Shown here: in pieces, positions 1 to 40,000 of the stretch | How the letters are laid out: the number at the start of each line of letters is the position of its first letter | How positions within the stretch are numbered: position 1 is the stretch's first letter | Source of the DNA: Clostridia bacterium | Lineage (GTDB): Bacteria > Bacillota > Clostridia > Christensenellales > Aristaeellaceae | Reading direction: 5' to 3' | DNA: 40,000 nucleotides | Assembly (NCBI GenBank): GCA_045599485.1 | Contig: JAZRWA010000097.1 | Location: 19,240 to 59,239 of the forward strand | Notes under the pieces: generated by a model | Seen by the model: only the letters and a program-made list of their open reading frames with translations | Databases searched by the model: none | What the model was told of the DNA's origin: nothing | Made by a program: the position numbers and the translations under genes

Positions 1-51
1 ACGGCCTCGACGATGCGCATCACGAACAAGAACGTTCATTATGAAGCGTAA
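1..51 (+). CDS. 3' end of an upstream CDS running off the window (possibly the partner ABC permease)
   Basis: Frame-1 reading is open from base 1 to TAA at 49-51, directly abutting the AGGAGG (51-56) and 13 nt upstream of the ATG of the next permease gene. It is too short to identify. Confidence 0.3.
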   Translation, partial: TASTMRITNKNVHYEA

Positions 52-64
52 GGAGGAAGGAAGA

Positions 65-922
65 ATGAAAAATGAGTTTCTTACTCCTGGCGTAAAGAAA
101 AAGATCAATCTGACCATCCGTTATATCTTTGCCCTGCTGGTAACCATCGTCATGGTCTTCCCGCTCTTCTGGATGCTTTCCACGTCCCTCAAGACCGAAG
201 AAGAGGTCATGAGCGCAAAGCTTGTTTTCTGGCCCGCTGTGCCGCAGTTTGGCAACTACCAATATCCCTTCCAACGTGCACCGTTTATGCGTTATGTGCT
301 CAATACAGCGGTGGTAACGGCAATGCAGATGGGCAGTGAGCTGCTGCTGGGCATTCTGGCGGCCTATGCTTTCTCCAAGGGCCGTTTCCATGGCAAGCAT
401 TTCTTCTTCCTGGTGGTGCTGGGCGCCATGATGATCCCCATTCAGGTGACCTTCATTCCGCTGTACATCATGATTTCCCGTGCAGGCTGGATGAATACCT
501 ATTGGGGTGTTTGGATCGCCGGATGCGTATCCTCCTACACCATCTTCCTGCTGCGTCAATCCTTTATGACGGTGGATGACAGTTACATTGAAGCCGCTCG
601 CGTGGACGGCATGGGCAAGCTGGGGGCTATCTTCCGCATCATGGTGCCGATGTGCAAACCCACAGTCATCACGGTGGGCCTGACCGCTTTTATGGGCGGC
701 TGGAACAACTACTTCTGGCCCAAGGTCATTATCAAGGCCCAGAATATGTATGTTCTGACGGTTGGTGTGCAGAGACTGAAGCAGTCTTACAGCAATGAGG
801 CCACCAGTAACTACCATCAGATCATGGCCGGCGTACTGTTGAGCATCATCCCTGTGTTCATCGTCTTCGCCATTTTCCAGAAGCACATGCTGAGCGGTTT
901 TACCAAGGCTGCAATGAAATAA
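65..922 (+). CDS. Carbohydrate ABC transporter permease (MalG/BPD_transp_1 type)
   Basis: ORF 41..922. AGGAGG at 51-56 favours the ATG at 65. Multi-TM protein with the EAA loop (IEAARVDGMGKLGAIFRIMVPMCKP). TAA stop. Confidence 0.85.
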   Translation: MKNEFLTPGVKKKINLTIRYIFALLVTIVMVFPLFWMLSTSLKTEEEVMSAKLVFWPAVPQFGNYQYPFQRAPFMRYVLNTAVVTAMQMGSELLLGILAAYAFSKGRFHGKHFFFLVVLGAMMIPIQVTFIPLYIMISRAGWMNTYWGVWIAGCVSSYTIFLLRQSFMTVDDSYIEAARVDGMGKLGAIFRIMVPMCKPTVITVGLTAFMGGWNNYFWPKVIIKAQNMYVLTVGVQRLKQSYSNEATSNYHQIMAGVLLSIIPVFIVFAIFQKHMLSGFTKAAMK

Positions 923-933
923 TTCAACACGAA

Positions 934-963
934 AGCGCCCGGTATGCTATGCACGCCGGGCGC
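934..963 (+). terminator. GC-rich hairpin after the permease gene (weak intrinsic terminator or attenuator)
   Basis: AGCGCCCGG (934-942) pairs with CCGGGCGCT (955-963). Only a short T tract follows. Confidence 0.35.
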
Positions 964-976
964 TTCAAGGTGAAAT

Positions 977-1807
977 ATGAAGAAGTACGAAATATTCTTT
1001 ATTGATCTGGACAATACTCTTGTGCCGCATGGCCGCCATGAAACAAGCGAGAGGAACATACGTGCTCTGAAGGCTGCCCGGGAAAAGGGAATACGCCTGT
1101 GTGTGGCAACAGGAAGATGCCTGGGACTGATGCCGCCGGCGGTTAGAGAAGTTGGCTTTGACTACGCTCTGACGGCGAACGGCTGCGCCATGTATGAACT
1201 GAAAACCGGCAAATGCGTGCTCCGGCAGAATTTCGGCAGAGAGATCGCAATAAAGGCTTATGAGATCGTAAGGCCGTAGCTTGAATTTTTTGAGCTGTTT
1301 GCGAACGGCGAAATCATGGTGGACCGCATGGAGGTTGAAAAGATCAGCCGCATGCCGCTGCCGCAAACGCATGTGGACTACTTCAGCCGTGGGAAAGGCG
1401 TGTTCAATCTTTCCTTTGAAGAATATATCCATTCCGGCGCTCCGGGGTTGGAAAAGTTCAACTGCATTGTAACACCCGAGAAAGCCATGAAAAAGCTGAT
1501 GCCTGCCCTGAAAGAAACAGGATTGTATGAGATCACGGCAATTGAGAAAAAAGGTGTACTGGAAGTGTTACCGGCCGGCTGTACAAAGGGCCAGATGATC
1601 CGTGATTTTTGCAGCTTGATGGGCGTCCGTACCGAAGATTGTGCCGCTTTCGGCGATGGTGATAACGATATCGACATGCTGCAGACGGTTGGCATGGGCG
1701 TTGCGATGGGCGGCGCGGGAGAGAATGTGAAAGCCATTGCCGACAGGGTGACCGATGGTGTTGAAAACGACGGACTGGCGGCATTTATTGAGAAAGAGAT
1801 ATTATGA
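977..1807 (+). CDS. Cof-type HAD-IIB phosphatase with one in-frame TAG at 1277-1279
   Basis: ORFs 977..1279 and 1316..1807 share a frame and are separated only by the TAG. N-terminal DxD motif (FFIDLDNTL) and C-terminal GDGDNDIDML motif. The joined length of 276 aa is normal for Cof proteins. TGA stop. Confidence 0.8.
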
Positions 1808-1814
1808 GGGAAGT

Positions 1815-2717
1815 ATGATACCTGAAGCTTTGAAACAGATGCTTGCGCGTCAATATGGCGAAGAGCAAGCCGGGCGAATCCTGGAAGGGATGAAGGGACC
1901 GAGGTGTGTGACGCTTCGTGCCAATACACTCAAGAGCACAGCGGAAGAAGTTGCCGCGGTGCTGACGGAAGCGGGGATTGCCTTTGAGAAGGCAACTTTC
2001 AGTGAAGAAGCCTTCATCCTGCCGGAAGCGTCCGAAAAAGATATTTGGCTGCTTGACATGTACAAGGAAGGCAAGGTTTATCTGCAAAGCCTTTCTTCCA
2101 TGCTGCCGGTGATGGCACTGAATCCCAAAGAAAACACGGATATTTTGGACATGGCGGCTGCGCCCGGCGGAAAGACCGCACAGATTGCCGCCATGACGCA
2201 CAATCAGGCCGGGATCATGGCTTGCGAGATCAATAAGATCCGGGCGGAAAAACTGAAGTATAACGTGGAAAAACAAGGCGCGACACGCGTGAATGTGATG
2301 GTACGGGATGCCCGACAGCTGGAGGATTTTTTCCGCTTTGATCAGATTCTGCTGGATGCTCCCTGCAGCGGCAGCGGTACGGTATTGGAGAGCGATCCCG
2401 GCAGCTGCAAAGCTTTTTCGGAAAAATTGGTCAAAAACAGCGCGCGTACCCAGCTTGAAATGCTGAAAAAAGCCATCAAAATTTTGAAAACAGGTCAGAC
2501 GATGGTCTATTCAACCTGTTCCATTCTGGCGGAAGAAAATGAGCGGAATGTAAAAAGCATTCTGTCAGAGAAGCAATGCATCGTCGACCCGATCACGCTT
2601 CCCGGCATGGAGCATTTGCCTCTTCTGCCGTGCGGAATTGAAGGAGCGCTGTGTATTGCACCAAACGCTCTGTATGAAGGATTCTTTATGTGCAGGCTGA
2701 AAAAGACAGGACGTTGA
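1815..2717 (+). CDS. RsmB/RsmF (NOL1/NOP2/Sun) family RNA m5C methyltransferase
   Basis: GAGGGAAG RBS precedes the ATG at 1815. Motifs AAAPGGKT, LLDAPCSGSGT and YSTCS. TGA stop. Confidence 0.8.
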   Translation: MIPEALKQMLARQYGEEQAGRILEGMKGPRCVTLRANTLKSTAEEVAAVLTEAGIAFEKATFSEEAFILPEASEKDIWLLDMYKEGKVYLQSLSSMLPVMALNPKENTDILDMAAAPGGKTAQIAAMTHNQAGIMACEINKIRAEKLKYNVEKQGATRVNVMVRDARQLEDFFRFDQILLDAPCSGSGTVLESDPGSCKAFSEKLVKNSARTQLEMLKKAIKILKTGQTMVYSTCSILAEENERNVKSILSEKQCIVDPITLPGMEHLPLLPCGIEGALCIAPNALYEGFFMCRLKKTGR

Positions 2718-2746
2718 ATTTCTCCTGTATTTTTGAGTAAAAGTGC

Positions 2747-2774
2747 TTGTCTGCAAAAATAGATACGGTATAAT
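2747..2774 (+). promoter_or_regulatory. Sigma-A type promoter for the decarboxylase gene
   Basis: TTGTCT (2747-2752), 16-nt spacer, TATAAT (2769-2774), about 30 nt upstream of the ATG at 2807. Confidence 0.4.
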
Positions 2775-2806
2775 ATACTGGATTATGAGCAAAGGAATGC
2801 GCTTAC

Positions 2807-4042
2807 ATGCCGAATTTTACTTTGAACGACGCTGTGTTTGAAAACGCCGCCAAACAGTATCCGACACCGTTTTATCTTTATGATGAAAAAGGAATATTGG
2901 ACAACATTGCCCGGGTGAAGCAGGCGTTTGCCTGGGCACCGGGGTATATGGAGTATTTTGCGGTCAAAGCGTTGCCCAACCCGCAGATTTTGAAGCTGTT
3001 TGTGGAAAACGGCTATGGGCTGGATTGTGCCTCTGAATGCGAGCTGATGCTTGCGGAAAAAGCTGGCGCGCAGGGAAAGATCATGTTTAGCGCCAATGAT
3101 GTGCCGAACGGCGAGTTCGCCATGGCACAAAAGATGGGAGCGATCCTTAATCTGGATGATATCACCGATATTGAACAGATGGCGGAAGAATGCGGCATAC
3201 CCGAGATGATCAGCATCCGCTTTAACCCGGGCGGCGATTTTTCCGGTCAGAATGCCATCATCGGACAGCCAGCGGAAAGTAAATATGGCTGGACAAAGGC
3301 ACAGATGATGGAAGGTCTGAAGAAACTGAAGCAGATGGGCTTGAAGCGCTTTGGCATCCATGCGCTGCTTTCCAGCAATTCTTTGGAACAGGGGTACTAT
3401 CCCGCATTGGCGGAGCTGTTGATGCGTACGGCTGCGGACTGCAGTGCCGAGTCGGGTGTGGAACTGGCCTTTGTCAATCTGTCGGGCGGCGTGGGTATTC
3501 CGTATCGTCCGGAGCAGAAGAAGCTGGATATCATGGAGATCGGCGCGCAGGTACGGAAGGCATATGAAGCTGTCTTTGGCGATCCGTCCGTGGCAAAAGT
3601 GCGCATCTGCAGCGAAATGGGGCGTTTTATGACGGGCCCCTACGGCTGGCTGGTGACCAAAGCCATTCATGAAAAGCAGATCTATCGTCATTATATCGGC
3701 GTGGATGCCTGCTCTGCCAATTTGCCTCGTCCGGCGATTTACGGTGCCTATCATCATGTTTCTGTGGTGGGCAAGAGGGAAATGCCCGAAACAGAGATCT
3801 ATGACGTTGTGGGCTCTCTTTGCGAGAACAGCGATAAATTTGCCGTGCAGCGTTCCATGCCAAAGGTGGAGATGGGCGATCTGCTGCTCATTCATGACGC
3901 CGGGGCGCATTGCTGGGCCATGGGACACAACTACAACGGACGGCTCTCCTGCGCTGAGATCCTGTATGAAAGGGATGGCGGATATCGCATGATTCGCCGA
4001 GCGCAAAAACCGGAAGATTACTTTGCAACGCTGGTCGATTGA
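2807..4042 (+). CDS. PLP-dependent Orn/DAP/Arg decarboxylase family protein (LysA-like)
   Basis: 411 aa. N-terminal YPTPFYLYDE, a PLP-lysine context (FAVKALPNP), and C-terminal CENSD and HDAGAH motifs typical of the fold-III decarboxylase family. TGA stop. Confidence 0.75.
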   Translation: MPNFTLNDAVFENAAKQYPTPFYLYDEKGILDNIARVKQAFAWAPGYMEYFAVKALPNPQILKLFVENGYGLDCASECELMLAEKAGAQGKIMFSANDVPNGEFAMAQKMGAILNLDDITDIEQMAEECGIPEMISIRFNPGGDFSGQNAIIGQPAESKYGWTKAQMMEGLKKLKQMGLKRFGIHALLSSNSLEQGYYPALAELLMRTAADCSAESGVELAFVNLSGGVGIPYRPEQKKLDIMEIGAQVRKAYEAVFGDPSVAKVRICSEMGRFMTGPYGWLVTKAIHEKQIYRHYIGVDACSANLPRPAIYGAYHHVSVVGKREMPETEIYDVVGSLCENSDKFAVQRSMPKVEMGDLLLIHDAGAHCWAMGHNYNGRLSCAEILYERDGGYRMIRRAQKPEDYFATLVD

Positions 4043-4046
4043 TCAT

Positions 4047-4079
4047 CAAAAAAGCAGGCCCGAAACGGCCTGCTTTTCA
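4047..4079. terminator. Bidirectional rho-independent terminator between convergent genes
   Basis: GCAGGCC (4054-4060) pairs with GGCCTGC (4067-4073). An A-run lies upstream and TTTTC downstream. Confidence 0.6.
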
Positions 4080-4101
4080 ATTGGCGAATTACAATGGAGG
4101 T

Positions 4102-4977
4102 TTACACTTGGAACTGGCCGGACCATGCACTCATGCCATGATCATCAATGATCTGCACGCGAATGAATTGATCGGAGGGATGGATGGGATATACCGCTTC
4201 GGTCAGACCGTTTCCGTGAACGATACGCTGACCGGACCAGGGACGGGCAGAATAGAACACGACAGCAGAGGCGGGCGAACAGTTGATCCGCACCTCCTGC
4301 TTTGTGACTTCGATCTGATGAATCAGCGGTCCGCGGGAGGCATAGAAACGGCCTGCACGCAGTGATTGCAGAACGGCGGGAACGGTCTTTTCCGCAGCCT
4401 GCACCATGGTCCAACCCGCGGCAAAATCTTCCCGGTAGAAATGAGCGTCATCATTGCCCATCACGGCCAGTAAACGACCTTGGGAGGCAGCTGTCACATC
4501 GATGAGTGAGGAAGAATCAGCGCGGTCGCCGTTAAACGGCAGGGTTGAGACGGAGTTCCAGATCTCCGTTGCCGCGATTCCATCGAGGGAGGCAATGAAT
4601 TCGGGCGTGTTCAGCGACCATGCCGGATGCGCCAGTACCGCTACGCCGCCGCAATCGTGGATGGCCTGAACAGCCTGCTGAGGCGTATGCTGTTCGCTCC
4701 AGACAGAGCAAATGGATTTGGATATACCCAAACCCAGAATATGTGCGGTTTGTCCGTGATTCACATGGTCAAATTCGATGCCGGGAAGGAGCAGTAAGCC
4801 TTCCGGAATATTGTACGGGAGCGTTACTTTGCGATGATCTGTGATGGAAAGAATGTCATAACCCGCATCACGATACATTGCCATGACTTCCTCGGGCGTC
4901 TTTTTCCCGTCGCTGGCAGTGGTATGCGCGTGAAAATTGCTCCTGAAAAATGGTTCGTTATCAGAAAATAGCTTCAT
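4102..4977 (-). CDS. PHP-domain metal-dependent phosphoesterase
   Basis: 291 aa. N-terminal FHAHTTASDG and ITDH motifs of the PHP family. TAA stop. Confidence 0.75.
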   Translation of the reverse strand: MKLFSDNEPFFRSNFHAHTTASDGKKTPEEVMAMYRDAGYDILSITDHRKVTLPYNIPEGLLLLPGIEFDHVNHGQTAHILGLGISKSICSVWSEQHTPQQAVQAIHDCGGVAVLAHPAWSLNTPEFIASLDGIAATEIWNSVSTLPFNGDRADSSSLIDVTAASQGRLLAVMGNDDAHFYREDFAAGWTMVQAAEKTVPAVLQSLRAGRFYASRGPLIHQIEVTKQEVRINCSPASAVVFYSARPWSGQRIVHGNGLTEAVYPIHPSDQFIRVQIIDDHGMSAWSGQFQV

Positions 4978-5039
4978 AAGTGTCTCGCACTCCTTGTTGG
5001 AAGAATGTACGCTTTCAGAAAGGCGCGGCGTGCTTTTTT

Positions 5040-5756
5040 TTACTTCGAGAACTCGTACATGCCAATGGCTGCGGCGACCGAAAGATTCAGAGAGTCGATC
5101 TGGTCGTTGTGGATGATACGAACCGGTTGGCCGACTGCAGCCATCTCGGAGGGCAAGCCGCTGCCCTCGTTGCCCATGATAAGGGAAAAAGGCGTATGCT
5201 TCGCTGCGGCGGCCTGTTGAATGGGGACAGAGGCGTCCAGCATGAAGGGATAGCAGGCATGCTCCGGGTATTGCGCGGCGTATTGCTCGAAGGTATCATA
5301 CAGACACACACGAAGTCCGAAAACAGCACCCATGCTGGCGCGGATGACATGCGGATCGAACAAGTCTGCGGCGGGGCGGATAATGGCAATATCGGTATAG
5401 CCAAAGCCAAGTGCTGTGCGGAGCATGGTTCCCATGTTGCCTTTATCGCTGGGATGGTGCAGCACAAGGTGATTGCCGTTTGAAAGAACGGAACTGAACT
5501 TGTCAAAGACAACGGCTGCAAAGCAATTCTCTTTTCCTGAAATGCGGCTGAGCGCTTTGTCTGCAGCTTCTTCCCGAACGTGATATTCTTCGCATAAACG
5601 TCTCAAAGCTGCAAGACCTTCACTGTTTTCCGCTTTGGAGGAGACGAGCAGGCGGCGTGCCAGCTCGGGACGCTTGAGCATCAGCTGGGAGGCGGGGAAA
5701 AGTCCGAGGGCATAGCTGTAGGAAAGGCGGGCGGAATAAGGTTCAAGGGATGGCAT
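5040..5756 (-). CDS. TrmH/SpoU family RNA 2'-O-methyltransferase
   Basis: SpoU motifs (LHHPSDKGNMGTMLRTA, IMGNEGSGL, SLNLSVAAAIGMYE). The ATG at 5756 overlaps the helicase TGA (TGATG). TAA stop. Confidence 0.8.
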   Translation of the reverse strand: MPSLEPYSARLSYSYALGLFPASQLMLKRPELARRLLVSSKAENSEGLAALRRLCEEYHVREEAADKALSRISGKENCFAAVVFDKFSSVLSNGNHLVLHHPSDKGNMGTMLRTALGFGYTDIAIIRPAADLFDPHVIRASMGAVFGLRVCLYDTFEQYAAQYPEHACYPFMLDASVPIQQAAAAKHTPFSLIMGNEGSGLPSEMAAVGQPVRIIHNDQIDSLNLSVAAAIGMYEFSK

Positions 5757-8026
5757 CAGCACACCTCCGATGTGGTAAGCATATGTTCAAGTAGCTGGAG
5801 AGCGATCTTTTTTCCTGCAGGACCGATTTCGGCCACCGGACCGGTACAGCCCGGGCAGCCATCTTCACAATCGCATCCCAGCACGACAGTTTTGCAATGT
5901 GCCAATAAAACTTCGCGCATTTTGTAGGCTTTTTCCGCCAGACCAATGCCGCCGGGGCAGGTATCGTACAAAATGATGGTGGACTTTTCCGTAAACGGAC
6001 ACTTGACCTGATAGCTGACCGAAATATCGCGCGGGGAGCACATCAGATACAGCGGAGACACGATTCGAAGCAGATTGGCAATGCCCAACATACCGCCCTG
6101 AAGTGAATCCTTGTCGTAGCGCGCAGCAACGGCAGGATCGAGCGTCCACCAGACGGCATTGGTGTGCATTTCGCTCTCGGGAAGCCGTACAGGACCGTAA
6201 CCAAGGTTTTCGCCTGTATCCAGCTTCATTTTTTTGAAAAGCTTGGTGATGGCGGTAACGCTGATATCACCCCAGGCGGCGCTTCCGCACTGCTCGGTGA
6301 TATCGAGCAGAGAAAGGCTCACATTGAGGTCTGCATCGGTATAATAATCCACCTCAATACGGCGTACAAAGGCTTTGCAGGCGTTGAAATCCAGCTTTTC
6401 CACTTGGTATTGCAGACCTTCGTGCATGTAAATGGCATTTTCGTGAAGCAGCATGGGCACGGTGAAACGATCCATTTCGCCAATGACGCGCACATGTGTG
6501 GGATCGGTAATGTCATTGATCAGGAAGTTTTCCGCCATGGCGGTACGAAGGGAGATCTCGCTGGCGGGGAATTCTTCGGCCTGCCAGAACCATGTATCGT
6601 CCACACGACGAAGGATATCCGATTCTTCCAAAAAGCCCAGCATTTCGTCATATCCCGGAGCGGAGCCAAAGGTTTCGTTCTGCTTGAAGGGCAGCTCATA
6701 AGCGGAGCATTTGAAATGATTGAGCAGAACATAAAGGTTATCGGGGTTGAGAAGGGCATTTTCCGGACTTTGTGAGAAGAAATACTGCGGATGAGCGACG
6801 ATGTATTGATCCAGGGAGGCGGAGGAGGCGACCAGTACGGTAAGACTCGTATCCTTGCGGCGACCGGCTCGTCCGGCTTCCTGCCAGGTGGCGGCGATGG
6901 TTCCCGGATAGCCGCACAGAACACAAGCCTGAAGGCTTCCGATATCCACACCAAGCTACAACGCGTTGGTGGAGATGACGGTACGAATCTCGCCCTTTCG
7001 CAGACCTGCCTCGATCTGATGGCGTTCACTGGGCAGATATCCGCCACGATAACCGCGAACGGTATCGGCAACGCCGAGGCTGTTGCGTGCACCGTCCTTG
7101 AGCCGACGGGTGAGCACCTCAACCTGTACGCGTGATTTGGCAAACACGATCGTAGAAATGCCGTTTTTCTGCAGGATACCGGCAATGCGGCAGGTTTCGT
7201 TCAAAACACTTTTTCGGATGCCCAGCTGACGATTGACGACGGGCGGATTGTAGAAAACAAAGTGTTTTTCGCCGCTTGGCGCGCCATTATTGTTGATGAC
7301 GGTGACGGGACGCCCAATCAGCATTTCCGCCAGTTCCTGCGGGTTGGCAATGGTGGCGGAGCAAAGGATGAAGCGCGGATGACTTCCGTAAAACTCACAA
7401 AGACGCAGCAAACGACGCAGAACGTTGGCCAGATTGCTGCCGAATACACCGCGATAGGAATGAATTTCATCAATGACGATGTAACGAAGGTTTTCAAATA
7501 GCTTGACCCAGCGGGTGTGATGCGGCAAAATGCCGGAATGAAGCATATCGGGATTGGTGACGACTACGTGCCCGGCTTGGCGGATCGCCCTGCGGGCGGT
7601 ATCGGGCGTATCACCGTCGTAGGTATAGGCTTTGATATCCGCCCCGAGAAGCTGGATCAGATCGTAAAGCTCACTGACCTGGTCCGCAGACAGGGCCTTG
7701 GTGGGGAAAAGATACAGGGCACGGGCATCGGGGTCGCGCATGATCTCGGACAAGATCGGCAGATTATAACAAAGTGTCTTGCCGGAGGCGGTGGGGGTGA
7801 CAACGACGAAGTCTTTTCCCTGCGCGGCGGCGGTTACGGCCTCGGCCTGATGGGTGTAAAGCTTGTGAACGCCTCTTTGGTTCAGCGCAACGGGAATGCG
7901 CTCATTGAGACAAGCAGGCCATTCGGCATAGCGGGCAGGAGAGGCCGGGTCGGTATGCCAATGGGTGACGCAGCTCATGAAGGATTCATCCTGCCTGAGT
8001 ACGTCCAGAAGCTGATCGATATTCAT
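5756..8026 (-). CDS. DEAD/DEAH-box helicase with C-terminal DUF1998 (YprA/MrfA-like), one in-frame TAG at 6956-6958
   Basis: ORFs 6956..8026 and 5756..6949 share a frame. Walker A (TPTASGKT), DEIH box and QEAGRAGRR are present. The C-terminal Cys cluster (CDCEDGCPGC) is typical of DUF1998. The junction reads TNAL-TAG-LGVDIGSL. The joined length of 756 aa is family-typical. Confidence 0.85.
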
Positions 8027-10014
8027 GCTTGTTCCTTTCCAATCAGTTTGAAAAACTCTGTTTCGTCTATTACGGGAATGCCGAGAGAAAGGGCTTTCTC
8101 CAGCTTGCTTCCGGCCTTTTCTCCGGCCAATACATAGGCGGTTTTTTTGCTTACGGCGCTGCCTGCTGTGCCGCCGTGCGCACGGATGAGGTCTTCCGCT
8201 TCGTTGCGGGAGAGGGACGGAAGGGTGCCGGTGACGACCACGGTTTTGCCGCTCAGGGGCAGTTGTACTTCGGATTGAACAACAGCGGTTTCAGAGGGAC
8301 GTACATCGGCTTGAAGCAGACGGCGAACCATGTCACGGTCTTCCGGGAAAGAAAAGAAATCCACAATACATTGCGCGACCACATCGCCGATATCGGGAAC
8401 CTGAAGCAGGTCATCGACCGTTGCGGTCATGACTTTTTCAAGTGTGCCGAAATGTGAGGCGATGTCTCTTGCGGTGCCGCGCCCGACATTGGGGATACCA
8501 ATGGCAAACAGGAAGGCATCCAAAGAGCAGTTGCGGCTGCTTTCGATGGCGGAAAGCAGATTGGCAATGCGCTTCTCCTTAAAACCGTCCAGCAATGCAA
8601 GCTTTTCGGTCGTCAGAAGATAAAGATCGGCGGGGTCACGGACACCGCATGTATCGTACAACAGGTCGGCAGTCTTTTCGGAAAAGCCAGCGATGTTCAT
8701 GGCGTTGCGGGAAGCAAAATGCGCAAGACGATCTACCGCCTGCGGACGGCAGTTTTCGCGGTTGACACAGTACAGATTGGCTCCGCGTTCGACCAGCGGC
8801 TGACCGCAGGAGGGGCATACGGTGGGCTGTAAAATAGTGCGGCCCTCAACACCGTTTTCCACACGGCCTGTGATTTCGGGGATGACATCGTTGGAACGGC
8901 GTATCCATACCGTACAGCCGATACGCAGATCCTTGCGCTGGATATCACCCATGTTGTTGAGGGTGGCACGCTGTACGGTGACACCGGAGAAATCGACCGG
9001 GGAAAGGTGTGCCAAGGGCGTCAGCTTGCCGGTACGGCCCAACTCCCAGGTGACATCTTCCAGGACGGTGGTGTTTTCTTCCGCGGCAAATTTGAGCGCC
9101 ACGGCCCAGCGGGGAAATTTATCGGTATAGCCGTAACGCTCTCGCGTTGCGGTATCCTGAATTTTGATGACGGCACCGTCGATAAGAAAATCAAGCGAAT
9201 CCCGAGCGGCCTCAATACTGCGAACGGCCTCAATGACTTCCGAAGAAGTGGCTGCTTCACGGAAAAAGGGACTGACGGGAAAGCCCTGTTCCTTGAGAAA
9301 ACAAATCATTTCACTCTGATTGCTGTAGGGAGGATTGTCGATGGTGCCGATTTCGTAAAAGAAGGTGCTCAGATGCCGCTCTGCAGTGACCCTGGGATCA
9401 AGGTTACGAAGCGCTCCGGCGGCGCCATTGCGAGCGTTTTTGAGGGGCATTGCGGCGGTTTTATTGTATTGTTCCAGTGCGGACAGGCGCATGATGCATT
9501 CGCCGTGAACTTCGATCAATCCTTTGTAGGGGATGGAAAGCGGGATGTCACGGATGGTGCGGGCCTGCGCCAGAATGGCTTCACCGACCGTTCCGTCTCC
9601 GCGGGTAGCAGCCTGCACCAGAAGACCATCCCGATAGGTCAGATTGATGGTCAGGCCGTCCAGCTTGTATTCAATGCCAAAACGAAGCGGAGGCAGCCCG
9701 GAAAACTGCTGCCACTGCTTTTGCGCGCGGTTCAGCCAGTCCAGAAGCTCCGGTTCGCTCTGCGTTTTATCCATGCTCCAAAGCGGATGCAGATGGCGAT
9801 GCTTGGCGAACTCTTCCAGCACTTCGCCGCCGACACGGTGTGTAGGCGAATCGGGCAATACCTGACCAAGCTCTTTCTCCAGTGCCAGCAGTTCATCGTA
9901 CAGGCGATCGTACTGCACATCAGCCATGATAGGGGCATCAAGGGTATAATAGGCCCGGGCAGCTTCGTTCAGCTGATCGGTCAGCGCCCGAAGGCGGGCT
10001 TCTTTCTCGTTCAT
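8023..10014 (-). CDS. ligA: NAD-dependent DNA ligase
   Basis: 663 aa. Adenylation region (EYKLDG), zinc-finger cysteines (CPSCG...C..C), HhH and C-terminal BRCT region. Its stop overlaps the helicase start (ATGA). Confidence 0.95.
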   Translation of the reverse strand: MNEKEARLRALTDQLNEAARAYYTLDAPIMADVQYDRLYDELLALEKELGQVLPDSPTHRVGGEVLEEFAKHRHLHPLWSMDKTQSEPELLDWLNRAQKQWQQFSGLPPLRFGIEYKLDGLTINLTYRDGLLVQAATRGDGTVGEAILAQARTIRDIPLSIPYKGLIEVHGECIMRLSALEQYNKTAAMPLKNARNGAAGALRNLDPRVTAERHLSTFFYEIGTIDNPPYSNQSEMICFLKEQGFPVSPFFREAATSSEVIEAVRSIEAARDSLDFLIDGAVIKIQDTATRERYGYTDKFPRWAVALKFAAEENTTVLEDVTWELGRTGKLTPLAHLSPVDFSGVTVQRATLNNMGDIQRKDLRIGCTVWIRRSNDVIPEITGRVENGVEGRTILQPTVCPSCGQPLVERGANLYCVNRENCRPQAVDRLAHFASRNAMNIAGFSEKTADLLYDTCGVRDPADLYLLTTEKLALLDGFKEKRIANLLSAIESSRNCSLDAFLFAIGIPNVGRGTARDIASHFGTLEKVMTATVDDLLQVPDIGDVVAQCIVDFFSFPEDRDMVRRLLQADVRPSETAVVQSEVQLPLSGKTVVVTGTLPSLSRNEAEDLIRAHGGTAGSAVSKKTAYVLAGEKAGSKLEKALSLGIPVIDETEFFKLIGKEQA

Positions 10015-10029
10015 TTGAAACCTCTCGTG

Positions 10030-12306
10030 TTAATCATCCAGCTTGACGATGGGGGCGATGGAAAGAGAAAATTGCTTTTCACCGAATACAGGAAAATCAA
10101 TGCTTATGCGGGCAGAAGGACCTTCGCCGCTGATCTTGCGAACAATGCCTTTGCCGAATTTTCTGTGAAGGACATGATCACCGACGGAAAAAGCCTGGGT
10201 GAAGGCAGGAGAGGGGACTGGGGAAGAGAAACCGCGCTGTACGCCGGGGATGCCGAGCGGGTTGGCAGCTTTTGCGGGAACAGCGTTTCTGCCGGCAGGG
10301 CTGGTGAATGAATTGCCCGGTTTTGCGGGAGCAATGCCTTTGTTGACAGGAATGCGGCGGGGCTGTATCATCCCGTATATAAACGGGGAGGCAAAGCCGC
10401 TGCGTTCCTCCTACAGTAGCTTTGCGGGAATCTGCTCGATGAAGCAGGAGCGTGCGTTGAACTGAAGCTGATTGAACATCATGCGGCGCCGGGCATAGGA
10501 CAGATGAAGCTTTTTGCGTGCGCGGGTCACGCCGACATAACAAAGACGGCGTTCCTCCTATAACCCTTCAGGCTCAGCCATGGCCCGCGAGGAGGGGAAA
10601 ATGCCTTCCTCCATGCCGGGCATGAAAACGGTATCAAACTCCAGACCTTTGGCAGAATGCAGCGTCATCAGGGTTACATATGCGGGAGCATCCTCCTGCG
10701 CGTCCAGATCCGTGATGAGGGAGACGCTTTCCAAAAAAGCCGCAAGCGTTTTGATACTCTCCTTTTGTTCAAACTCGGTTACAGCTCCCATGAATTCACG
10801 GATGTTTTCAACGCGGGTCTGATCTTCTTCCTCATCGCTGTTGGCGTACTGAAGGAGAAGACCGCTGTCATCGATCACTTTCTGAACAAACTTGGAGAGC
10901 GGCATGATGTCTTTTTGCAGCATCAGCCCGATCATCAGTTCTGAAAATGCGGAAAGGCTCTTCTTGGCTTTGGCGCCGAGTGTGGATGGAGGCGTGAGCA
11001 CAGCGGCATAGAGGGACATTCCCTTGTCCGCCGCGTAGGTGGAAAGCTGGTCGATGGTGGCATCGCCGATGCTGCGCTTGGGCACATTGATGATACGATT
11101 GAGCGAAAAGTTGTCTGCGGGGTTTTCCAGAAAACGAAGATAGGCGACAATGTCGCGGATTTCCTTACGGTCATAGAATCGAGTACCACCGAAAACACGG
11201 TACGGGATACCGTTGGTCATGAAGGTCTCTTCCAGCACACGGGACTGGGCATGGATGCGGTAAAGGACTGCGGTCTTGCCAAGCTCCGATGTGGAGAAGG
11301 CCTTGATCTTATTTGCGATCCAGCGGGCCTCAACGCGTTCATCCTCGGCAGAGTAGAGGGTGATCTTCTCTCCGTCGGCACTGTCCGTCCACAGGCGTTT
11401 TTCTTTCCGCCCAAAGTTATGTTTGATGATATCGTTCGCCGCGGCGAGAATGTTGCCGGTTGAGCGGTAGTTTTGTTCCAACTTGATGACTTTCGCGTCG
11501 GGATAATCCTTTTCAAAGTTGAGAATATTGCGGATGTCGGCGCCGCGCCATGCGTAAATGGACTGGTCGTCATCGCCGACAACACAAAGGTTGCGGCTGT
11601 CTTGCGTCAGAAGACGGATGATATGGTATTGGGCAAAGTTGGTGTCCTGATATTCATCCACATGGACGTACCGGAATTGCTGCTGATAGTAACTGAGAAT
11701 GGGCGGATGATCAATGAAAAGCTGCAATGTCTTGAACAAAAGATCGTCAAAGTCCAAAGCGTTGGCGGCTTTCAGATGAGCCTCATATGCCACGATGACA
11801 TCGTGAATGCGTTGGGTTCGATAAGTTTTATCTGCATGAGCCAGCCATTCATCGGCATTCCAGACATGGTTTTTCATGTCGGAAATGTAGGCCGAGACCT
11901 CTTTGGGAGGGAGAAATTTTTCGTCAATGTCCAGTTCCTTGAGAACAGCTTTGATGACGCGAAGCTGATCATCCTGATCATAAATGGAGAAGGAACGGCT
12001 GTATCCGAGTTTTTCGATATCACGGCGAAGGATACGGCAGCAAATGGAATGGAAGGTACCGATCCATGTGCTGTCCAGTGATTTTCCGGTCAGCGTTTCG
12101 ATGCGCCTGCGCATTTCACGGGCAGCCTTGTTGGTAAAGGTGAGAGCAAGAATATGATAAATGCTTACACCATGCTCCAGCAGGTTGGCGATGCGATAAG
12201 TGATGGTGCGCGTTTTTCCGCTGCCGGCACCGGCCAGAATGAGGACAGGGCCATTGAGCTGTTCGGCGGCCTGTTTTTGCATGGGGTTCAGGTCATTGAG
12301 ATTCAT
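10030..12306 (-). CDS. pcrA: ATP-dependent DNA helicase PcrA (UvrD family), two in-frame TAGs at 10558-10560 and 10411-10413
   Basis: The N-terminus MNLNDLNPMQ...AGAGSGKT starts at the ATG at 12306. ORF 10558..12387 ends at a TAG inside motif VI (EGL-TAG-EERRLCYVGVTRA). The same frame continues through a second TAG (IPAKLL-TAG-EE) into ORF 10030..10371, which encodes the PcrA C-terminal tail (GDHVLHRKFGKG). The joined length is 758 aa. TAA stop. Confidence 0.9.
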
Positions 12307-12388
12307 AAGGCAAATCCTTTGCTTGAAACTTTTTCGTTCATTATACCACAGCGAAGGGGAAAAGAAAACAAGGGAATGGTCAGGCATA

Positions 12389-12418
12389 AAAAAAGAACGC
12401 CGGGATTACCGTCGTTCT
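12389..12418 (-). terminator. Probable terminator of the tRNA mini-operon
   Basis: On the minus strand an imperfect 9-bp hairpin (GAACGACGG/CCGGCGTTC) is followed by a T7 run immediately after the tRNA-Glu CCA end. Confidence 0.45.
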
Positions 12419-12420
12419 TT

Positions 12421-12496
12421 TGGCACCTCCTGCCGGATTCGAACCGGCGTTTCAGCCTTGAGAGGGCCGCGTCCTAGGCCTCTAGACAAAGGAGGC
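12421..12496 (-). tRNA. tRNA-Glu (anticodon CUC)
   Basis: Hand-folded cloverleaf from GCCTCCTTTGTCTAGAGGCCTAGGACGCGGCCCTCTCAAGGCTGAAACGCCGGTTCGAATCCGGCAGGAGGTGCCA. It has a Glu-type D-arm (GTCTAGAGGCCTAGGAC), anticodon loop CTCTCAA, a 4-nt variable loop, T-loop GGTTCGAATCC and an encoded CCA. G1 pairs with U72 as a wobble. Confidence 0.85.
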
Positions 12497-12499
12497 AAA

Positions 12500-12573
12500 T
12501 GGCTGGGGAACAAGGATTTGAACCTTGACAGTACGAGTCAGAGTCGTAAGTGCTGCCGTTACACCATTCCCCA
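12500..12573 (-). tRNA. tRNA-Gln (anticodon CUG)
   Basis: Cloverleaf from TGGGGAATGGTGTAACGGCAGCACTTACGACTCTGACTCGTACTGTCAAGGTTCAAATCCTTGTTCCCCAGCCA. It has the U1-A72 pair, G73 discriminator, anticodon loop CTCTGAC and an encoded CCA. Confidence 0.85.
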
Positions 12574-12605
12574 ACACGGTTGTGCAGCTCGTAACTGCAA
12601 GAATT

Positions 12606-12634
12606 ATTATACGCGTGGGGAGTGTATTTGTCAA
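12606..12634 (-). promoter_or_regulatory. Consensus sigma-A promoter driving tRNA-Gln/tRNA-Glu
   Basis: The minus strand reads TTGACA (12634-12629), a 17-nt spacer and TATAAT (12611-12606), about 30 nt upstream of the tRNA-Gln 5' end. Confidence 0.6.
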
Positions 12635-12728
12635 CCCCCAAAATGCATTTTTTTGAAGAATAATCAAAAGATTGATCCGGAATAGGAAAACGGGGAAGGT
12701 AATGAGATGAATGGACGGAAGAGGATCG

Positions 12729-12766
12729 AAATAAAAAACAGCGGGCCGGATAACATACCCACTGTT
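12729..12766 (-). terminator. Rho-independent terminator after the carboxypeptidase gene
   Basis: On the minus strand a 9-bp stem (AACAGTGGG/CCCGCTGTT) is followed by TTTTTATTT, directly after the TAA at 12767-12769. Confidence 0.55.
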
Positions 12767-14191
12767 TTATCGGAAGTAACGTTTCTGAGGACGAATGCGA
12801 TCCGGATGACGGTCACGCTTTTCGGCTTTGCGATGACGTTTCAGACTACGCACCAGACGGATGAAAAGATACAGTGCGATGAAGGGGATCAGAAGAATGA
12901 TGATCAGCTCAAGGCTGAGCGGTGGAAAAGGGTTGGCATCATTCCGGACGGCCTCATAGATCTCATCCAGGGATGGAAAATCCAGCACACGGCGGGCGAT
13001 GCTGCGGGTTGCAACCAGCTCATACTCGACAATGTTACCGGATTCTGCCAGATAGGTGGCGGTACCGACTACTTCTCCTGCAATGATGGGAGCGATAGGA
13101 GCGTGCGTGTATTCAATGGTCAGCAGGTCATTGATGTTGGAGACCAGATAGTCGATACGGCCGGCCTGGGTGATGATCGTATCATCATCGGAAGGGTCAA
13201 CTTTGCGGAGGGACAGCTCTAGCTCGCCGAGCAGGGGATCCTTCAGATCGTATTTGGCAATGCTGAGTACCTTGGGAGAAAGGTTGTACAGCTGCGTGAC
13301 AGAGGTGGAAAGATACTGGGTAAAGCCGTACTCCATGAGTCGTTTGGTATCCCGCCAGCACTCGTTGTAGCTGGCGCAGTTGAAAACGACCGAAATGAAG
13401 GTGACACCGTCTTTGGTGGCTGAACCGACAAAGCAGCGGCCGGCCTGAGAGGTATAACCTGTCTTAATGCCGTTGCCGTACTGATAATAGCTGGATTCGC
13501 CTCCGAAAAACTCCAGCATACGGGAGGAGATGCTGCGCGATTTGTGGATGTTGCTCTTGGGCAGGGCATAGGTCACGGTGGAGGCGATTTTGCGGAAGGT
13601 TTCGTTCTGCATGGCTTCACGGGCGATGATGGCCATATCCCGGGCGGTGGTGTAATGGTTTTCGTCGTGAAGACCGTTGGCGTTGGCGAAATGGGTATTG
13701 CGGCAGCCGAGACTGGCTGCATACGTGTTCATCAGGTCAACGAAGGCGGGGATGCTGCCCGAGATGGTTTCGGCGATGACGTTGGCACCGTCATTACCGG
13801 ACCGCACCATGGTTGCAAAAAGAAGATCTTTGAAGTTGATCTCTTCACCTTGCGACAGAGGAATGGTGGAAGAGTCGGCGGAAATCTGAAGTGCGGTACT
13901 GCTTGTGACGGCGGTCGAACTCAAATCTCCCATCAAAAGGCCGAGGTAGGTGGTCAGAATCTTGGTGGTAGAAGCCGGATACATGCGGGCATCGGCGTTC
14001 TTTTCGTAGATGACCATGCCGGTGTTGGCTTCGATCAGAATGGCGGCGCTGCATCCCAGATCGACATCATTGAGGTTTTCGGGATGGTTTGCGTCATAAT
14101 TGGAAAGTGCAGCCAGAGCAGGAGAACACCATAACAACAATGCCAGCAGCATGGCAATGACTCCCGTCAAGCTTTTGCGTATACGAAGCAT
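12767..14191 (-). CDS. D-alanyl-D-alanine carboxypeptidase (S11 / PBP5 family) with a C-terminal membrane anchor
   Basis: 474 aa. Signal peptide (AMLLALLLWCSPALA), active-site SxxK (PASTTKILT), SGN motif (VRSGNDGA) and KTG (IKTGYT). A hydrophobic segment lies near the C-terminus. Confidence 0.85.
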   Translation of the reverse strand: MLRIRKSLTGVIAMLLALLLWCSPALAALSNYDANHPENLNDVDLGCSAAILIEANTGMVIYEKNADARMYPASTTKILTTYLGLLMGDLSSTAVTSSTALQISADSSTIPLSQGEEINFKDLLFATMVRSGNDGANVIAETISGSIPAFVDLMNTYAASLGCRNTHFANANGLHDENHYTTARDMAIIAREAMQNETFRKIASTVTYALPKSNIHKSRSISSRMLEFFGGESSYYQYGNGIKTGYTSQAGRCFVGSATKDGVTFISVVFNCASYNECWRDTKRLMEYGFTQYLSTSVTQLYNLSPKVLSIAKYDLKDPLLGELELSLRKVDPSDDDTIITQAGRIDYLVSNINDLLTIEYTHAPIAPIIAGEVVGTATYLAESGNIVEYELVATRSIARRVLDFPSLDEIYEAVRNDANPFPPLSLELIIILLIPFIALYLFIRLVRSLKRHRKAEKRDRHPDRIRPQKRYFR

Positions 14192-14217
14192 GGAACACCT
14201 CCAATCGATTCATTTTG

Positions 14218-15396
14218 TTAATCGTCTATAATGACAGGACGGCAACGATAGAGACCTCCAAAGGGGAGACCGGCCCCGAGGGACCATAGGTCATCGGCTC
14301 TTTTGTCAAGTGCGGCGCATACCGGGTCTGTAACATCAGATAGTGATCCGGCCAAAGGGAGACCGGCGGTATGGATATTGCGAAGGGTCTGCGCGGCACT
14401 GCGGCGGAAACCGAGAAGATAGGCGTATGGCGGAAGAGCGGGGAGCTTCTCTGCTTCGGTATCCAGCAGCACATGAGTCAAAAGACGGCTGATGCGTGTC
14501 CAGGTATAGCGGCGTGTTTTGCAGGCAGCGATCATGCTGTCACGGGTCAGCTCATCCGCAGCGCTCTTCAAACGGTTTTGCAGCCCTTCGGAGCATTCAG
14601 GCAGATTCTTTCGCAGCGGGTTGCTGCGAATGGATAATCTTAACAGCGGTGTGAGGGCTTCCGGAGGATGCAAACGCCCGGCAGAAAGCTCCTCGAACAG
14701 GACTGCTGCGGCGGTGGAAGGCATGGCAGCGGCGGCGCTTTCAATATCACGGTTCAGAATGGCTTGCCTGACGGCAGAGGCGGATGGCAGTGTAGTATCA
14801 GACAGTTGTTTGCTGTGATAATCGCTTTCGCGCACCACCGGGCAAAGGGAAAATGAGGCATTCAAACGCCGACAGGCTCGGGCATAACAGATGGCCAAAG
14901 CCGTATTGGGCCCCGAAAATGCAGAGGGATCGGCATGCAGACAATTTGACAGCGATTTCCCGCAAGCGGAGGCGAATCCATTGCCGGCGGACAGCTCTTC
15001 GTGTAAAAGAGCAGTGAAAGCATCGGTGGGATGCTCAAGCAGTTCCGCGGCAGCTTCGTAGAACGGCTGCCCTTCAGGCTCGATACCGAAACTCAGATGC
15101 GTCACGACACCGCAGGCTTTCAGAATACTGACACCGGACAGAGCGAAATGCTCCGCATCCCGTACGGAGAAGGCAACCGGCAATCCAAGCACGATATCGG
15201 CGCCGTTCTCAAGTGCCATGCGTGCCCGGCTGTGCGGTGTGAGCAAACCGGGAGTACCCCTTTGGGTAAATTGCATGCTCATGACGCTGATCACACAGGC
15301 TGCGCCGCTTTGCTGCCGTGCTTCGCTCAGGTGATGCGCGTGCCCCAGATGGAAAGGATCATATTCGGCTATTACGCCGCAAACGGCGTTTGTCAT
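14218..15396 (-). CDS. tmcAL: tRNA(Met) cytidine acetate ligase (YlbM/TmcAL family nucleotidyltransferase)
   Basis: 392 aa. The N-terminus GVIAEYDPFHLGHAHH...VMSMQFTQRG matches the HxGH nucleotidyltransferase signature of the YlbM family. TAA stop. Confidence 0.75.
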   Translation of the reverse strand: MTNAVCGVIAEYDPFHLGHAHHLSEARQQSGAACVISVMSMQFTQRGTPGLLTPHSRARMALENGADIVLGLPVAFSVRDAEHFALSGVSILKACGVVTHLSFGIEPEGQPFYEAAAELLEHPTDAFTALLHEELSAGNGFASACGKSLSNCLHADPSAFSGPNTALAICYARACRRLNASFSLCPVVRESDYHSKQLSDTTLPSASAVRQAILNRDIESAAAAMPSTAAAVLFEELSAGRLHPPEALTPLLRLSIRSNPLRKNLPECSEGLQNRLKSAADELTRDSMIAACKTRRYTWTRISRLLTHVLLDTEAEKLPALPPYAYLLGFRRSAAQTLRNIHTAGLPLAGSLSDVTDPVCAALDKRADDLWSLGAGLPFGGLYRCRPVIIDD

Positions 15397-16316
15397 CCCA
15401 GAAGGGAAGCCGGATAAACACCGGCATCATGCAGCTTTTTCAGTTCGGCCATGACATAAGGCTTATCCTGCGGATAGGTGACGCCAAACCATACAGAGTT
15501 GGTGGAAAGCACATGCACCCGGAGCACGTTACTCTTCATCATGCTGTCGACCATGATGGGCAGCAGACATTCGGCCTTCAGGTCGTCGGGAGCGATGCTC
15601 TTGAGGAAGGTTTCAAAGTACGCCGCCATGGGTTCAAAGATGGAGGGGGTGAAGCCCCAGAAATTCATCGAAACCAGCGCGTTGGGATCCAGGATGACGC
15701 CTTCACCACCGGCTGAGGCATCGCGGATGGTGCCGTCGGGGTAAGGCATGATCTTGTATGTCTCGGTGACCTTGGACAGCATGTTTTTGTCACAGGAGCA
15801 GACACCGCGGGTGACGGTGCCGTTCTCGCTGACGGTATTCTTGAGATAATAGCCGACCATGGAAGCCTCGTTCTGCGGCAGGGCAGCCAGACAATCGTAC
15901 ATGGCGGAATAAGCATCCACACCGTAATAGTCATCGGCGTTGATGACGGCGAAAGGCTCATTTACGTATTGCTTGGCGCACAGCACCGCGTGAACGGTAC
16001 CGAAGGGCTTTGTTCTGCCCTCCGGAATGGCATAAAACGAAGGAACGGAAGAATAATCCTGAATGGCATAGCAGACGGACAGCGGGACACCGCTCAATGT
16101 TTTGCAGCTGCGTACCAATTCGCCGCAGAGCTTTTCCATCAGCGGCTGCATGTCGGACTTGATGATGAAAACGACTTTATCAAAGCCGGCACGCACAGCG
16201 TCAAAAATGGAATATTCCATCAGAATTTCGTTGTTGGGACCCATGCCCTCGGTTTGCTTGTTGCCGCCGTAACGGCTTCCGAGGCCGGCGGCCATGATGA
16301 CCAGTGTCGCGCTCAT
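15393..16316 (-). CDS. Sugar-phosphate nucleotidyltransferase family protein
   Basis: 307 aa. N-terminal NTP-transferase glycine loop (VIMAAGLGSRYGG). Overlaps neighbouring genes by 4 nt on both sides. Confidence 0.65.
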   Translation of the reverse strand: MSATLVIMAAGLGSRYGGNKQTEGMGPNNEILMEYSIFDAVRAGFDKVVFIIKSDMQPLMEKLCGELVRSCKTLSGVPLSVCYAIQDYSSVPSFYAIPEGRTKPFGTVHAVLCAKQYVNEPFAVINADDYYGVDAYSAMYDCLAALPQNEASMVGYYLKNTVSENGTVTRGVCSCDKNMLSKVTETYKIMPYPDGTIRDASAGGEGVILDPNALVSMNFWGFTPSIFEPMAAYFETFLKSIAPDDLKAECLLPIMVDSMMKSNVLRVHVLSTNSVWFGVTYPQDKPYVMAELKKLHDAGVYPASLLG

Positions 16317-16930
16317 GCGGCTTTACCTCCGTTTGGATTTTCTTTTTCTCCGATTTTGCGTTCGGTACCGTTCATGAGGCGTGTGATATTGCCCCTGTGA
16401 TGGAAAATGCACAGCAGAGTCAACACCGCAGCCCAGCAGCCGACCGGCCACAGGGGGAGAAAAATAAGGGAAAGGATCAGGAAAACAACGGACAGTATGA
16501 TGCTGCCAAGAGAGATAAATCGTGTGAGGGTGATGACCAGAATGGCCAGTACGGCGCTGGGAATGCCCTGCCAGGGGAACAGCAGCACATAAACAGCCGC
16601 TGAACAGGCTACACCTTTGCCACCCTTGAAGCTGTAGAATACAGGCCAGTCATGGCCAATGACCACAAACAGACCGCTGACCATAGCACCATTGTGCCCG
16701 GCAATGAGGGTACCGATGCCCATCGCAGCCGCTGCCTTCAGAATATCCAGCAGGAAGGTGGCTATGCCGTAATGGGCACCGAACACGCGCAGCATGTTGC
16801 TGGCGCCGGGGTTGTGGCTGCCGACAGTGCGGATATCCTTGCCAAGACGCGTGGAAAGAAAGATGCCCGAGTTGAAGCTGCCGACCAGATAGGCGGTGAC
16901 GGCACAAAGCAGTGCCTGAATGATGCTCAT
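16313..16930 (-). CDS. plsY: Glycerol-3-phosphate acyltransferase PlsY
   Basis: 205 aa polytopic membrane protein. Motifs GSFNSG, GSHNPGASN and SFKGGKGVA of the PlsY family. Confidence 0.9.
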   Translation of the reverse strand: MSIIQALLCAVTAYLVGSFNSGIFLSTRLGKDIRTVGSHNPGASNMLRVFGAHYGIATFLLDILKAAAAMGIGTLIAGHNGAMVSGLFVVIGHDWPVFYSFKGGKGVACSAAVYVLLFPWQGIPSAVLAILVITLTRFISLGSIILSVVFLILSLIFLPLWPVGCWAAVLTLLCIFHHRGNITRLMNGTERKIGEKENPNGGKAA

Positions 16931-18273
16931 TCGTCCTTCTCCTTTGTTTTTTCACGCAGGGCGAAGCGAATCGGAGTGCCGCTGAAGCCGAAGGCCTTGC
17001 GCAGCTGATTCTCAAGATAACGTTCGTAAGCGAAGTGCATCAGATTTTCATCATTGACAAACAGGGCAAATACAGGCGGACAGGTTGCGATCTGTGTGCC
17101 GTAATAGATGCGCAGACGGCGACCGCCGCTGACAGGGGGCTGAAGCGCGATCTGAGCGTCGCCTAAAATATCATTCAGAAGGCCGGTGGGAATGCGCTTG
17201 CTGGCCTGAGCCCATACCTGATCGACATTTTCCAGCACGGTATGAACGCGCTGACCGGTCAGCGCGGAGATGGACAGCACGGGGGCATAATCCATGAACT
17301 TGAGGTCCTCCAGCACCTGCTTGCGGTATTTTTCCAGTGTGCCGGTATCCTTTTCGGGAATATCCCACTTGTTGACGATAACGACAACGGCTTTGCCTTC
17401 CTCACTGATGAGGCCGGCAATGCGGGCATCCTGCTCGGTTACTCCGTCCTGAGCGTCCAATACAAGCAGTGCGACATCACAGCGCTTGATGGCGGCAATG
17501 GCACGGATGACGCTGTAATGCTCCAGCGATTCATCCTCAATGGCTCTTTTGCGGCGGATGCCGGCGGTGTCGATGATGTTATAGCGGCTACCGTCGGCAC
17601 TTTCAAAATGTGTATCGATGGCATCGCGGGTAGTGCCGGGGATGTCACTGACCATCACACGATCCTGACCGAGAAGACGGTTGGTCAGACTGGATTTGCC
17701 GACGTTGGGGCGGCCGACCAGCGCCAACTGGATCTCGTGAAGATCGTTGTCTTCTTCGTCGTCTTCAGCCTCCGGCGGAAGATGATTGACGATCTCCTCC
17801 AGCAGGTCACCAAGCCCAAGCATGTTGGCGGCGGAGATGCCGATGGGATCGCCGAGACCAAGGGCGTAATACTCATACAGCACGTCCTTCATGCCATAAT
17901 GGTCCAATTTATTGACGACAAGCAGCACGGGCTTGCGGGTACGGCGCAGCATGGAAGCCACTTCTTCGTCGTCGCCGGTCAGTCCCTGACGGGCATCACA
18001 GAAGAAGCAGATCACATCAGCCATTTCAATGGCCAGCTCAGCCTGATGACGCATCTGAGAAAGCAGAGCATCATCGCTGCGGGGATCGATACCACCGGTA
18101 TCGATCAGCGTAAAAGCACGACCGGTCCATTCCACATCCGCGTAGATGCGGTCGCGGGTCACACCGGGCGTGTCCTTGACGATGGCGACACGATGACCGG
18201 CAATTTTGTTAAAGAAAGTGGATTTGCCCACATTGGGACGGCCGACGATGGCGACCAAAGGTTTAGCTTTCAT
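16927..18273 (-). CDS. der: Ribosome-associated GTPase Der (EngA)
   Basis: 448 aa with tandem G domains (GRPNVGKST twice, DTGG/DTAG, NKLD/NKWD) and a C-terminal KH-like domain. Confidence 0.95.
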   Translation of the reverse strand: MKAKPLVAIVGRPNVGKSTFFNKIAGHRVAIVKDTPGVTRDRIYADVEWTGRAFTLIDTGGIDPRSDDALLSQMRHQAELAIEMADVICFFCDARQGLTGDDEEVASMLRRTRKPVLLVVNKLDHYGMKDVLYEYYALGLGDPIGISAANMLGLGDLLEEIVNHLPPEAEDDEEDNDLHEIQLALVGRPNVGKSSLTNRLLGQDRVMVSDIPGTTRDAIDTHFESADGSRYNIIDTAGIRRKRAIEDESLEHYSVIRAIAAIKRCDVALLVLDAQDGVTEQDARIAGLISEEGKAVVVIVNKWDIPEKDTGTLEKYRKQVLEDLKFMDYAPVLSISALTGQRVHTVLENVDQVWAQASKRIPTGLLNDILGDAQIALQPPVSGGRRLRIYYGTQIATCPPVFALFVNDENLMHFAYERYLENQLRKAFGFSGTPIRFALREKTKEKDE

Positions 18274-19601
18274 GGATGCTCCTGTTCTGTATTGCCAAGC
18301 AGCGCGGTATAAAGACCGGCGCCGCTGTTGGGTACGATTCGGACGGGGAAGGGAAGACGGGCACGGAAGGTTTCAAGCGGCAGATCGTCCAGGAACAGAT
18401 CGCCTGCTTCGCGCAGAGTCACGCTGCACAGCAGCATTTCATCCACGTCCTGCGAGGCTGTCTGCTCGGAAATGTCGCCGCCGCACAGAAGACCGGTAAC
18501 GGTAACAGTGGTGCCGAAAAAATGATTATCGATCGCCTGTACGGTAATATCGACACCTTCGGGCCCATACTCACGGAGCCAGCGGCGCATATAAGGCGCG
18601 ATACTGGTGCCGCAGGGGATCAGTATACGGCGGGGGCGTGCGGTCTCGCCGCTGTGGGCGGCTCGTGCTTCCAAAAAACCGGTGAGGAACTGCCGCATCA
18701 GACCGACTCCGTTTTCAATCTGCGGAAAGTTTTCGTAGTACTCTTCATCCGGAAGATCCCTTCCGGCGATGCAAAGCATTTCATCTGAGGGGAAAACAAA
18801 GCGGGTGCCGAGTTTTTCCAGAAAACGATTCTGCCATTTTTCGCAGATGGCCAGAACCTCTTGTGCCTGCTCGCGCGTGTAGGGCTTCAGCGGGTAAAGC
18901 TTTTCACGGCATTTGGTCAGTCCAACAGGCACGAGTGCGGCACTTTGCGCTGCGGGGATGAGATGAGACAATGTTTCAAGTGTTTCTTCCAGAACAGCGC
19001 CGTCGTTGATGCCGGGGCACAGCACGATCTGGCAATGGAAATGCGTGCCGTTTTCCTTGAGCCTTTCAAGACGCGGAAGCAATTGCGCGGCATCAGGATT
19101 ACGCAGCATCCGGGCGCGGACCTACGGGTTGGTGGCATGTACGGAAATGAAAAGAGGCGAGGCGTGACGCTTGAGGATGCGTTCAAATTCACGATCATCG
19201 ACGTTGGTAAGGGTGATGAAGTTGCCCATCATCAGGGACATGCGCCAGTCATCGTCTTTTACGTACAATGACTTGCGGCAGGCGCGCGGCATCTGGTCAA
19301 TAAAGCAGAAGATGCAGTGGTTTTTGCATATGCGGGGAGTAATGGTCATGCTGTCCCCGAAGGAGAGCCCGAGCGGTTTTTCGGGCTGTTTGACAAGCTC
19401 GACATTCCAATCGCGGCCATCTGCTTTGCGCACATGCAGAATGATGTGCCGGCGGGCAGACAGTGCTTCATAATCGACGGAGTCGATCAGATCTTCACCG
19501 TTGAGGGTGAGAAGGGTATCTCCTGCACGCAGACCGCCGCGCCATGCCGGGGAACCGGGACGAACGAAAGTAATCAGATGTTCCAACGCATACTCCTCCA
19601 T
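18270..19601 (-). CDS. DUF512 protein (PDZ + radical-SAM-like domain), one in-frame TAG at 19122-19124
   Basis: ORFs 19122..19601 and 18270..19109 share a frame. PDZ-like N-terminus (GSPAWRGGLRAGDTLLTLNG) and Cys motif CKNHCIFC. The junction reads SVHATNP-TAG-VRARMLRN. The joined length is 443 aa. The position upstream of der-plsY is conserved in Firmicutes. An alternative TTG start lies 15 nt downstream of the ATG at 19601. Confidence 0.8.
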
Positions 19602-19612
19602 TTTCAGTAAAT

Positions 19613-19641
19613 ATTATCCCCCAAATCATGTGGATTGTCAA
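19613..19641 (-). promoter_or_regulatory. Sigma-A promoter of the DUF512-der-plsY operon
   Basis: The minus strand reads TTGACA (19641-19636), a 17-nt spacer and GATAAT (19618-19613). Confidence 0.5.
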
Positions 19642-19661
19642 GGACGGCGGCTGAAACGTAA

Positions 19662-19694
19662 CAAAAAATCGTCCCTCCTGATGGAAGGACGATT
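19662..19694 (-). terminator. Rho-independent terminator after moeA
   Basis: On the minus strand AATCGTCCTTCC-ATCA-GGAGGGACGATT is followed by TTTTTTG. Confidence 0.6.
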
Positions 19695-19707
19695 AGCATA
19701 AAATAAA

Positions 19708-20907
19708 TCAAAGTTTGAAAACATCGACCTCGGTACCGACCGGGAGGGGACCGACTCCACCGGGAATATCCACCAGACAATTGCAGCCGATCATGGAAGA
19801 AATGGAACCGCTTGAATGGTTATCGGAGTTAAAGTAAAGTTCACTGCCATTGAAACGAGCACGTGCAAGACGGCGTACTTTGCCGCCTTTAGGGAAGGGT
19901 TGCGCCAGACGGGCACGGAAACGGACAGGGGCGAAATCGCTCTGACCGGCCAGTTTTGCCAGTACAGGTCGGGCGAAAATTTCAAAACAGGCAATGGCGG
20001 CATAGGGATTGCCGGAAAGACAGATCATCGGCTTTCCCTGACAGGTAGCGGCAAGAAGCGGGGAACCGGGTTTCATGGCAATCTTCCAAAAGAGGCGTTC
20101 GGCCTCCATCATGGGCAGAACCTGATGCATAATATCTTTTTTGCCGACCGAAACGCCGCCGGTAGTGATGAGGATATCCGCCTGCTGCAGCGATTCCAGC
20201 AGGGCGGAAGCGGCCTGCTGGGGCTCATCAGCCACATTGGAGAGCACCTGTGTGCGGATGCCCAGCTCAGCCATGCGAGCGGTCAGATAGCCCTTGCTGC
20301 TGTCGTAAATTTTTCCGAAAGACAGCTCCTCACCTGCTTCAATCAGTTCGTCACCGGTACAAAGCAGCACGGCTGTGGGACGGCGAAAGACTTCGACTTG
20401 CGTGACGCCGATGCCGCAGAGCGTTCCGATATGCGCAGGAGAGATCCTGTCACCGCGTTTCAGCACAACAGTGCCTTCGGGAAGATCTTCACCGGCCCAG
20501 CAGATGTTTTGGTTGTGCCCGACGGCAGCATAAATCTCGACGGTGTCCATCCCTTCGTTGGTGTCCTCCTGACGAATGACACAATCGCAAGCCGCGGGGA
20601 CGGGGGCACCGGTCATAATGCGAAGGGCTTCGCCGGGCTTGGGAGCAAAAACGGTTCCGCAGCCGGCACAGGCTTCTCCGATGACGGTGAGGCGGACAGG
20701 CTGCTCACGGGTCGCAGTGACAATGTCCTCACTGTGCAGGGCATAGCCGTCCAGGGGGGAACGGTTGAAGGGCGGAAGATTGACACGGCTGGCAACATCG
20801 GCAGCGGCGATCCGCCCCAAAGCGTCACAAAGCGGAAGAACTTCGGTCTCCTTGACAGAGGATGTATGGCTGAGCAGCAGCTCAAGAGCATTTTCCAAGG
20901 TTTCCAT
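19708..20907 (-). CDS. moeA: Molybdopterin molybdenumtransferase MoeA
   Basis: 399 aa. MoeA family features (SPLDGYA, ITTGGVSVGKKD, MKPG, LSGNP). TGA stop. Confidence 0.9.
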   Translation of the reverse strand: METLENALELLLSHTSSVKETEVLPLCDALGRIAAADVASRVNLPPFNRSPLDGYALHSEDIVTATREQPVRLTVIGEACAGCGTVFAPKPGEALRIMTGAPVPAACDCVIRQEDTNEGMDTVEIYAAVGHNQNICWAGEDLPEGTVVLKRGDRISPAHIGTLCGIGVTQVEVFRRPTAVLLCTGDELIEAGEELSFGKIYDSSKGYLTARMAELGIRTQVLSNVADEPQQAASALLESLQQADILITTGGVSVGKKDIMHQVLPMMEAERLFWKIAMKPGSPLLAATCQGKPMICLSGNPYAAIACFEIFARPVLAKLAGQSDFAPVRFRARLAQPFPKGGKVRRLARARFNGSELYFNSDNHSSGSISSMIGCNCLVDIPGGVGPLPVGTEVDVFKL

Positions 20908-20910
20908 TGA

Positions 20911-21450
20911 TTAAACTCCAGTCTGTTTTTCGATGAAGGCAACCAGATCGGGAAGCAGGATATCGCGATTGTCGGGTGTGACATCCACAACAAGTACATC
21001 GGGACGCGATTTGATTTGCTGCACCAGATCAGATTGACAATCCTGCAGCACGCCAATCACAGGCTTGGTGCCGTCAAGGACGGAAAGGACCGCAGAACAA
21101 AAGCCTGCGGAACGACTTTCCAAACGGCCGATTTCGTCCATCAGTACAAAGGAGTGACTGTCGGTAAGCGCTGCATTCAGTACGGCGACGCCATTTTGCT
21201 CAAAGGCTTCCGGCACGGGAACGCTGAGCCGCTGCGCCAGACGTACGCTGATGACAGCATCCTGTTGAAACACAGAAATATCACTGAGGGCGTGCAGATA
21301 AAAGCCGCGGCGTTCGTTGTTGATGAGCAATGGACGTGTTTCAAAACCACCGCAATCGAGCTCGCACTGCTGAATGAGGAGACGGAGCAAGGTGGATTTT
21401 CCAACCTGCTTTTGGCCTGTCAGAAAGAGGTGCCTCTTATTCATTTGCAT
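20911..21450 (-). CDS. P-loop NTPase (THEP1/NTPase-1 like)
   Basis: Walker A (LTGQKQVGKST) and Walker B-like MDEIG. The start is at the ATG at 21450 or 21444, overlapping the mobB end. Confidence 0.65.
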   Translation of the reverse strand: MQMNKRHLFLTGQKQVGKSTLLRLLIQQCELDCGGFETRPLLINNERRGFYLHALSDISVFQQDAVISVRLAQRLSVPVPEAFEQNGVAVLNAALTDSHSFVLMDEIGRLESRSAGFCSAVLSVLDGTKPVIGVLQDCQSDLVQQIKSRPDVLVVDVTPDNRDILLPDLVAFIEKQTGV

Positions 21451-22132
21451 TCTCTCCGGCCCAACTGCGGACAAGCTTGGCCTGTTCGGCGGAAAGTTTA
21501 ATTTCCTTACCGTCCACGATCACCGTGATCGCGTTGGCTTGCAGCTTGTGCTCGTGATGATGGCAGCCACATTGACAGAAACCATCGCCGGTCACGCCGG
21601 GTACAGGGGGAAGAGAAACATCCAATGCCGGAGTAAGGGATGCATCGGGCACGTGGACATCAATGAAATCGAGCAGAGCGGCGGCATCCTCCAACGCGTT
21701 GAAGCGGGGGAGAGAGACGTCACTTTCAGCAAGTGCCGCGATGCGGCCGGCACAGCAGATGGTCAGATCGTTGATGCGCTCGGAAGCGTCTTTGTCCTTA
21801 TGCGCGCAAACAATGCGGGCCACGGGGGAAAGATAATCACCTTCGAGAATAAGATAATCATTTCCTTCGAATGCGGTGGCCACCCGGCTGAGAGAGAGTG
21901 CACCGGGCTTAATAAAGGCAGTCTCATTCTTGGCACGGGCGCATACCATGGCGCTGCCTGCTTTGATATGACGGGCGGTATTGCTGTCCGGCTTGTCAAT
22001 GGAGAAGCCGGGACAGAAAATGCTTTTGCAGGTACCGACTTTTTTCCCGCGGGCGTTGATCTCTTTGATCAACGCTTCCACGGTGCTTGTTTTACCGGAC
22101 TTGCGGATTCCGACGACGGTAAAAATCTTCAT
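21437..22132 (-). CDS. mobB: MobB-like molybdopterin-guanine dinucleotide biosynthesis adapter with a Cys/His-rich C-terminal extension
   Basis: N-terminus MKIFTVVGIRKSGKTS (P-loop). At 231 aa it is longer than typical MobB. The extension contains CQCGCHHHEH. Confidence 0.75.
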   Translation of the reverse strand: MKIFTVVGIRKSGKTSTVEALIKEINARGKKVGTCKSIFCPGFSIDKPDSNTARHIKAGSAMVCARAKNETAFIKPGALSLSRVATAFEGNDYLILEGDYLSPVARIVCAHKDKDASERINDLTICCAGRIAALAESDVSLPRFNALEDAAALLDFIDVHVPDASLTPALDVSLPPVPGVTGDGFCQCGCHHHEHKLQANAITVIVDGKEIKLSAEQAKLVRSWAGENANE

Positions 22133-22147
22133 TTTAACAGCTCCGAA

Positions 22148-22477
22148 TCAATAATTCTGAAACAGAACGGGGTTTTTCAGCCAACGTCCGCGATGCGGGT
22201 CAGCGGGGAAAACGAGGGTCAGAATGCCGCCCCGAAAAGAAAGCAGGGCAGTATTTACATCCTCTGCTTTCAGAAGGATGGCCATTCCGTCGGTACTTTC
22301 CACACGAAGAGCGGTTTTAACCGAAAAATCCAGCGCATCCACAAGGCGGACACCGAGCAGGTCTTCGCTCTTGCTTCCGTTATCGGCACTGGTGGTGGAA
22401 GAGGAAAACGAACAGAGCGGCAGTGATTGCCAATCAGTTTTTAAGCCCGTCAAAATGTGCCACCCCCAAAGGTACAT
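22148..22477 (-). CDS. Small protein resembling the molybdopterin-binding oxidoreductase (YedY/sulfite-oxidase-like) domain; start uncertain
   Basis: The C-terminal part (GVRLVDAL...STDGMAILLKAED...LSFRGG.LTLVFPADPHRGRWLKN) resembles the Moco-binding fold consensus. ORF 22148..22621 overlaps the upstream gene by 188 nt, so I used the internal ATG at 22477. No convincing RBS or signal peptide. Confidence 0.35.
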   Translation of the reverse strand: MYLWGWHILTGLKTDWQSLPLCSFSSSTTSADNGSKSEDLLGVRLVDALDFSVKTALRVESTDGMAILLKAEDVNTALLSFRGGILTLVFPADPHRGRWLKNPVLFQNY

Positions 22478-23228
22478 ACATATCGCGATAATCAAAGTCG
22501 CCGTGATGTCCGATGCCGTTTTCAAGATGAACACCATGATCGGCGCAGAGAAGGACGGTTCCCTTGAATTGACCGCAGAGCTCTGCACAGGCGGTATCCA
22601 GCTCGGAAAGCTTATCGCCAAGGTAGTTCAGATTATCCCCATAATCATGCTCAAGATCGTCCAGACCGTGAAAGTGTACGATGGTCAATCGAGGATGCTT
22701 GTTCAGCTGCCGCAGCGCGGCGGTGAGAACGGCATGATCTTTGGTCTCATTGGGGTTTGGCAGGGTCAGTACCGCAGGCTTTTCCAAACGGATCAACTCT
22801 TCGTCTGCTTCGATCAGCACAGCACTTTCTGTACGGAGTAAGGAAGGCACGCACACGGAATGGCAGCGTCGGGAGGTGACGCCGTGGCAGTCAGGTTGTT
22901 CGCCTGTCAGCATGGAAGCCATGGTGGAATGGGTGACGGGGGGATAGGTCGTCCGGGCACATTCACACTTGAAAAGACGTTTGATGAAGGACAGCTCTGA
23001 ACGGCGGAACAGATCCCAACCCAGCCCATCGATGTAGAGAATCATCACAGCATCCGATTGCAGGAACTGTTCAGTCAGCCTGGTTACATCGGTGATGCAG
23101 CGGCGTGTGTTGTCCAGAAAATACCCAACGGTTTGACCATTCAACTGACAGGAGACGGCGTCAGCAGGAAGGACTTCGGCGAAAATCATTCCATCGGGCG
23201 AAATAACCGGCAGCGCAGTCATGGGCAT
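22434..23228 (-). CDS. Alkaline-phosphatase superfamily (type I phosphodiesterase / nucleotide pyrophosphatase-like) protein
   Basis: 264 aa. Metal/nucleophile region (YIDGLGWD...TYPPVTHSTMASMLTG) and distal HGxD...ADHG motifs of the AP superfamily. Confidence 0.6.
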   Translation of the reverse strand: MPMTALPVISPDGMIFAEVLPADAVSCQLNGQTVGYFLDNTRRCITDVTRLTEQFLQSDAVMILYIDGLGWDLFRRSELSFIKRLFKCECARTTYPPVTHSTMASMLTGEQPDCHGVTSRRCHSVCVPSLLRTESAVLIEADEELIRLEKPAVLTLPNPNETKDHAVLTAALRQLNKHPRLTIVHFHGLDDLEHDYGDNLNYLGDKLSELDTACAELCGQFKGTVLLCADHGVHLENGIGHHGDFDYRDMYVPLGVAHFDGLKN

Positions 23229-24001
23229 CAGGTGGCTTGCTCGCCGTGACGGGGTTTGGTGACACGGGCAACCTGAATGCCGATTTCGTACAGCAGATAC
23301 ATGGGAACGCCCAGCATGATCTGGGATACGATATCGGGAGGTGTCAGGATGGCCGCAATGACGAAAATGCCGAAGAAGACATATTTACGGGCTTTAGCCA
23401 GCTTTTTGAAGTTGGTCCACCCCATGCGTGCACTGATGTAAAGGATCACGGGCAGCTCAAACGCCACACCGAAAGGCAGCAGGAAGGAGAACAAGAAGCT
23501 GACGTATTTGTCCAGAGAAAGAAGCGGGGTGGAATAGCCTTCGGCAGAGGAGATGAAGAAGGTGATAGCCAGATTGTAAACGCAGGCATAGCAGAACACG
23601 ATGCCGGTAATGAAGAGGAACACCGCGCAGAAGAACAGTGCGCGGAACAGACGGATCTCCTCATCATAGAGCGCGGGACGGATATAAGCCCATATGGAAT
23701 AGAAGATAAAGGGGCTTACAAGAACGATGCCGGAGATAAGGCTTACACGGAACTGTGTGGCAAAAGCCTCGCTGACAGCCAGGTTGACAATCTGGATGCC
23801 GCGCTCCAGAATGGGGGCTTCAATAAACTTCATCAGCGGATCACGGATGAAATAAAAGCTGACCACGACACCCACCAAAATGGCAATGGCTACGCGGACG
23901 AGCAGGGTGCGCAGCTCAAGCAGATGGGACATCAGGGAAGCGGTCTTGCTGGTGACCTGCTCGTTATGGACCGTATTGGCATGGGGCAGTTTTTCGCTCA
24001 T
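23228..24001 (-). CDS. tatC: Twin-arginine translocase subunit TatC
   Basis: 257 aa, six predicted TM segments. TatC-like N-terminus (LMSHLLELRTLLVRV) and conserved PFGVAFELP region. Confidence 0.9.
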   Translation of the reverse strand: MSEKLPHANTVHNEQVTSKTASLMSHLLELRTLLVRVAIAILVGVVVSFYFIRDPLMKFIEAPILERGIQIVNLAVSEAFATQFRVSLISGIVLVSPFIFYSIWAYIRPALYDEEIRLFRALFFCAVFLFITGIVFCYACVYNLAITFFISSAEGYSTPLLSLDKYVSFLFSFLLPFGVAFELPVILYISARMGWTNFKKLAKARKYVFFGIFVIAAILTPPDIVSQIMLGVPMYLLYEIGIQVARVTKPRHGEQAT

Positions 24002-24049
24002 GAATATTCCTCACTACAAAACAGGGAAGTATCATCACTTCCCGGGATA

Positions 24050-24080
24050 CAGAAAAGGCGGATGCCGTCAAGCATCCGCC
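24050..24080 (-). promoter_or_regulatory. Intercistronic hairpin between tatA and tatC (partial terminator or stoichiometry attenuator)
   Basis: On the minus strand GGCGGATGC-TTGAC-GGCATCCGCC is followed by TTTTCTG. A second hairpin (GGGAAGT..ACTTCCC) lies just downstream, before the tatC RBS. Confidence 0.4.
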
Positions 24081-24087
24081 ACAAGCG

Positions 24088-24276
24088 TCATGCCTTGGGC
24101 GCAGCGTCCTTATTTTCAGCTTCGCCTTCCTTGTTTTCGTCAGAATCCTTGACTTCCTTCTTGAATTCACGGATGCTCTGACCCAGCGCCTTGCCCACGC
24201 CGGCCAGTTTGGTGCCGCCGAAGATGACAAGTGCAAGCACAAGGATGAGGATGATTTCAGTTGTACCGAGACGCAT
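24088..24276 (-). CDS. tatA: Twin-arginine translocase subunit TatA/E
   Basis: 62 aa. N-terminal TM helix followed by an amphipathic helix (ILVLALVIFGGTKLAGVGKALGQSIREFKK). Confidence 0.9.
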   Translation of the reverse strand: MRLGTTEIILILVLALVIFGGTKLAGVGKALGQSIREFKKEVKDSDENKEGEAENKDAAPKA

Positions 24277-24278
24277 GA

Positions 24279-24629
24279 TTATTTTCCTCCTTTATGATTT
24301 GAAAGATCTTTGAAATTGAATTCCTTTTTTGCCTGGTTGATTTCTTTGTTCAAACCGCCAAGACTCTTGTTGATCTCTTCAATGGGCTGAGTCAGCTATT
24401 TGCCAAGATCGGTACCGTCTTCAGACGTTTTGATGTCTTTCTGAATGTCGTTGAGCTCATCAGTCAGCTCATCAAGGCCGGTTTCCTTTTTGATCTCCTA
24501 TAGCATGGCTTTGGCCTTTTTGACAAAGCGACCGAGCGCGCGCGCGACTTTTGGCAGGTCCTTCGGGCCGACTACGATGAATGCAATCAGCAGGATGAGG
24601 ACCAGTTCCGAGGCGCCAATACTCGTCAC
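24279..24629 (-). CDS. Second TatA/TatB-family protein, invisible to the ORF track because of two in-frame TAGs (24498-24500, 24396-24398)
   Basis: GTG at 24629 is preceded by GGGAGGTGAGGAG. The translation is (M)TSIGASELVLILLIAFIVVGPKDLPKVARALGRFVKKAKAML-TAG-EIKKETGLDELTDELNDIQKDIKTSEDGTDLGK-TAG-LTQPIEEINKSLGGLNKEINQAKKEF.. It ends at TAA (24279-24281), 2 nt before the tatA ATG. The (F)GxxELxxIxxxALxxFGPxKLP signature of the Tat family is present. Confidence 0.7.
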
Positions 24630-24659
24630 GGCTCCTCACCTCCCTCAAACAATGGTTGA

Positions 24660-24688
24660 AGTATATCATAAATCGAAAATAATGTAAA
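24660..24688 (-). promoter_or_regulatory. Sigma-A promoter of the tat operon
   Basis: The minus strand reads TTTACA (24688-24683), a 17-nt spacer and TATACT (24665-24660). Confidence 0.45.
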
Positions 24689-24712
24689 GAGAAATCGTTC
24701 ATGCAAAAGCGT

Positions 24713-25765
24713 TTAACCCTTTACTGCAAAAGCGTAGATGGTTTGACTGCGATAGAGATCGCCTTTTTTGAGAATGACGGAAGGAAAACCGGGATGATGG
24801 ATCGCGTCGGGATGATGCTGCGTTTCGAGAGCAATGCCAGCATAGGGCCCATAATGCGCATGACCGGCGGCATTGCTGATGTCAAAATGCTGACCGGTGT
24901 AGACCTGGACGGCAGGTTCGGTCGAGAGCAGATGCATCACACGTCCGCTGTCAGGGCAGGACAAAGCACCAAAGAGCCGCAAGCCTTCGCCCTCGATGGG
25001 AAAATTGAAGTCATAGCCGTGCCGGAGCACCATGATCGGCAGCTACGCACTGCGGCGCAGACCTTCACCAATGTTCAGCGGGGTACGGAAATCCACCGGC
25101 AGACCGTCGACGGAAAAATGGCGGCCTGTGGGGATCAGATCATCGTCCGTCTCTGTCATGGTAGCTGCGTTGAGCTGCAGCGAGTGATTCAGAATATCGC
25201 TGCCGCTGCCAAGATTGAAATAGCTGTGGTTGGTCAGATTGATAATGGTATCGGCGTCGGAAACGGCGCTGTAGCAAATGCAAAGCTCGTTACGGTCGGT
25301 CCATGCGTAAGTGATCTCCACATGCAGATTGCCGGGAAAGCCTTCCTCACCATCGGGACTGTCATAGGACAGAACCAACAGGTCAGCCTCAACGCCTTCC
25401 TGAATGGAAGCGTTGAACCAACGGTGTTCAAAACCCTGAAGTCCGCCGTGCAATGTGTTGCCGTGATCATTGGCGGCAAGATGGTAATGTGTGCCGTTCA
25501 GATCGAAAGCGGCACCGCCGATACGGTTGCCCACGCGGCCGATGGCAGCACCGAGATAACAGCCATCCTCGGTGGCGTAACCGGAGACATCGTCAAAGCC
25601 AAGGCAGACATTGCCGAGCCGGTCATTGCGGTCAGGTACCTTGACGGATACCACGTGCGCGCCGTAATCACAGACAGAAAGGGAAGCGCCGGAGGCATTG
25701 GTGAGGGTATAGAGTCGGGCTTCCCTATGATCAAGGAAACCGAAAGAAGAAACGGTAATGCTCAT
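24713..25765 (-). CDS. galM: Aldose 1-epimerase (galactose mutarotase), one in-frame TAG at 25043-25045
   Basis: ORFs 25043..25846 and 24713..25033 share a frame. AAGGAG RBS precedes the ATG at 25765. Family motifs GRVGNRI, NDHGNTLHGG, GYDFNF and GIALETQHHPDA. The joined length is 350 aa. TAA stop. Confidence 0.85.
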
Positions 25766-25775
25766 GGCTCGCTCC

Positions 25776-27605
25776 TTACTGCATGGTGAATTCGTCGGCG
25801 CGACGGAGCAGCGCGGCATTGGAAGCGGTCTTTTCAAACATGTCATCCAGAGCCGTCAAAGCCTCTTCGGGGGTCTTTTTGAACAGATACGAACGAATCT
25901 TTTCAGCGGCAGCGGCCATGTCGGGGCTTTGCATCAGCTCACGCTTGCGGGTGGTGCTGCGGCAAAGGTCAATGCTGCCTTTGGCTGTCAGATGTACTTC
26001 CATATTTGCGAAGCCGCGGAATTCATCCGCAATGGCGGCATCTAGGGGATTGCCGGTCTCGGAAGCCAACACCGCGATGACCGTCAGACTGCCGCCTTCC
26101 TTCAGTGCCCGGGCGGCACCGAAGATACGCTTGGGTTGATTCAGACAGCCTGCAGCGAGACCACCGGTCATGGTGCGGGCGTTCTGCGGCGCGCATTCGT
26201 TATAGGTACGACACAGGTTGGTCAGGTTGTCGATGACCACGACAACGTTTTTTTTCATTTCAGCCATGCGCATGGCATGGTGAGTCACCAACGCGGCGGC
26301 CAGAGTGATGTTTTCCGAAGGAGTGCCAAAGCCGGAGGCAATGACTTCGCCGGGCAGATTTTCACGGGCGGCGGTGATATCCTCGGGACGTTCACCGGGC
26401 AAAAGGGTGATCATTTGCGCGTCGGGGCAGCGTTCCATGACAGATGCGCAGATATCTTTGAGCAGTTCGGTTTTGCCGCAACGGGGTGGGGCTACGATCA
26501 GGGCACGCTGACCGAGACCAATCGGGGCCATCAGGTCGATGGTGCGCAGCATTTTCTGAGAGGGCTGGGAAGCCAACGGAATCTGCACGGTGGGATAAAC
26601 GGCGGTAAGTGAATCAAAGGGCACGCGGGCGGGCAGTTCACCGACTTCGATGCCGTTGACGTGTGTCACATAGATGAGCATGGGCTTTTTTTCGTTTTCG
26701 CCCTGCATGCGGAATTTGCCGGACACCTGATCGCCGGTCATCAGCTTGAAACGGCGAATCTGGGCGTGGGAGACGATGATATCGTCGATGGAAGGCATGT
26801 AGTTATGAACATGGAGCACGCCGGAACCATCTTCCAGAATGTTCAGCGTACCGCAGCCATCGATTTCGGGGGCGGCAAGCAGATCGGGCAGCGTTCCGGA
26901 AGTGGACTGCACGGGCTCACGCTGAGCCGGAGCCTCCCGCGGAAGCACAGGCGGACGCGGAGGAACGGACTCGGAGAGTACGCTGGACAGCGGCAGACGA
27001 TCCTCGGCCATGGGCTGTTCCATACGCGGACGCTCTTCCTCCACAGCGTTATCGGTGGAAGCATCCGGACCAAAACGATTGACTGTCTGGAAAGGCCGGG
27101 CGGCAGGACGCCTGTCCCCATAGGGTGAAGGCTGACGGCGTTCACCGAAGGGAGAGGCAGAACGCTGCTGATAAGGCGAGGCAGCGGTGTTTTGCTGCGG
27201 ACGGGGATTGCTCCAGGCACGGACGCCCTCCAGAGAGAAAACAGGCTTGTTGGTGCCGGGAACGTTGCCGCGGTTGACGACTGCGGGACCGTGCGGCGGC
27301 AGAGGAGAGGCCGTTCTGGAGGGAGTATGCAAGGGCACACGTGTGAAGGAGGGTGTGGGGGAGGTGATACCGGGATCCGGTTCGTCATTCGACGGCATGG
27401 GAACGGGGCGAATGACAGGGGCAGATGCTTCTGTTTGAGGTTCGGGCTTGACGGGAGAAGGAAGCTCATCCTTGATGAGTTCTTCACACAAGCGATCCAC
27501 AATGCCAGATTTTGAAATGCCTGCGCTCAGACGGATATCATTTTCACGCGCGATCTCACGCAGCCGGATGACGGTCATGCTTTCAAAGCCTTCTCTGGTG
27601 TACAA
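25776..27605 (-). CDS. rho: Transcription termination factor Rho with a long low-complexity N-terminal insertion
   Basis: The C-terminal RecA-type ATPase has Walker A (APPRCGKT) and Rho RNA-binding/Q-loop regions. The N-terminus has a Rho_N-like helix (TVIRLREIAREN). AAGGAGG lies 8 nt before the TTG at 27605, with an alternative ATG at 27578. TAA stop. Confidence 0.9.
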   Translation of the reverse strand: MYTREGFESMTVIRLREIARENDIRLSAGISKSGIVDRLCEELIKDELPSPVKPEPQTEASAPVIRPVPMPSNDEPDPGITSPTPSFTRVPLHTPSRTASPLPPHGPAVVNRGNVPGTNKPVFSLEGVRAWSNPRPQQNTAASPYQQRSASPFGERRQPSPYGDRRPAARPFQTVNRFGPDASTDNAVEEERPRMEQPMAEDRLPLSSVLSESVPPRPPVLPREAPAQREPVQSTSGTLPDLLAAPEIDGCGTLNILEDGSGVLHVHNYMPSIDDIIVSHAQIRRFKLMTGDQVSGKFRMQGENEKKPMLIYVTHVNGIEVGELPARVPFDSLTAVYPTVQIPLASQPSQKMLRTIDLMAPIGLGQRALIVAPPRCGKTELLKDICASVMERCPDAQMITLLPGERPEDITAARENLPGEVIASGFGTPSENITLAAALVTHHAMRMAEMKKNVVVVIDNLTNLCRTYNECAPQNARTMTGGLAAGCLNQPKRIFGAARALKEGGSLTVIAVLASETGNPLDAAIADEFRGFANMEVHLTAKGSIDLCRSTTRKRELMQSPDMAAAAEKIRSYLFKKTPEEALTALDDMFEKTASNAALLRRADEFTMQ

Positions 27606-27621
27606 CGGGGCATCCTCCTTG

Positions 27622-28626
27622 TTACTTGGTCGTATAGGGGTTGATCACAACAAGCACATCACGGTTGACGGCCTGCTCGACCCAATGGGAAAAATCACCG
27701 TAAAGGGTTTCATCGGCACCTTCAAAGCCGGCGTCCAGCGCGGCCCGCAGCAGCTTTTGCCTGGAAAGCGTATAGGTGTTGAAGGAAATGGCGGCGGCAC
27801 AGCCGGGCCGCAATGCTTCCCGCCAGGCAGGCAATGCCCGGGCCAGCAGCTGCTACAGGGTGCCGATGCCTTTTCCATGAGATGGGGCATGCTGTACGCC
27901 ATAGGGCAGATCGGCAATGAGCAGGTCGGCCCGCGTTTTTTTGGTCAGCAGACCGGTCATGGCGGTATCCGCACGGATGAAACTGATGGATTGGGCAAAG
28001 GGCGGTTTCAGAGTATAGCACTCTGTCGGGGCGTTTTTACCCTGAGGCAGCGTCATTGAAAGGCGCTGCTCGGCATAGCCGAGCTTGTTATATTGAAAGA
28101 AGCGTTTGGTAAACTGGGCGCCTTCGGTCAGAGCAGTATCATCGCAGTCGATGCCGATGGCATCCATGCCGTTTTCCAATGCACAGAATAGCCCGGTGCC
28201 GTGTCCGCAGATGGGGTCAAGCAACCGCTTGTGCGGCTCAAAAGGATGGGAGCTGCAGCTCAGAGCCAGATTGATCAGCAGGCGTGTAAAATCGGAATTG
28301 GTTTTTCCCTTGTATTTGAGTACATCGGGCATGCCGGAAGGAAAGGCGGAGGTGAAGGGAAGATCGAGCGGTTGCAGTAACCCATCCTCCTGCAGAAGAC
28401 ACAGCATATACAGTTCCGAGTGGCGGCATAGAAAAGAAAGCTTTTCGATATCCAACTCGTCCGTGTCAAAGCACAAAAATGGCGCGCCGCCAAGGGATAA
28501 AGAAAGAACATCGGCTTTCACACCACAGGCATGCAGCATACAGCGCAGTTCTTTCACGGAGAGCGTCAGCAGGGATTCCTGATAACGCGCGTTTGAATGA
28601 GCGCGCAATTGAAAAGCGTATCGCAT
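27622..28626 (-). CDS. Class I SAM-dependent N-methyltransferase (UPF0020/RlmL-like, motif IV DLPYG), one in-frame TAG at 27853-27855
   Basis: ORFs 27853..28629 and 27622..27834 share a frame. Motif I (LLDPICGHGTG) and motif IV (LIADLPYG). The junction reads GKGIGTL-TAG-QLLARALPAW. AAAGGAG RBS precedes the ATG at 28626. Confidence 0.7.
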
Positions 28627-28786
28627 CAAATGCTCCTTTTATGCATCATCAAGCTTTAAGCCATTATAACATGTTTTTGACATGACGGCAAGACAAAGAA
28701 ATGACGGAATTTCTTTTTTTGACTGGTTGTAAAGAAAAGAAATGTTGTAAAGACAGGAGGCATCCGGCTGAGTACGATCTCCCATC

Positions 28787-28816
28787 TTGAAACAAAGAAA
28801 GCTAAAGTGCTATAAT
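28787..28816 (+). promoter_or_regulatory. Extended -10 promoter upstream of the small secreted-protein gene
   Basis: TTGAAA (28787-28792), 18-nt spacer, TGcTATAAT (28808-28816). It leaves a leader of about 145 nt. Confidence 0.45.
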
Positions 28817-28965
28817 AACTCTGGTGAAAGACGAAAAAAGTTAGCGGCGCAAGGATCGAAAGGTCAAATGAGATATAGCCGTGAAGGTGCTCGTGAACGT
28901 TTTTCGGGTATCGTCAGGAAGAGCGGCAGCGGCGTATGAGACAAGGTATTCAAGGAGGAAACAAC

Positions 28966-29430
28966 ATGAAAAAGGCGTTTGTTTTGATACTTGTACTGAT
29001 GATGATTCTGTCTGTCGGGGGCGCGACGGGAGAAACGGTGATGCTGGGCAGCACCGGGTTTAGTCTGAACCTGAATGGACTGTCCTTTTCCAAGCCGAAC
29101 GGAGCAGATGCCCCTGATGATGCAGTATTGATGTTCGGCAATGCGGATGGGACAATGCGCGGTGTGGTTTATGAATACGCCTCCGAAGGGCTGACCCTCA
29201 AAAATCTGGAAAATGAGGTGCTTGCGAAAGCCGAAGGTGTGACGGCCACCGGTTACACTGAGATCAACGGAGTGGAGTGCTTCTGGGTGGTGATGGACGA
29301 CTTCGGCGATAACTTTATCGTCTACTACACCATTGAGGGAAACAAAATGGTAAAGTTTGAATTCTATTATAAAGGCGCTGAGGCTGCGAGCCTGACCGGA
29401 ACGATTATGGACACACTTCATCGGAATTGA
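28966..29430 (+). CDS. Small secreted protein of unknown function
   Basis: AAGGAGG RBS and ATG at 28966. Signal peptide MKKAFVLILVLMMILSVGGATG. 154 aa. I recognise no family. Confidence 0.55.
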   Translation: MKKAFVLILVLMMILSVGGATGETVMLGSTGFSLNLNGLSFSKPNGADAPDDAVLMFGNADGTMRGVVYEYASEGLTLKNLENEVLAKAEGVTATGYTEINGVECFWVVMDDFGDNFIVYYTIEGNKMVKFEFYYKGAEAASLTGTIMDTLHRN

Positions 29431-29481
29431 TCGGAGACAAGAAACAGCAAAACGATGGGGGAATGTATACCGAATAATCAA

Positions 29482-29510
29482 TTGACAATGGCAGGACTGC
29501 CACCTATAAT
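29482..29510 (+). promoter_or_regulatory. Perfect-consensus sigma-A promoter of the 6S-like RNA
   Basis: TTGACA (29482-29487), 17-nt spacer, TATAAT (29505-29510). No CDS follows on this strand. Confidence 0.6.
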
Positions 29511-29516
29511 AGTATC

Positions 29517-29724
29517 ACAGAGGATGCTCCTGGGATGTACGCCAGCGTTTTGTTTTTACCCACATCTCTTAAAACGGAGCCCGGGTCGGACATGGACGTC
29601 ATGCCCCCGTGCCGCAAGGCATGCCAGGGGAAGGCGGTAAGTGAGCCGCAGGGCACCGGCCTGCTGTTTACATAGCGGGTGAAAAAACCAAGCGCAGCGG
29701 CATCATCGGGACTCCTCTTTTTTT
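29517..29724 (+). ncRNA. ssrS: Probable 6S RNA (SsrS), about 205 nt
   Basis: A stand-alone transcription unit between convergent or unrelated genes. The 5' end (AGAGGAUGCUCCUGGGAUGUACGCCAGCG) and 3' end (GCGCAGCGGCAUCAUCGGGACUCCUCU + U7) can form an interrupted closing stem. Both ends resemble my recollection of the E. coli and B. subtilis 6S termini (..CUGAGAUGU.. / ..CGGCAUC..GGA..). Size is appropriate. No covariance-model check was possible. Confidence 0.55.
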
Positions 29725-29728
29725 GTGC

Positions 29729-29768
29729 AAAAAAACGGACGCAACCGTAAGGACACCGTCCGTTTTTG
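29729..29768. terminator. Bidirectional terminator between the sRNA and truA
   Basis: ACGGACG (29735-29741) pairs with CGTCCGT (29757-29763). An A-run lies upstream and T5 downstream, 10 nt from the truA TAA. Confidence 0.5.
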
Positions 29769-29777
29769 ATATATGGA

Positions 29778-30527
29778 TTAAAGAAAACGCTCCGGGTCAT
29801 AGTCGACCGCGGTCAGGCAAAGTCCGCGTGCCGGGGCGGTGGGCCCTGCAGCGGGACGGCTTTTTGCGGAGAGAATGCCTGACATGTTGTTGGCATCCAT
29901 ACGACCTGCACCGACCTAAAGCAGAGTGCCGGTCAGGATGCGGACCATGTTCATCAGGAAGCCATCACCGTGAAAGATGAGGCGAAGCCGGTCGTTATCC
30001 TGTTCGATGCGGATGGAATCCACCGTTCGAACTGTCGATTTATCGGAATGCAGATTGGTAAAGGAACGAAAATCGTGTTTTCCGATAAGCTGTGATGCGG
30101 CAAGGCGCATGGCATCAAGGTCAAGCGGAAGCGGCAGAGCATAAGCATATTTGCGGTCAAAAACAGGACGCGCATCACCGCAGTAGCAGGTGTAGGTATA
30201 GGTTTTGCCGGAAGCGTGAAAGCGGGCATGGAAGCGCTCGGGGACTGTGCGGACCGCAAGGACACAAATATCATCGGGAAGATAGCGGTTCATGTACTCC
30301 CGAATCTGTTCGACGGAGAGGGTTGTGTTCAGATGGGCGTTAGCGGTCATGGCAAGGGCATGAACACCGGCATCGGTGCGCCCCGCGCCGATCAATTGCA
30401 CAGGAGCGTCTGTCATGCGGGCAAGAACATTTTCCAATCGCCCCTGAATGGTATCTGTATCGGGCTTACGTTCCCAGCCGTGGTAACGTGTGCCGTCATA
30501 TTGAATGGTAAAAAGATAATTGGTCAT
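29778..30527 (-). CDS. truA: tRNA pseudouridine(38-40) synthase TruA, one in-frame TAG at 29916-29918
   Basis: ORF 29916..30527 has the catalytic GAGRTDAGVHA motif and ends at a TAG inside the conserved MVRILTGTLL-x-VG motif. The same frame continues (VGAGRMDANNMSGILSAKSRPAAGPTAPARGLCLTAVDY) to TAA at 29778-29780, recovering the conserved R..AG.TAPA.GL.L motif. The joined length is 249 aa. Confidence 0.9.
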
Positions 30528-31087
30528 GGAACTGCCTCGGTCATATTTGCCAGACGGTTGATCTCGGCTTCCGCTTCCTGCCAGTTATGTACGCGAGTTG
30601 CGCCGATGGAAGCAGCGTCAAAGGAACGATTGTGGTAAGCGTTAAAAAGGATTTTGTGATAGGATCCGCCGCACAGGTTGTGAGGGCCGTCATCCACCAG
30701 CACATCGCCGCGGATGAGCTGCTTTTTGGAGGTGATGATGACATGATCCCAGTCAAGGAAAGGATAGTAACGGAAAAGAACCGTTTCCATTTTCACAGGC
30801 AGTGTTTTGAAATGGGAAGCGGTGACAATGTAGATTTCGTGACCGGCCTCTTTGAGACGCAGAAGGGCGTCTGTTGCGCCGGGCATGGGGGTCACATAAC
30901 TCCACAGCTGATCATCGGAGACAGCGGCATAGACCTGCTCTTTGGTCAGGGTCGGAAAAGCCAGGCTCATATCCCAATTTTTCACGTCCTCTGGAACAGC
31001 ATTGGTGCCATATCGCTCGTTGATATAGCGTATCCAGCCGGGGACCAGCTGCTCCAGCACATCATCCATGTCGACCAGAATGGTCAT
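30524..31087 (-). CDS. 5'(3')-deoxyribonucleotidase-like HAD hydrolase (NT5C family)
   Basis: AAGGAGG RBS and ATG at 31087. N-terminus MTILVDMDDVL (DxDxV nucleophile motif). 187 aa. Its stop overlaps the truA ATG. Confidence 0.7.
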   Translation of the reverse strand: MTILVDMDDVLEQLVPGWIRYINERYGTNAVPEDVKNWDMSLAFPTLTKEQVYAAVSDDQLWSYVTPMPGATDALLRLKEAGHEIYIVTASHFKTLPVKMETVLFRYYPFLDWDHVIITSKKQLIRGDVLVDDGPHNLCGGSYHKILFNAYHNRSFDAASIGATRVHNWQEAEAEINRLANMTEAVP

Positions 31088-31243
31088 TTGCTCAGCCTCC
31101 TTGATTTTACATGCCCGTTTATTATAAGGCATCCGCAAAGGCAAGTGCAAGCACTTGAAAAACAGAATGTGTTGAAATTGGCAAAATACGAACCATGAAT
31201 ATAAATATTGTCTAAAGGTTCGTGAAAACAAGCGGTAATGACC

Positions 31244-31272
31244 TTGACAAGCGGATTAAAATCTGTTATATA
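31244..31272 (+). promoter_or_regulatory. Sigma-A promoter of the purF-like gene
   Basis: TTGACA (31244-31249), 17-nt spacer, TATATA (31267-31272). Confidence 0.5.
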
Positions 31273-31323
31273 CGAAACTGCGAATCCTTTCTTACATTAA
31301 AATGGCGGAAGAGGAGTAAAGAA

Positions 31324-32748
31324 ATGGGCGGATTTTTCGGAGCAGTCGGACATTATGATGTGATGACCGATGTTTTTTTCGGCATTGACTATCATTCTCA
31401 CCTCGGCACCAAAAGCGCAGGTATGGCTGCCTGGGACGCGGAACGTGGCTTGCAGCGCAAGATCCATAATATCTCAAACGCGCCTTTCCGGACCAAATTT
31501 GAAGGCATACTGGAATCCATGCACGGTACCGCGGCCATCGGCGGTATCAATGATACCGACCCCCAGCCGCTGCTGATTCGTTCCCATATCGGGAGCTATG
31601 CACTGCTGACGGTGGGTGTGATTCAGAATACCGATCAGCTGGTGAATGAATACCTGGAGAAGAGCATGGGCCAGCTGAGTACCATGACCGGCGGCGGCGT
31701 CAACATGACCGAACTGGTAGCGGCTTATATCAACCAGAAAACAAGTTTGGCTGATGGCATCCGCTACGCGCAGGAGAAAATTGACGGCACCGTGGTGGTG
31801 CTGGCGTTGACGGAAAGAGGCAGCATTGTTTGCGCACGTGACTATGCCGGCACGCTGCCTGTACATATCGGACGCGGCGAAAGCGGCTACTGTGTATCTT
31901 TTGAGCATTTCGCATATGAAAAGCTTGGGTATTCAAATGATTATGAGCTGAAGGCTGCCGAGGTGGTGGAAATCACCGCTGATGGATATCAGGTGCTGCT
32001 CGAAGGCCGTGAAAAAATGCGTATCTGCTCTTTCCTGTGGTCGTATTACGGGTTCCCCACTTCAAGCTATGAAGGTGTGAATGTGGAGATCATGCGCTGC
32101 CGGAACGGTGAGATCATGGCGGAAAACGATGAAAAGCTGGGCAAGGTTCCGCAGGCAGATTGCGTGGCCGGCGTTCCCGATTCCGGTACACCGCATGCCA
32201 TCGGTTATGCCAACCGCTCCCATATTCCGTTTGCCAGACCTTTTATCAAATATACGCCTACCTGGCCGCGCAGCTTTATGCCTTCCACCCAGAAGGAACG
32301 CGACCGTATCGCCAAAATGAAGCAGATCCCCGTGGATGATCTGATCCGTGACAAAGAGCTTTTGTTTGTGGATGACTCCATTGTCCGCGGTACACAGCTT
32401 CGCGAGACGGTGGAATTTTTGTACGAGAGCGGCGCCCGGGCAGTGCACATGCGCTCCGCCTGCCCGCCCATCATGTTTGGCTGTAAATTTTTGAATTTTT
32501 CCCGCGCGACCTCCGACAGAGAGCTGATCACCCGAGCCACCATCGTGGAACTGGAGGGGGAAGAGGGACTGAACCATATTGATGAGTATACCGATGCTAC
32601 GACAGAACGCGGACGCAGGATGAGAGAGGCTATCTGCGAAAAGCTGCATCTGGCTTCGCTGGAATTCCAGACGCTGGAGGGCCTTCAGAAAGCCATTGGC
32701 CTGGAGCCCTGTAAACTGTGTACCTATTGCTGGAACGGCATAGAATAA
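31324..32748 (+). CDS. Amidophosphoribosyltransferase-family protein lacking the N-terminal Cys nucleophile
   Basis: GAGGAG RBS and ATG at 31324. It combines an Ntn-amidotransferase-like N-domain with a PRTase domain (LLFVDDSIVRGTQ). The N-terminus is MGGFFG rather than MCG. Confidence 0.75.
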   Translation: MGGFFGAVGHYDVMTDVFFGIDYHSHLGTKSAGMAAWDAERGLQRKIHNISNAPFRTKFEGILESMHGTAAIGGINDTDPQPLLIRSHIGSYALLTVGVIQNTDQLVNEYLEKSMGQLSTMTGGGVNMTELVAAYINQKTSLADGIRYAQEKIDGTVVVLALTERGSIVCARDYAGTLPVHIGRGESGYCVSFEHFAYEKLGYSNDYELKAAEVVEITADGYQVLLEGREKMRICSFLWSYYGFPTSSYEGVNVEIMRCRNGEIMAENDEKLGKVPQADCVAGVPDSGTPHAIGYANRSHIPFARPFIKYTPTWPRSFMPSTQKERDRIAKMKQIPVDDLIRDKELLFVDDSIVRGTQLRETVEFLYESGARAVHMRSACPPIMFGCKFLNFSRATSDRELITRATIVELEGEEGLNHIDEYTDATTERGRRMREAICEKLHLASLEFQTLEGLQKAIGLEPCKLCTYCWNGIE

Positions 32749-32823
32749 ATACGATCATATCATTAAAAGGCATCTCCGGTTTTGTCGGAGATGCCTTTTG
32801 AATTACGGAACAGGAATGGATTA

Positions 32824-33993
32824 TCAGCGGCAGACACGGTAGATGCCGCATTTGAGGTACTGCGTTTCGGGAAGGGCGGGCAGAATGGGGTGGTCACGCC
32901 CCTGGGTACGGTATTCGATCTGCATCAGCTCGGTGTGGGTGTCAGCGGCGGCGGATTGTACCATGCGGTTGAACATATCGGGCAGAATGTGCTGAGAACA
33001 GGAGCAGGTAACGAGATAACCGCCATCCCGGATCAGCTTCATGGCGCGAAGGTTGATTTCCTTATAGCCGCGAAGCGCGGAGTCGACAGCGGAGCGGGAT
33101 TTGGTGAAAGCCGGTGGATCGAGGATGATCACATCGTATTTCTCGCCAGCCAGAGTTTTTTCTTTCAAAAGATCAAATACATTGGCAGCGGTGAAATGAA
33201 CATTGGAGAGGTTGTTCAGCTGAGCGTTTTTGGAAGCGCATTCACAGGCGTAATCGCTGATATCAACGCCGTGTACATCGGCTGCACCGTAATGCCCCGC
33301 ATGCAAGGCAAAGCTGCCGGTGTGGGTGAAGCAGTCAAGTACCTTCTGATCTTTGACGAAGGGCGCGATGGCGGCGCGGTTTTCCTTCTGATCAAGGAAG
33401 AAGCCGGTCTTCTGACCGTTTTTTACATCGACGAGAAAACGCACGCCGTTTTCACGAATCTCAGTGAAATCATCGACCACACCGTACAGAAGGCCGGTTT
33501 TTTGTTCCAGGCCTTCCAGATCACGGACAGGGGCGTCATCGCGCTCCCAGATGCCGCGGGGATGCATTTCTTCGACCAGTGTGTCAATGACGACGGGCAA
33601 AAAACGCTCCATGCCCAGACACATGCACTGGAGGGAGAGAATGCCGCCGAAGCTGTCCACGATCAGCCCGGGCAGGCTGTCGGATTCGGAATAGATGAGG
33701 CGGCAGGAATCCATGTCGGCAAAACAGCGGCGATAGCTGATGGCACGGCGGACGCGTTCCCGAATAAAGCGCTCGTTGACGTGCTCGTCCCGGAAGGTAA
33801 GAAAACGAAGACTGATCTGGGACATCGGGTTGTAAAAGGCGCAGCCGAGCATACGACCGCGGGCACTTTTGACGGAGACTACGTCACCCGGCTGGCAGGA
33901 GCCGGAAACACGGTCGATATCGCTTTTGAAAATCCAGGGGTTGCCCTGCAGTACGCGGGCTTCCTTGGTGGGCTTCAGATAGGCAATGGCCAT
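32824..33993 (-). CDS. rlmI: PUA-domain class I SAM-dependent rRNA m5C methyltransferase (RlmI-like)
   Basis: N-terminal PUA-like region (LQGNPWIFKSDI...PGDVVSV) and MTase motifs (VLDCFTHTGSFALHA, ILDPPAF). The ATG at 33993 is preferred over the TTG at 34002. Confidence 0.8.
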   Translation of the reverse strand: MAIAYLKPTKEARVLQGNPWIFKSDIDRVSGSCQPGDVVSVKSARGRMLGCAFYNPMSQISLRFLTFRDEHVNERFIRERVRRAISYRRCFADMDSCRLIYSESDSLPGLIVDSFGGILSLQCMCLGMERFLPVVIDTLVEEMHPRGIWERDDAPVRDLEGLEQKTGLLYGVVDDFTEIRENGVRFLVDVKNGQKTGFFLDQKENRAAIAPFVKDQKVLDCFTHTGSFALHAGHYGAADVHGVDISDYACECASKNAQLNNLSNVHFTAANVFDLLKEKTLAGEKYDVIILDPPAFTKSRSAVDSALRGYKEINLRAMKLIRDGGYLVTCSCSQHILPDMFNRMVQSAAADTHTELMQIEYRTQGRDHPILPALPETQYLKCGIYRVCR

Positions 33994-33998
33994 GGCAA

Positions 33999-34445
33999 TC
34001 AATCCTTCTTTGTTGTATCAATGGATTTGGCAAACACGACAAAACGCTGATAGAAAAATTCCGTGACGAAGTTGACAATCATGGTGCTGGCTTCGACCAC
34101 GTACTTCAATCCCTGGCTGCAGGTGGCTTCCTGACCGGTGAACGGGTTGGAACCGGTCAAAGCGGCTGTCCAGAAGGTGGAAACGGGTGTAAAGACCAGA
34201 TAGTAGCAGAAGACCAGCATCATGGCGCGCGGCAGATTTTCGGCAGATTGGAAGGTGAATTTGCGGTTGAAAGTAAAATTCCAGACAACGCTGAGAATCA
34301 GCGACAGCAGATAGGAAAGCCAGGTATCAAAGTGCAATAGCTCCAAAAAGAGAGTATAGGAAACGATTTGAATCAGTCCCGCGCTGATGGAGAAGAGTGT
34401 GAACTTGAGAGCACGAAGCAGCTCTTTGCTATTTTTGCTTTTCAT
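33999..34445 (-). CDS. GtrA-family membrane protein
   Basis: 148 aa, four hydrophobic segments. GtrA-like motif (WNFTFNRKFTF). Confidence 0.75.
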   Translation of the reverse strand: MKSKNSKELLRALKFTLFSISAGLIQIVSYTLFLELLHFDTWLSYLLSLILSVVWNFTFNRKFTFQSAENLPRAMMLVFCYYLVFTPVSTFWTAALTGSNPFTGQEATCSQGLKYVVEASTMIVNFVTEFFYQRFVVFAKSIDTTKKD

Positions 34446-34460
34446 GGAAAAACTCCTTTG

Positions 34461-34979
34461 TTACTGACAGGTGGCTTCGACCGTCATGGGCATGCCCCAG
34501 ATGTAATAGGTGATGCGGAAGGTGCGGGAGGTTAAGTAGTTTTGCAGGTTTGCGGCAGATGTCAGAAGCGTGCAGTACAATTCGGTGTCCTCACCGGCGT
34601 CCAGGATGTGGTTGGCATTCAGCTGCGCGGTATCCAGTGTCGTATAGGAGAGCGCGTCACCGTTGACCGGATAAGGCTGCACTTCTACCATTTCCGCACG
34701 GATGAGGCCGTTGTTGTGCAGACGGACACAATAAGTGAAGAAGCCGTAATCGGAAGCGGAGCCATCGAGCGCGGTGGTATAGACCGCGGCGGTGGAAGAA
34801 CCGTTGTCCAGACGGGATTGCAGCAGCGAAAAAGTGTTGGCATCTGATTCTGCGGTGCGGGTGGAAACGGAGATGGAAACGACCTGCAGACGGGTATTGA
34901 TGTATGCGTAGATGCCGACGCCGATGGAGACCAGAACGGCCAGAAGCAAAAGGATGGCCACATATTTGATGTATTTCAT
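34461..34979 (-). CDS. N-terminally membrane-anchored protein of unknown function
   Basis: 172 aa with a single N-terminal TM (VAILLLLAVLVSIGVGIYAYI). It starts 4 nt after the motB-like stop. No family recognised. Confidence 0.5.
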   Translation of the reverse strand: MKYIKYVAILLLLAVLVSIGVGIYAYINTRLQVVSISVSTRTAESDANTFSLLQSRLDNGSSTAAVYTTALDGSASDYGFFTYCVRLHNNGLIRAEMVEVQPYPVNGDALSYTTLDTAQLNANHILDAGEDTELYCTLLTSAANLQNYLTSRTFRITYYIWGMPMTVEATCQ

Positions 34980-34983
34980 TTGA

Positions 34984-35955
34984 TTACCCCAGATTGGCGA
35001 GAATGTTGTTCATTTCCTGAATCATTTCGGTGTCTTTCAAGCGGAATTTGATCTCGACGCGGCGGGAAGCATCCTGATTTTCGGTTCCGTCTTCGTTGTA
35101 GATCAAATCCGATTCGCTTCGTCCTTGTGCGGTGATGACATTCTGCAGCTTCAGTTTCATGGCCGGCGAGAGGGAAGGCATGTTGAGGCAGTATTCAACG
35201 ACGTTCAAGGCACGGGACTGCGAAAGACGAAGGTTGGTCTGGTAGGAGCCGGTGGAATCCGTGTGCCCCTCGATGATGATCTCGGCCACATAATCGCTGT
35301 ATTGCTCACTGAGCAGTACGCTCAGATACACGGGTATGAGCCTTTCCAGTTCAGCTTGTCCTTCTTCTTTCAAATTGGAGCTGTTGGTCTGGAACATGAG
35401 GGAGGATTGCAGCATGATGTCGCCGGTGTTCGGGTCGACTGTGGCGCTGATTCTGGCGGCGGAAAGCGCGCCGCTCAATTCCTCAACGATGCGGGTTCGA
35501 ACGCCGAGCATGTTGGACAGGCGCAGTTTATAGCTTTCAAGCTCGTCCTGCTTGCTGTCCAGCTCGGATTCCTTGATGCTGATCTGTGCCAAGAGCAGCT
35601 GGTTTTCGCTTTCGCGTTCGCTGAGGGCGATCTGTGCCGCATAAAGATCCTGCTGCTGAGTATCAAGCTGAATCTGGATGGCGGCAAGCTCCTCTTCCTT
35701 GCCCTGCAGCGAAGTACGGGTGGTTTCGAGATCCTACTCCTGCTGAAGAAGAATCAGCTGCGCGGCATTCAGCTGTGCCTGCTGTTCATCCAGTTCACGC
35801 TGTCGGGTCTCATTCAATTGGTGATAGTTGTAAATGCAAAGCGTGATCGCCAAAATAAAGACGAGCAGCAGGGAAGCCATCATGTCCGAGTAGGAGATCC
35901 AATGCGTACCGGAGTCATGCGTGGAATGCCTGTGGGAGTGAACATTTCCGCTCAT
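34984..35955 (-). CDS. MotB/OmpA-family protein with a long coiled-coil linker, one in-frame TAG at 35734-35736
   Basis: ORFs 35734..36003 and 34984..35592 share a frame, with no other stop between them. AGGGAG RBS and ATG at 35955. It has the MotB-type N-terminal TM (WISYSDMMASLLLVFILA), about 110 aa of Q/E/L-rich coiled coil, and a C-terminal OmpA-like peptidoglycan-binding domain (IIIEGHTDSTG...NLRLSQSRA...NRRVEI). Confidence 0.8.
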
Positions 35956-35956
35956 G

Positions 35957-37531
35957 TCATGCTCCCTTCGGAGTGCCATTGAGGGCCCGGACGGTATTTT
36001 CAAGCTGATCGTTTATATCCTGAAGCATTCGCTGCAGACGGGAAAGGGCGGCAACACAGCCGTCTGCGGCGCCGTTGACGGAAGCAGTATCCGGACCGGT
36101 GTGCTTCAGACTGTTTACACGCGAATCAAGCAGGGAAAAGGCATTGTTCATGCTCGTTTCGAACTGTGAGAGGGAGCGGGTCATGGACACGCTGATGGTA
36201 TCGGCAAAAGAAGAACAGCTTTCCGACAGCAGTCTGCCGGATTCGCGCATTGCAAGGGCGGTTTTGTCGGTGGAGGCAGCAATGGTACCTGACTGGTTTT
36301 CAACCGCCTGCAGCACGCGCGCACTCCAATTGGCGTAGTCACGCATCTGATTTTCCAAAGCCTGCTGTTCGCCGCGCAGGGTGTGCAGAAAATCCTGCTG
36401 CTCCTGCAGCGCGCCATGCATGCTGCTAAGCACATTCTGCATGCCGCGGGTGAAATCTTCACCGTTGGTTTCACGCTGTGCGGCTTCAGCGGCGTACACT
36501 TCAAGACGCTGTGAAACACGCCCCATCATATCGCCCATGCGCTGCAGCGTATCGATGACGCCGGTTGCGGCACCCATCGTGGCATTCATGGCATCGCGAT
36601 CCACCTGACAATTGCGGTTGATGGCAGAAAGCGTTTGACCAAGCTGCCCGAACTGGCCACTGAGGGAAACGTTCATCGATTCGACAAACCGATGGACGAT
36701 GGTGTTGAGACCTTCCAGCTGATGCTGTGTTTCGCCGGAAATAAACTGATTGATGGACTGCGTGACAGGCAGCATATTGGTGTTGATGGCGTTGGCGACG
36801 CCTTCGTTGATGTGCTGTCCGATTTCGGTGACCGCATGGCGCAGGAATGCAGCACGATCTTCCTGCTGGCAGATCGCCTGTACGTTATCACTCAGGGGCT
36901 GCTGCATGACAAACTCAGTAAAGGCTTCGTGAAAATCATCGATGGCGTTCTGCGCAGAACCGATGGCGGCGTGGTTGAGGATGTTGAAAAGAATGGAGGT
37001 GATACAGCCGGCAATGGAAGTGCCAAAGGCAAAATTCATGCCGGAGATCATATCGGAAATGCCGTCGATGGTGTTGGCGGCGTTGCTTAAATCCAACGCG
37101 CCAAGCCCTCGGACCAGACCCATGAATGTGCCCAGAATGCCAAGGCTGGTCAGTATACCGGGAATGACTTCACCCAGCTGGGTGTGGCAATGGGCGTAAA
37201 TGACGGTATCATCATTGATATAATCCGCAACGTTGCAATTGATGCCGCGGCTGTCCAGCTGCTGTGCATTGACAAGAAAACGGCGCCAGCTGGTCTGAAG
37301 CGTATTGCCGAGAAATTTCGGCTCCTGCCAGACGGGTTGAGAAACAGATTTGATCGTCATGGATTCAAGCTGATGTACGGCTTTGTGAAGCAGCCTGCTG
37401 CAGCGCCTGGAGGCCATGATGCACTTGCCAAAGCCGATGACAAAAACAATTGCGATGGCGGCGTATACCAGCCAGTCGGTCAGCTGCCCGGAAAGAGAAG
37501 ATAGAATAGCGTCCATAGACGGTCCTCCCAT
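35957..37531 (-). CDS. MotA/TolQ/ExbB proton-channel family protein with a ~300-aa helical C-terminal tail
   Basis: AGGGAG RBS and ATG at 37531. TM core with family motifs (PGILTSLGILGTFMGL, AFGTSIAGCITSILFN). The residues after about aa 200 are a long Q/L/A/N-rich helical region. Its stop is 1 nt from the motB-like ATG. Confidence 0.75.
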   Translation of the reverse strand: MGGPSMDAILSSLSGQLTDWLVYAAIAIVFVIGFGKCIMASRRCSRLLHKAVHQLESMTIKSVSQPVWQEPKFLGNTLQTSWRRFLVNAQQLDSRGINCNVADYINDDTVIYAHCHTQLGEVIPGILTSLGILGTFMGLVRGLGALDLSNAANTIDGISDMISGMNFAFGTSIAGCITSILFNILNHAAIGSAQNAIDDFHEAFTEFVMQQPLSDNVQAICQQEDRAAFLRHAVTEIGQHINEGVANAINTNMLPVTQSINQFISGETQHQLEGLNTIVHRFVESMNVSLSGQFGQLGQTLSAINRNCQVDRDAMNATMGAATGVIDTLQRMGDMMGRVSQRLEVYAAEAAQRETNGEDFTRGMQNVLSSMHGALQEQQDFLHTLRGEQQALENQMRDYANWSARVLQAVENQSGTIAASTDKTALAMRESGRLLSESCSSFADTISVSMTRSLSQFETSMNNAFSLLDSRVNSLKHTGPDTASVNGAADGCVAALSRLQRMLQDINDQLENTVRALNGTPKGA

Positions 37532-37652
37532 GATGATTCTCCCTATATTTTAACTGTTTCTGCATGAAAAGGCAACAGATTTGTTTCGGAACTGTTGAAA
37601 GAAGGTAACATTTAACACCTGGATGAATAACTCTGCAGGGTGTGCTGCATGG

Positions 37653-37681
37653 TTGACAAAGAGTGTACTTTCTTATAAAAT
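37653..37681 (+). promoter_or_regulatory. Sigma-A promoter of the DUF2232 gene
   Basis: TTGACA (37653-37658), 17-nt spacer, TAAAAT (37676-37681). Confidence 0.5.
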
Positions 37682-37728
37682 ATATATGTATAATTGTGTA
37701 TTTTTCCGAAATCCGGAAGGAGCTTTGC

Positions 37729-38841
37729 ATGGGTCGGAGTTTGAAAAATTGTGTATCTCTCCGTGCTGCCCTGATCGGCTGCGGCCTTTGTGCGCTGCTG
37801 ATGGCATTTATGGGATATGGTTTGTTCCCGGCGGTTTTCACAACGGCTGCGGTGCTGATGATCGTTCCGGTGCTGATGCTGCTTGTCACCATGATCGCCG
37901 GGCTGTATCCTGCCTGGATCTGCGCAGGCATTTCACTCACTGCGTTGTTTGTGACAGGCGGTCTTGCACTGATGCTGGCCGGGGCGGCGTTTTTACTGCC
38001 GTTTACCGCTGTGCTTACAATCTGCATCAGACAGGAAAGGGAATTCTGGAAAACGCTGATGAGCGTGGCGGGCACCATGATGATCACTATGCTGCTGATC
38101 TATCTGGTGCTGCAATTTGCTACGGGCGGAAAACTGTATGTGACCGCAGCGGGCTATGCGGCTCAAAGCGTATTTGATTCCGGCTATCGGGATGCGTTTC
38201 TGGTTTCACTTTACAACATGGGCTTTTTCTCCATGGACGAAACAGCATTGAAAAACGCCATCGAGCTGGTGGGAGATACTTATCGGCTGAACAGTGCAGT
38301 AGCCACCGAGATGGTCAATCAGCTGTACAGCTATATTCTGGTTTATCTGGAAAGCATCGTGCCGTCGCTTTTGATCTCTGGCAACATGACAAACGCGGTG
38401 CTGGGATTGGGCTTTGGCATTTTCTTTGGACAGCGGGCACATTACAGGCGAAGCTATAAGTATCCCGAGAAGGTTGAAGAAGTGACCGATCTGAAGATGC
38501 CACCGCTGTCTCAGTGGTACATTCCCGGCAACTTCGGAAAATACGGTGCAGTGCTGGCGGCGGGATATTTCATGATGAACATGGTGCAGAGCGGTCCTCT
38601 GTACCTGACCGGAGCGCTGATGTGGCAGGTGTTTCTGGTTTTCTTCGGGCTGCAGGGACTTGCCTCTTTCAACTGGTCACAAAGACAGCGCGGTACGGCA
38701 AAAGGTTGGCGCGTTGCAGCGGTGATCGCCGCCATGATTGTGCCTTTTGCACAGACGATTTTTGCAATCAACGGCCTGTTTGACCAGTGGAAGGACCCAC
38801 GGGGACTCAGGCCTAACAACGAAAGCAAGAAGGAACAATGA
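37729..38841 (+). CDS. Polytopic membrane protein, DUF2232 (YybS-like)
   Basis: GGAAGGAG RBS and ATG at 37729. 370 aa with many TM segments. Its position upstream of rplI mirrors the yybS..rplI arrangement of Bacillus. Confidence 0.6.
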   Translation: MGRSLKNCVSLRAALIGCGLCALLMAFMGYGLFPAVFTTAAVLMIVPVLMLLVTMIAGLYPAWICAGISLTALFVTGGLALMLAGAAFLLPFTAVLTICIRQEREFWKTLMSVAGTMMITMLLIYLVLQFATGGKLYVTAAGYAAQSVFDSGYRDAFLVSLYNMGFFSMDETALKNAIELVGDTYRLNSAVATEMVNQLYSYILVYLESIVPSLLISGNMTNAVLGLGFGIFFGQRAHYRRSYKYPEKVEEVTDLKMPPLSQWYIPGNFGKYGAVLAAGYFMMNMVQSGPLYLTGALMWQVFLVFFGLQGLASFNWSQRQRGTAKGWRVAAVIAAMIVPFAQTIFAINGLFDQWKDPRGLRPNNESKKEQ

Positions 38842-39782
38842 AACAGAGCATTATAATGGCTTTGACGCTGCTGCTGGTTCTTTTTCTGATCGGAGGAGCA
38901 GCGGCGGAGGAGGCACAGAAGCTGCCGGACATGGATGTAATCCTGCCGGAATTGGGTGAGGAAGCTTATATTGAAACCTACCGGTACCTGCAGGAGGGGA
39001 ACTCCATTCGAAAAGGGGATAAGAGCGACTACGGCAAAGCCTTACAAACGCTCCTGTCACAGGCCGGTTACAGCATTACCATCGACGGCAGTATCGGCGC
39101 GAAGAGCATCGGCGTGCTCAATACTGTGCAGGAAGCGCTCGGACTCAAGACGACCAACGCGGTGAATGCCGAATGTTTCCGTTCGCTGGCAACGTTTCTG
39201 TGGTGCATCCGTTTTCCCGATAAGGCGGAAATCACTGCCGCCGAACTGAACTCGGATGAGATGTGGCACTACGCCGGGTGCGCGCGCATGAAAGAAGGGC
39301 GTTACTGGCTTGCCAAACAGTGCTTTGAAAAAAGCGGAAGCAAAGTCAGCGCAAAAGCGGTCAAAAAGTGCGCGCAGTCTTCGCCGGTCAGTAAGGAGCT
39401 GTTTCACAGGAGCAGTACGGAGACAAACCGCTGCAGCGTTTTTCTGAGGGAACAAAAAGACAGCGGTATAGCGATGATGAAGATCATGGATGAGGCGGGG
39501 AATACGGTAAGCCTGCTGATTCTGACCCGTAAGGGAAAGGTGACCTGTGACCTGCCGGAAGGCGCCTATATGATGCAGATCGCTCACGGTACAGTGTGGT
39601 ATGGCTCCGTCGACGCATTTGGCGAGGACGGAATGTACGCACAGATGGTGTTTAACGGCAGCGTAAAGATTGAACTTGTGATGGGACATGAATACTCGCT
39701 GTATGTCAATCCCAAGGACATGGACGCGAACGCTGTTAACATGACGCTTGAACCGATCACATGGCAAGAATTTATACAGTAA
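38838..39782 (+). CDS. Secreted protein with a peptidoglycan-binding (PG_binding_1-like) domain
   Basis: Signal peptide ([18 protein letters not shown]). The [34 protein letters not shown] repeat is typical of the PGB domain. The ATG overlaps the upstream TGA (ATGA). Confidence 0.6.
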
Positions 39783-39796
39783 AGGAGATATATACC

Positions 39797-40000
39797 ATGA
39801 AAGTCATTTTGCTGAACGATGTGAAGGACCTTGGAAAGAAAGACGATATCGTCAACGTTTCCGATGGCTATGCCCGCAATTTTCTGTTTCCCCGCAAGTG
39901 GGCCGTCGAAGCGACTGAGAATGCCATCAAGGAAAACAATTTCCGCAAGGAGATGGCCCGCAAGCGTGAAATGGAACGTCGGGCGGAAGCAGAAAAAGTA
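39797..40000 (+). CDS. rplI: 50S ribosomal protein L9 (5' part, runs off the window)
   Basis: [42 protein letters not shown] is the canonical L9 N-domain. Confidence 0.9.

What the first reader, a model, noticed from the sequence alone, without database searches (positions are those of the whole stretch)
977..36003. TAG (amber) behaves as a sense codon: 11 in-frame TAGs in 9 intact conserved genes, and no gene in the window terminates with TAG
In-frame TAGs occur at these plus-strand coordinates. Cof-type HAD: 1277-1279. MrfA/YprA-like helicase: 6956-6958. pcrA: 10558-10560 and 10411-10413. DUF512: 19122-19124. Second TatA/B gene: 24498-24500 and 24396-24398. galM: 25043-25045. SAM methyltransferase: 27853-27855. 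truA: 29916-29918. MotB/OmpA protein: 35734-35736. I checked each junction codon by codon. The two ORF-track fragments are always in the same frame and are separated only by the TAG, plus a few sense codons before the track's next Met or alternative start. Recognisable family motifs continue directly across the TAG. Reconstructed lengths match family norms (PcrA 758 aa, TruA 249 aa, helicase 756 aa, DUF512 443 aa, GalM 350 aa). No gene is interrupted by TAA, TGA or a frameshift. All 37 CDS that end inside the window use TAA (17) or TGA (20). The affected set includes housekeeping genes (pcrA, truA) inside tightly coupled operons, which argues against decay. Sense-TAG frequency is roughly 1 per 1000 codons. 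Under translation table 11 these genes would be called split genes or pseudogenes. I am not aware of an established amber-to-sense reassignment across housekeeping genes in a free-living Firmicute. Known bacterial stop reassignments involve TGA, and amber recoding is mainly a phage phenomenon.
Basis: partly seen in the sequence, partly recalled or inferred. Interest (0 to 1): 0.95.

Follow-up and report, generated by a model that had tools for sequence, protein, structure and literature searches.

The report
Bacterium reads TAG stop as glutamate
An uncultured Clostridia-type gut or digester bacterium appears to translate the amber stop codon TAG as an amino acid, most likely glutamate, which would be the first chromosome-wide TAG reassignment reported in a bacterium.

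Summary
Eleven in-frame TAG codons sit inside nine genes, and Pfam domains run straight across them. None of the 36-37 genes ending in the window stops at TAG (17 TAA, 19-20 TGA). There are no in-frame TAA or TGA codons and no frameshifts.

It is not an assembly error or gene decay. Two independently assembled relatives (about 88% nucleotide identity) keep the same TAGs: 8 of the 9 sites that can be aligned. dN/dS downstream of the TAGs is 0.06, against 0.045 upstream and in control genes, at dS of about 0.56. Eight distinct public TruA variants all break at the same codon.

The amino acid is most likely glutamate. TAG occupies near-invariant Glu columns: MrfA 120/120, TruA 118/119, PcrA 79/80. 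A standard-code outgroup has GAG at the two sites checked. Between strains TAG exchanges only with GAG (6 sites) and CAG (6 sites), so glutamine remains a weaker rival.

The recoded clade is narrow. The nearest homologues, at 72-79% amino-acid identity, are intact, and the one outgroup locus read uses TAG as a stop.

The suppressor tRNA and the state of RF1 could not be examined, so the mechanism is inferred.

I found no published report of a genome-wide UAG reassignment in bacteria.

The parts
1277..1279 (+). In-frame TAG, codon 101 of the Cof-type HAD hydrolase gene (977-1807)
   Evidence: Hydrolase_3 domain covers residues 7-271 across the TAG. The column is variable in PDB homologues. This site is not covered by the relatives' contigs.
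6956..6958 (-). In-frame TAG, codon 357 of the MrfA/YprA helicase gene (5756-8026)
   Evidence: Aligns to Glu in 120/120 homologues and in B. subtilis YprA, PDB 6ZNP. TAG in the Logan relative. GAG in the outgroup.
10558..10560 (-). In-frame TAG, codon 583 of pcrA (10030-12306)
   Evidence: Glu in 79/80 homologous loci. TAG in both relatives. GAG in the outgroup.
10411..10413 (-). In-frame TAG, codon 632 of pcrA
   Evidence: GAG in both relatives. The column is variable, with E and D commonest.
19122..19124 (-). In-frame TAG, codon 160 of the DUF512 radical-SAM-like gene (18270-19601)
   Evidence: TAG in both relatives. Column counts among 149 homologues: E 51, D 29, A 21, Q 9.
24498..24500 (-). 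In-frame TAG, codon 44 of the TatB-like gene (24279-24629)
   Evidence: TatA_B_E domain lies upstream. TAG is conserved in the Logan relative.
24396..24398 (-). In-frame TAG, codon 78 of the TatB-like gene
   Evidence: TAG is conserved in the Logan relative.
25043..25045 (-). In-frame TAG, codon 241 of galM (24713-25765)
   Evidence: Aldose_epim domain covers residues 18-344 across the TAG. TAG in the Logan relative. The site lies in a variable loop in PDB homologues.
27853..27855 (-). In-frame TAG, codon 258 of a putative methyltransferase gene (27622-28626)
   Evidence: TAG in the Logan relative. dN/dS is 0.12 upstream and 0.18 downstream. No Pfam hit.
29916..29918 (-). In-frame TAG, codon 204 of truA (29778-30527)
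   Evidence: Glu in 118/119 homologues and in the E. coli and Thermus TruA structures. Eight public sequence variants all stop at codon 203 under table 11.
35734..35736 (-). In-frame TAG, codon 82 of the ZorB/MotB-like OmpA-domain gene (34984-35979)
   Evidence: The transmembrane anchor is upstream of the TAG and the OmpA domain is downstream. CAG in both relatives.
12421..12573 (-). tRNA-Gln(CUG) and tRNA-Glu(CUC) gene pair upstream of pcrA. These are context: possible parents of a CUA suppressor, not the suppressor itself.
   Evidence: ARAGORN and Rfam detect both. The pair is conserved in both relatives. No tRNA was found in the 22-kb outgroup locus L083.

Best explanation
In this lineage UAG is no longer a terminator. 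It is a rare sense codon, about 0.9 per 1000 codons and about 1.4% of Glu codons, and it is most likely read as glutamate.

Shown:
- TAG lies inside functional, selectively constrained genes.
- It is conserved across strains.
- It sits at invariant Glu positions that are GAG in a standard-code outgroup.
- No gene ends in TAG.

Inferred:
- A tRNA with anticodon CUA is charged with Glu. It is plausibly a recent duplicate of tRNA-Glu(CUC) with a C36-to-A change. A GluRS with relaxed recognition of anticodon position 36 would accept it, as in the non-discriminating GluRS of bacteria that lack GlnRS.
- RF1 is lost or disabled, so RF2 terminates at UAA and UGA only.
- Ancestral TAG stops were replaced by TAA or TGA, or are backed up by a following stop. 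New TAGs then arose from GAG (synonymous) and from CAG (Q-to-E changes at tolerant sites).
For: 1. Reality of the sites. There are 11 in-frame TAGs with Pfam domains spanning them.

2. Stop usage is 17 TAA, 19 TGA and 0 TAG. Relatives use TAG for 13-24% of stops.

3. Conservation. Eight of the 9 alignable window TAGs are TAG in a relative with dS of about 0.56.

4. Selection. dN/dS is 0.060 over 1083 codons downstream of the TAGs, 0.045 upstream and 0.045 in control genes.

5. Independent assemblies. The NCBI contig, two Logan contigs from SRR27361835 and four ENA contigs from ERZ27247129 all show TAG-split genes. These include the essential dnaB beyond the window.

6. Amino acid identity.
- MrfA column 357: E 120/120.
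- TruA column 204: E 118/119.
- PcrA column 583: E 79/80.
- DUF512 column 160: E is commonest.
- Summed log-odds over 7 columns: E +6.1, Q -4.7.
- The outgroup has GAG at PcrA583 and MrfA357.

7. One gene ends ...SILP-TAG-TAA in the Logan strain and ...SILP-GAG-TAA in the ENA strain.

8. Between strains TAG exchanges only with GAG (6 sites) and CAG (6 sites), never with other neighbouring codons.
Against: - No tRNA(CUA) was seen. Only tRNA-Glu(CUC) and tRNA-Gln(CUG) lie in the roughly 75 kb of clade sequence read.
- The state of RF1 is unknown.
- Half of the strain-level TAG polymorphisms pair with CAG (Gln). Taken alone, that would fit TAG = Gln.
- All of those CAG/TAG sites for which a column was examined (MrfA 69 and 744) are variable columns where E also occurs. 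They therefore neither support nor contradict Glu.
- Most of the other TAG columns (HAD, GalM, ExoIII, FecCD) are variable and uninformative.
- There is no proteomic evidence.
- Both GAG>TAG and CAG>TAG changes are 5-10 times rarer than neutral synonymous changes. TAG is therefore a disfavoured codon, and decoding may be inefficient or partly competed.
Confidence: 0.75

Rival explanations
1. TAG is a sense codon but encodes glutamine. It would be read by a supE-like tRNA-Gln(CUA), or by near-cognate reading by tRNA-Gln(CUG) (G36-U wobble) after loss of RF1. This is the assignment inferred for TAG-recoded phages (code 15).
For: Six strain-level TAG/CAG polymorphisms are all single C>T steps. 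A tRNA-Gln(CUG) gene is present. UAG-to-Gln is the commonest amber reassignment elsewhere (Codetta paper introduction).
Against: TAG occupies three columns that are 99-100% Glu and never Gln in 80-120 homologues each. These TAGs are the ones conserved in all strains and are GAG in the outgroup. Log-odds favour E over Q by about 11 log10 units. Zero of 9 window TAGs are CAG in the relative. By contrast, 31% of TTG codons are CTG there, which is the analogous synonymous T>C change.
Confidence: 0.12
2. Partial suppression. RF1 is retained and a natural amber suppressor gives leaky read-through, so TAG is ambiguous (stop or Glu/Gln) rather than fully reassigned.
For: TAG is rare, and both GAG>TAG and CAG>TAG changes are much rarer than neutral expectation. 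That fits a costly codon. The clade is young: the outgroup, at 77% amino-acid identity, still uses TAG as a stop.
Against: No gene among 36-37 here ends in TAG, and none of those read in the relatives does unless TAA follows directly. Essential genes (pcrA, dnaB, truA) carry TAG in mid-domain and keep it across strains.
Confidence: 0.08
3. TAG encodes pyrrolysine, as in Pyl-using Firmicutes and in the recently described archaea that read all TAG codons as Pyl.
For: This is the only known UAG sense reading in cellular prokaryotes.
Against: TAG sits at invariant Glu positions and swaps only with GAG and CAG. No methylamine methyltransferase or pyl genes occur in about 75 kb of clade sequence.
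Confidence: 0.02
4. Artefact or decay: sequencing or consensus errors, or pseudogenes or split genes in a degenerating genome.
For: Under table 11 the public gene calls show these genes as fragments.
Against: The same TAGs appear in independent assemblies with 12% nucleotide divergence. dN/dS downstream is 0.06. There are no in-frame TAA or TGA codons and no frameshifts. Only TAG is affected, although GAA is commoner than GAG.
Confidence: 0.02

Closest known systems
UAG/UAA-to-Glu nuclear codes of peritrich ciliates (NCBI table 30) and Blastocrithidia nonstop (UAR = Glu)
   Same: A stop codon is reassigned to glutamate. It is read by a tRNA-Glu with a stop-complementary anticodon, with altered release-factor specificity.
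   Different: Those are eukaryotic nuclear codes. UAA and UAG change together, and the release factor is eRF1. Here only UAG changes, UAA remains a stop (17 genes), and the host is a bacterium with the RF1/RF2 system.
TAG-recoded bacteriophages (code 15; crAss-like phages, Lak and other jumbo phages)
   Same: Amber is read as sense in a prokaryotic translation system. In-frame TAGs split genes under table 11. Suppressor tRNA(CUA) is expected.
   Different: In phages the assignment is inferred to be Gln and is confined to the phage genome, often to late genes. Here it is a bacterial chromosome carrying housekeeping genes (rho, ligA, pcrA, der, plsY, truA, tatC, 6S RNA), and the best-supported residue is Glu.
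Bacterial UGA reassignments (table 4, UGA = Trp in Mycoplasmatales and others; table 25, UGA = Gly in Gracilibacteria and Absconditabacteria)
   Same: A genome-wide stop-to-sense change in bacteria with loss of one release factor. The reassigned codon is absent from gene ends.
   Different: Those changes affect UGA and RF2. Here UAG is affected, and presumably RF1. According to the papers read, all known bacterial stop reassignments involve UGA.
Genome-wide UAG-to-pyrrolysine code in archaea (Kivenson et al. 2025, as cited) and facultative Pyl in some Firmicutes
   Same: UAG is read as sense in a cellular prokaryote, and TAG is avoided as a terminator.
   Different: That system inserts the non-canonical residue Pyl through PylRS and tRNA-Pyl. 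Here TAG replaces canonical Glu at invariant positions.
Laboratory amber suppressors and RF1-deleted E. coli (supE, RFzero, C321.deltaA)
   Same: The mechanism is analogous: a tRNA(CUA) combined with removal of RF1 makes UAG a sense codon.
   Different: Those strains are engineered or are laboratory mutants, and they mostly insert Gln, Tyr, Ser or non-canonical residues. This is a natural lineage with TAGs maintained by selection.

Membership tests
Genuine stop-to-sense codon reassignment (as opposed to pseudogenes or errors) | The in-frame stop lies inside conserved domains of otherwise intact genes | tested here: met
   Pfam domains span the TAG in 6 genes. Full-length matches to PDB homologues run across the TAG.
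Genuine stop-to-sense codon reassignment (as opposed to pseudogenes or errors) | Purifying selection acts downstream of the in-frame stop | tested here: met
   dN/dS is 0.060 downstream, 0.045 upstream and 0.045 in controls, at dS of about 0.56.
Genuine stop-to-sense codon reassignment (as opposed to pseudogenes or errors) | The reassigned codon is absent from, or strongly depleted at, true gene ends | tested here: met
   0 of 36-37 stops in the window are TAG. In the relatives, the only TAG at a gene end is followed directly by TAA. The outgroup uses TAG for 2 of 15 stops.
Genuine stop-to-sense codon reassignment (as opposed to pseudogenes or errors) | The feature is shared by independently sequenced members of a clade and absent from outgroups | tested here: met
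   Three strains from NCBI, Logan and ENA share the TAGs. Homologues at 72-79% identity are intact and carry Glu or GAG.
Genuine stop-to-sense codon reassignment (as opposed to pseudogenes or errors) | A cognate tRNA with the matching anticodon (CUA) is present | not testable with these tools
   Only about 75 kb of clade DNA was reachable, and it holds only tRNA-Glu(CUC) and tRNA-Gln(CUG). An exact-pattern search for a CUA derivative found nothing, but the collection searched lacks this clade.
Genuine stop-to-sense codon reassignment (as opposed to pseudogenes or errors) | The cognate release factor (RF1) is lost or altered | not testable with these tools
   prfA is not in the sequence available, and whole-genome access was not possible.
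UAG = Glu assignment | The reassigned codon aligns preferentially with conserved Glu columns | tested here: met
   E 120/120, 118/119, 79/80 and 51/149 at four columns. Summed log-odds: E +6.1, Q -4.7.
UAG = Glu assignment | Direct detection of Glu at UAG positions in protein | not testable with these tools
   No proteomic data are available.
Pyrrolysine decoding | TAG occurs in methylamine methyltransferase genes, or pyl genes are present, and TAG is not tied to one canonical residue | tested here: not met
   TAG is tied to Glu columns and to GAG/CAG exchange. No pyl or mtt genes occur in the sequence read.

The most novel reading that the evidence does not exclude
A natural bacterial lineage, an uncultured relative of Christensenellales or Clostridia, has recently reassigned UAG from stop to glutamate across its chromosome. 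The probable mechanism is a tRNA-Glu(CUA) together with loss of RF1. This would be the first non-UGA stop reassignment in bacteria and the first stop-to-Glu code in any prokaryote. It is caught at an early stage, with standard-code sister lineages only about 20-25% diverged in protein sequence.
Probability: 0.65. Interest if true: 0.95.

Novelty: new variant of a known kind. Interest (0 to 1): 0.9.

Why it matters
According to the papers I could read, all accepted bacterial stop-codon reassignments involve UGA. The only amber reassignments described are in phages, in eukaryotic nuclei and as Pyl in archaea.

A free-living bacterium that reads UAG as Glu would have several consequences:
- It would add a new genetic code table.
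- It would show that loss of RF1 is evolutionarily accessible in nature.
- It would give a young case with close standard-code relatives. That would allow direct tests of the codon-capture and ambiguous-intermediate models.
- It would supply a natural orthogonal-like tRNA(CUA) and GluRS pair.

It also has a practical consequence. Table-11 gene callers currently split essential genes of this clade into fragments. The public protein sets already contain these fragments, which distorts estimates of MAG quality and pseudogene counts.

The change may also alter phage-host compatibility, because TAG-recoded phages circulate in similar habitats.

Tried and rejected
- **Retrieving the source contig.** The window's own proteins are in the protein collection (NCBI, a 59,239-bp contig), but the look-up of encoding contigs has no record for them. 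The rest of the genome, including tRNA-CUA and prfA, was therefore out of reach.
- **Crude ORF statistics on relatives with TAG read as sense.** These did not discriminate, because read-through of true TAG stops inflates the counts. I replaced them with homology-guided codon maps.
- **Search for a tRNA-Glu(CUA) derivative.** The exact 27-mer gave 0 hits in the metagenome collection. The CUC control gave 28 hits, but none comes from this clade. The negative result is therefore uninformative.
- **PDB alignments for variable TAG sites.** The HAD, GalM, ExoIII and FecCD sites fall in variable columns and do not help decide between E and Q.
- **Substitution-rate argument for E against Q.** GAG>TAG and CAG>TAG are both far below neutral synonymous rates, so this test does not discriminate.
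- **Nucleotide context around the 11 TAGs.** There is no shared extended motif that would suggest methylation-linked consensus errors.
- **Looking up a protein translated directly from a fetched locus.** I worked around it through cluster look-ups.
- **Literature searches for the accessions.** Nothing was found.

Full report
**1. The observation**

I re-derived ORFs using only TAA and TGA as stops. I translated the genes with X at each TAG and scanned them against Pfam. Single domains run across the TAG in six genes:
- Hydrolase_3, residues 7-271
- Helicase_C, 285-390 (MrfA)
- UvrD_C, 274-606 (PcrA)
- Radical_SAM_2, 71-220 (DUF512 protein)
- Aldose_epim, 18-344 (GalM)
- PseudoU_synth_1, 143-244 (TruA)

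The second Tat gene is 24279-24629 on the minus strand. It has a GTG start seven bases behind a GGAGGTGAGGAG ribosome-binding site, and it contains both reported TAGs.

I annotated 36 genes with Pfam support where possible. Their stops are 17 TAA, 19 TGA and 0 TAG. None has an in-frame TAA or TGA. In-frame TAG frequency is 11 in 12,479 codons.

**2. Not chance, error or decay**

GAA (474 codons) is commoner than GAG (279). Random G>T damage or random nonsense mutation in Glu codons should therefore give mainly TAA. Observed: 11 TAG and 0 TAA, p of about 2e-5. The 11 sites share no extended sequence motif.

The window's proteins are in the public protein collection, from an NCBI contig of 59,239 bp. 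The TruA fragment of exactly 203 residues forms a cluster of eight different sequences from NCBI, Logan and ENA assemblies, and all eight end at the same residue.

I fetched relatives from two other samples:
- Logan run SRR27361835, contigs of 32,826 and 22,246 bp
- ENA assembly ERZ27247129, four contigs

The Logan contig is collinear with window 2743-33129 at 88% nucleotide identity.

Codon-by-codon mapping shows that 8 of the 9 alignable window TAGs are TAG in the Logan strain. The ninth is GAG.

| Region compared | Codons | dN/dS |
|---|---|---|
| Upstream of the TAGs | 1796 | 0.045 |
| Downstream of the TAGs | 1083 | 0.060 |
| Five genes without TAG | 2445 | 0.045 |

dS is about 0.56 throughout. 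The parts after the TAG are therefore translated and constrained. That excludes pseudogenes, split genes that have lost their distal halves, and assembly error.

**3. How wide the clade is**

- Full-length MrfA homologues at 70-79% identity are all intact under table 11.
- The nearest TruA outside the truncated cluster is 72% identical, full-length, and has Glu at the site.
- I read one near-outgroup locus (ENA ERZ27318554; MrfA 77% identical). It has intact pcrA, ligA, mrfA and spoU, ends 2 of 15 genes in TAG, and has GAG at PcrA583 and MrfA357.
- The closest species-representative genomes have only about 60% PcrA identity. They are Clostridiales MAGs and Candidatus Limiplasma, and they carry Glu at PcrA583.

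The change is therefore confined to a narrow and presumably young lineage of uncultured Clostridia near Christensenellales.

**4. Which amino acid**

| TAG column | Counts in homologues |
|---|---|
| MrfA 357 | E 120/120 (also Glu in B. subtilis YprA, PDB 6ZNP) |
| TruA 204 | E 118/119 (also Glu in the E. coli and Thermus structures) |
| PcrA 583 | E 79/80 |
| DUF512 160 | E 51, D 29, A 21, Q 9 of 149 |
| PcrA 632 | variable, E and D commonest |

A simple Codetta-like sum over seven columns gives E +6.1 log10 units. The next candidates are A at -4.3 and Q at -4.7.

Across the three strains, the TAG sites that vary exchange only with GAG and CAG:
- With GAG: LigA639, PcrA632, HIGH_NTase82, NT5C60, RlmI181, DUF4317-377.
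- With CAG: MrfA69, MrfA744, PepS11-237, MoeA241, g34461-119, ZorB82.
- They never exchange with AAG, TTG, TCG, TGG, TAY or TAA.

Five of the six CAG cases have TAG in only one of the three strains; MrfA744 could be compared in two strains only. For the two where I examined the column (MrfA 69 and 744), the column is variable and also accepts E. Standard-codon Q/E replacements are common between these strains: 13 in 9,344 codons. Q-to-E changes through a C>T step are therefore expected if TAG is Glu.

If TAG were a synonym of CAG, turnover should be fast. For comparison, 31% of TTG codons are CTG in the relative. Yet 0 of 9 window TAGs are CAG there.

Both GAG>TAG and CAG>TAG are several-fold rarer than neutral synonymous changes. 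TAG is therefore a disfavoured codon, and this rate test does not itself separate E from Q.

On balance glutamate is well supported. Glutamine remains a minority alternative. Pyrrolysine does not fit the invariant-Glu positions.

**5. Beyond the window**

The second Logan contig and its ENA counterpart extend past the window's right end. They show more TAG-split genes:
- the replicative helicase dnaB
- DUF4317 (two TAGs)
- a CapA/PGA_cap gene
- exonuclease III
- a FecCD permease

Where the ENA contig overlaps (DUF4317, PGA_cap, ExoIII, FecCD), four of the five TAGs are TAG in both strains; dnaB lies outside the stretch compared.

One gene is especially telling. DUF4317 ends ...SILP-TAG-TAA in the Logan strain and ...SILP-GAG-TAA in the ENA strain. 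Every other TAG-terminated gene call in that contig is an internal TAG of a longer frame.

In about 51 kb the Logan strain carries about 21 sense TAGs and no gene that truly ends in TAG.

**6. Mechanism (inferred)**

The pattern is what a dedicated tRNA(CUA) together with loss or disabling of RF1 would produce. RF2 would still serve UAA and UGA, which are the only terminators seen.

A tRNA-Gln(CUG)/tRNA-Glu(CUC) pair sits upstream of pcrA in all three strains, behind what looks by eye like its own promoter. No tRNA was found in the 22-kb outgroup locus. A duplicate of tRNA-Glu(CUC) with C36 changed to A would give the required anticodon in one step.

From established knowledge of GluRS: discriminating enzymes read C36 through a conserved arginine, whereas the non-discriminating enzymes of bacteria lacking GlnRS tolerate G36 as well. 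Such an enzyme might accept A36. I could not test this.

ARAGORN found no tRNA(CUA) in any clade sequence available. An exact-pattern search for the one-step derivative in the metagenome collection was negative. The control showed that the collection does not contain this clade. prfA could not be examined.

**7. Comparison with what is known**

- The Codetta screen states that all known bacterial reassignments change UGA.
- A 2026 preprint on translation-table prediction lists the UAG-to-Pyl code of some archaea as the only genome-wide UAG change it cites in prokaryotes.
- A 2026 paper on UGA-to-Trp in Actinomycetota likewise treats UGA as the bacterial case.
- My searches for a bacterial UAG-to-Glu or UAG-to-Gln report found none.

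UAG-to-Glu is known from peritrich ciliates and Blastocrithidia, where it changes together with UAA. UAG-to-Gln is known from phages and several eukaryotes.

This case works like those: a suppressor-type tRNA combined with a change in release factor. It differs in host domain, in affecting UAG alone, and in the residue inserted when compared with phages. I class it as a new variant of a known kind of system, and of high interest.

**8. Caveats**

- The amino-acid call rests on four informative columns.
- The mechanism is inferred.
- No protein-level data exist.
- Only about 75 kb of the clade's DNA was seen.
- The literature library does not cover subscription journals.

Noticed in passing
window 29524-29716 (+): 6S/SsrS RNA gene, in the gap between the small ORF at 28936-29430 and truA. 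Rfam RF00013 scores 50.2 bits against a gathering threshold of 46.4.
   Followed up: no
The orthologue is tagged ZorA-like_t1. No ZorC or ZorD-like genes are evident next to the pair, so this may be a ZorAB-only module or a MotAB-like stator. The sense TAG lies in the coiled-coil insert of the ZorB-like protein.
   Followed up: partly
window 12421-12700 (-): The tRNA-Gln(CUG) and tRNA-Glu(CUC) genes lie 3 nt apart behind a near-consensus TTGACA...TATAAT promoter. The arrangement is conserved in both recoded relatives. No tRNA was found in the 22-kb outgroup locus. These tRNAs are candidate parents for a CUA suppressor.
   Followed up: partly
window, all 11 TAG sites (e.g. 1280, 6955, 10557): Every sense TAG in the window is followed by G or C. 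The expected fraction is 0.63 after GAG codons and 0.585 for first codon positions overall, giving p of about 0.003-0.006. At least one extra TAG in the relative (LigA639) appears, from the window protein sequence, to be followed by a Lys codon (A), so this may be chance.
   Followed up: partly
L117 10945-11280 (-) and L118 2121-2462 (-): The DUF4317 gene ends TAG-TAA in the Logan strain and GAG-TAA in the ENA strain. The TAG-to-GAG exchange falls on the last sense codon, directly before the real terminator.
   Followed up: yes
L117 7156-8514 (+): The replicative helicase gene dnaB in the Logan relative is split by an in-frame TAG between the N-terminal domain and the linker helix. The window ends before this gene. 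The source contig (59 kb) probably contains it.
   Followed up: partly
window, many loci (e.g. 2783-4006 (-) opposite 2807-4042 (+); 19816-20910 (+) opposite 19708-20907 (-)): Long antisense 'mirror' ORFs overlap real genes almost end to end. The three tested (20-886, 37365-38087 and 39057-39767, all minus strand) have no Pfam hits. They look like a by-product of codon composition, but they would mislead naive ORF-based gene calling.
   Followed up: partly
(NCBI GCA_024500545.1): An NCBI assembly, GCA_024500545.1, carries exact copies of two clade proteins. One is a TAG-truncated PBP fragment of 236 aa. Its DNA could not be fetched. It is an obvious whole-genome target for the tRNA(CUA) and RF1 tests.
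   Followed up: no

What the first reader, a model, noticed from the sequence alone, without database searches (positions are those of the whole stretch)
6956..29918. The reassigned amber codon most likely encodes glutamate (glutamine not excluded)
Where the TAG falls in a motif I can recall, the family residue is Glu. (1) Helicase TNAL-TAG-LGVDIG versus the DExH/Lhr/YprA consensus ..NALELGIDIG. (2) PcrA EGL-TAG-EERRLCYVGVTRA versus the UvrD/PcrA motif VI ..EEERRLAYVGITRA. (3) PcrA IPAKLL-TAG-EE versus the PcrA ..IPxxLLE.. segment. (4) TruA GTLL-TAG-VGAG versus the TruA consensus G(T/S)L(L/M)EVG. (5) DUF512 HATNP-TAG-VRARML versus ..TNPELR... GAG to TAG is a single-base change, as is CAG to TAG, and Gln is the amino acid usually found in phage amber recoding. 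In galM the aligned region of mutarotases is often ..(E/A)QL.., so Gln remains possible. TAG=Glu would be a code not described in bacteria. There is a mechanistic angle: Firmicutes generally lack GlnRS and make Gln-tRNA via a non-discriminating GluRS plus GatCAB. A CUA tRNA derived from tRNA-Gln that escapes GatCAB, or one derived from tRNA-Glu, would deliver Glu.
Basis: inference. Interest (0 to 1): 0.85.

Follow-up and report, generated by a model that had tools for sequence, protein, structure and literature searches.

The report
Bacterial amber codon read as glutamate
In this uncultured gut/rumen Clostridia bacterium and its closest relatives the stop codon TAG sits inside essential, well-conserved genes and is almost certainly translated as glutamate, a genetic-code change I could not find reported for any bacterium.

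Summary
The 33 real genes of the window (12,058 codons) contain 9 in-frame TAG, no in-frame TAA or TGA, and none ends in TAG.

The same TAGs recur in independent public assemblies of sister strains (about 88% nucleotide identity, dS about 0.6). Sequence downstream of them is under strong purifying selection (dN/dS 0.02-0.18). TAG is therefore a sense codon in this small clade. Relatives at 73% LigA identity or less show no in-frame TAG in the orthologous genes and still use TAG as a stop.

Glutamate is by far the best-fitting amino acid.
- Six TAGs are shared across the clade. Their homologue columns are TruA E 118/119, PcrA E 31/31, MrfA helicase E 8/8, GalM E 90/112, a methyltransferase with E modal, and DUF512 with D/E.
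- A Codetta-style likelihood puts Glu 14-19 nats above Gln and above every other residue.
- Between strains TAG swaps with GAG six times and with CAG six times. This fits Glu far better than Gln, but it leaves a small chance of mixed Glu/Gln decoding.

No tRNA(CUA) and no release-factor gene lie in the roughly 75 kb I could reach, so the mechanism is inferred, not shown.

The parts
6956..6958 (-). In-frame TAG, codon 357 of the MrfA/YprA-type helicase gene (5756-8026), in motif 'STNAL-X-LGVDIG'
   Evidence: B. subtilis MrfA and Mycobacterium Lhr have E here. 8/8 relatives have GAA/GAG. TAG is also present in strain A.
10558..10560 (-). In-frame TAG, codon 583 of PcrA (10030-12306), first E of helicase motif VI 'EEERRLxYVGxTRA'
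   Evidence: 31/31 relatives have E. PDB PcrA E, UvrD E, UvrD1 S. TAG is shared with strains A and B.
10411..10413 (-). In-frame TAG, codon 632 of PcrA ('IPAKLL-X-EE')
   Evidence: Strains A and B have GAG here. More distant relatives vary: Q 9, R 5, I 5, V 3, E 1. PDB shows E/D/E.
19122..19124 (-). In-frame TAG, codon 160 of the radical-SAM/DUF512 gene (18270-19601)
   Evidence: Column over 119 homologues: D 71, E 25, A 16, K 3, Q 2, N 2. TAG is shared with strains A, B and C.
25043..25045 (-). In-frame TAG, codon 241 of galactose mutarotase (24713-25765)
   Evidence: Column over 112 homologues: E 90, K 4, D 4, A 3, Q 2. TAG is shared with strain A.
27853..27855 (-). In-frame TAG, codon 259 of a 'DLPYG'-motif methyltransferase-like gene (27622-28629); no Pfam hit
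   Evidence: Column over 143 diverse representatives: E 35 (modal), L 21, A 17, D 12. The closest full-length homologue has E. TAG is shared with strains A and D.
29916..29918 (-). In-frame TAG, codon 204 of TruA (29778-30527), 'GTLL-X-VGAG'
   Evidence: Column E 118/119. PDB E. coli and Thermus have E. Eight distinct 203-aa products truncated at this TAG come from NCBI, ENA and Logan assemblies.
1277..1279 (+).
   Evidence: Strain A has GAG at this codon. The column in relatives is variable. Pfam Hydrolase_3 match.
35734..35736 (-).
   Evidence: Strains A and B and locus L055 have CAG here. PADLOC ZorB1 match 2.6e-70.
8098..8100 (-). GAG (Glu) in LigA codon 639 here; TAG in strains A and B
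15151..15153 (-). GAG in TmcAL codon 82 here; TAG in strains A and B
   Evidence: B. subtilis TmcAL has D at this position.
31052..31054 (-). GAG in the NT5C-like nucleotidase, codon 16 here; TAG in strain A
33460..33462 (-). GAG in RlmI-like methyltransferase codon 181 here; TAG in strain B
7820..7822 (-). CAG (Gln) in MrfA codon 69 here; TAG in strain A, CAG in strain B. Relatives have R/K/N.
5795..5797 (-). CAG in MrfA codon 744 here; TAG in strain A. Relatives have R/K; B. subtilis has Q.
20185..20187 (-). CAG in MoeA codon 241 here and in strain B; TAG in strain A
   Evidence: E. coli MoeA has S at this position.
13481..13483 (-). CAG in the D-Ala-D-Ala carboxypeptidase codon 237 here and in strain A; TAG in strain B
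34623..34625 (-). CAG in hypothetical gene 34461-34979, codon 119, here and in strain B and L055; TAG in strain A
12421..12573 (-). Context only: tRNA-Gln(CUG) 12500-12573 and tRNA-Glu(CUC) 12421-12496, behind a consensus TTGACA-17-TATAAT promoter. They read CAG and GAG, not TAG.
   Evidence: ARAGORN and Rfam. The pair is present at the same place in strains A and B. It is absent within 10 kb of ligA in the relatives' loci, 31 of which carry a pcrA match. No role in TAG decoding is shown.

Best explanation
A shallow clade of uncultured, Christensenellales-like gut/rumen Clostridia has reassigned UAG from stop to a sense codon that is read as glutamate. The clade comprises this window plus at least four other assemblies.

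Shown:
- UAG lies inside housekeeping genes at positions where homologues have Glu.
- The reading frames continue past the TAGs and stay under purifying selection.
- UAG is not used as a terminator; UAA and UGA are.
- New UAG codons turn over with GAG (synonymous under this code) and with CAG (Gln to Glu by the frequent C-to-T transition).

Inferred, not shown:
- A dedicated tRNA with anticodon CUA is charged with Glu. In a GlnRS-less Firmicute the likely enzyme is a non-discriminating GluRS, which already tolerates C or G at position 36. The Glu would not be amidated by GatCAB.
- Release factor 1 has been lost or disabled.
- The low use of TAG as a stop in the surrounding lineage (about 7%) would have made the change cheap.
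For: (1) The 33 genes hold 9 in-frame TAG against 0 TAA/TGA in 12,058 codons, while TAG is only 3% of off-frame stop triplets.

(2) The TAGs are conserved in independent assemblies. Eight variants of TruA truncated at the TAG come from NCBI, ENA and Logan. Six TAG sites are shared with strains A-D.

(3) Between the window and strain A, dS is about 0.6 and dN/dS downstream of the TAGs is 0.02-0.18.

(4) Terminators: 0/33 TAG in the window and 0/43 in sister strains, against 8/111 in orthologues of non-recoded relatives.

(5) Columns at the six shared sites: TruA E 118/119, PcrA E 31/31, MrfA E 8/8, GalM E 90/112, methyltransferase E modal 35/143, DUF512 D 71 / E 25 / Q 2.

(6) Summed log-odds over 11 sites make E the best of the 20 amino acids. 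E minus Q is +14 to +19 nats, and the next-best residue trails by 12 nats or more.

(7) TAG pairs with GAG at six sites between strains. Yet all Glu/Gln replacements through standard codons number only 14 in 9,809 aligned codons. Under TAG=Gln, about 0.2 GAG-to-TAG events are expected between the window and strain A, and 3 are seen.

(8) A further TAG in strain A's DnaB aligns with E in both Geobacillus DnaB structures.
Against: TAG also pairs with CAG at six sites between strains (MrfA 69 and 744, MoeA 241, DacB 237, g34 119, ZorB-like 75). That is somewhat more than I estimate for Gln-to-Glu changes alone.

At MrfA 69/744 the outgroups have R/K, and at PcrA 632 mostly Q/R, which are environments where Gln would look more natural than Glu.

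Over the five polymorphic sites with columns, the likelihood is flat (E minus Q is about -1 nat).

No tRNA(CUA) was found in the window or in about 35 kb of extra clade DNA, even at relaxed ARAGORN thresholds. RF1 status is unknown.

The sample is only about 20 distinct TAG sites from one genomic neighbourhood.
Confidence: 0.8

Rival explanations
1. UAG is reassigned to glutamine, as in amber-recoded gut phages. It would be read by a supE-like tRNA-Gln(CUA) made through the GluRS/GatCAB route.
For: Six TAG/CAG interchanges between strains. Close relatives have CAG at PcrA 632. B. subtilis MrfA has Q at position 744. Gln is the usual outcome of amber recoding in phages and of near-cognate readthrough.
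Against: Q is absent or nearly so at the conserved TAG columns: 0/119 TruA, 0/31 PcrA, 0/8 MrfA, 2/112 GalM, 2/119 DUF512. The log-likelihood is 14-19 nats worse than Glu. If TAG were synonymous with CAG, T/C transitions (0.28 at neutral sites) should dominate TAG turnover. Instead none of the window's eight TAGs aligned is CAG in strain A and two are GAG (the ninth, ZorB-like 75, is CAG in A). Six GAG partners exist overall.
Confidence: 0.05
2. UAG is a sense codon with mixed meaning, giving Glu and Gln and possibly others. One route is a Gln-type tRNA(CUA) charged with Glu and only partly amidated. Another is loss of RF1 with reading by near-cognate tRNAs such as the locally encoded tRNA-Gln(CUG) and tRNA-Glu(CUC).
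For: Partners are split evenly, six GAG and six CAG. RF1-less E. coli reads UAG with Q, Y, K and some E (PMC4333366). A strongly promoted tRNA-Gln(CUG)/tRNA-Glu(CUC) pair is present next to pcrA in the recoded clade and absent there in the relatives' loci, 31 of which carry a pcrA match. No tRNA(CUA) was found.
Against: The oldest, clade-wide TAGs sit at near-invariant Glu positions of essential enzymes, where a large Gln, Tyr or Lys fraction should be harmful. Near-cognate reading is inefficient and would favour Gln (G36-U wobble), not Glu. The excess of CAG partners can be explained because C-to-T is about 3.7 times more frequent than C-to-G, so Gln-to-Glu changes preferentially pass through TAG.
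Confidence: 0.1
3. The standard code applies. The TAGs would be nonsense mutations, split genes, or assembly and sequencing errors in a degraded MAG, or isolated programmed readthrough.
For: Public gene calls treat the genes as fragments. TAG terminators are rare even in relatives, so 0/33 alone is weak.
Against: Only TAG interrupts genes: 9 against 0. The same TAGs occur in independent assemblies from different runs. dN/dS downstream is 0.02-0.18 across dS of about 0.6. The affected genes include pcrA, truA, and in sister strains ligA and dnaB.
Confidence: 0.02
4. UAG encodes pyrrolysine or another non-canonical residue.
For: UAG is the pyrrolysine codon in some anaerobic Firmicutes (own knowledge).
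Against: The sites are housekeeping genes at Glu columns, not methylamine methyltransferases. No pyl genes lie in the DNA seen.
Confidence: 0.01

Closest known systems
Amber (TAG to Gln) recoding in gut bacteriophages (crAss-like, Lak and other phages; 'code 15')
   Same: In-frame TAG is used as a sense codon in organisms from animal-gut microbiomes. TAA and TGA are kept as stops.
   Different: Here the genome is a cellular bacterial chromosome (ligA, pcrA, rho, der, plsY, tatC). The inferred amino acid is Glu, not Gln. No suppressor tRNA was found next to the genes.
UAR to Glu nuclear codes of eukaryotes (peritrich ciliates; Blastocrithidia nonstop, PMC12153298; UAG changes in phyllopharyngean ciliates, PMC11687900)
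   Same: A UAG stop is reassigned to glutamate.
   Different: A different domain of life. In those codes UAA changes together with UAG. Here UAA remains a terminator (15 of 33 genes). Release-factor biology also differs (eRF1 versus RF1/RF2).
UGA to Trp or Gly reassignments in bacteria (codes 4 and 25: Mycoplasmatales, Hodgkinia, Absconditabacteria/Gracilibacteria, Eggerthellaceae PMC13462651)
   Same: The same kind of event: a bacterial stop codon becomes sense. In those cases this goes with loss of the matching release factor and a tRNA with a changed anticodon.
   Different: A different codon (UAG rather than UGA), a different release factor at stake (RF1 rather than RF2) and a different amino acid. 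Shulgina and Eddy 2021 state that all known bacterial changes reassign UGA. The genome here is not AT-rich or visibly reduced (GC about 53%).
Pyrrolysine decoding of UAG in some anaerobic Firmicutes and archaea
   Same: UAG is read as an amino acid in bacteria.
   Different: Pyl is confined largely to methylamine methyltransferases and needs the pyl genes. Here UAG lies at Glu positions of unrelated housekeeping genes.
Laboratory RF1-deleted and genomically recoded E. coli, and classical amber suppressors (PMC4333366, PMC4434889)
   Same: Cells that live with UAG as a sense or unassigned codon. Decoding depends on suppressor or near-cognate tRNAs.
   Different: These are engineered, and natural readthrough there gives mainly Gln, Tyr and Lys. 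Here the change is natural, inherited across species-level divergence, and points to Glu.

Membership tests
Stop-to-sense codon reassignment (variant genetic code) | The codon occurs in frame inside conserved genes, at positions aligned with one amino acid in homologues | tested here: met
   9 sites in the window and about 20 in the clade. Columns are dominated by E at the shared sites.
Stop-to-sense codon reassignment (variant genetic code) | Reading frames downstream of the codon remain under purifying selection | tested here: met
   dN/dS is 0.02-0.18 downstream of six TAGs at dS of about 0.6.
Stop-to-sense codon reassignment (variant genetic code) | The codon is no longer used as a terminator | tested here: met
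   0/33 terminators in the window and 0/43 in sister strains are TAG, against 8/111 in relatives. The sample is limited to one neighbourhood.
Stop-to-sense codon reassignment (variant genetic code) | A tRNA with the cognate anticodon (CUA) is encoded | tested here: inconclusive
   None found in the window or in about 35 kb of extra clade DNA. A pattern for a tRNA-Glu body with a CUA anticodon gave 0 hits in JGI metagenomes and IMG/VR.
Stop-to-sense codon reassignment (variant genetic code) | Loss or alteration of the matching release factor (RF1, prfA) | not testable with these tools
   prfA is not in the DNA available. The source contig and MAG could not be fetched.
UAG = Gln code (phage-type amber recoding) | TAG positions align with Gln in homologues and interchange mainly with CAG/CAA | tested here: not met
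   Q is 0-2% at the conserved columns. E minus Q is +14 to +19 nats. GAG partners are as frequent as CAG partners.
UAR = Glu codes (NCBI tables 30/31 type) | Both UAA and UAG encode Glu | tested here: not met
   There is no in-frame TAA, and TAA terminates 15 of 33 genes. Only the UAG = Glu half is shared.
Pyrrolysine system | pylT/pylS/pylBCD genes and UAG in methylamine methyltransferase genes | tested here: not met
   No such genes occur among the window or clade loci. The TAGs lie in pcrA, truA, mrfA, galM and similar genes. Genome-wide absence is not testable.

The most novel reading that the evidence does not exclude
UAG = Glu is implemented through the indirect Gln pathway. A tRNA(CUA) descended from tRNA-Gln is charged with Glu by the non-discriminating GluRS and escapes, fully or mostly, GatCAB amidation. 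A residual Gln fraction would explain why TAG interchanges with both GAG and CAG. This would be the first natural bacterial code change created by uncoupling a transamidation pathway.
Probability: 0.15. Interest if true: 0.95.

Novelty: new variant of a known kind. Interest (0 to 1): 0.87.

Why it matters
All naturally reassigned stop codons described in cellular bacteria are UGA. UAG is otherwise known there only as the pyrrolysine codon.

A free-living gut Firmicute lineage reading UAG as glutamate would add a new bacterial genetic code. It would show that RF1-dependent termination can be given up in nature.

It would also provide a young case, with few TAG codons and non-recoded relatives at about 73% protein identity. 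In such a case the order of events (stop depletion, tRNA change, RF1 loss) can still be read.

There are practical consequences too.
- Standard gene callers split these genes, as seen in every public record found here.
- That splitting may be why the species is missing from the species-representative genome set I searched.
- The responsible tRNA/synthetase pair would be a natural Glu-inserting amber suppressor.

Tried and rejected
(1) Retrieving the source contig. The window is part of an NCBI contig of 59,239 nt. Exact look-ups of window proteins failed, so 19 kb of the contig and the rest of the MAG stayed out of reach.

(2) Finding tRNA(CUA).
- ARAGORN at default and relaxed thresholds, plus Rfam, on the window and all clade loci found only tRNA-Gln(CUG) and tRNA-Glu(CUC).
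- A pattern for a tRNA-Glu body with a CUA anticodon gave no hit in JGI metagenomes or IMG/VR.

(3) A metagenome scan with Rho found no relative. The clade appears absent from the JGI collection.

(5) The 75%-identity relative carrying P0128 (L049) was checked for recoding. Too few genes were present to tell.

(6) The absence of TAG terminators in the window alone is weak evidence, because relatives use TAG for only 7% of stops. It becomes meaningful only when pooled with the sister strains.

(7) PDB alignments for GalM, MoeA, TmcAL and PGA_cap gave too few or too divergent sequences to be informative on their own.

(8) I considered whether the local tRNA-Glu(CUC) could itself read UAG. I rejected this because C36 would have to pair with U.

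Full report
WHAT THE WINDOW IS

The window is a piece of bacterial chromosome with GC of about 53%. Most genes are on the minus strand.

- Genes recognised include ligA, pcrA, an MrfA/YprA-type helicase, der, plsY, rho, tatC, moeA/mobB, truA, galM, a radical-SAM/DUF512 gene, tmcAL and a ZorA/ZorB-like pair. On the plus strand there are an ABC permease, a Cof-type HAD phosphatase, an rsmB-like gene and a lysA-like gene.
- The nearest genomes in a species-representative collection are uncultured Clostridia/Christensenellales MAGs from rumen and gut. LigA identity to them is at most 73%.
- The window belongs to an NCBI contig of 59,239 nt. I could not fetch that contig.

CHECK OF THE OBSERVATION

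I translated the 33 real genes with TAG shown as X.

- Nine in-frame TAGs appear.
- Three more are in a HAD phosphatase (1277-1279, +), a methyltransferase-like gene (27853-27855, -) and the ZorB-like gene (35734-35736, -).
- Across 12,058 in-frame codons there are 9 TAG and no TAA or TGA. On the same strand, off-frame, TAG is the rarest stop triplet: 27 of 880, or 3%.
- All 33 genes end in TAA (15) or TGA (18).

Random decay or sequencing error would not hit one triplet only.

IS TAG TRANSLATED?

A search with TruA found a 203-residue product, 95% identical, that ends exactly at the TAG. Its 90% cluster holds eight distinct sequences from NCBI, ENA and Logan assemblies, all ending there.

I fetched the contigs of four sister strains:
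- strain A, run SRR27361835: L043, L044, L053;
- strain B, ERZ27247129: L045, L046, L054;
- strain C, L047, and strain D, L048;
- one further locus, L055.

Nucleotide identity is about 88% between the window and A or B, and 94% between A and B.

- Six TAG sites are shared between the window and these strains: TruA 204, PcrA 583, MrfA 357, DUF512 160, GalM 241 and the methyltransferase 259.
- Between the window and strain A, dS is about 0.6. dN/dS in the segments after the TAGs is 0.02-0.18, similar to the segments before them. The downstream parts are therefore translated.
- No orthologue in the sister strains ends in TAG (0/43).
- In non-recoded relatives 8 of 111 orthologues end in TAG, including pcrA and trmH of the closest ones.
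- None of the 42 relatives' loci has an in-frame TAG in the orthologous genes.

TAG is thus a sense codon in a shallow clade.

WHICH AMINO ACID? EVIDENCE FROM HOMOLOGUE COLUMNS

Columns at the six shared sites:

| Site | Column |
|---|---|
| TruA 204 | E 118/119 |
| PcrA 583 | E 31/31 |
| MrfA 357 | E 8/8 |
| GalM 241 | E 90/112, Q 2 |
| Methyltransferase 259 | E 35/143 (modal), then L 21, A 17, D 12 |
| DUF512 160 | D 71, E 25, A 16, Q 2 |

- For PcrA 583 the PDB sequences add E (PcrA), E (UvrD) and S (UvrD1).
- For MrfA 357 the PDB sequences add E in B. subtilis MrfA and in Lhr.
- Sites that are TAG in only some strains fall in variable columns.
- I summed log-odds over the 11 sites that have columns. 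Glu is best of the 20 amino acids, 14-19 nats above Gln and at least 12 nats above the runner-up. This holds with or without down-weighting the deep alignments.
- The five polymorphic sites alone are uninformative (E minus Q is about -1 nat).
- A further TAG in strain A's DnaB aligns with E in both Geobacillus DnaB structures.

WHICH AMINO ACID? EVIDENCE FROM TURNOVER BETWEEN STRAINS

Twelve sites are TAG in some strains and a sense codon in others.
- Six pair with GAG: HAD 101, PcrA 632, LigA 639, TmcAL 82, NT5C-like 16, RlmI 181.
- Six pair with CAG: MrfA 69, MrfA 744, MoeA 241, DacB 237, g34 119, ZorB-like 75.

Rates at fourfold-degenerate sites between the window and strain A are T>C 0.28, T>G 0.09, C>T 0.16, C>G 0.04 and G>T 0.105. 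Glu/Gln replacements through standard codons number 14 in 9,809 aligned codons.

If TAG meant Gln:
- TAG/CAG would be a silent transition and should dominate;
- GAG/TAG would be a rare replacement;
- I estimate about 0.2 GAG-to-TAG events between the window and A, against 3 seen;
- none of the window's eight TAGs aligned is CAG in A, while two are GAG (the ninth, ZorB-like 75, is CAG in A).

If TAG means Glu:
- GAG/TAG is silent;
- CAG-to-TAG is the favoured route for a Gln-to-Glu change, because C>T is about 3.7 times C>G;
- the number of CAG partners is then somewhat high but within small-number noise.

This independent line of evidence also favours Glu, while leaving room for some mixed decoding.

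MECHANISM

Nothing in the DNA I could read shows how UAG is decoded.

- The only tRNA genes are tRNA-Gln(CUG) and tRNA-Glu(CUC), upstream of pcrA and behind a consensus promoter. They read CAG and GAG.
- The pair is present at this place in the window and in strains A and B. It is absent within 10 kb of ligA in the relatives' loci, 31 of which carry a pcrA match. This is a curious coincidence that I cannot link to the recoding.
- No tRNA(CUA) appears even at relaxed thresholds.
- A pattern for a tRNA-Glu body with a CUA anticodon has no match in JGI metagenomes or IMG/VR.
- From established knowledge, most Firmicutes lack GlnRS. Their non-discriminating GluRS accepts tRNAs with C36 or G36, and GatCAB recognises U1-A72. 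A tRNA(CUA) charged by that GluRS and not amidated is therefore a plausible route to Glu. This is inference.
- RF1 loss is expected but untested.
- Near-cognate reading without a dedicated tRNA would give mainly Gln, Tyr and Lys, as in RF1-less E. coli (PMC4333366). That does not fit the conserved Glu columns.

COMPARISON WITH WHAT IS KNOWN

- Shulgina and Eddy's screen of more than 250,000 genomes states that all known bacterial changes reassign UGA (PMC8629427). A 2026 paper on Eggerthellaceae again deals only with UGA.
- Full-text searches found no report of UAG read as Glu, or as any canonical amino acid, in a cellular bacterium. These searches cover open-access papers and bioRxiv only.
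- UAG/UAA to Glu is known in eukaryotes, namely peritrich ciliates and Blastocrithidia nonstop (PMC12153298). TAG to Gln is known in gut phages. UAG to pyrrolysine is known in a few anaerobes.
- This case shares the amino acid with the first group, the codon and habitat with the second, and the host domain with the third. It is a member of none.
- UAA is still a stop, Gln does not fit, and the sites are not Pyl-type.

VERDICT

UAG as a sense codon is near certain, at about 0.95. Glu as its main meaning is likely, at about 0.8, and the mechanism remains open.

Noticed in passing
window 12421-12640 (-); L044 7443-7595; L045 2150-2302: A two-gene operon, tRNA-Gln(CUG) then tRNA-Glu(CUC), both with encoded CCA, sits behind a perfect TTGACA-17-TATAAT promoter. 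It is present upstream of pcrA in the window and strains A and B. It is absent within 10 kb of ligA in the relatives' loci, 31 of which carry a pcrA match. These are exactly the tRNAs for the two codons one mutation away from TAG.
   Followed up: partly
window 12421-12496 (-): The tRNA-Glu(CUC) has a G1-U72 wobble pair at the top of the acceptor stem and an A37-A38 anticodon loop. Otherwise it has an E. coli-type tRNA-Glu D-arm and a 4-nt variable loop.
   Followed up: no
window 29524-29716 (+): Rfam finds a 6S (SsrS) RNA, 50.2 bits against a gathering score of 46.4, just downstream of truA on the opposite strand.
   Followed up: no
window 34984-37531 (-): A ZorA-like (PADLOC ZorA1, 1.7e-26) and ZorB-like (ZorB1, 2.6e-70) gene pair resembles the membrane motor of the Zorya anti-phage system. 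No obvious ZorC/ZorD lies next to it. The ZorB-like gene carries one of the in-frame TAGs.
   Followed up: partly
window, e.g. 2783-4006 (-) against 2807-4042 (+); 20-886 (-) against 41-922 (+); 32782-34050 (+) against 32824-34002 (-): Many genes have an almost full-length open 'shadow' ORF on the opposite strand. TGA is very common off frame (742 of 880 off-frame stops on the coding strand), while TAA and TAG are scarce.
   Followed up: no
L053 10945-10950 (-): In strain A the DUF4317 gene ends '...ILP-TAG' and is immediately followed by a second stop codon. This may be a former TAG terminator, now read through by one codon.
   Followed up: no
window: the nine TAG sites: The base after TAG is G or C at 9 of 9 window sites, against a baseline of about 0.6 for first codon positions (p about 0.01). 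In sister strains the rule is not strict: A after LigA 639 and T after DacB 237.
   Followed up: partly
window 25776-27605 (-): Rho carries a long, Pro/Ser/Ala-rich low-complexity N-terminal insertion of roughly 200 residues before the conserved RNA-binding and ATPase domains.
   Followed up: no
whole window / public records: Every public gene call for this clade splits the TAG-containing genes into fragments. The species is missing from the species-representative genome set, where the best LigA match is 73%. That could be a quality-filter side effect of the unrecognised code.
   Followed up: no
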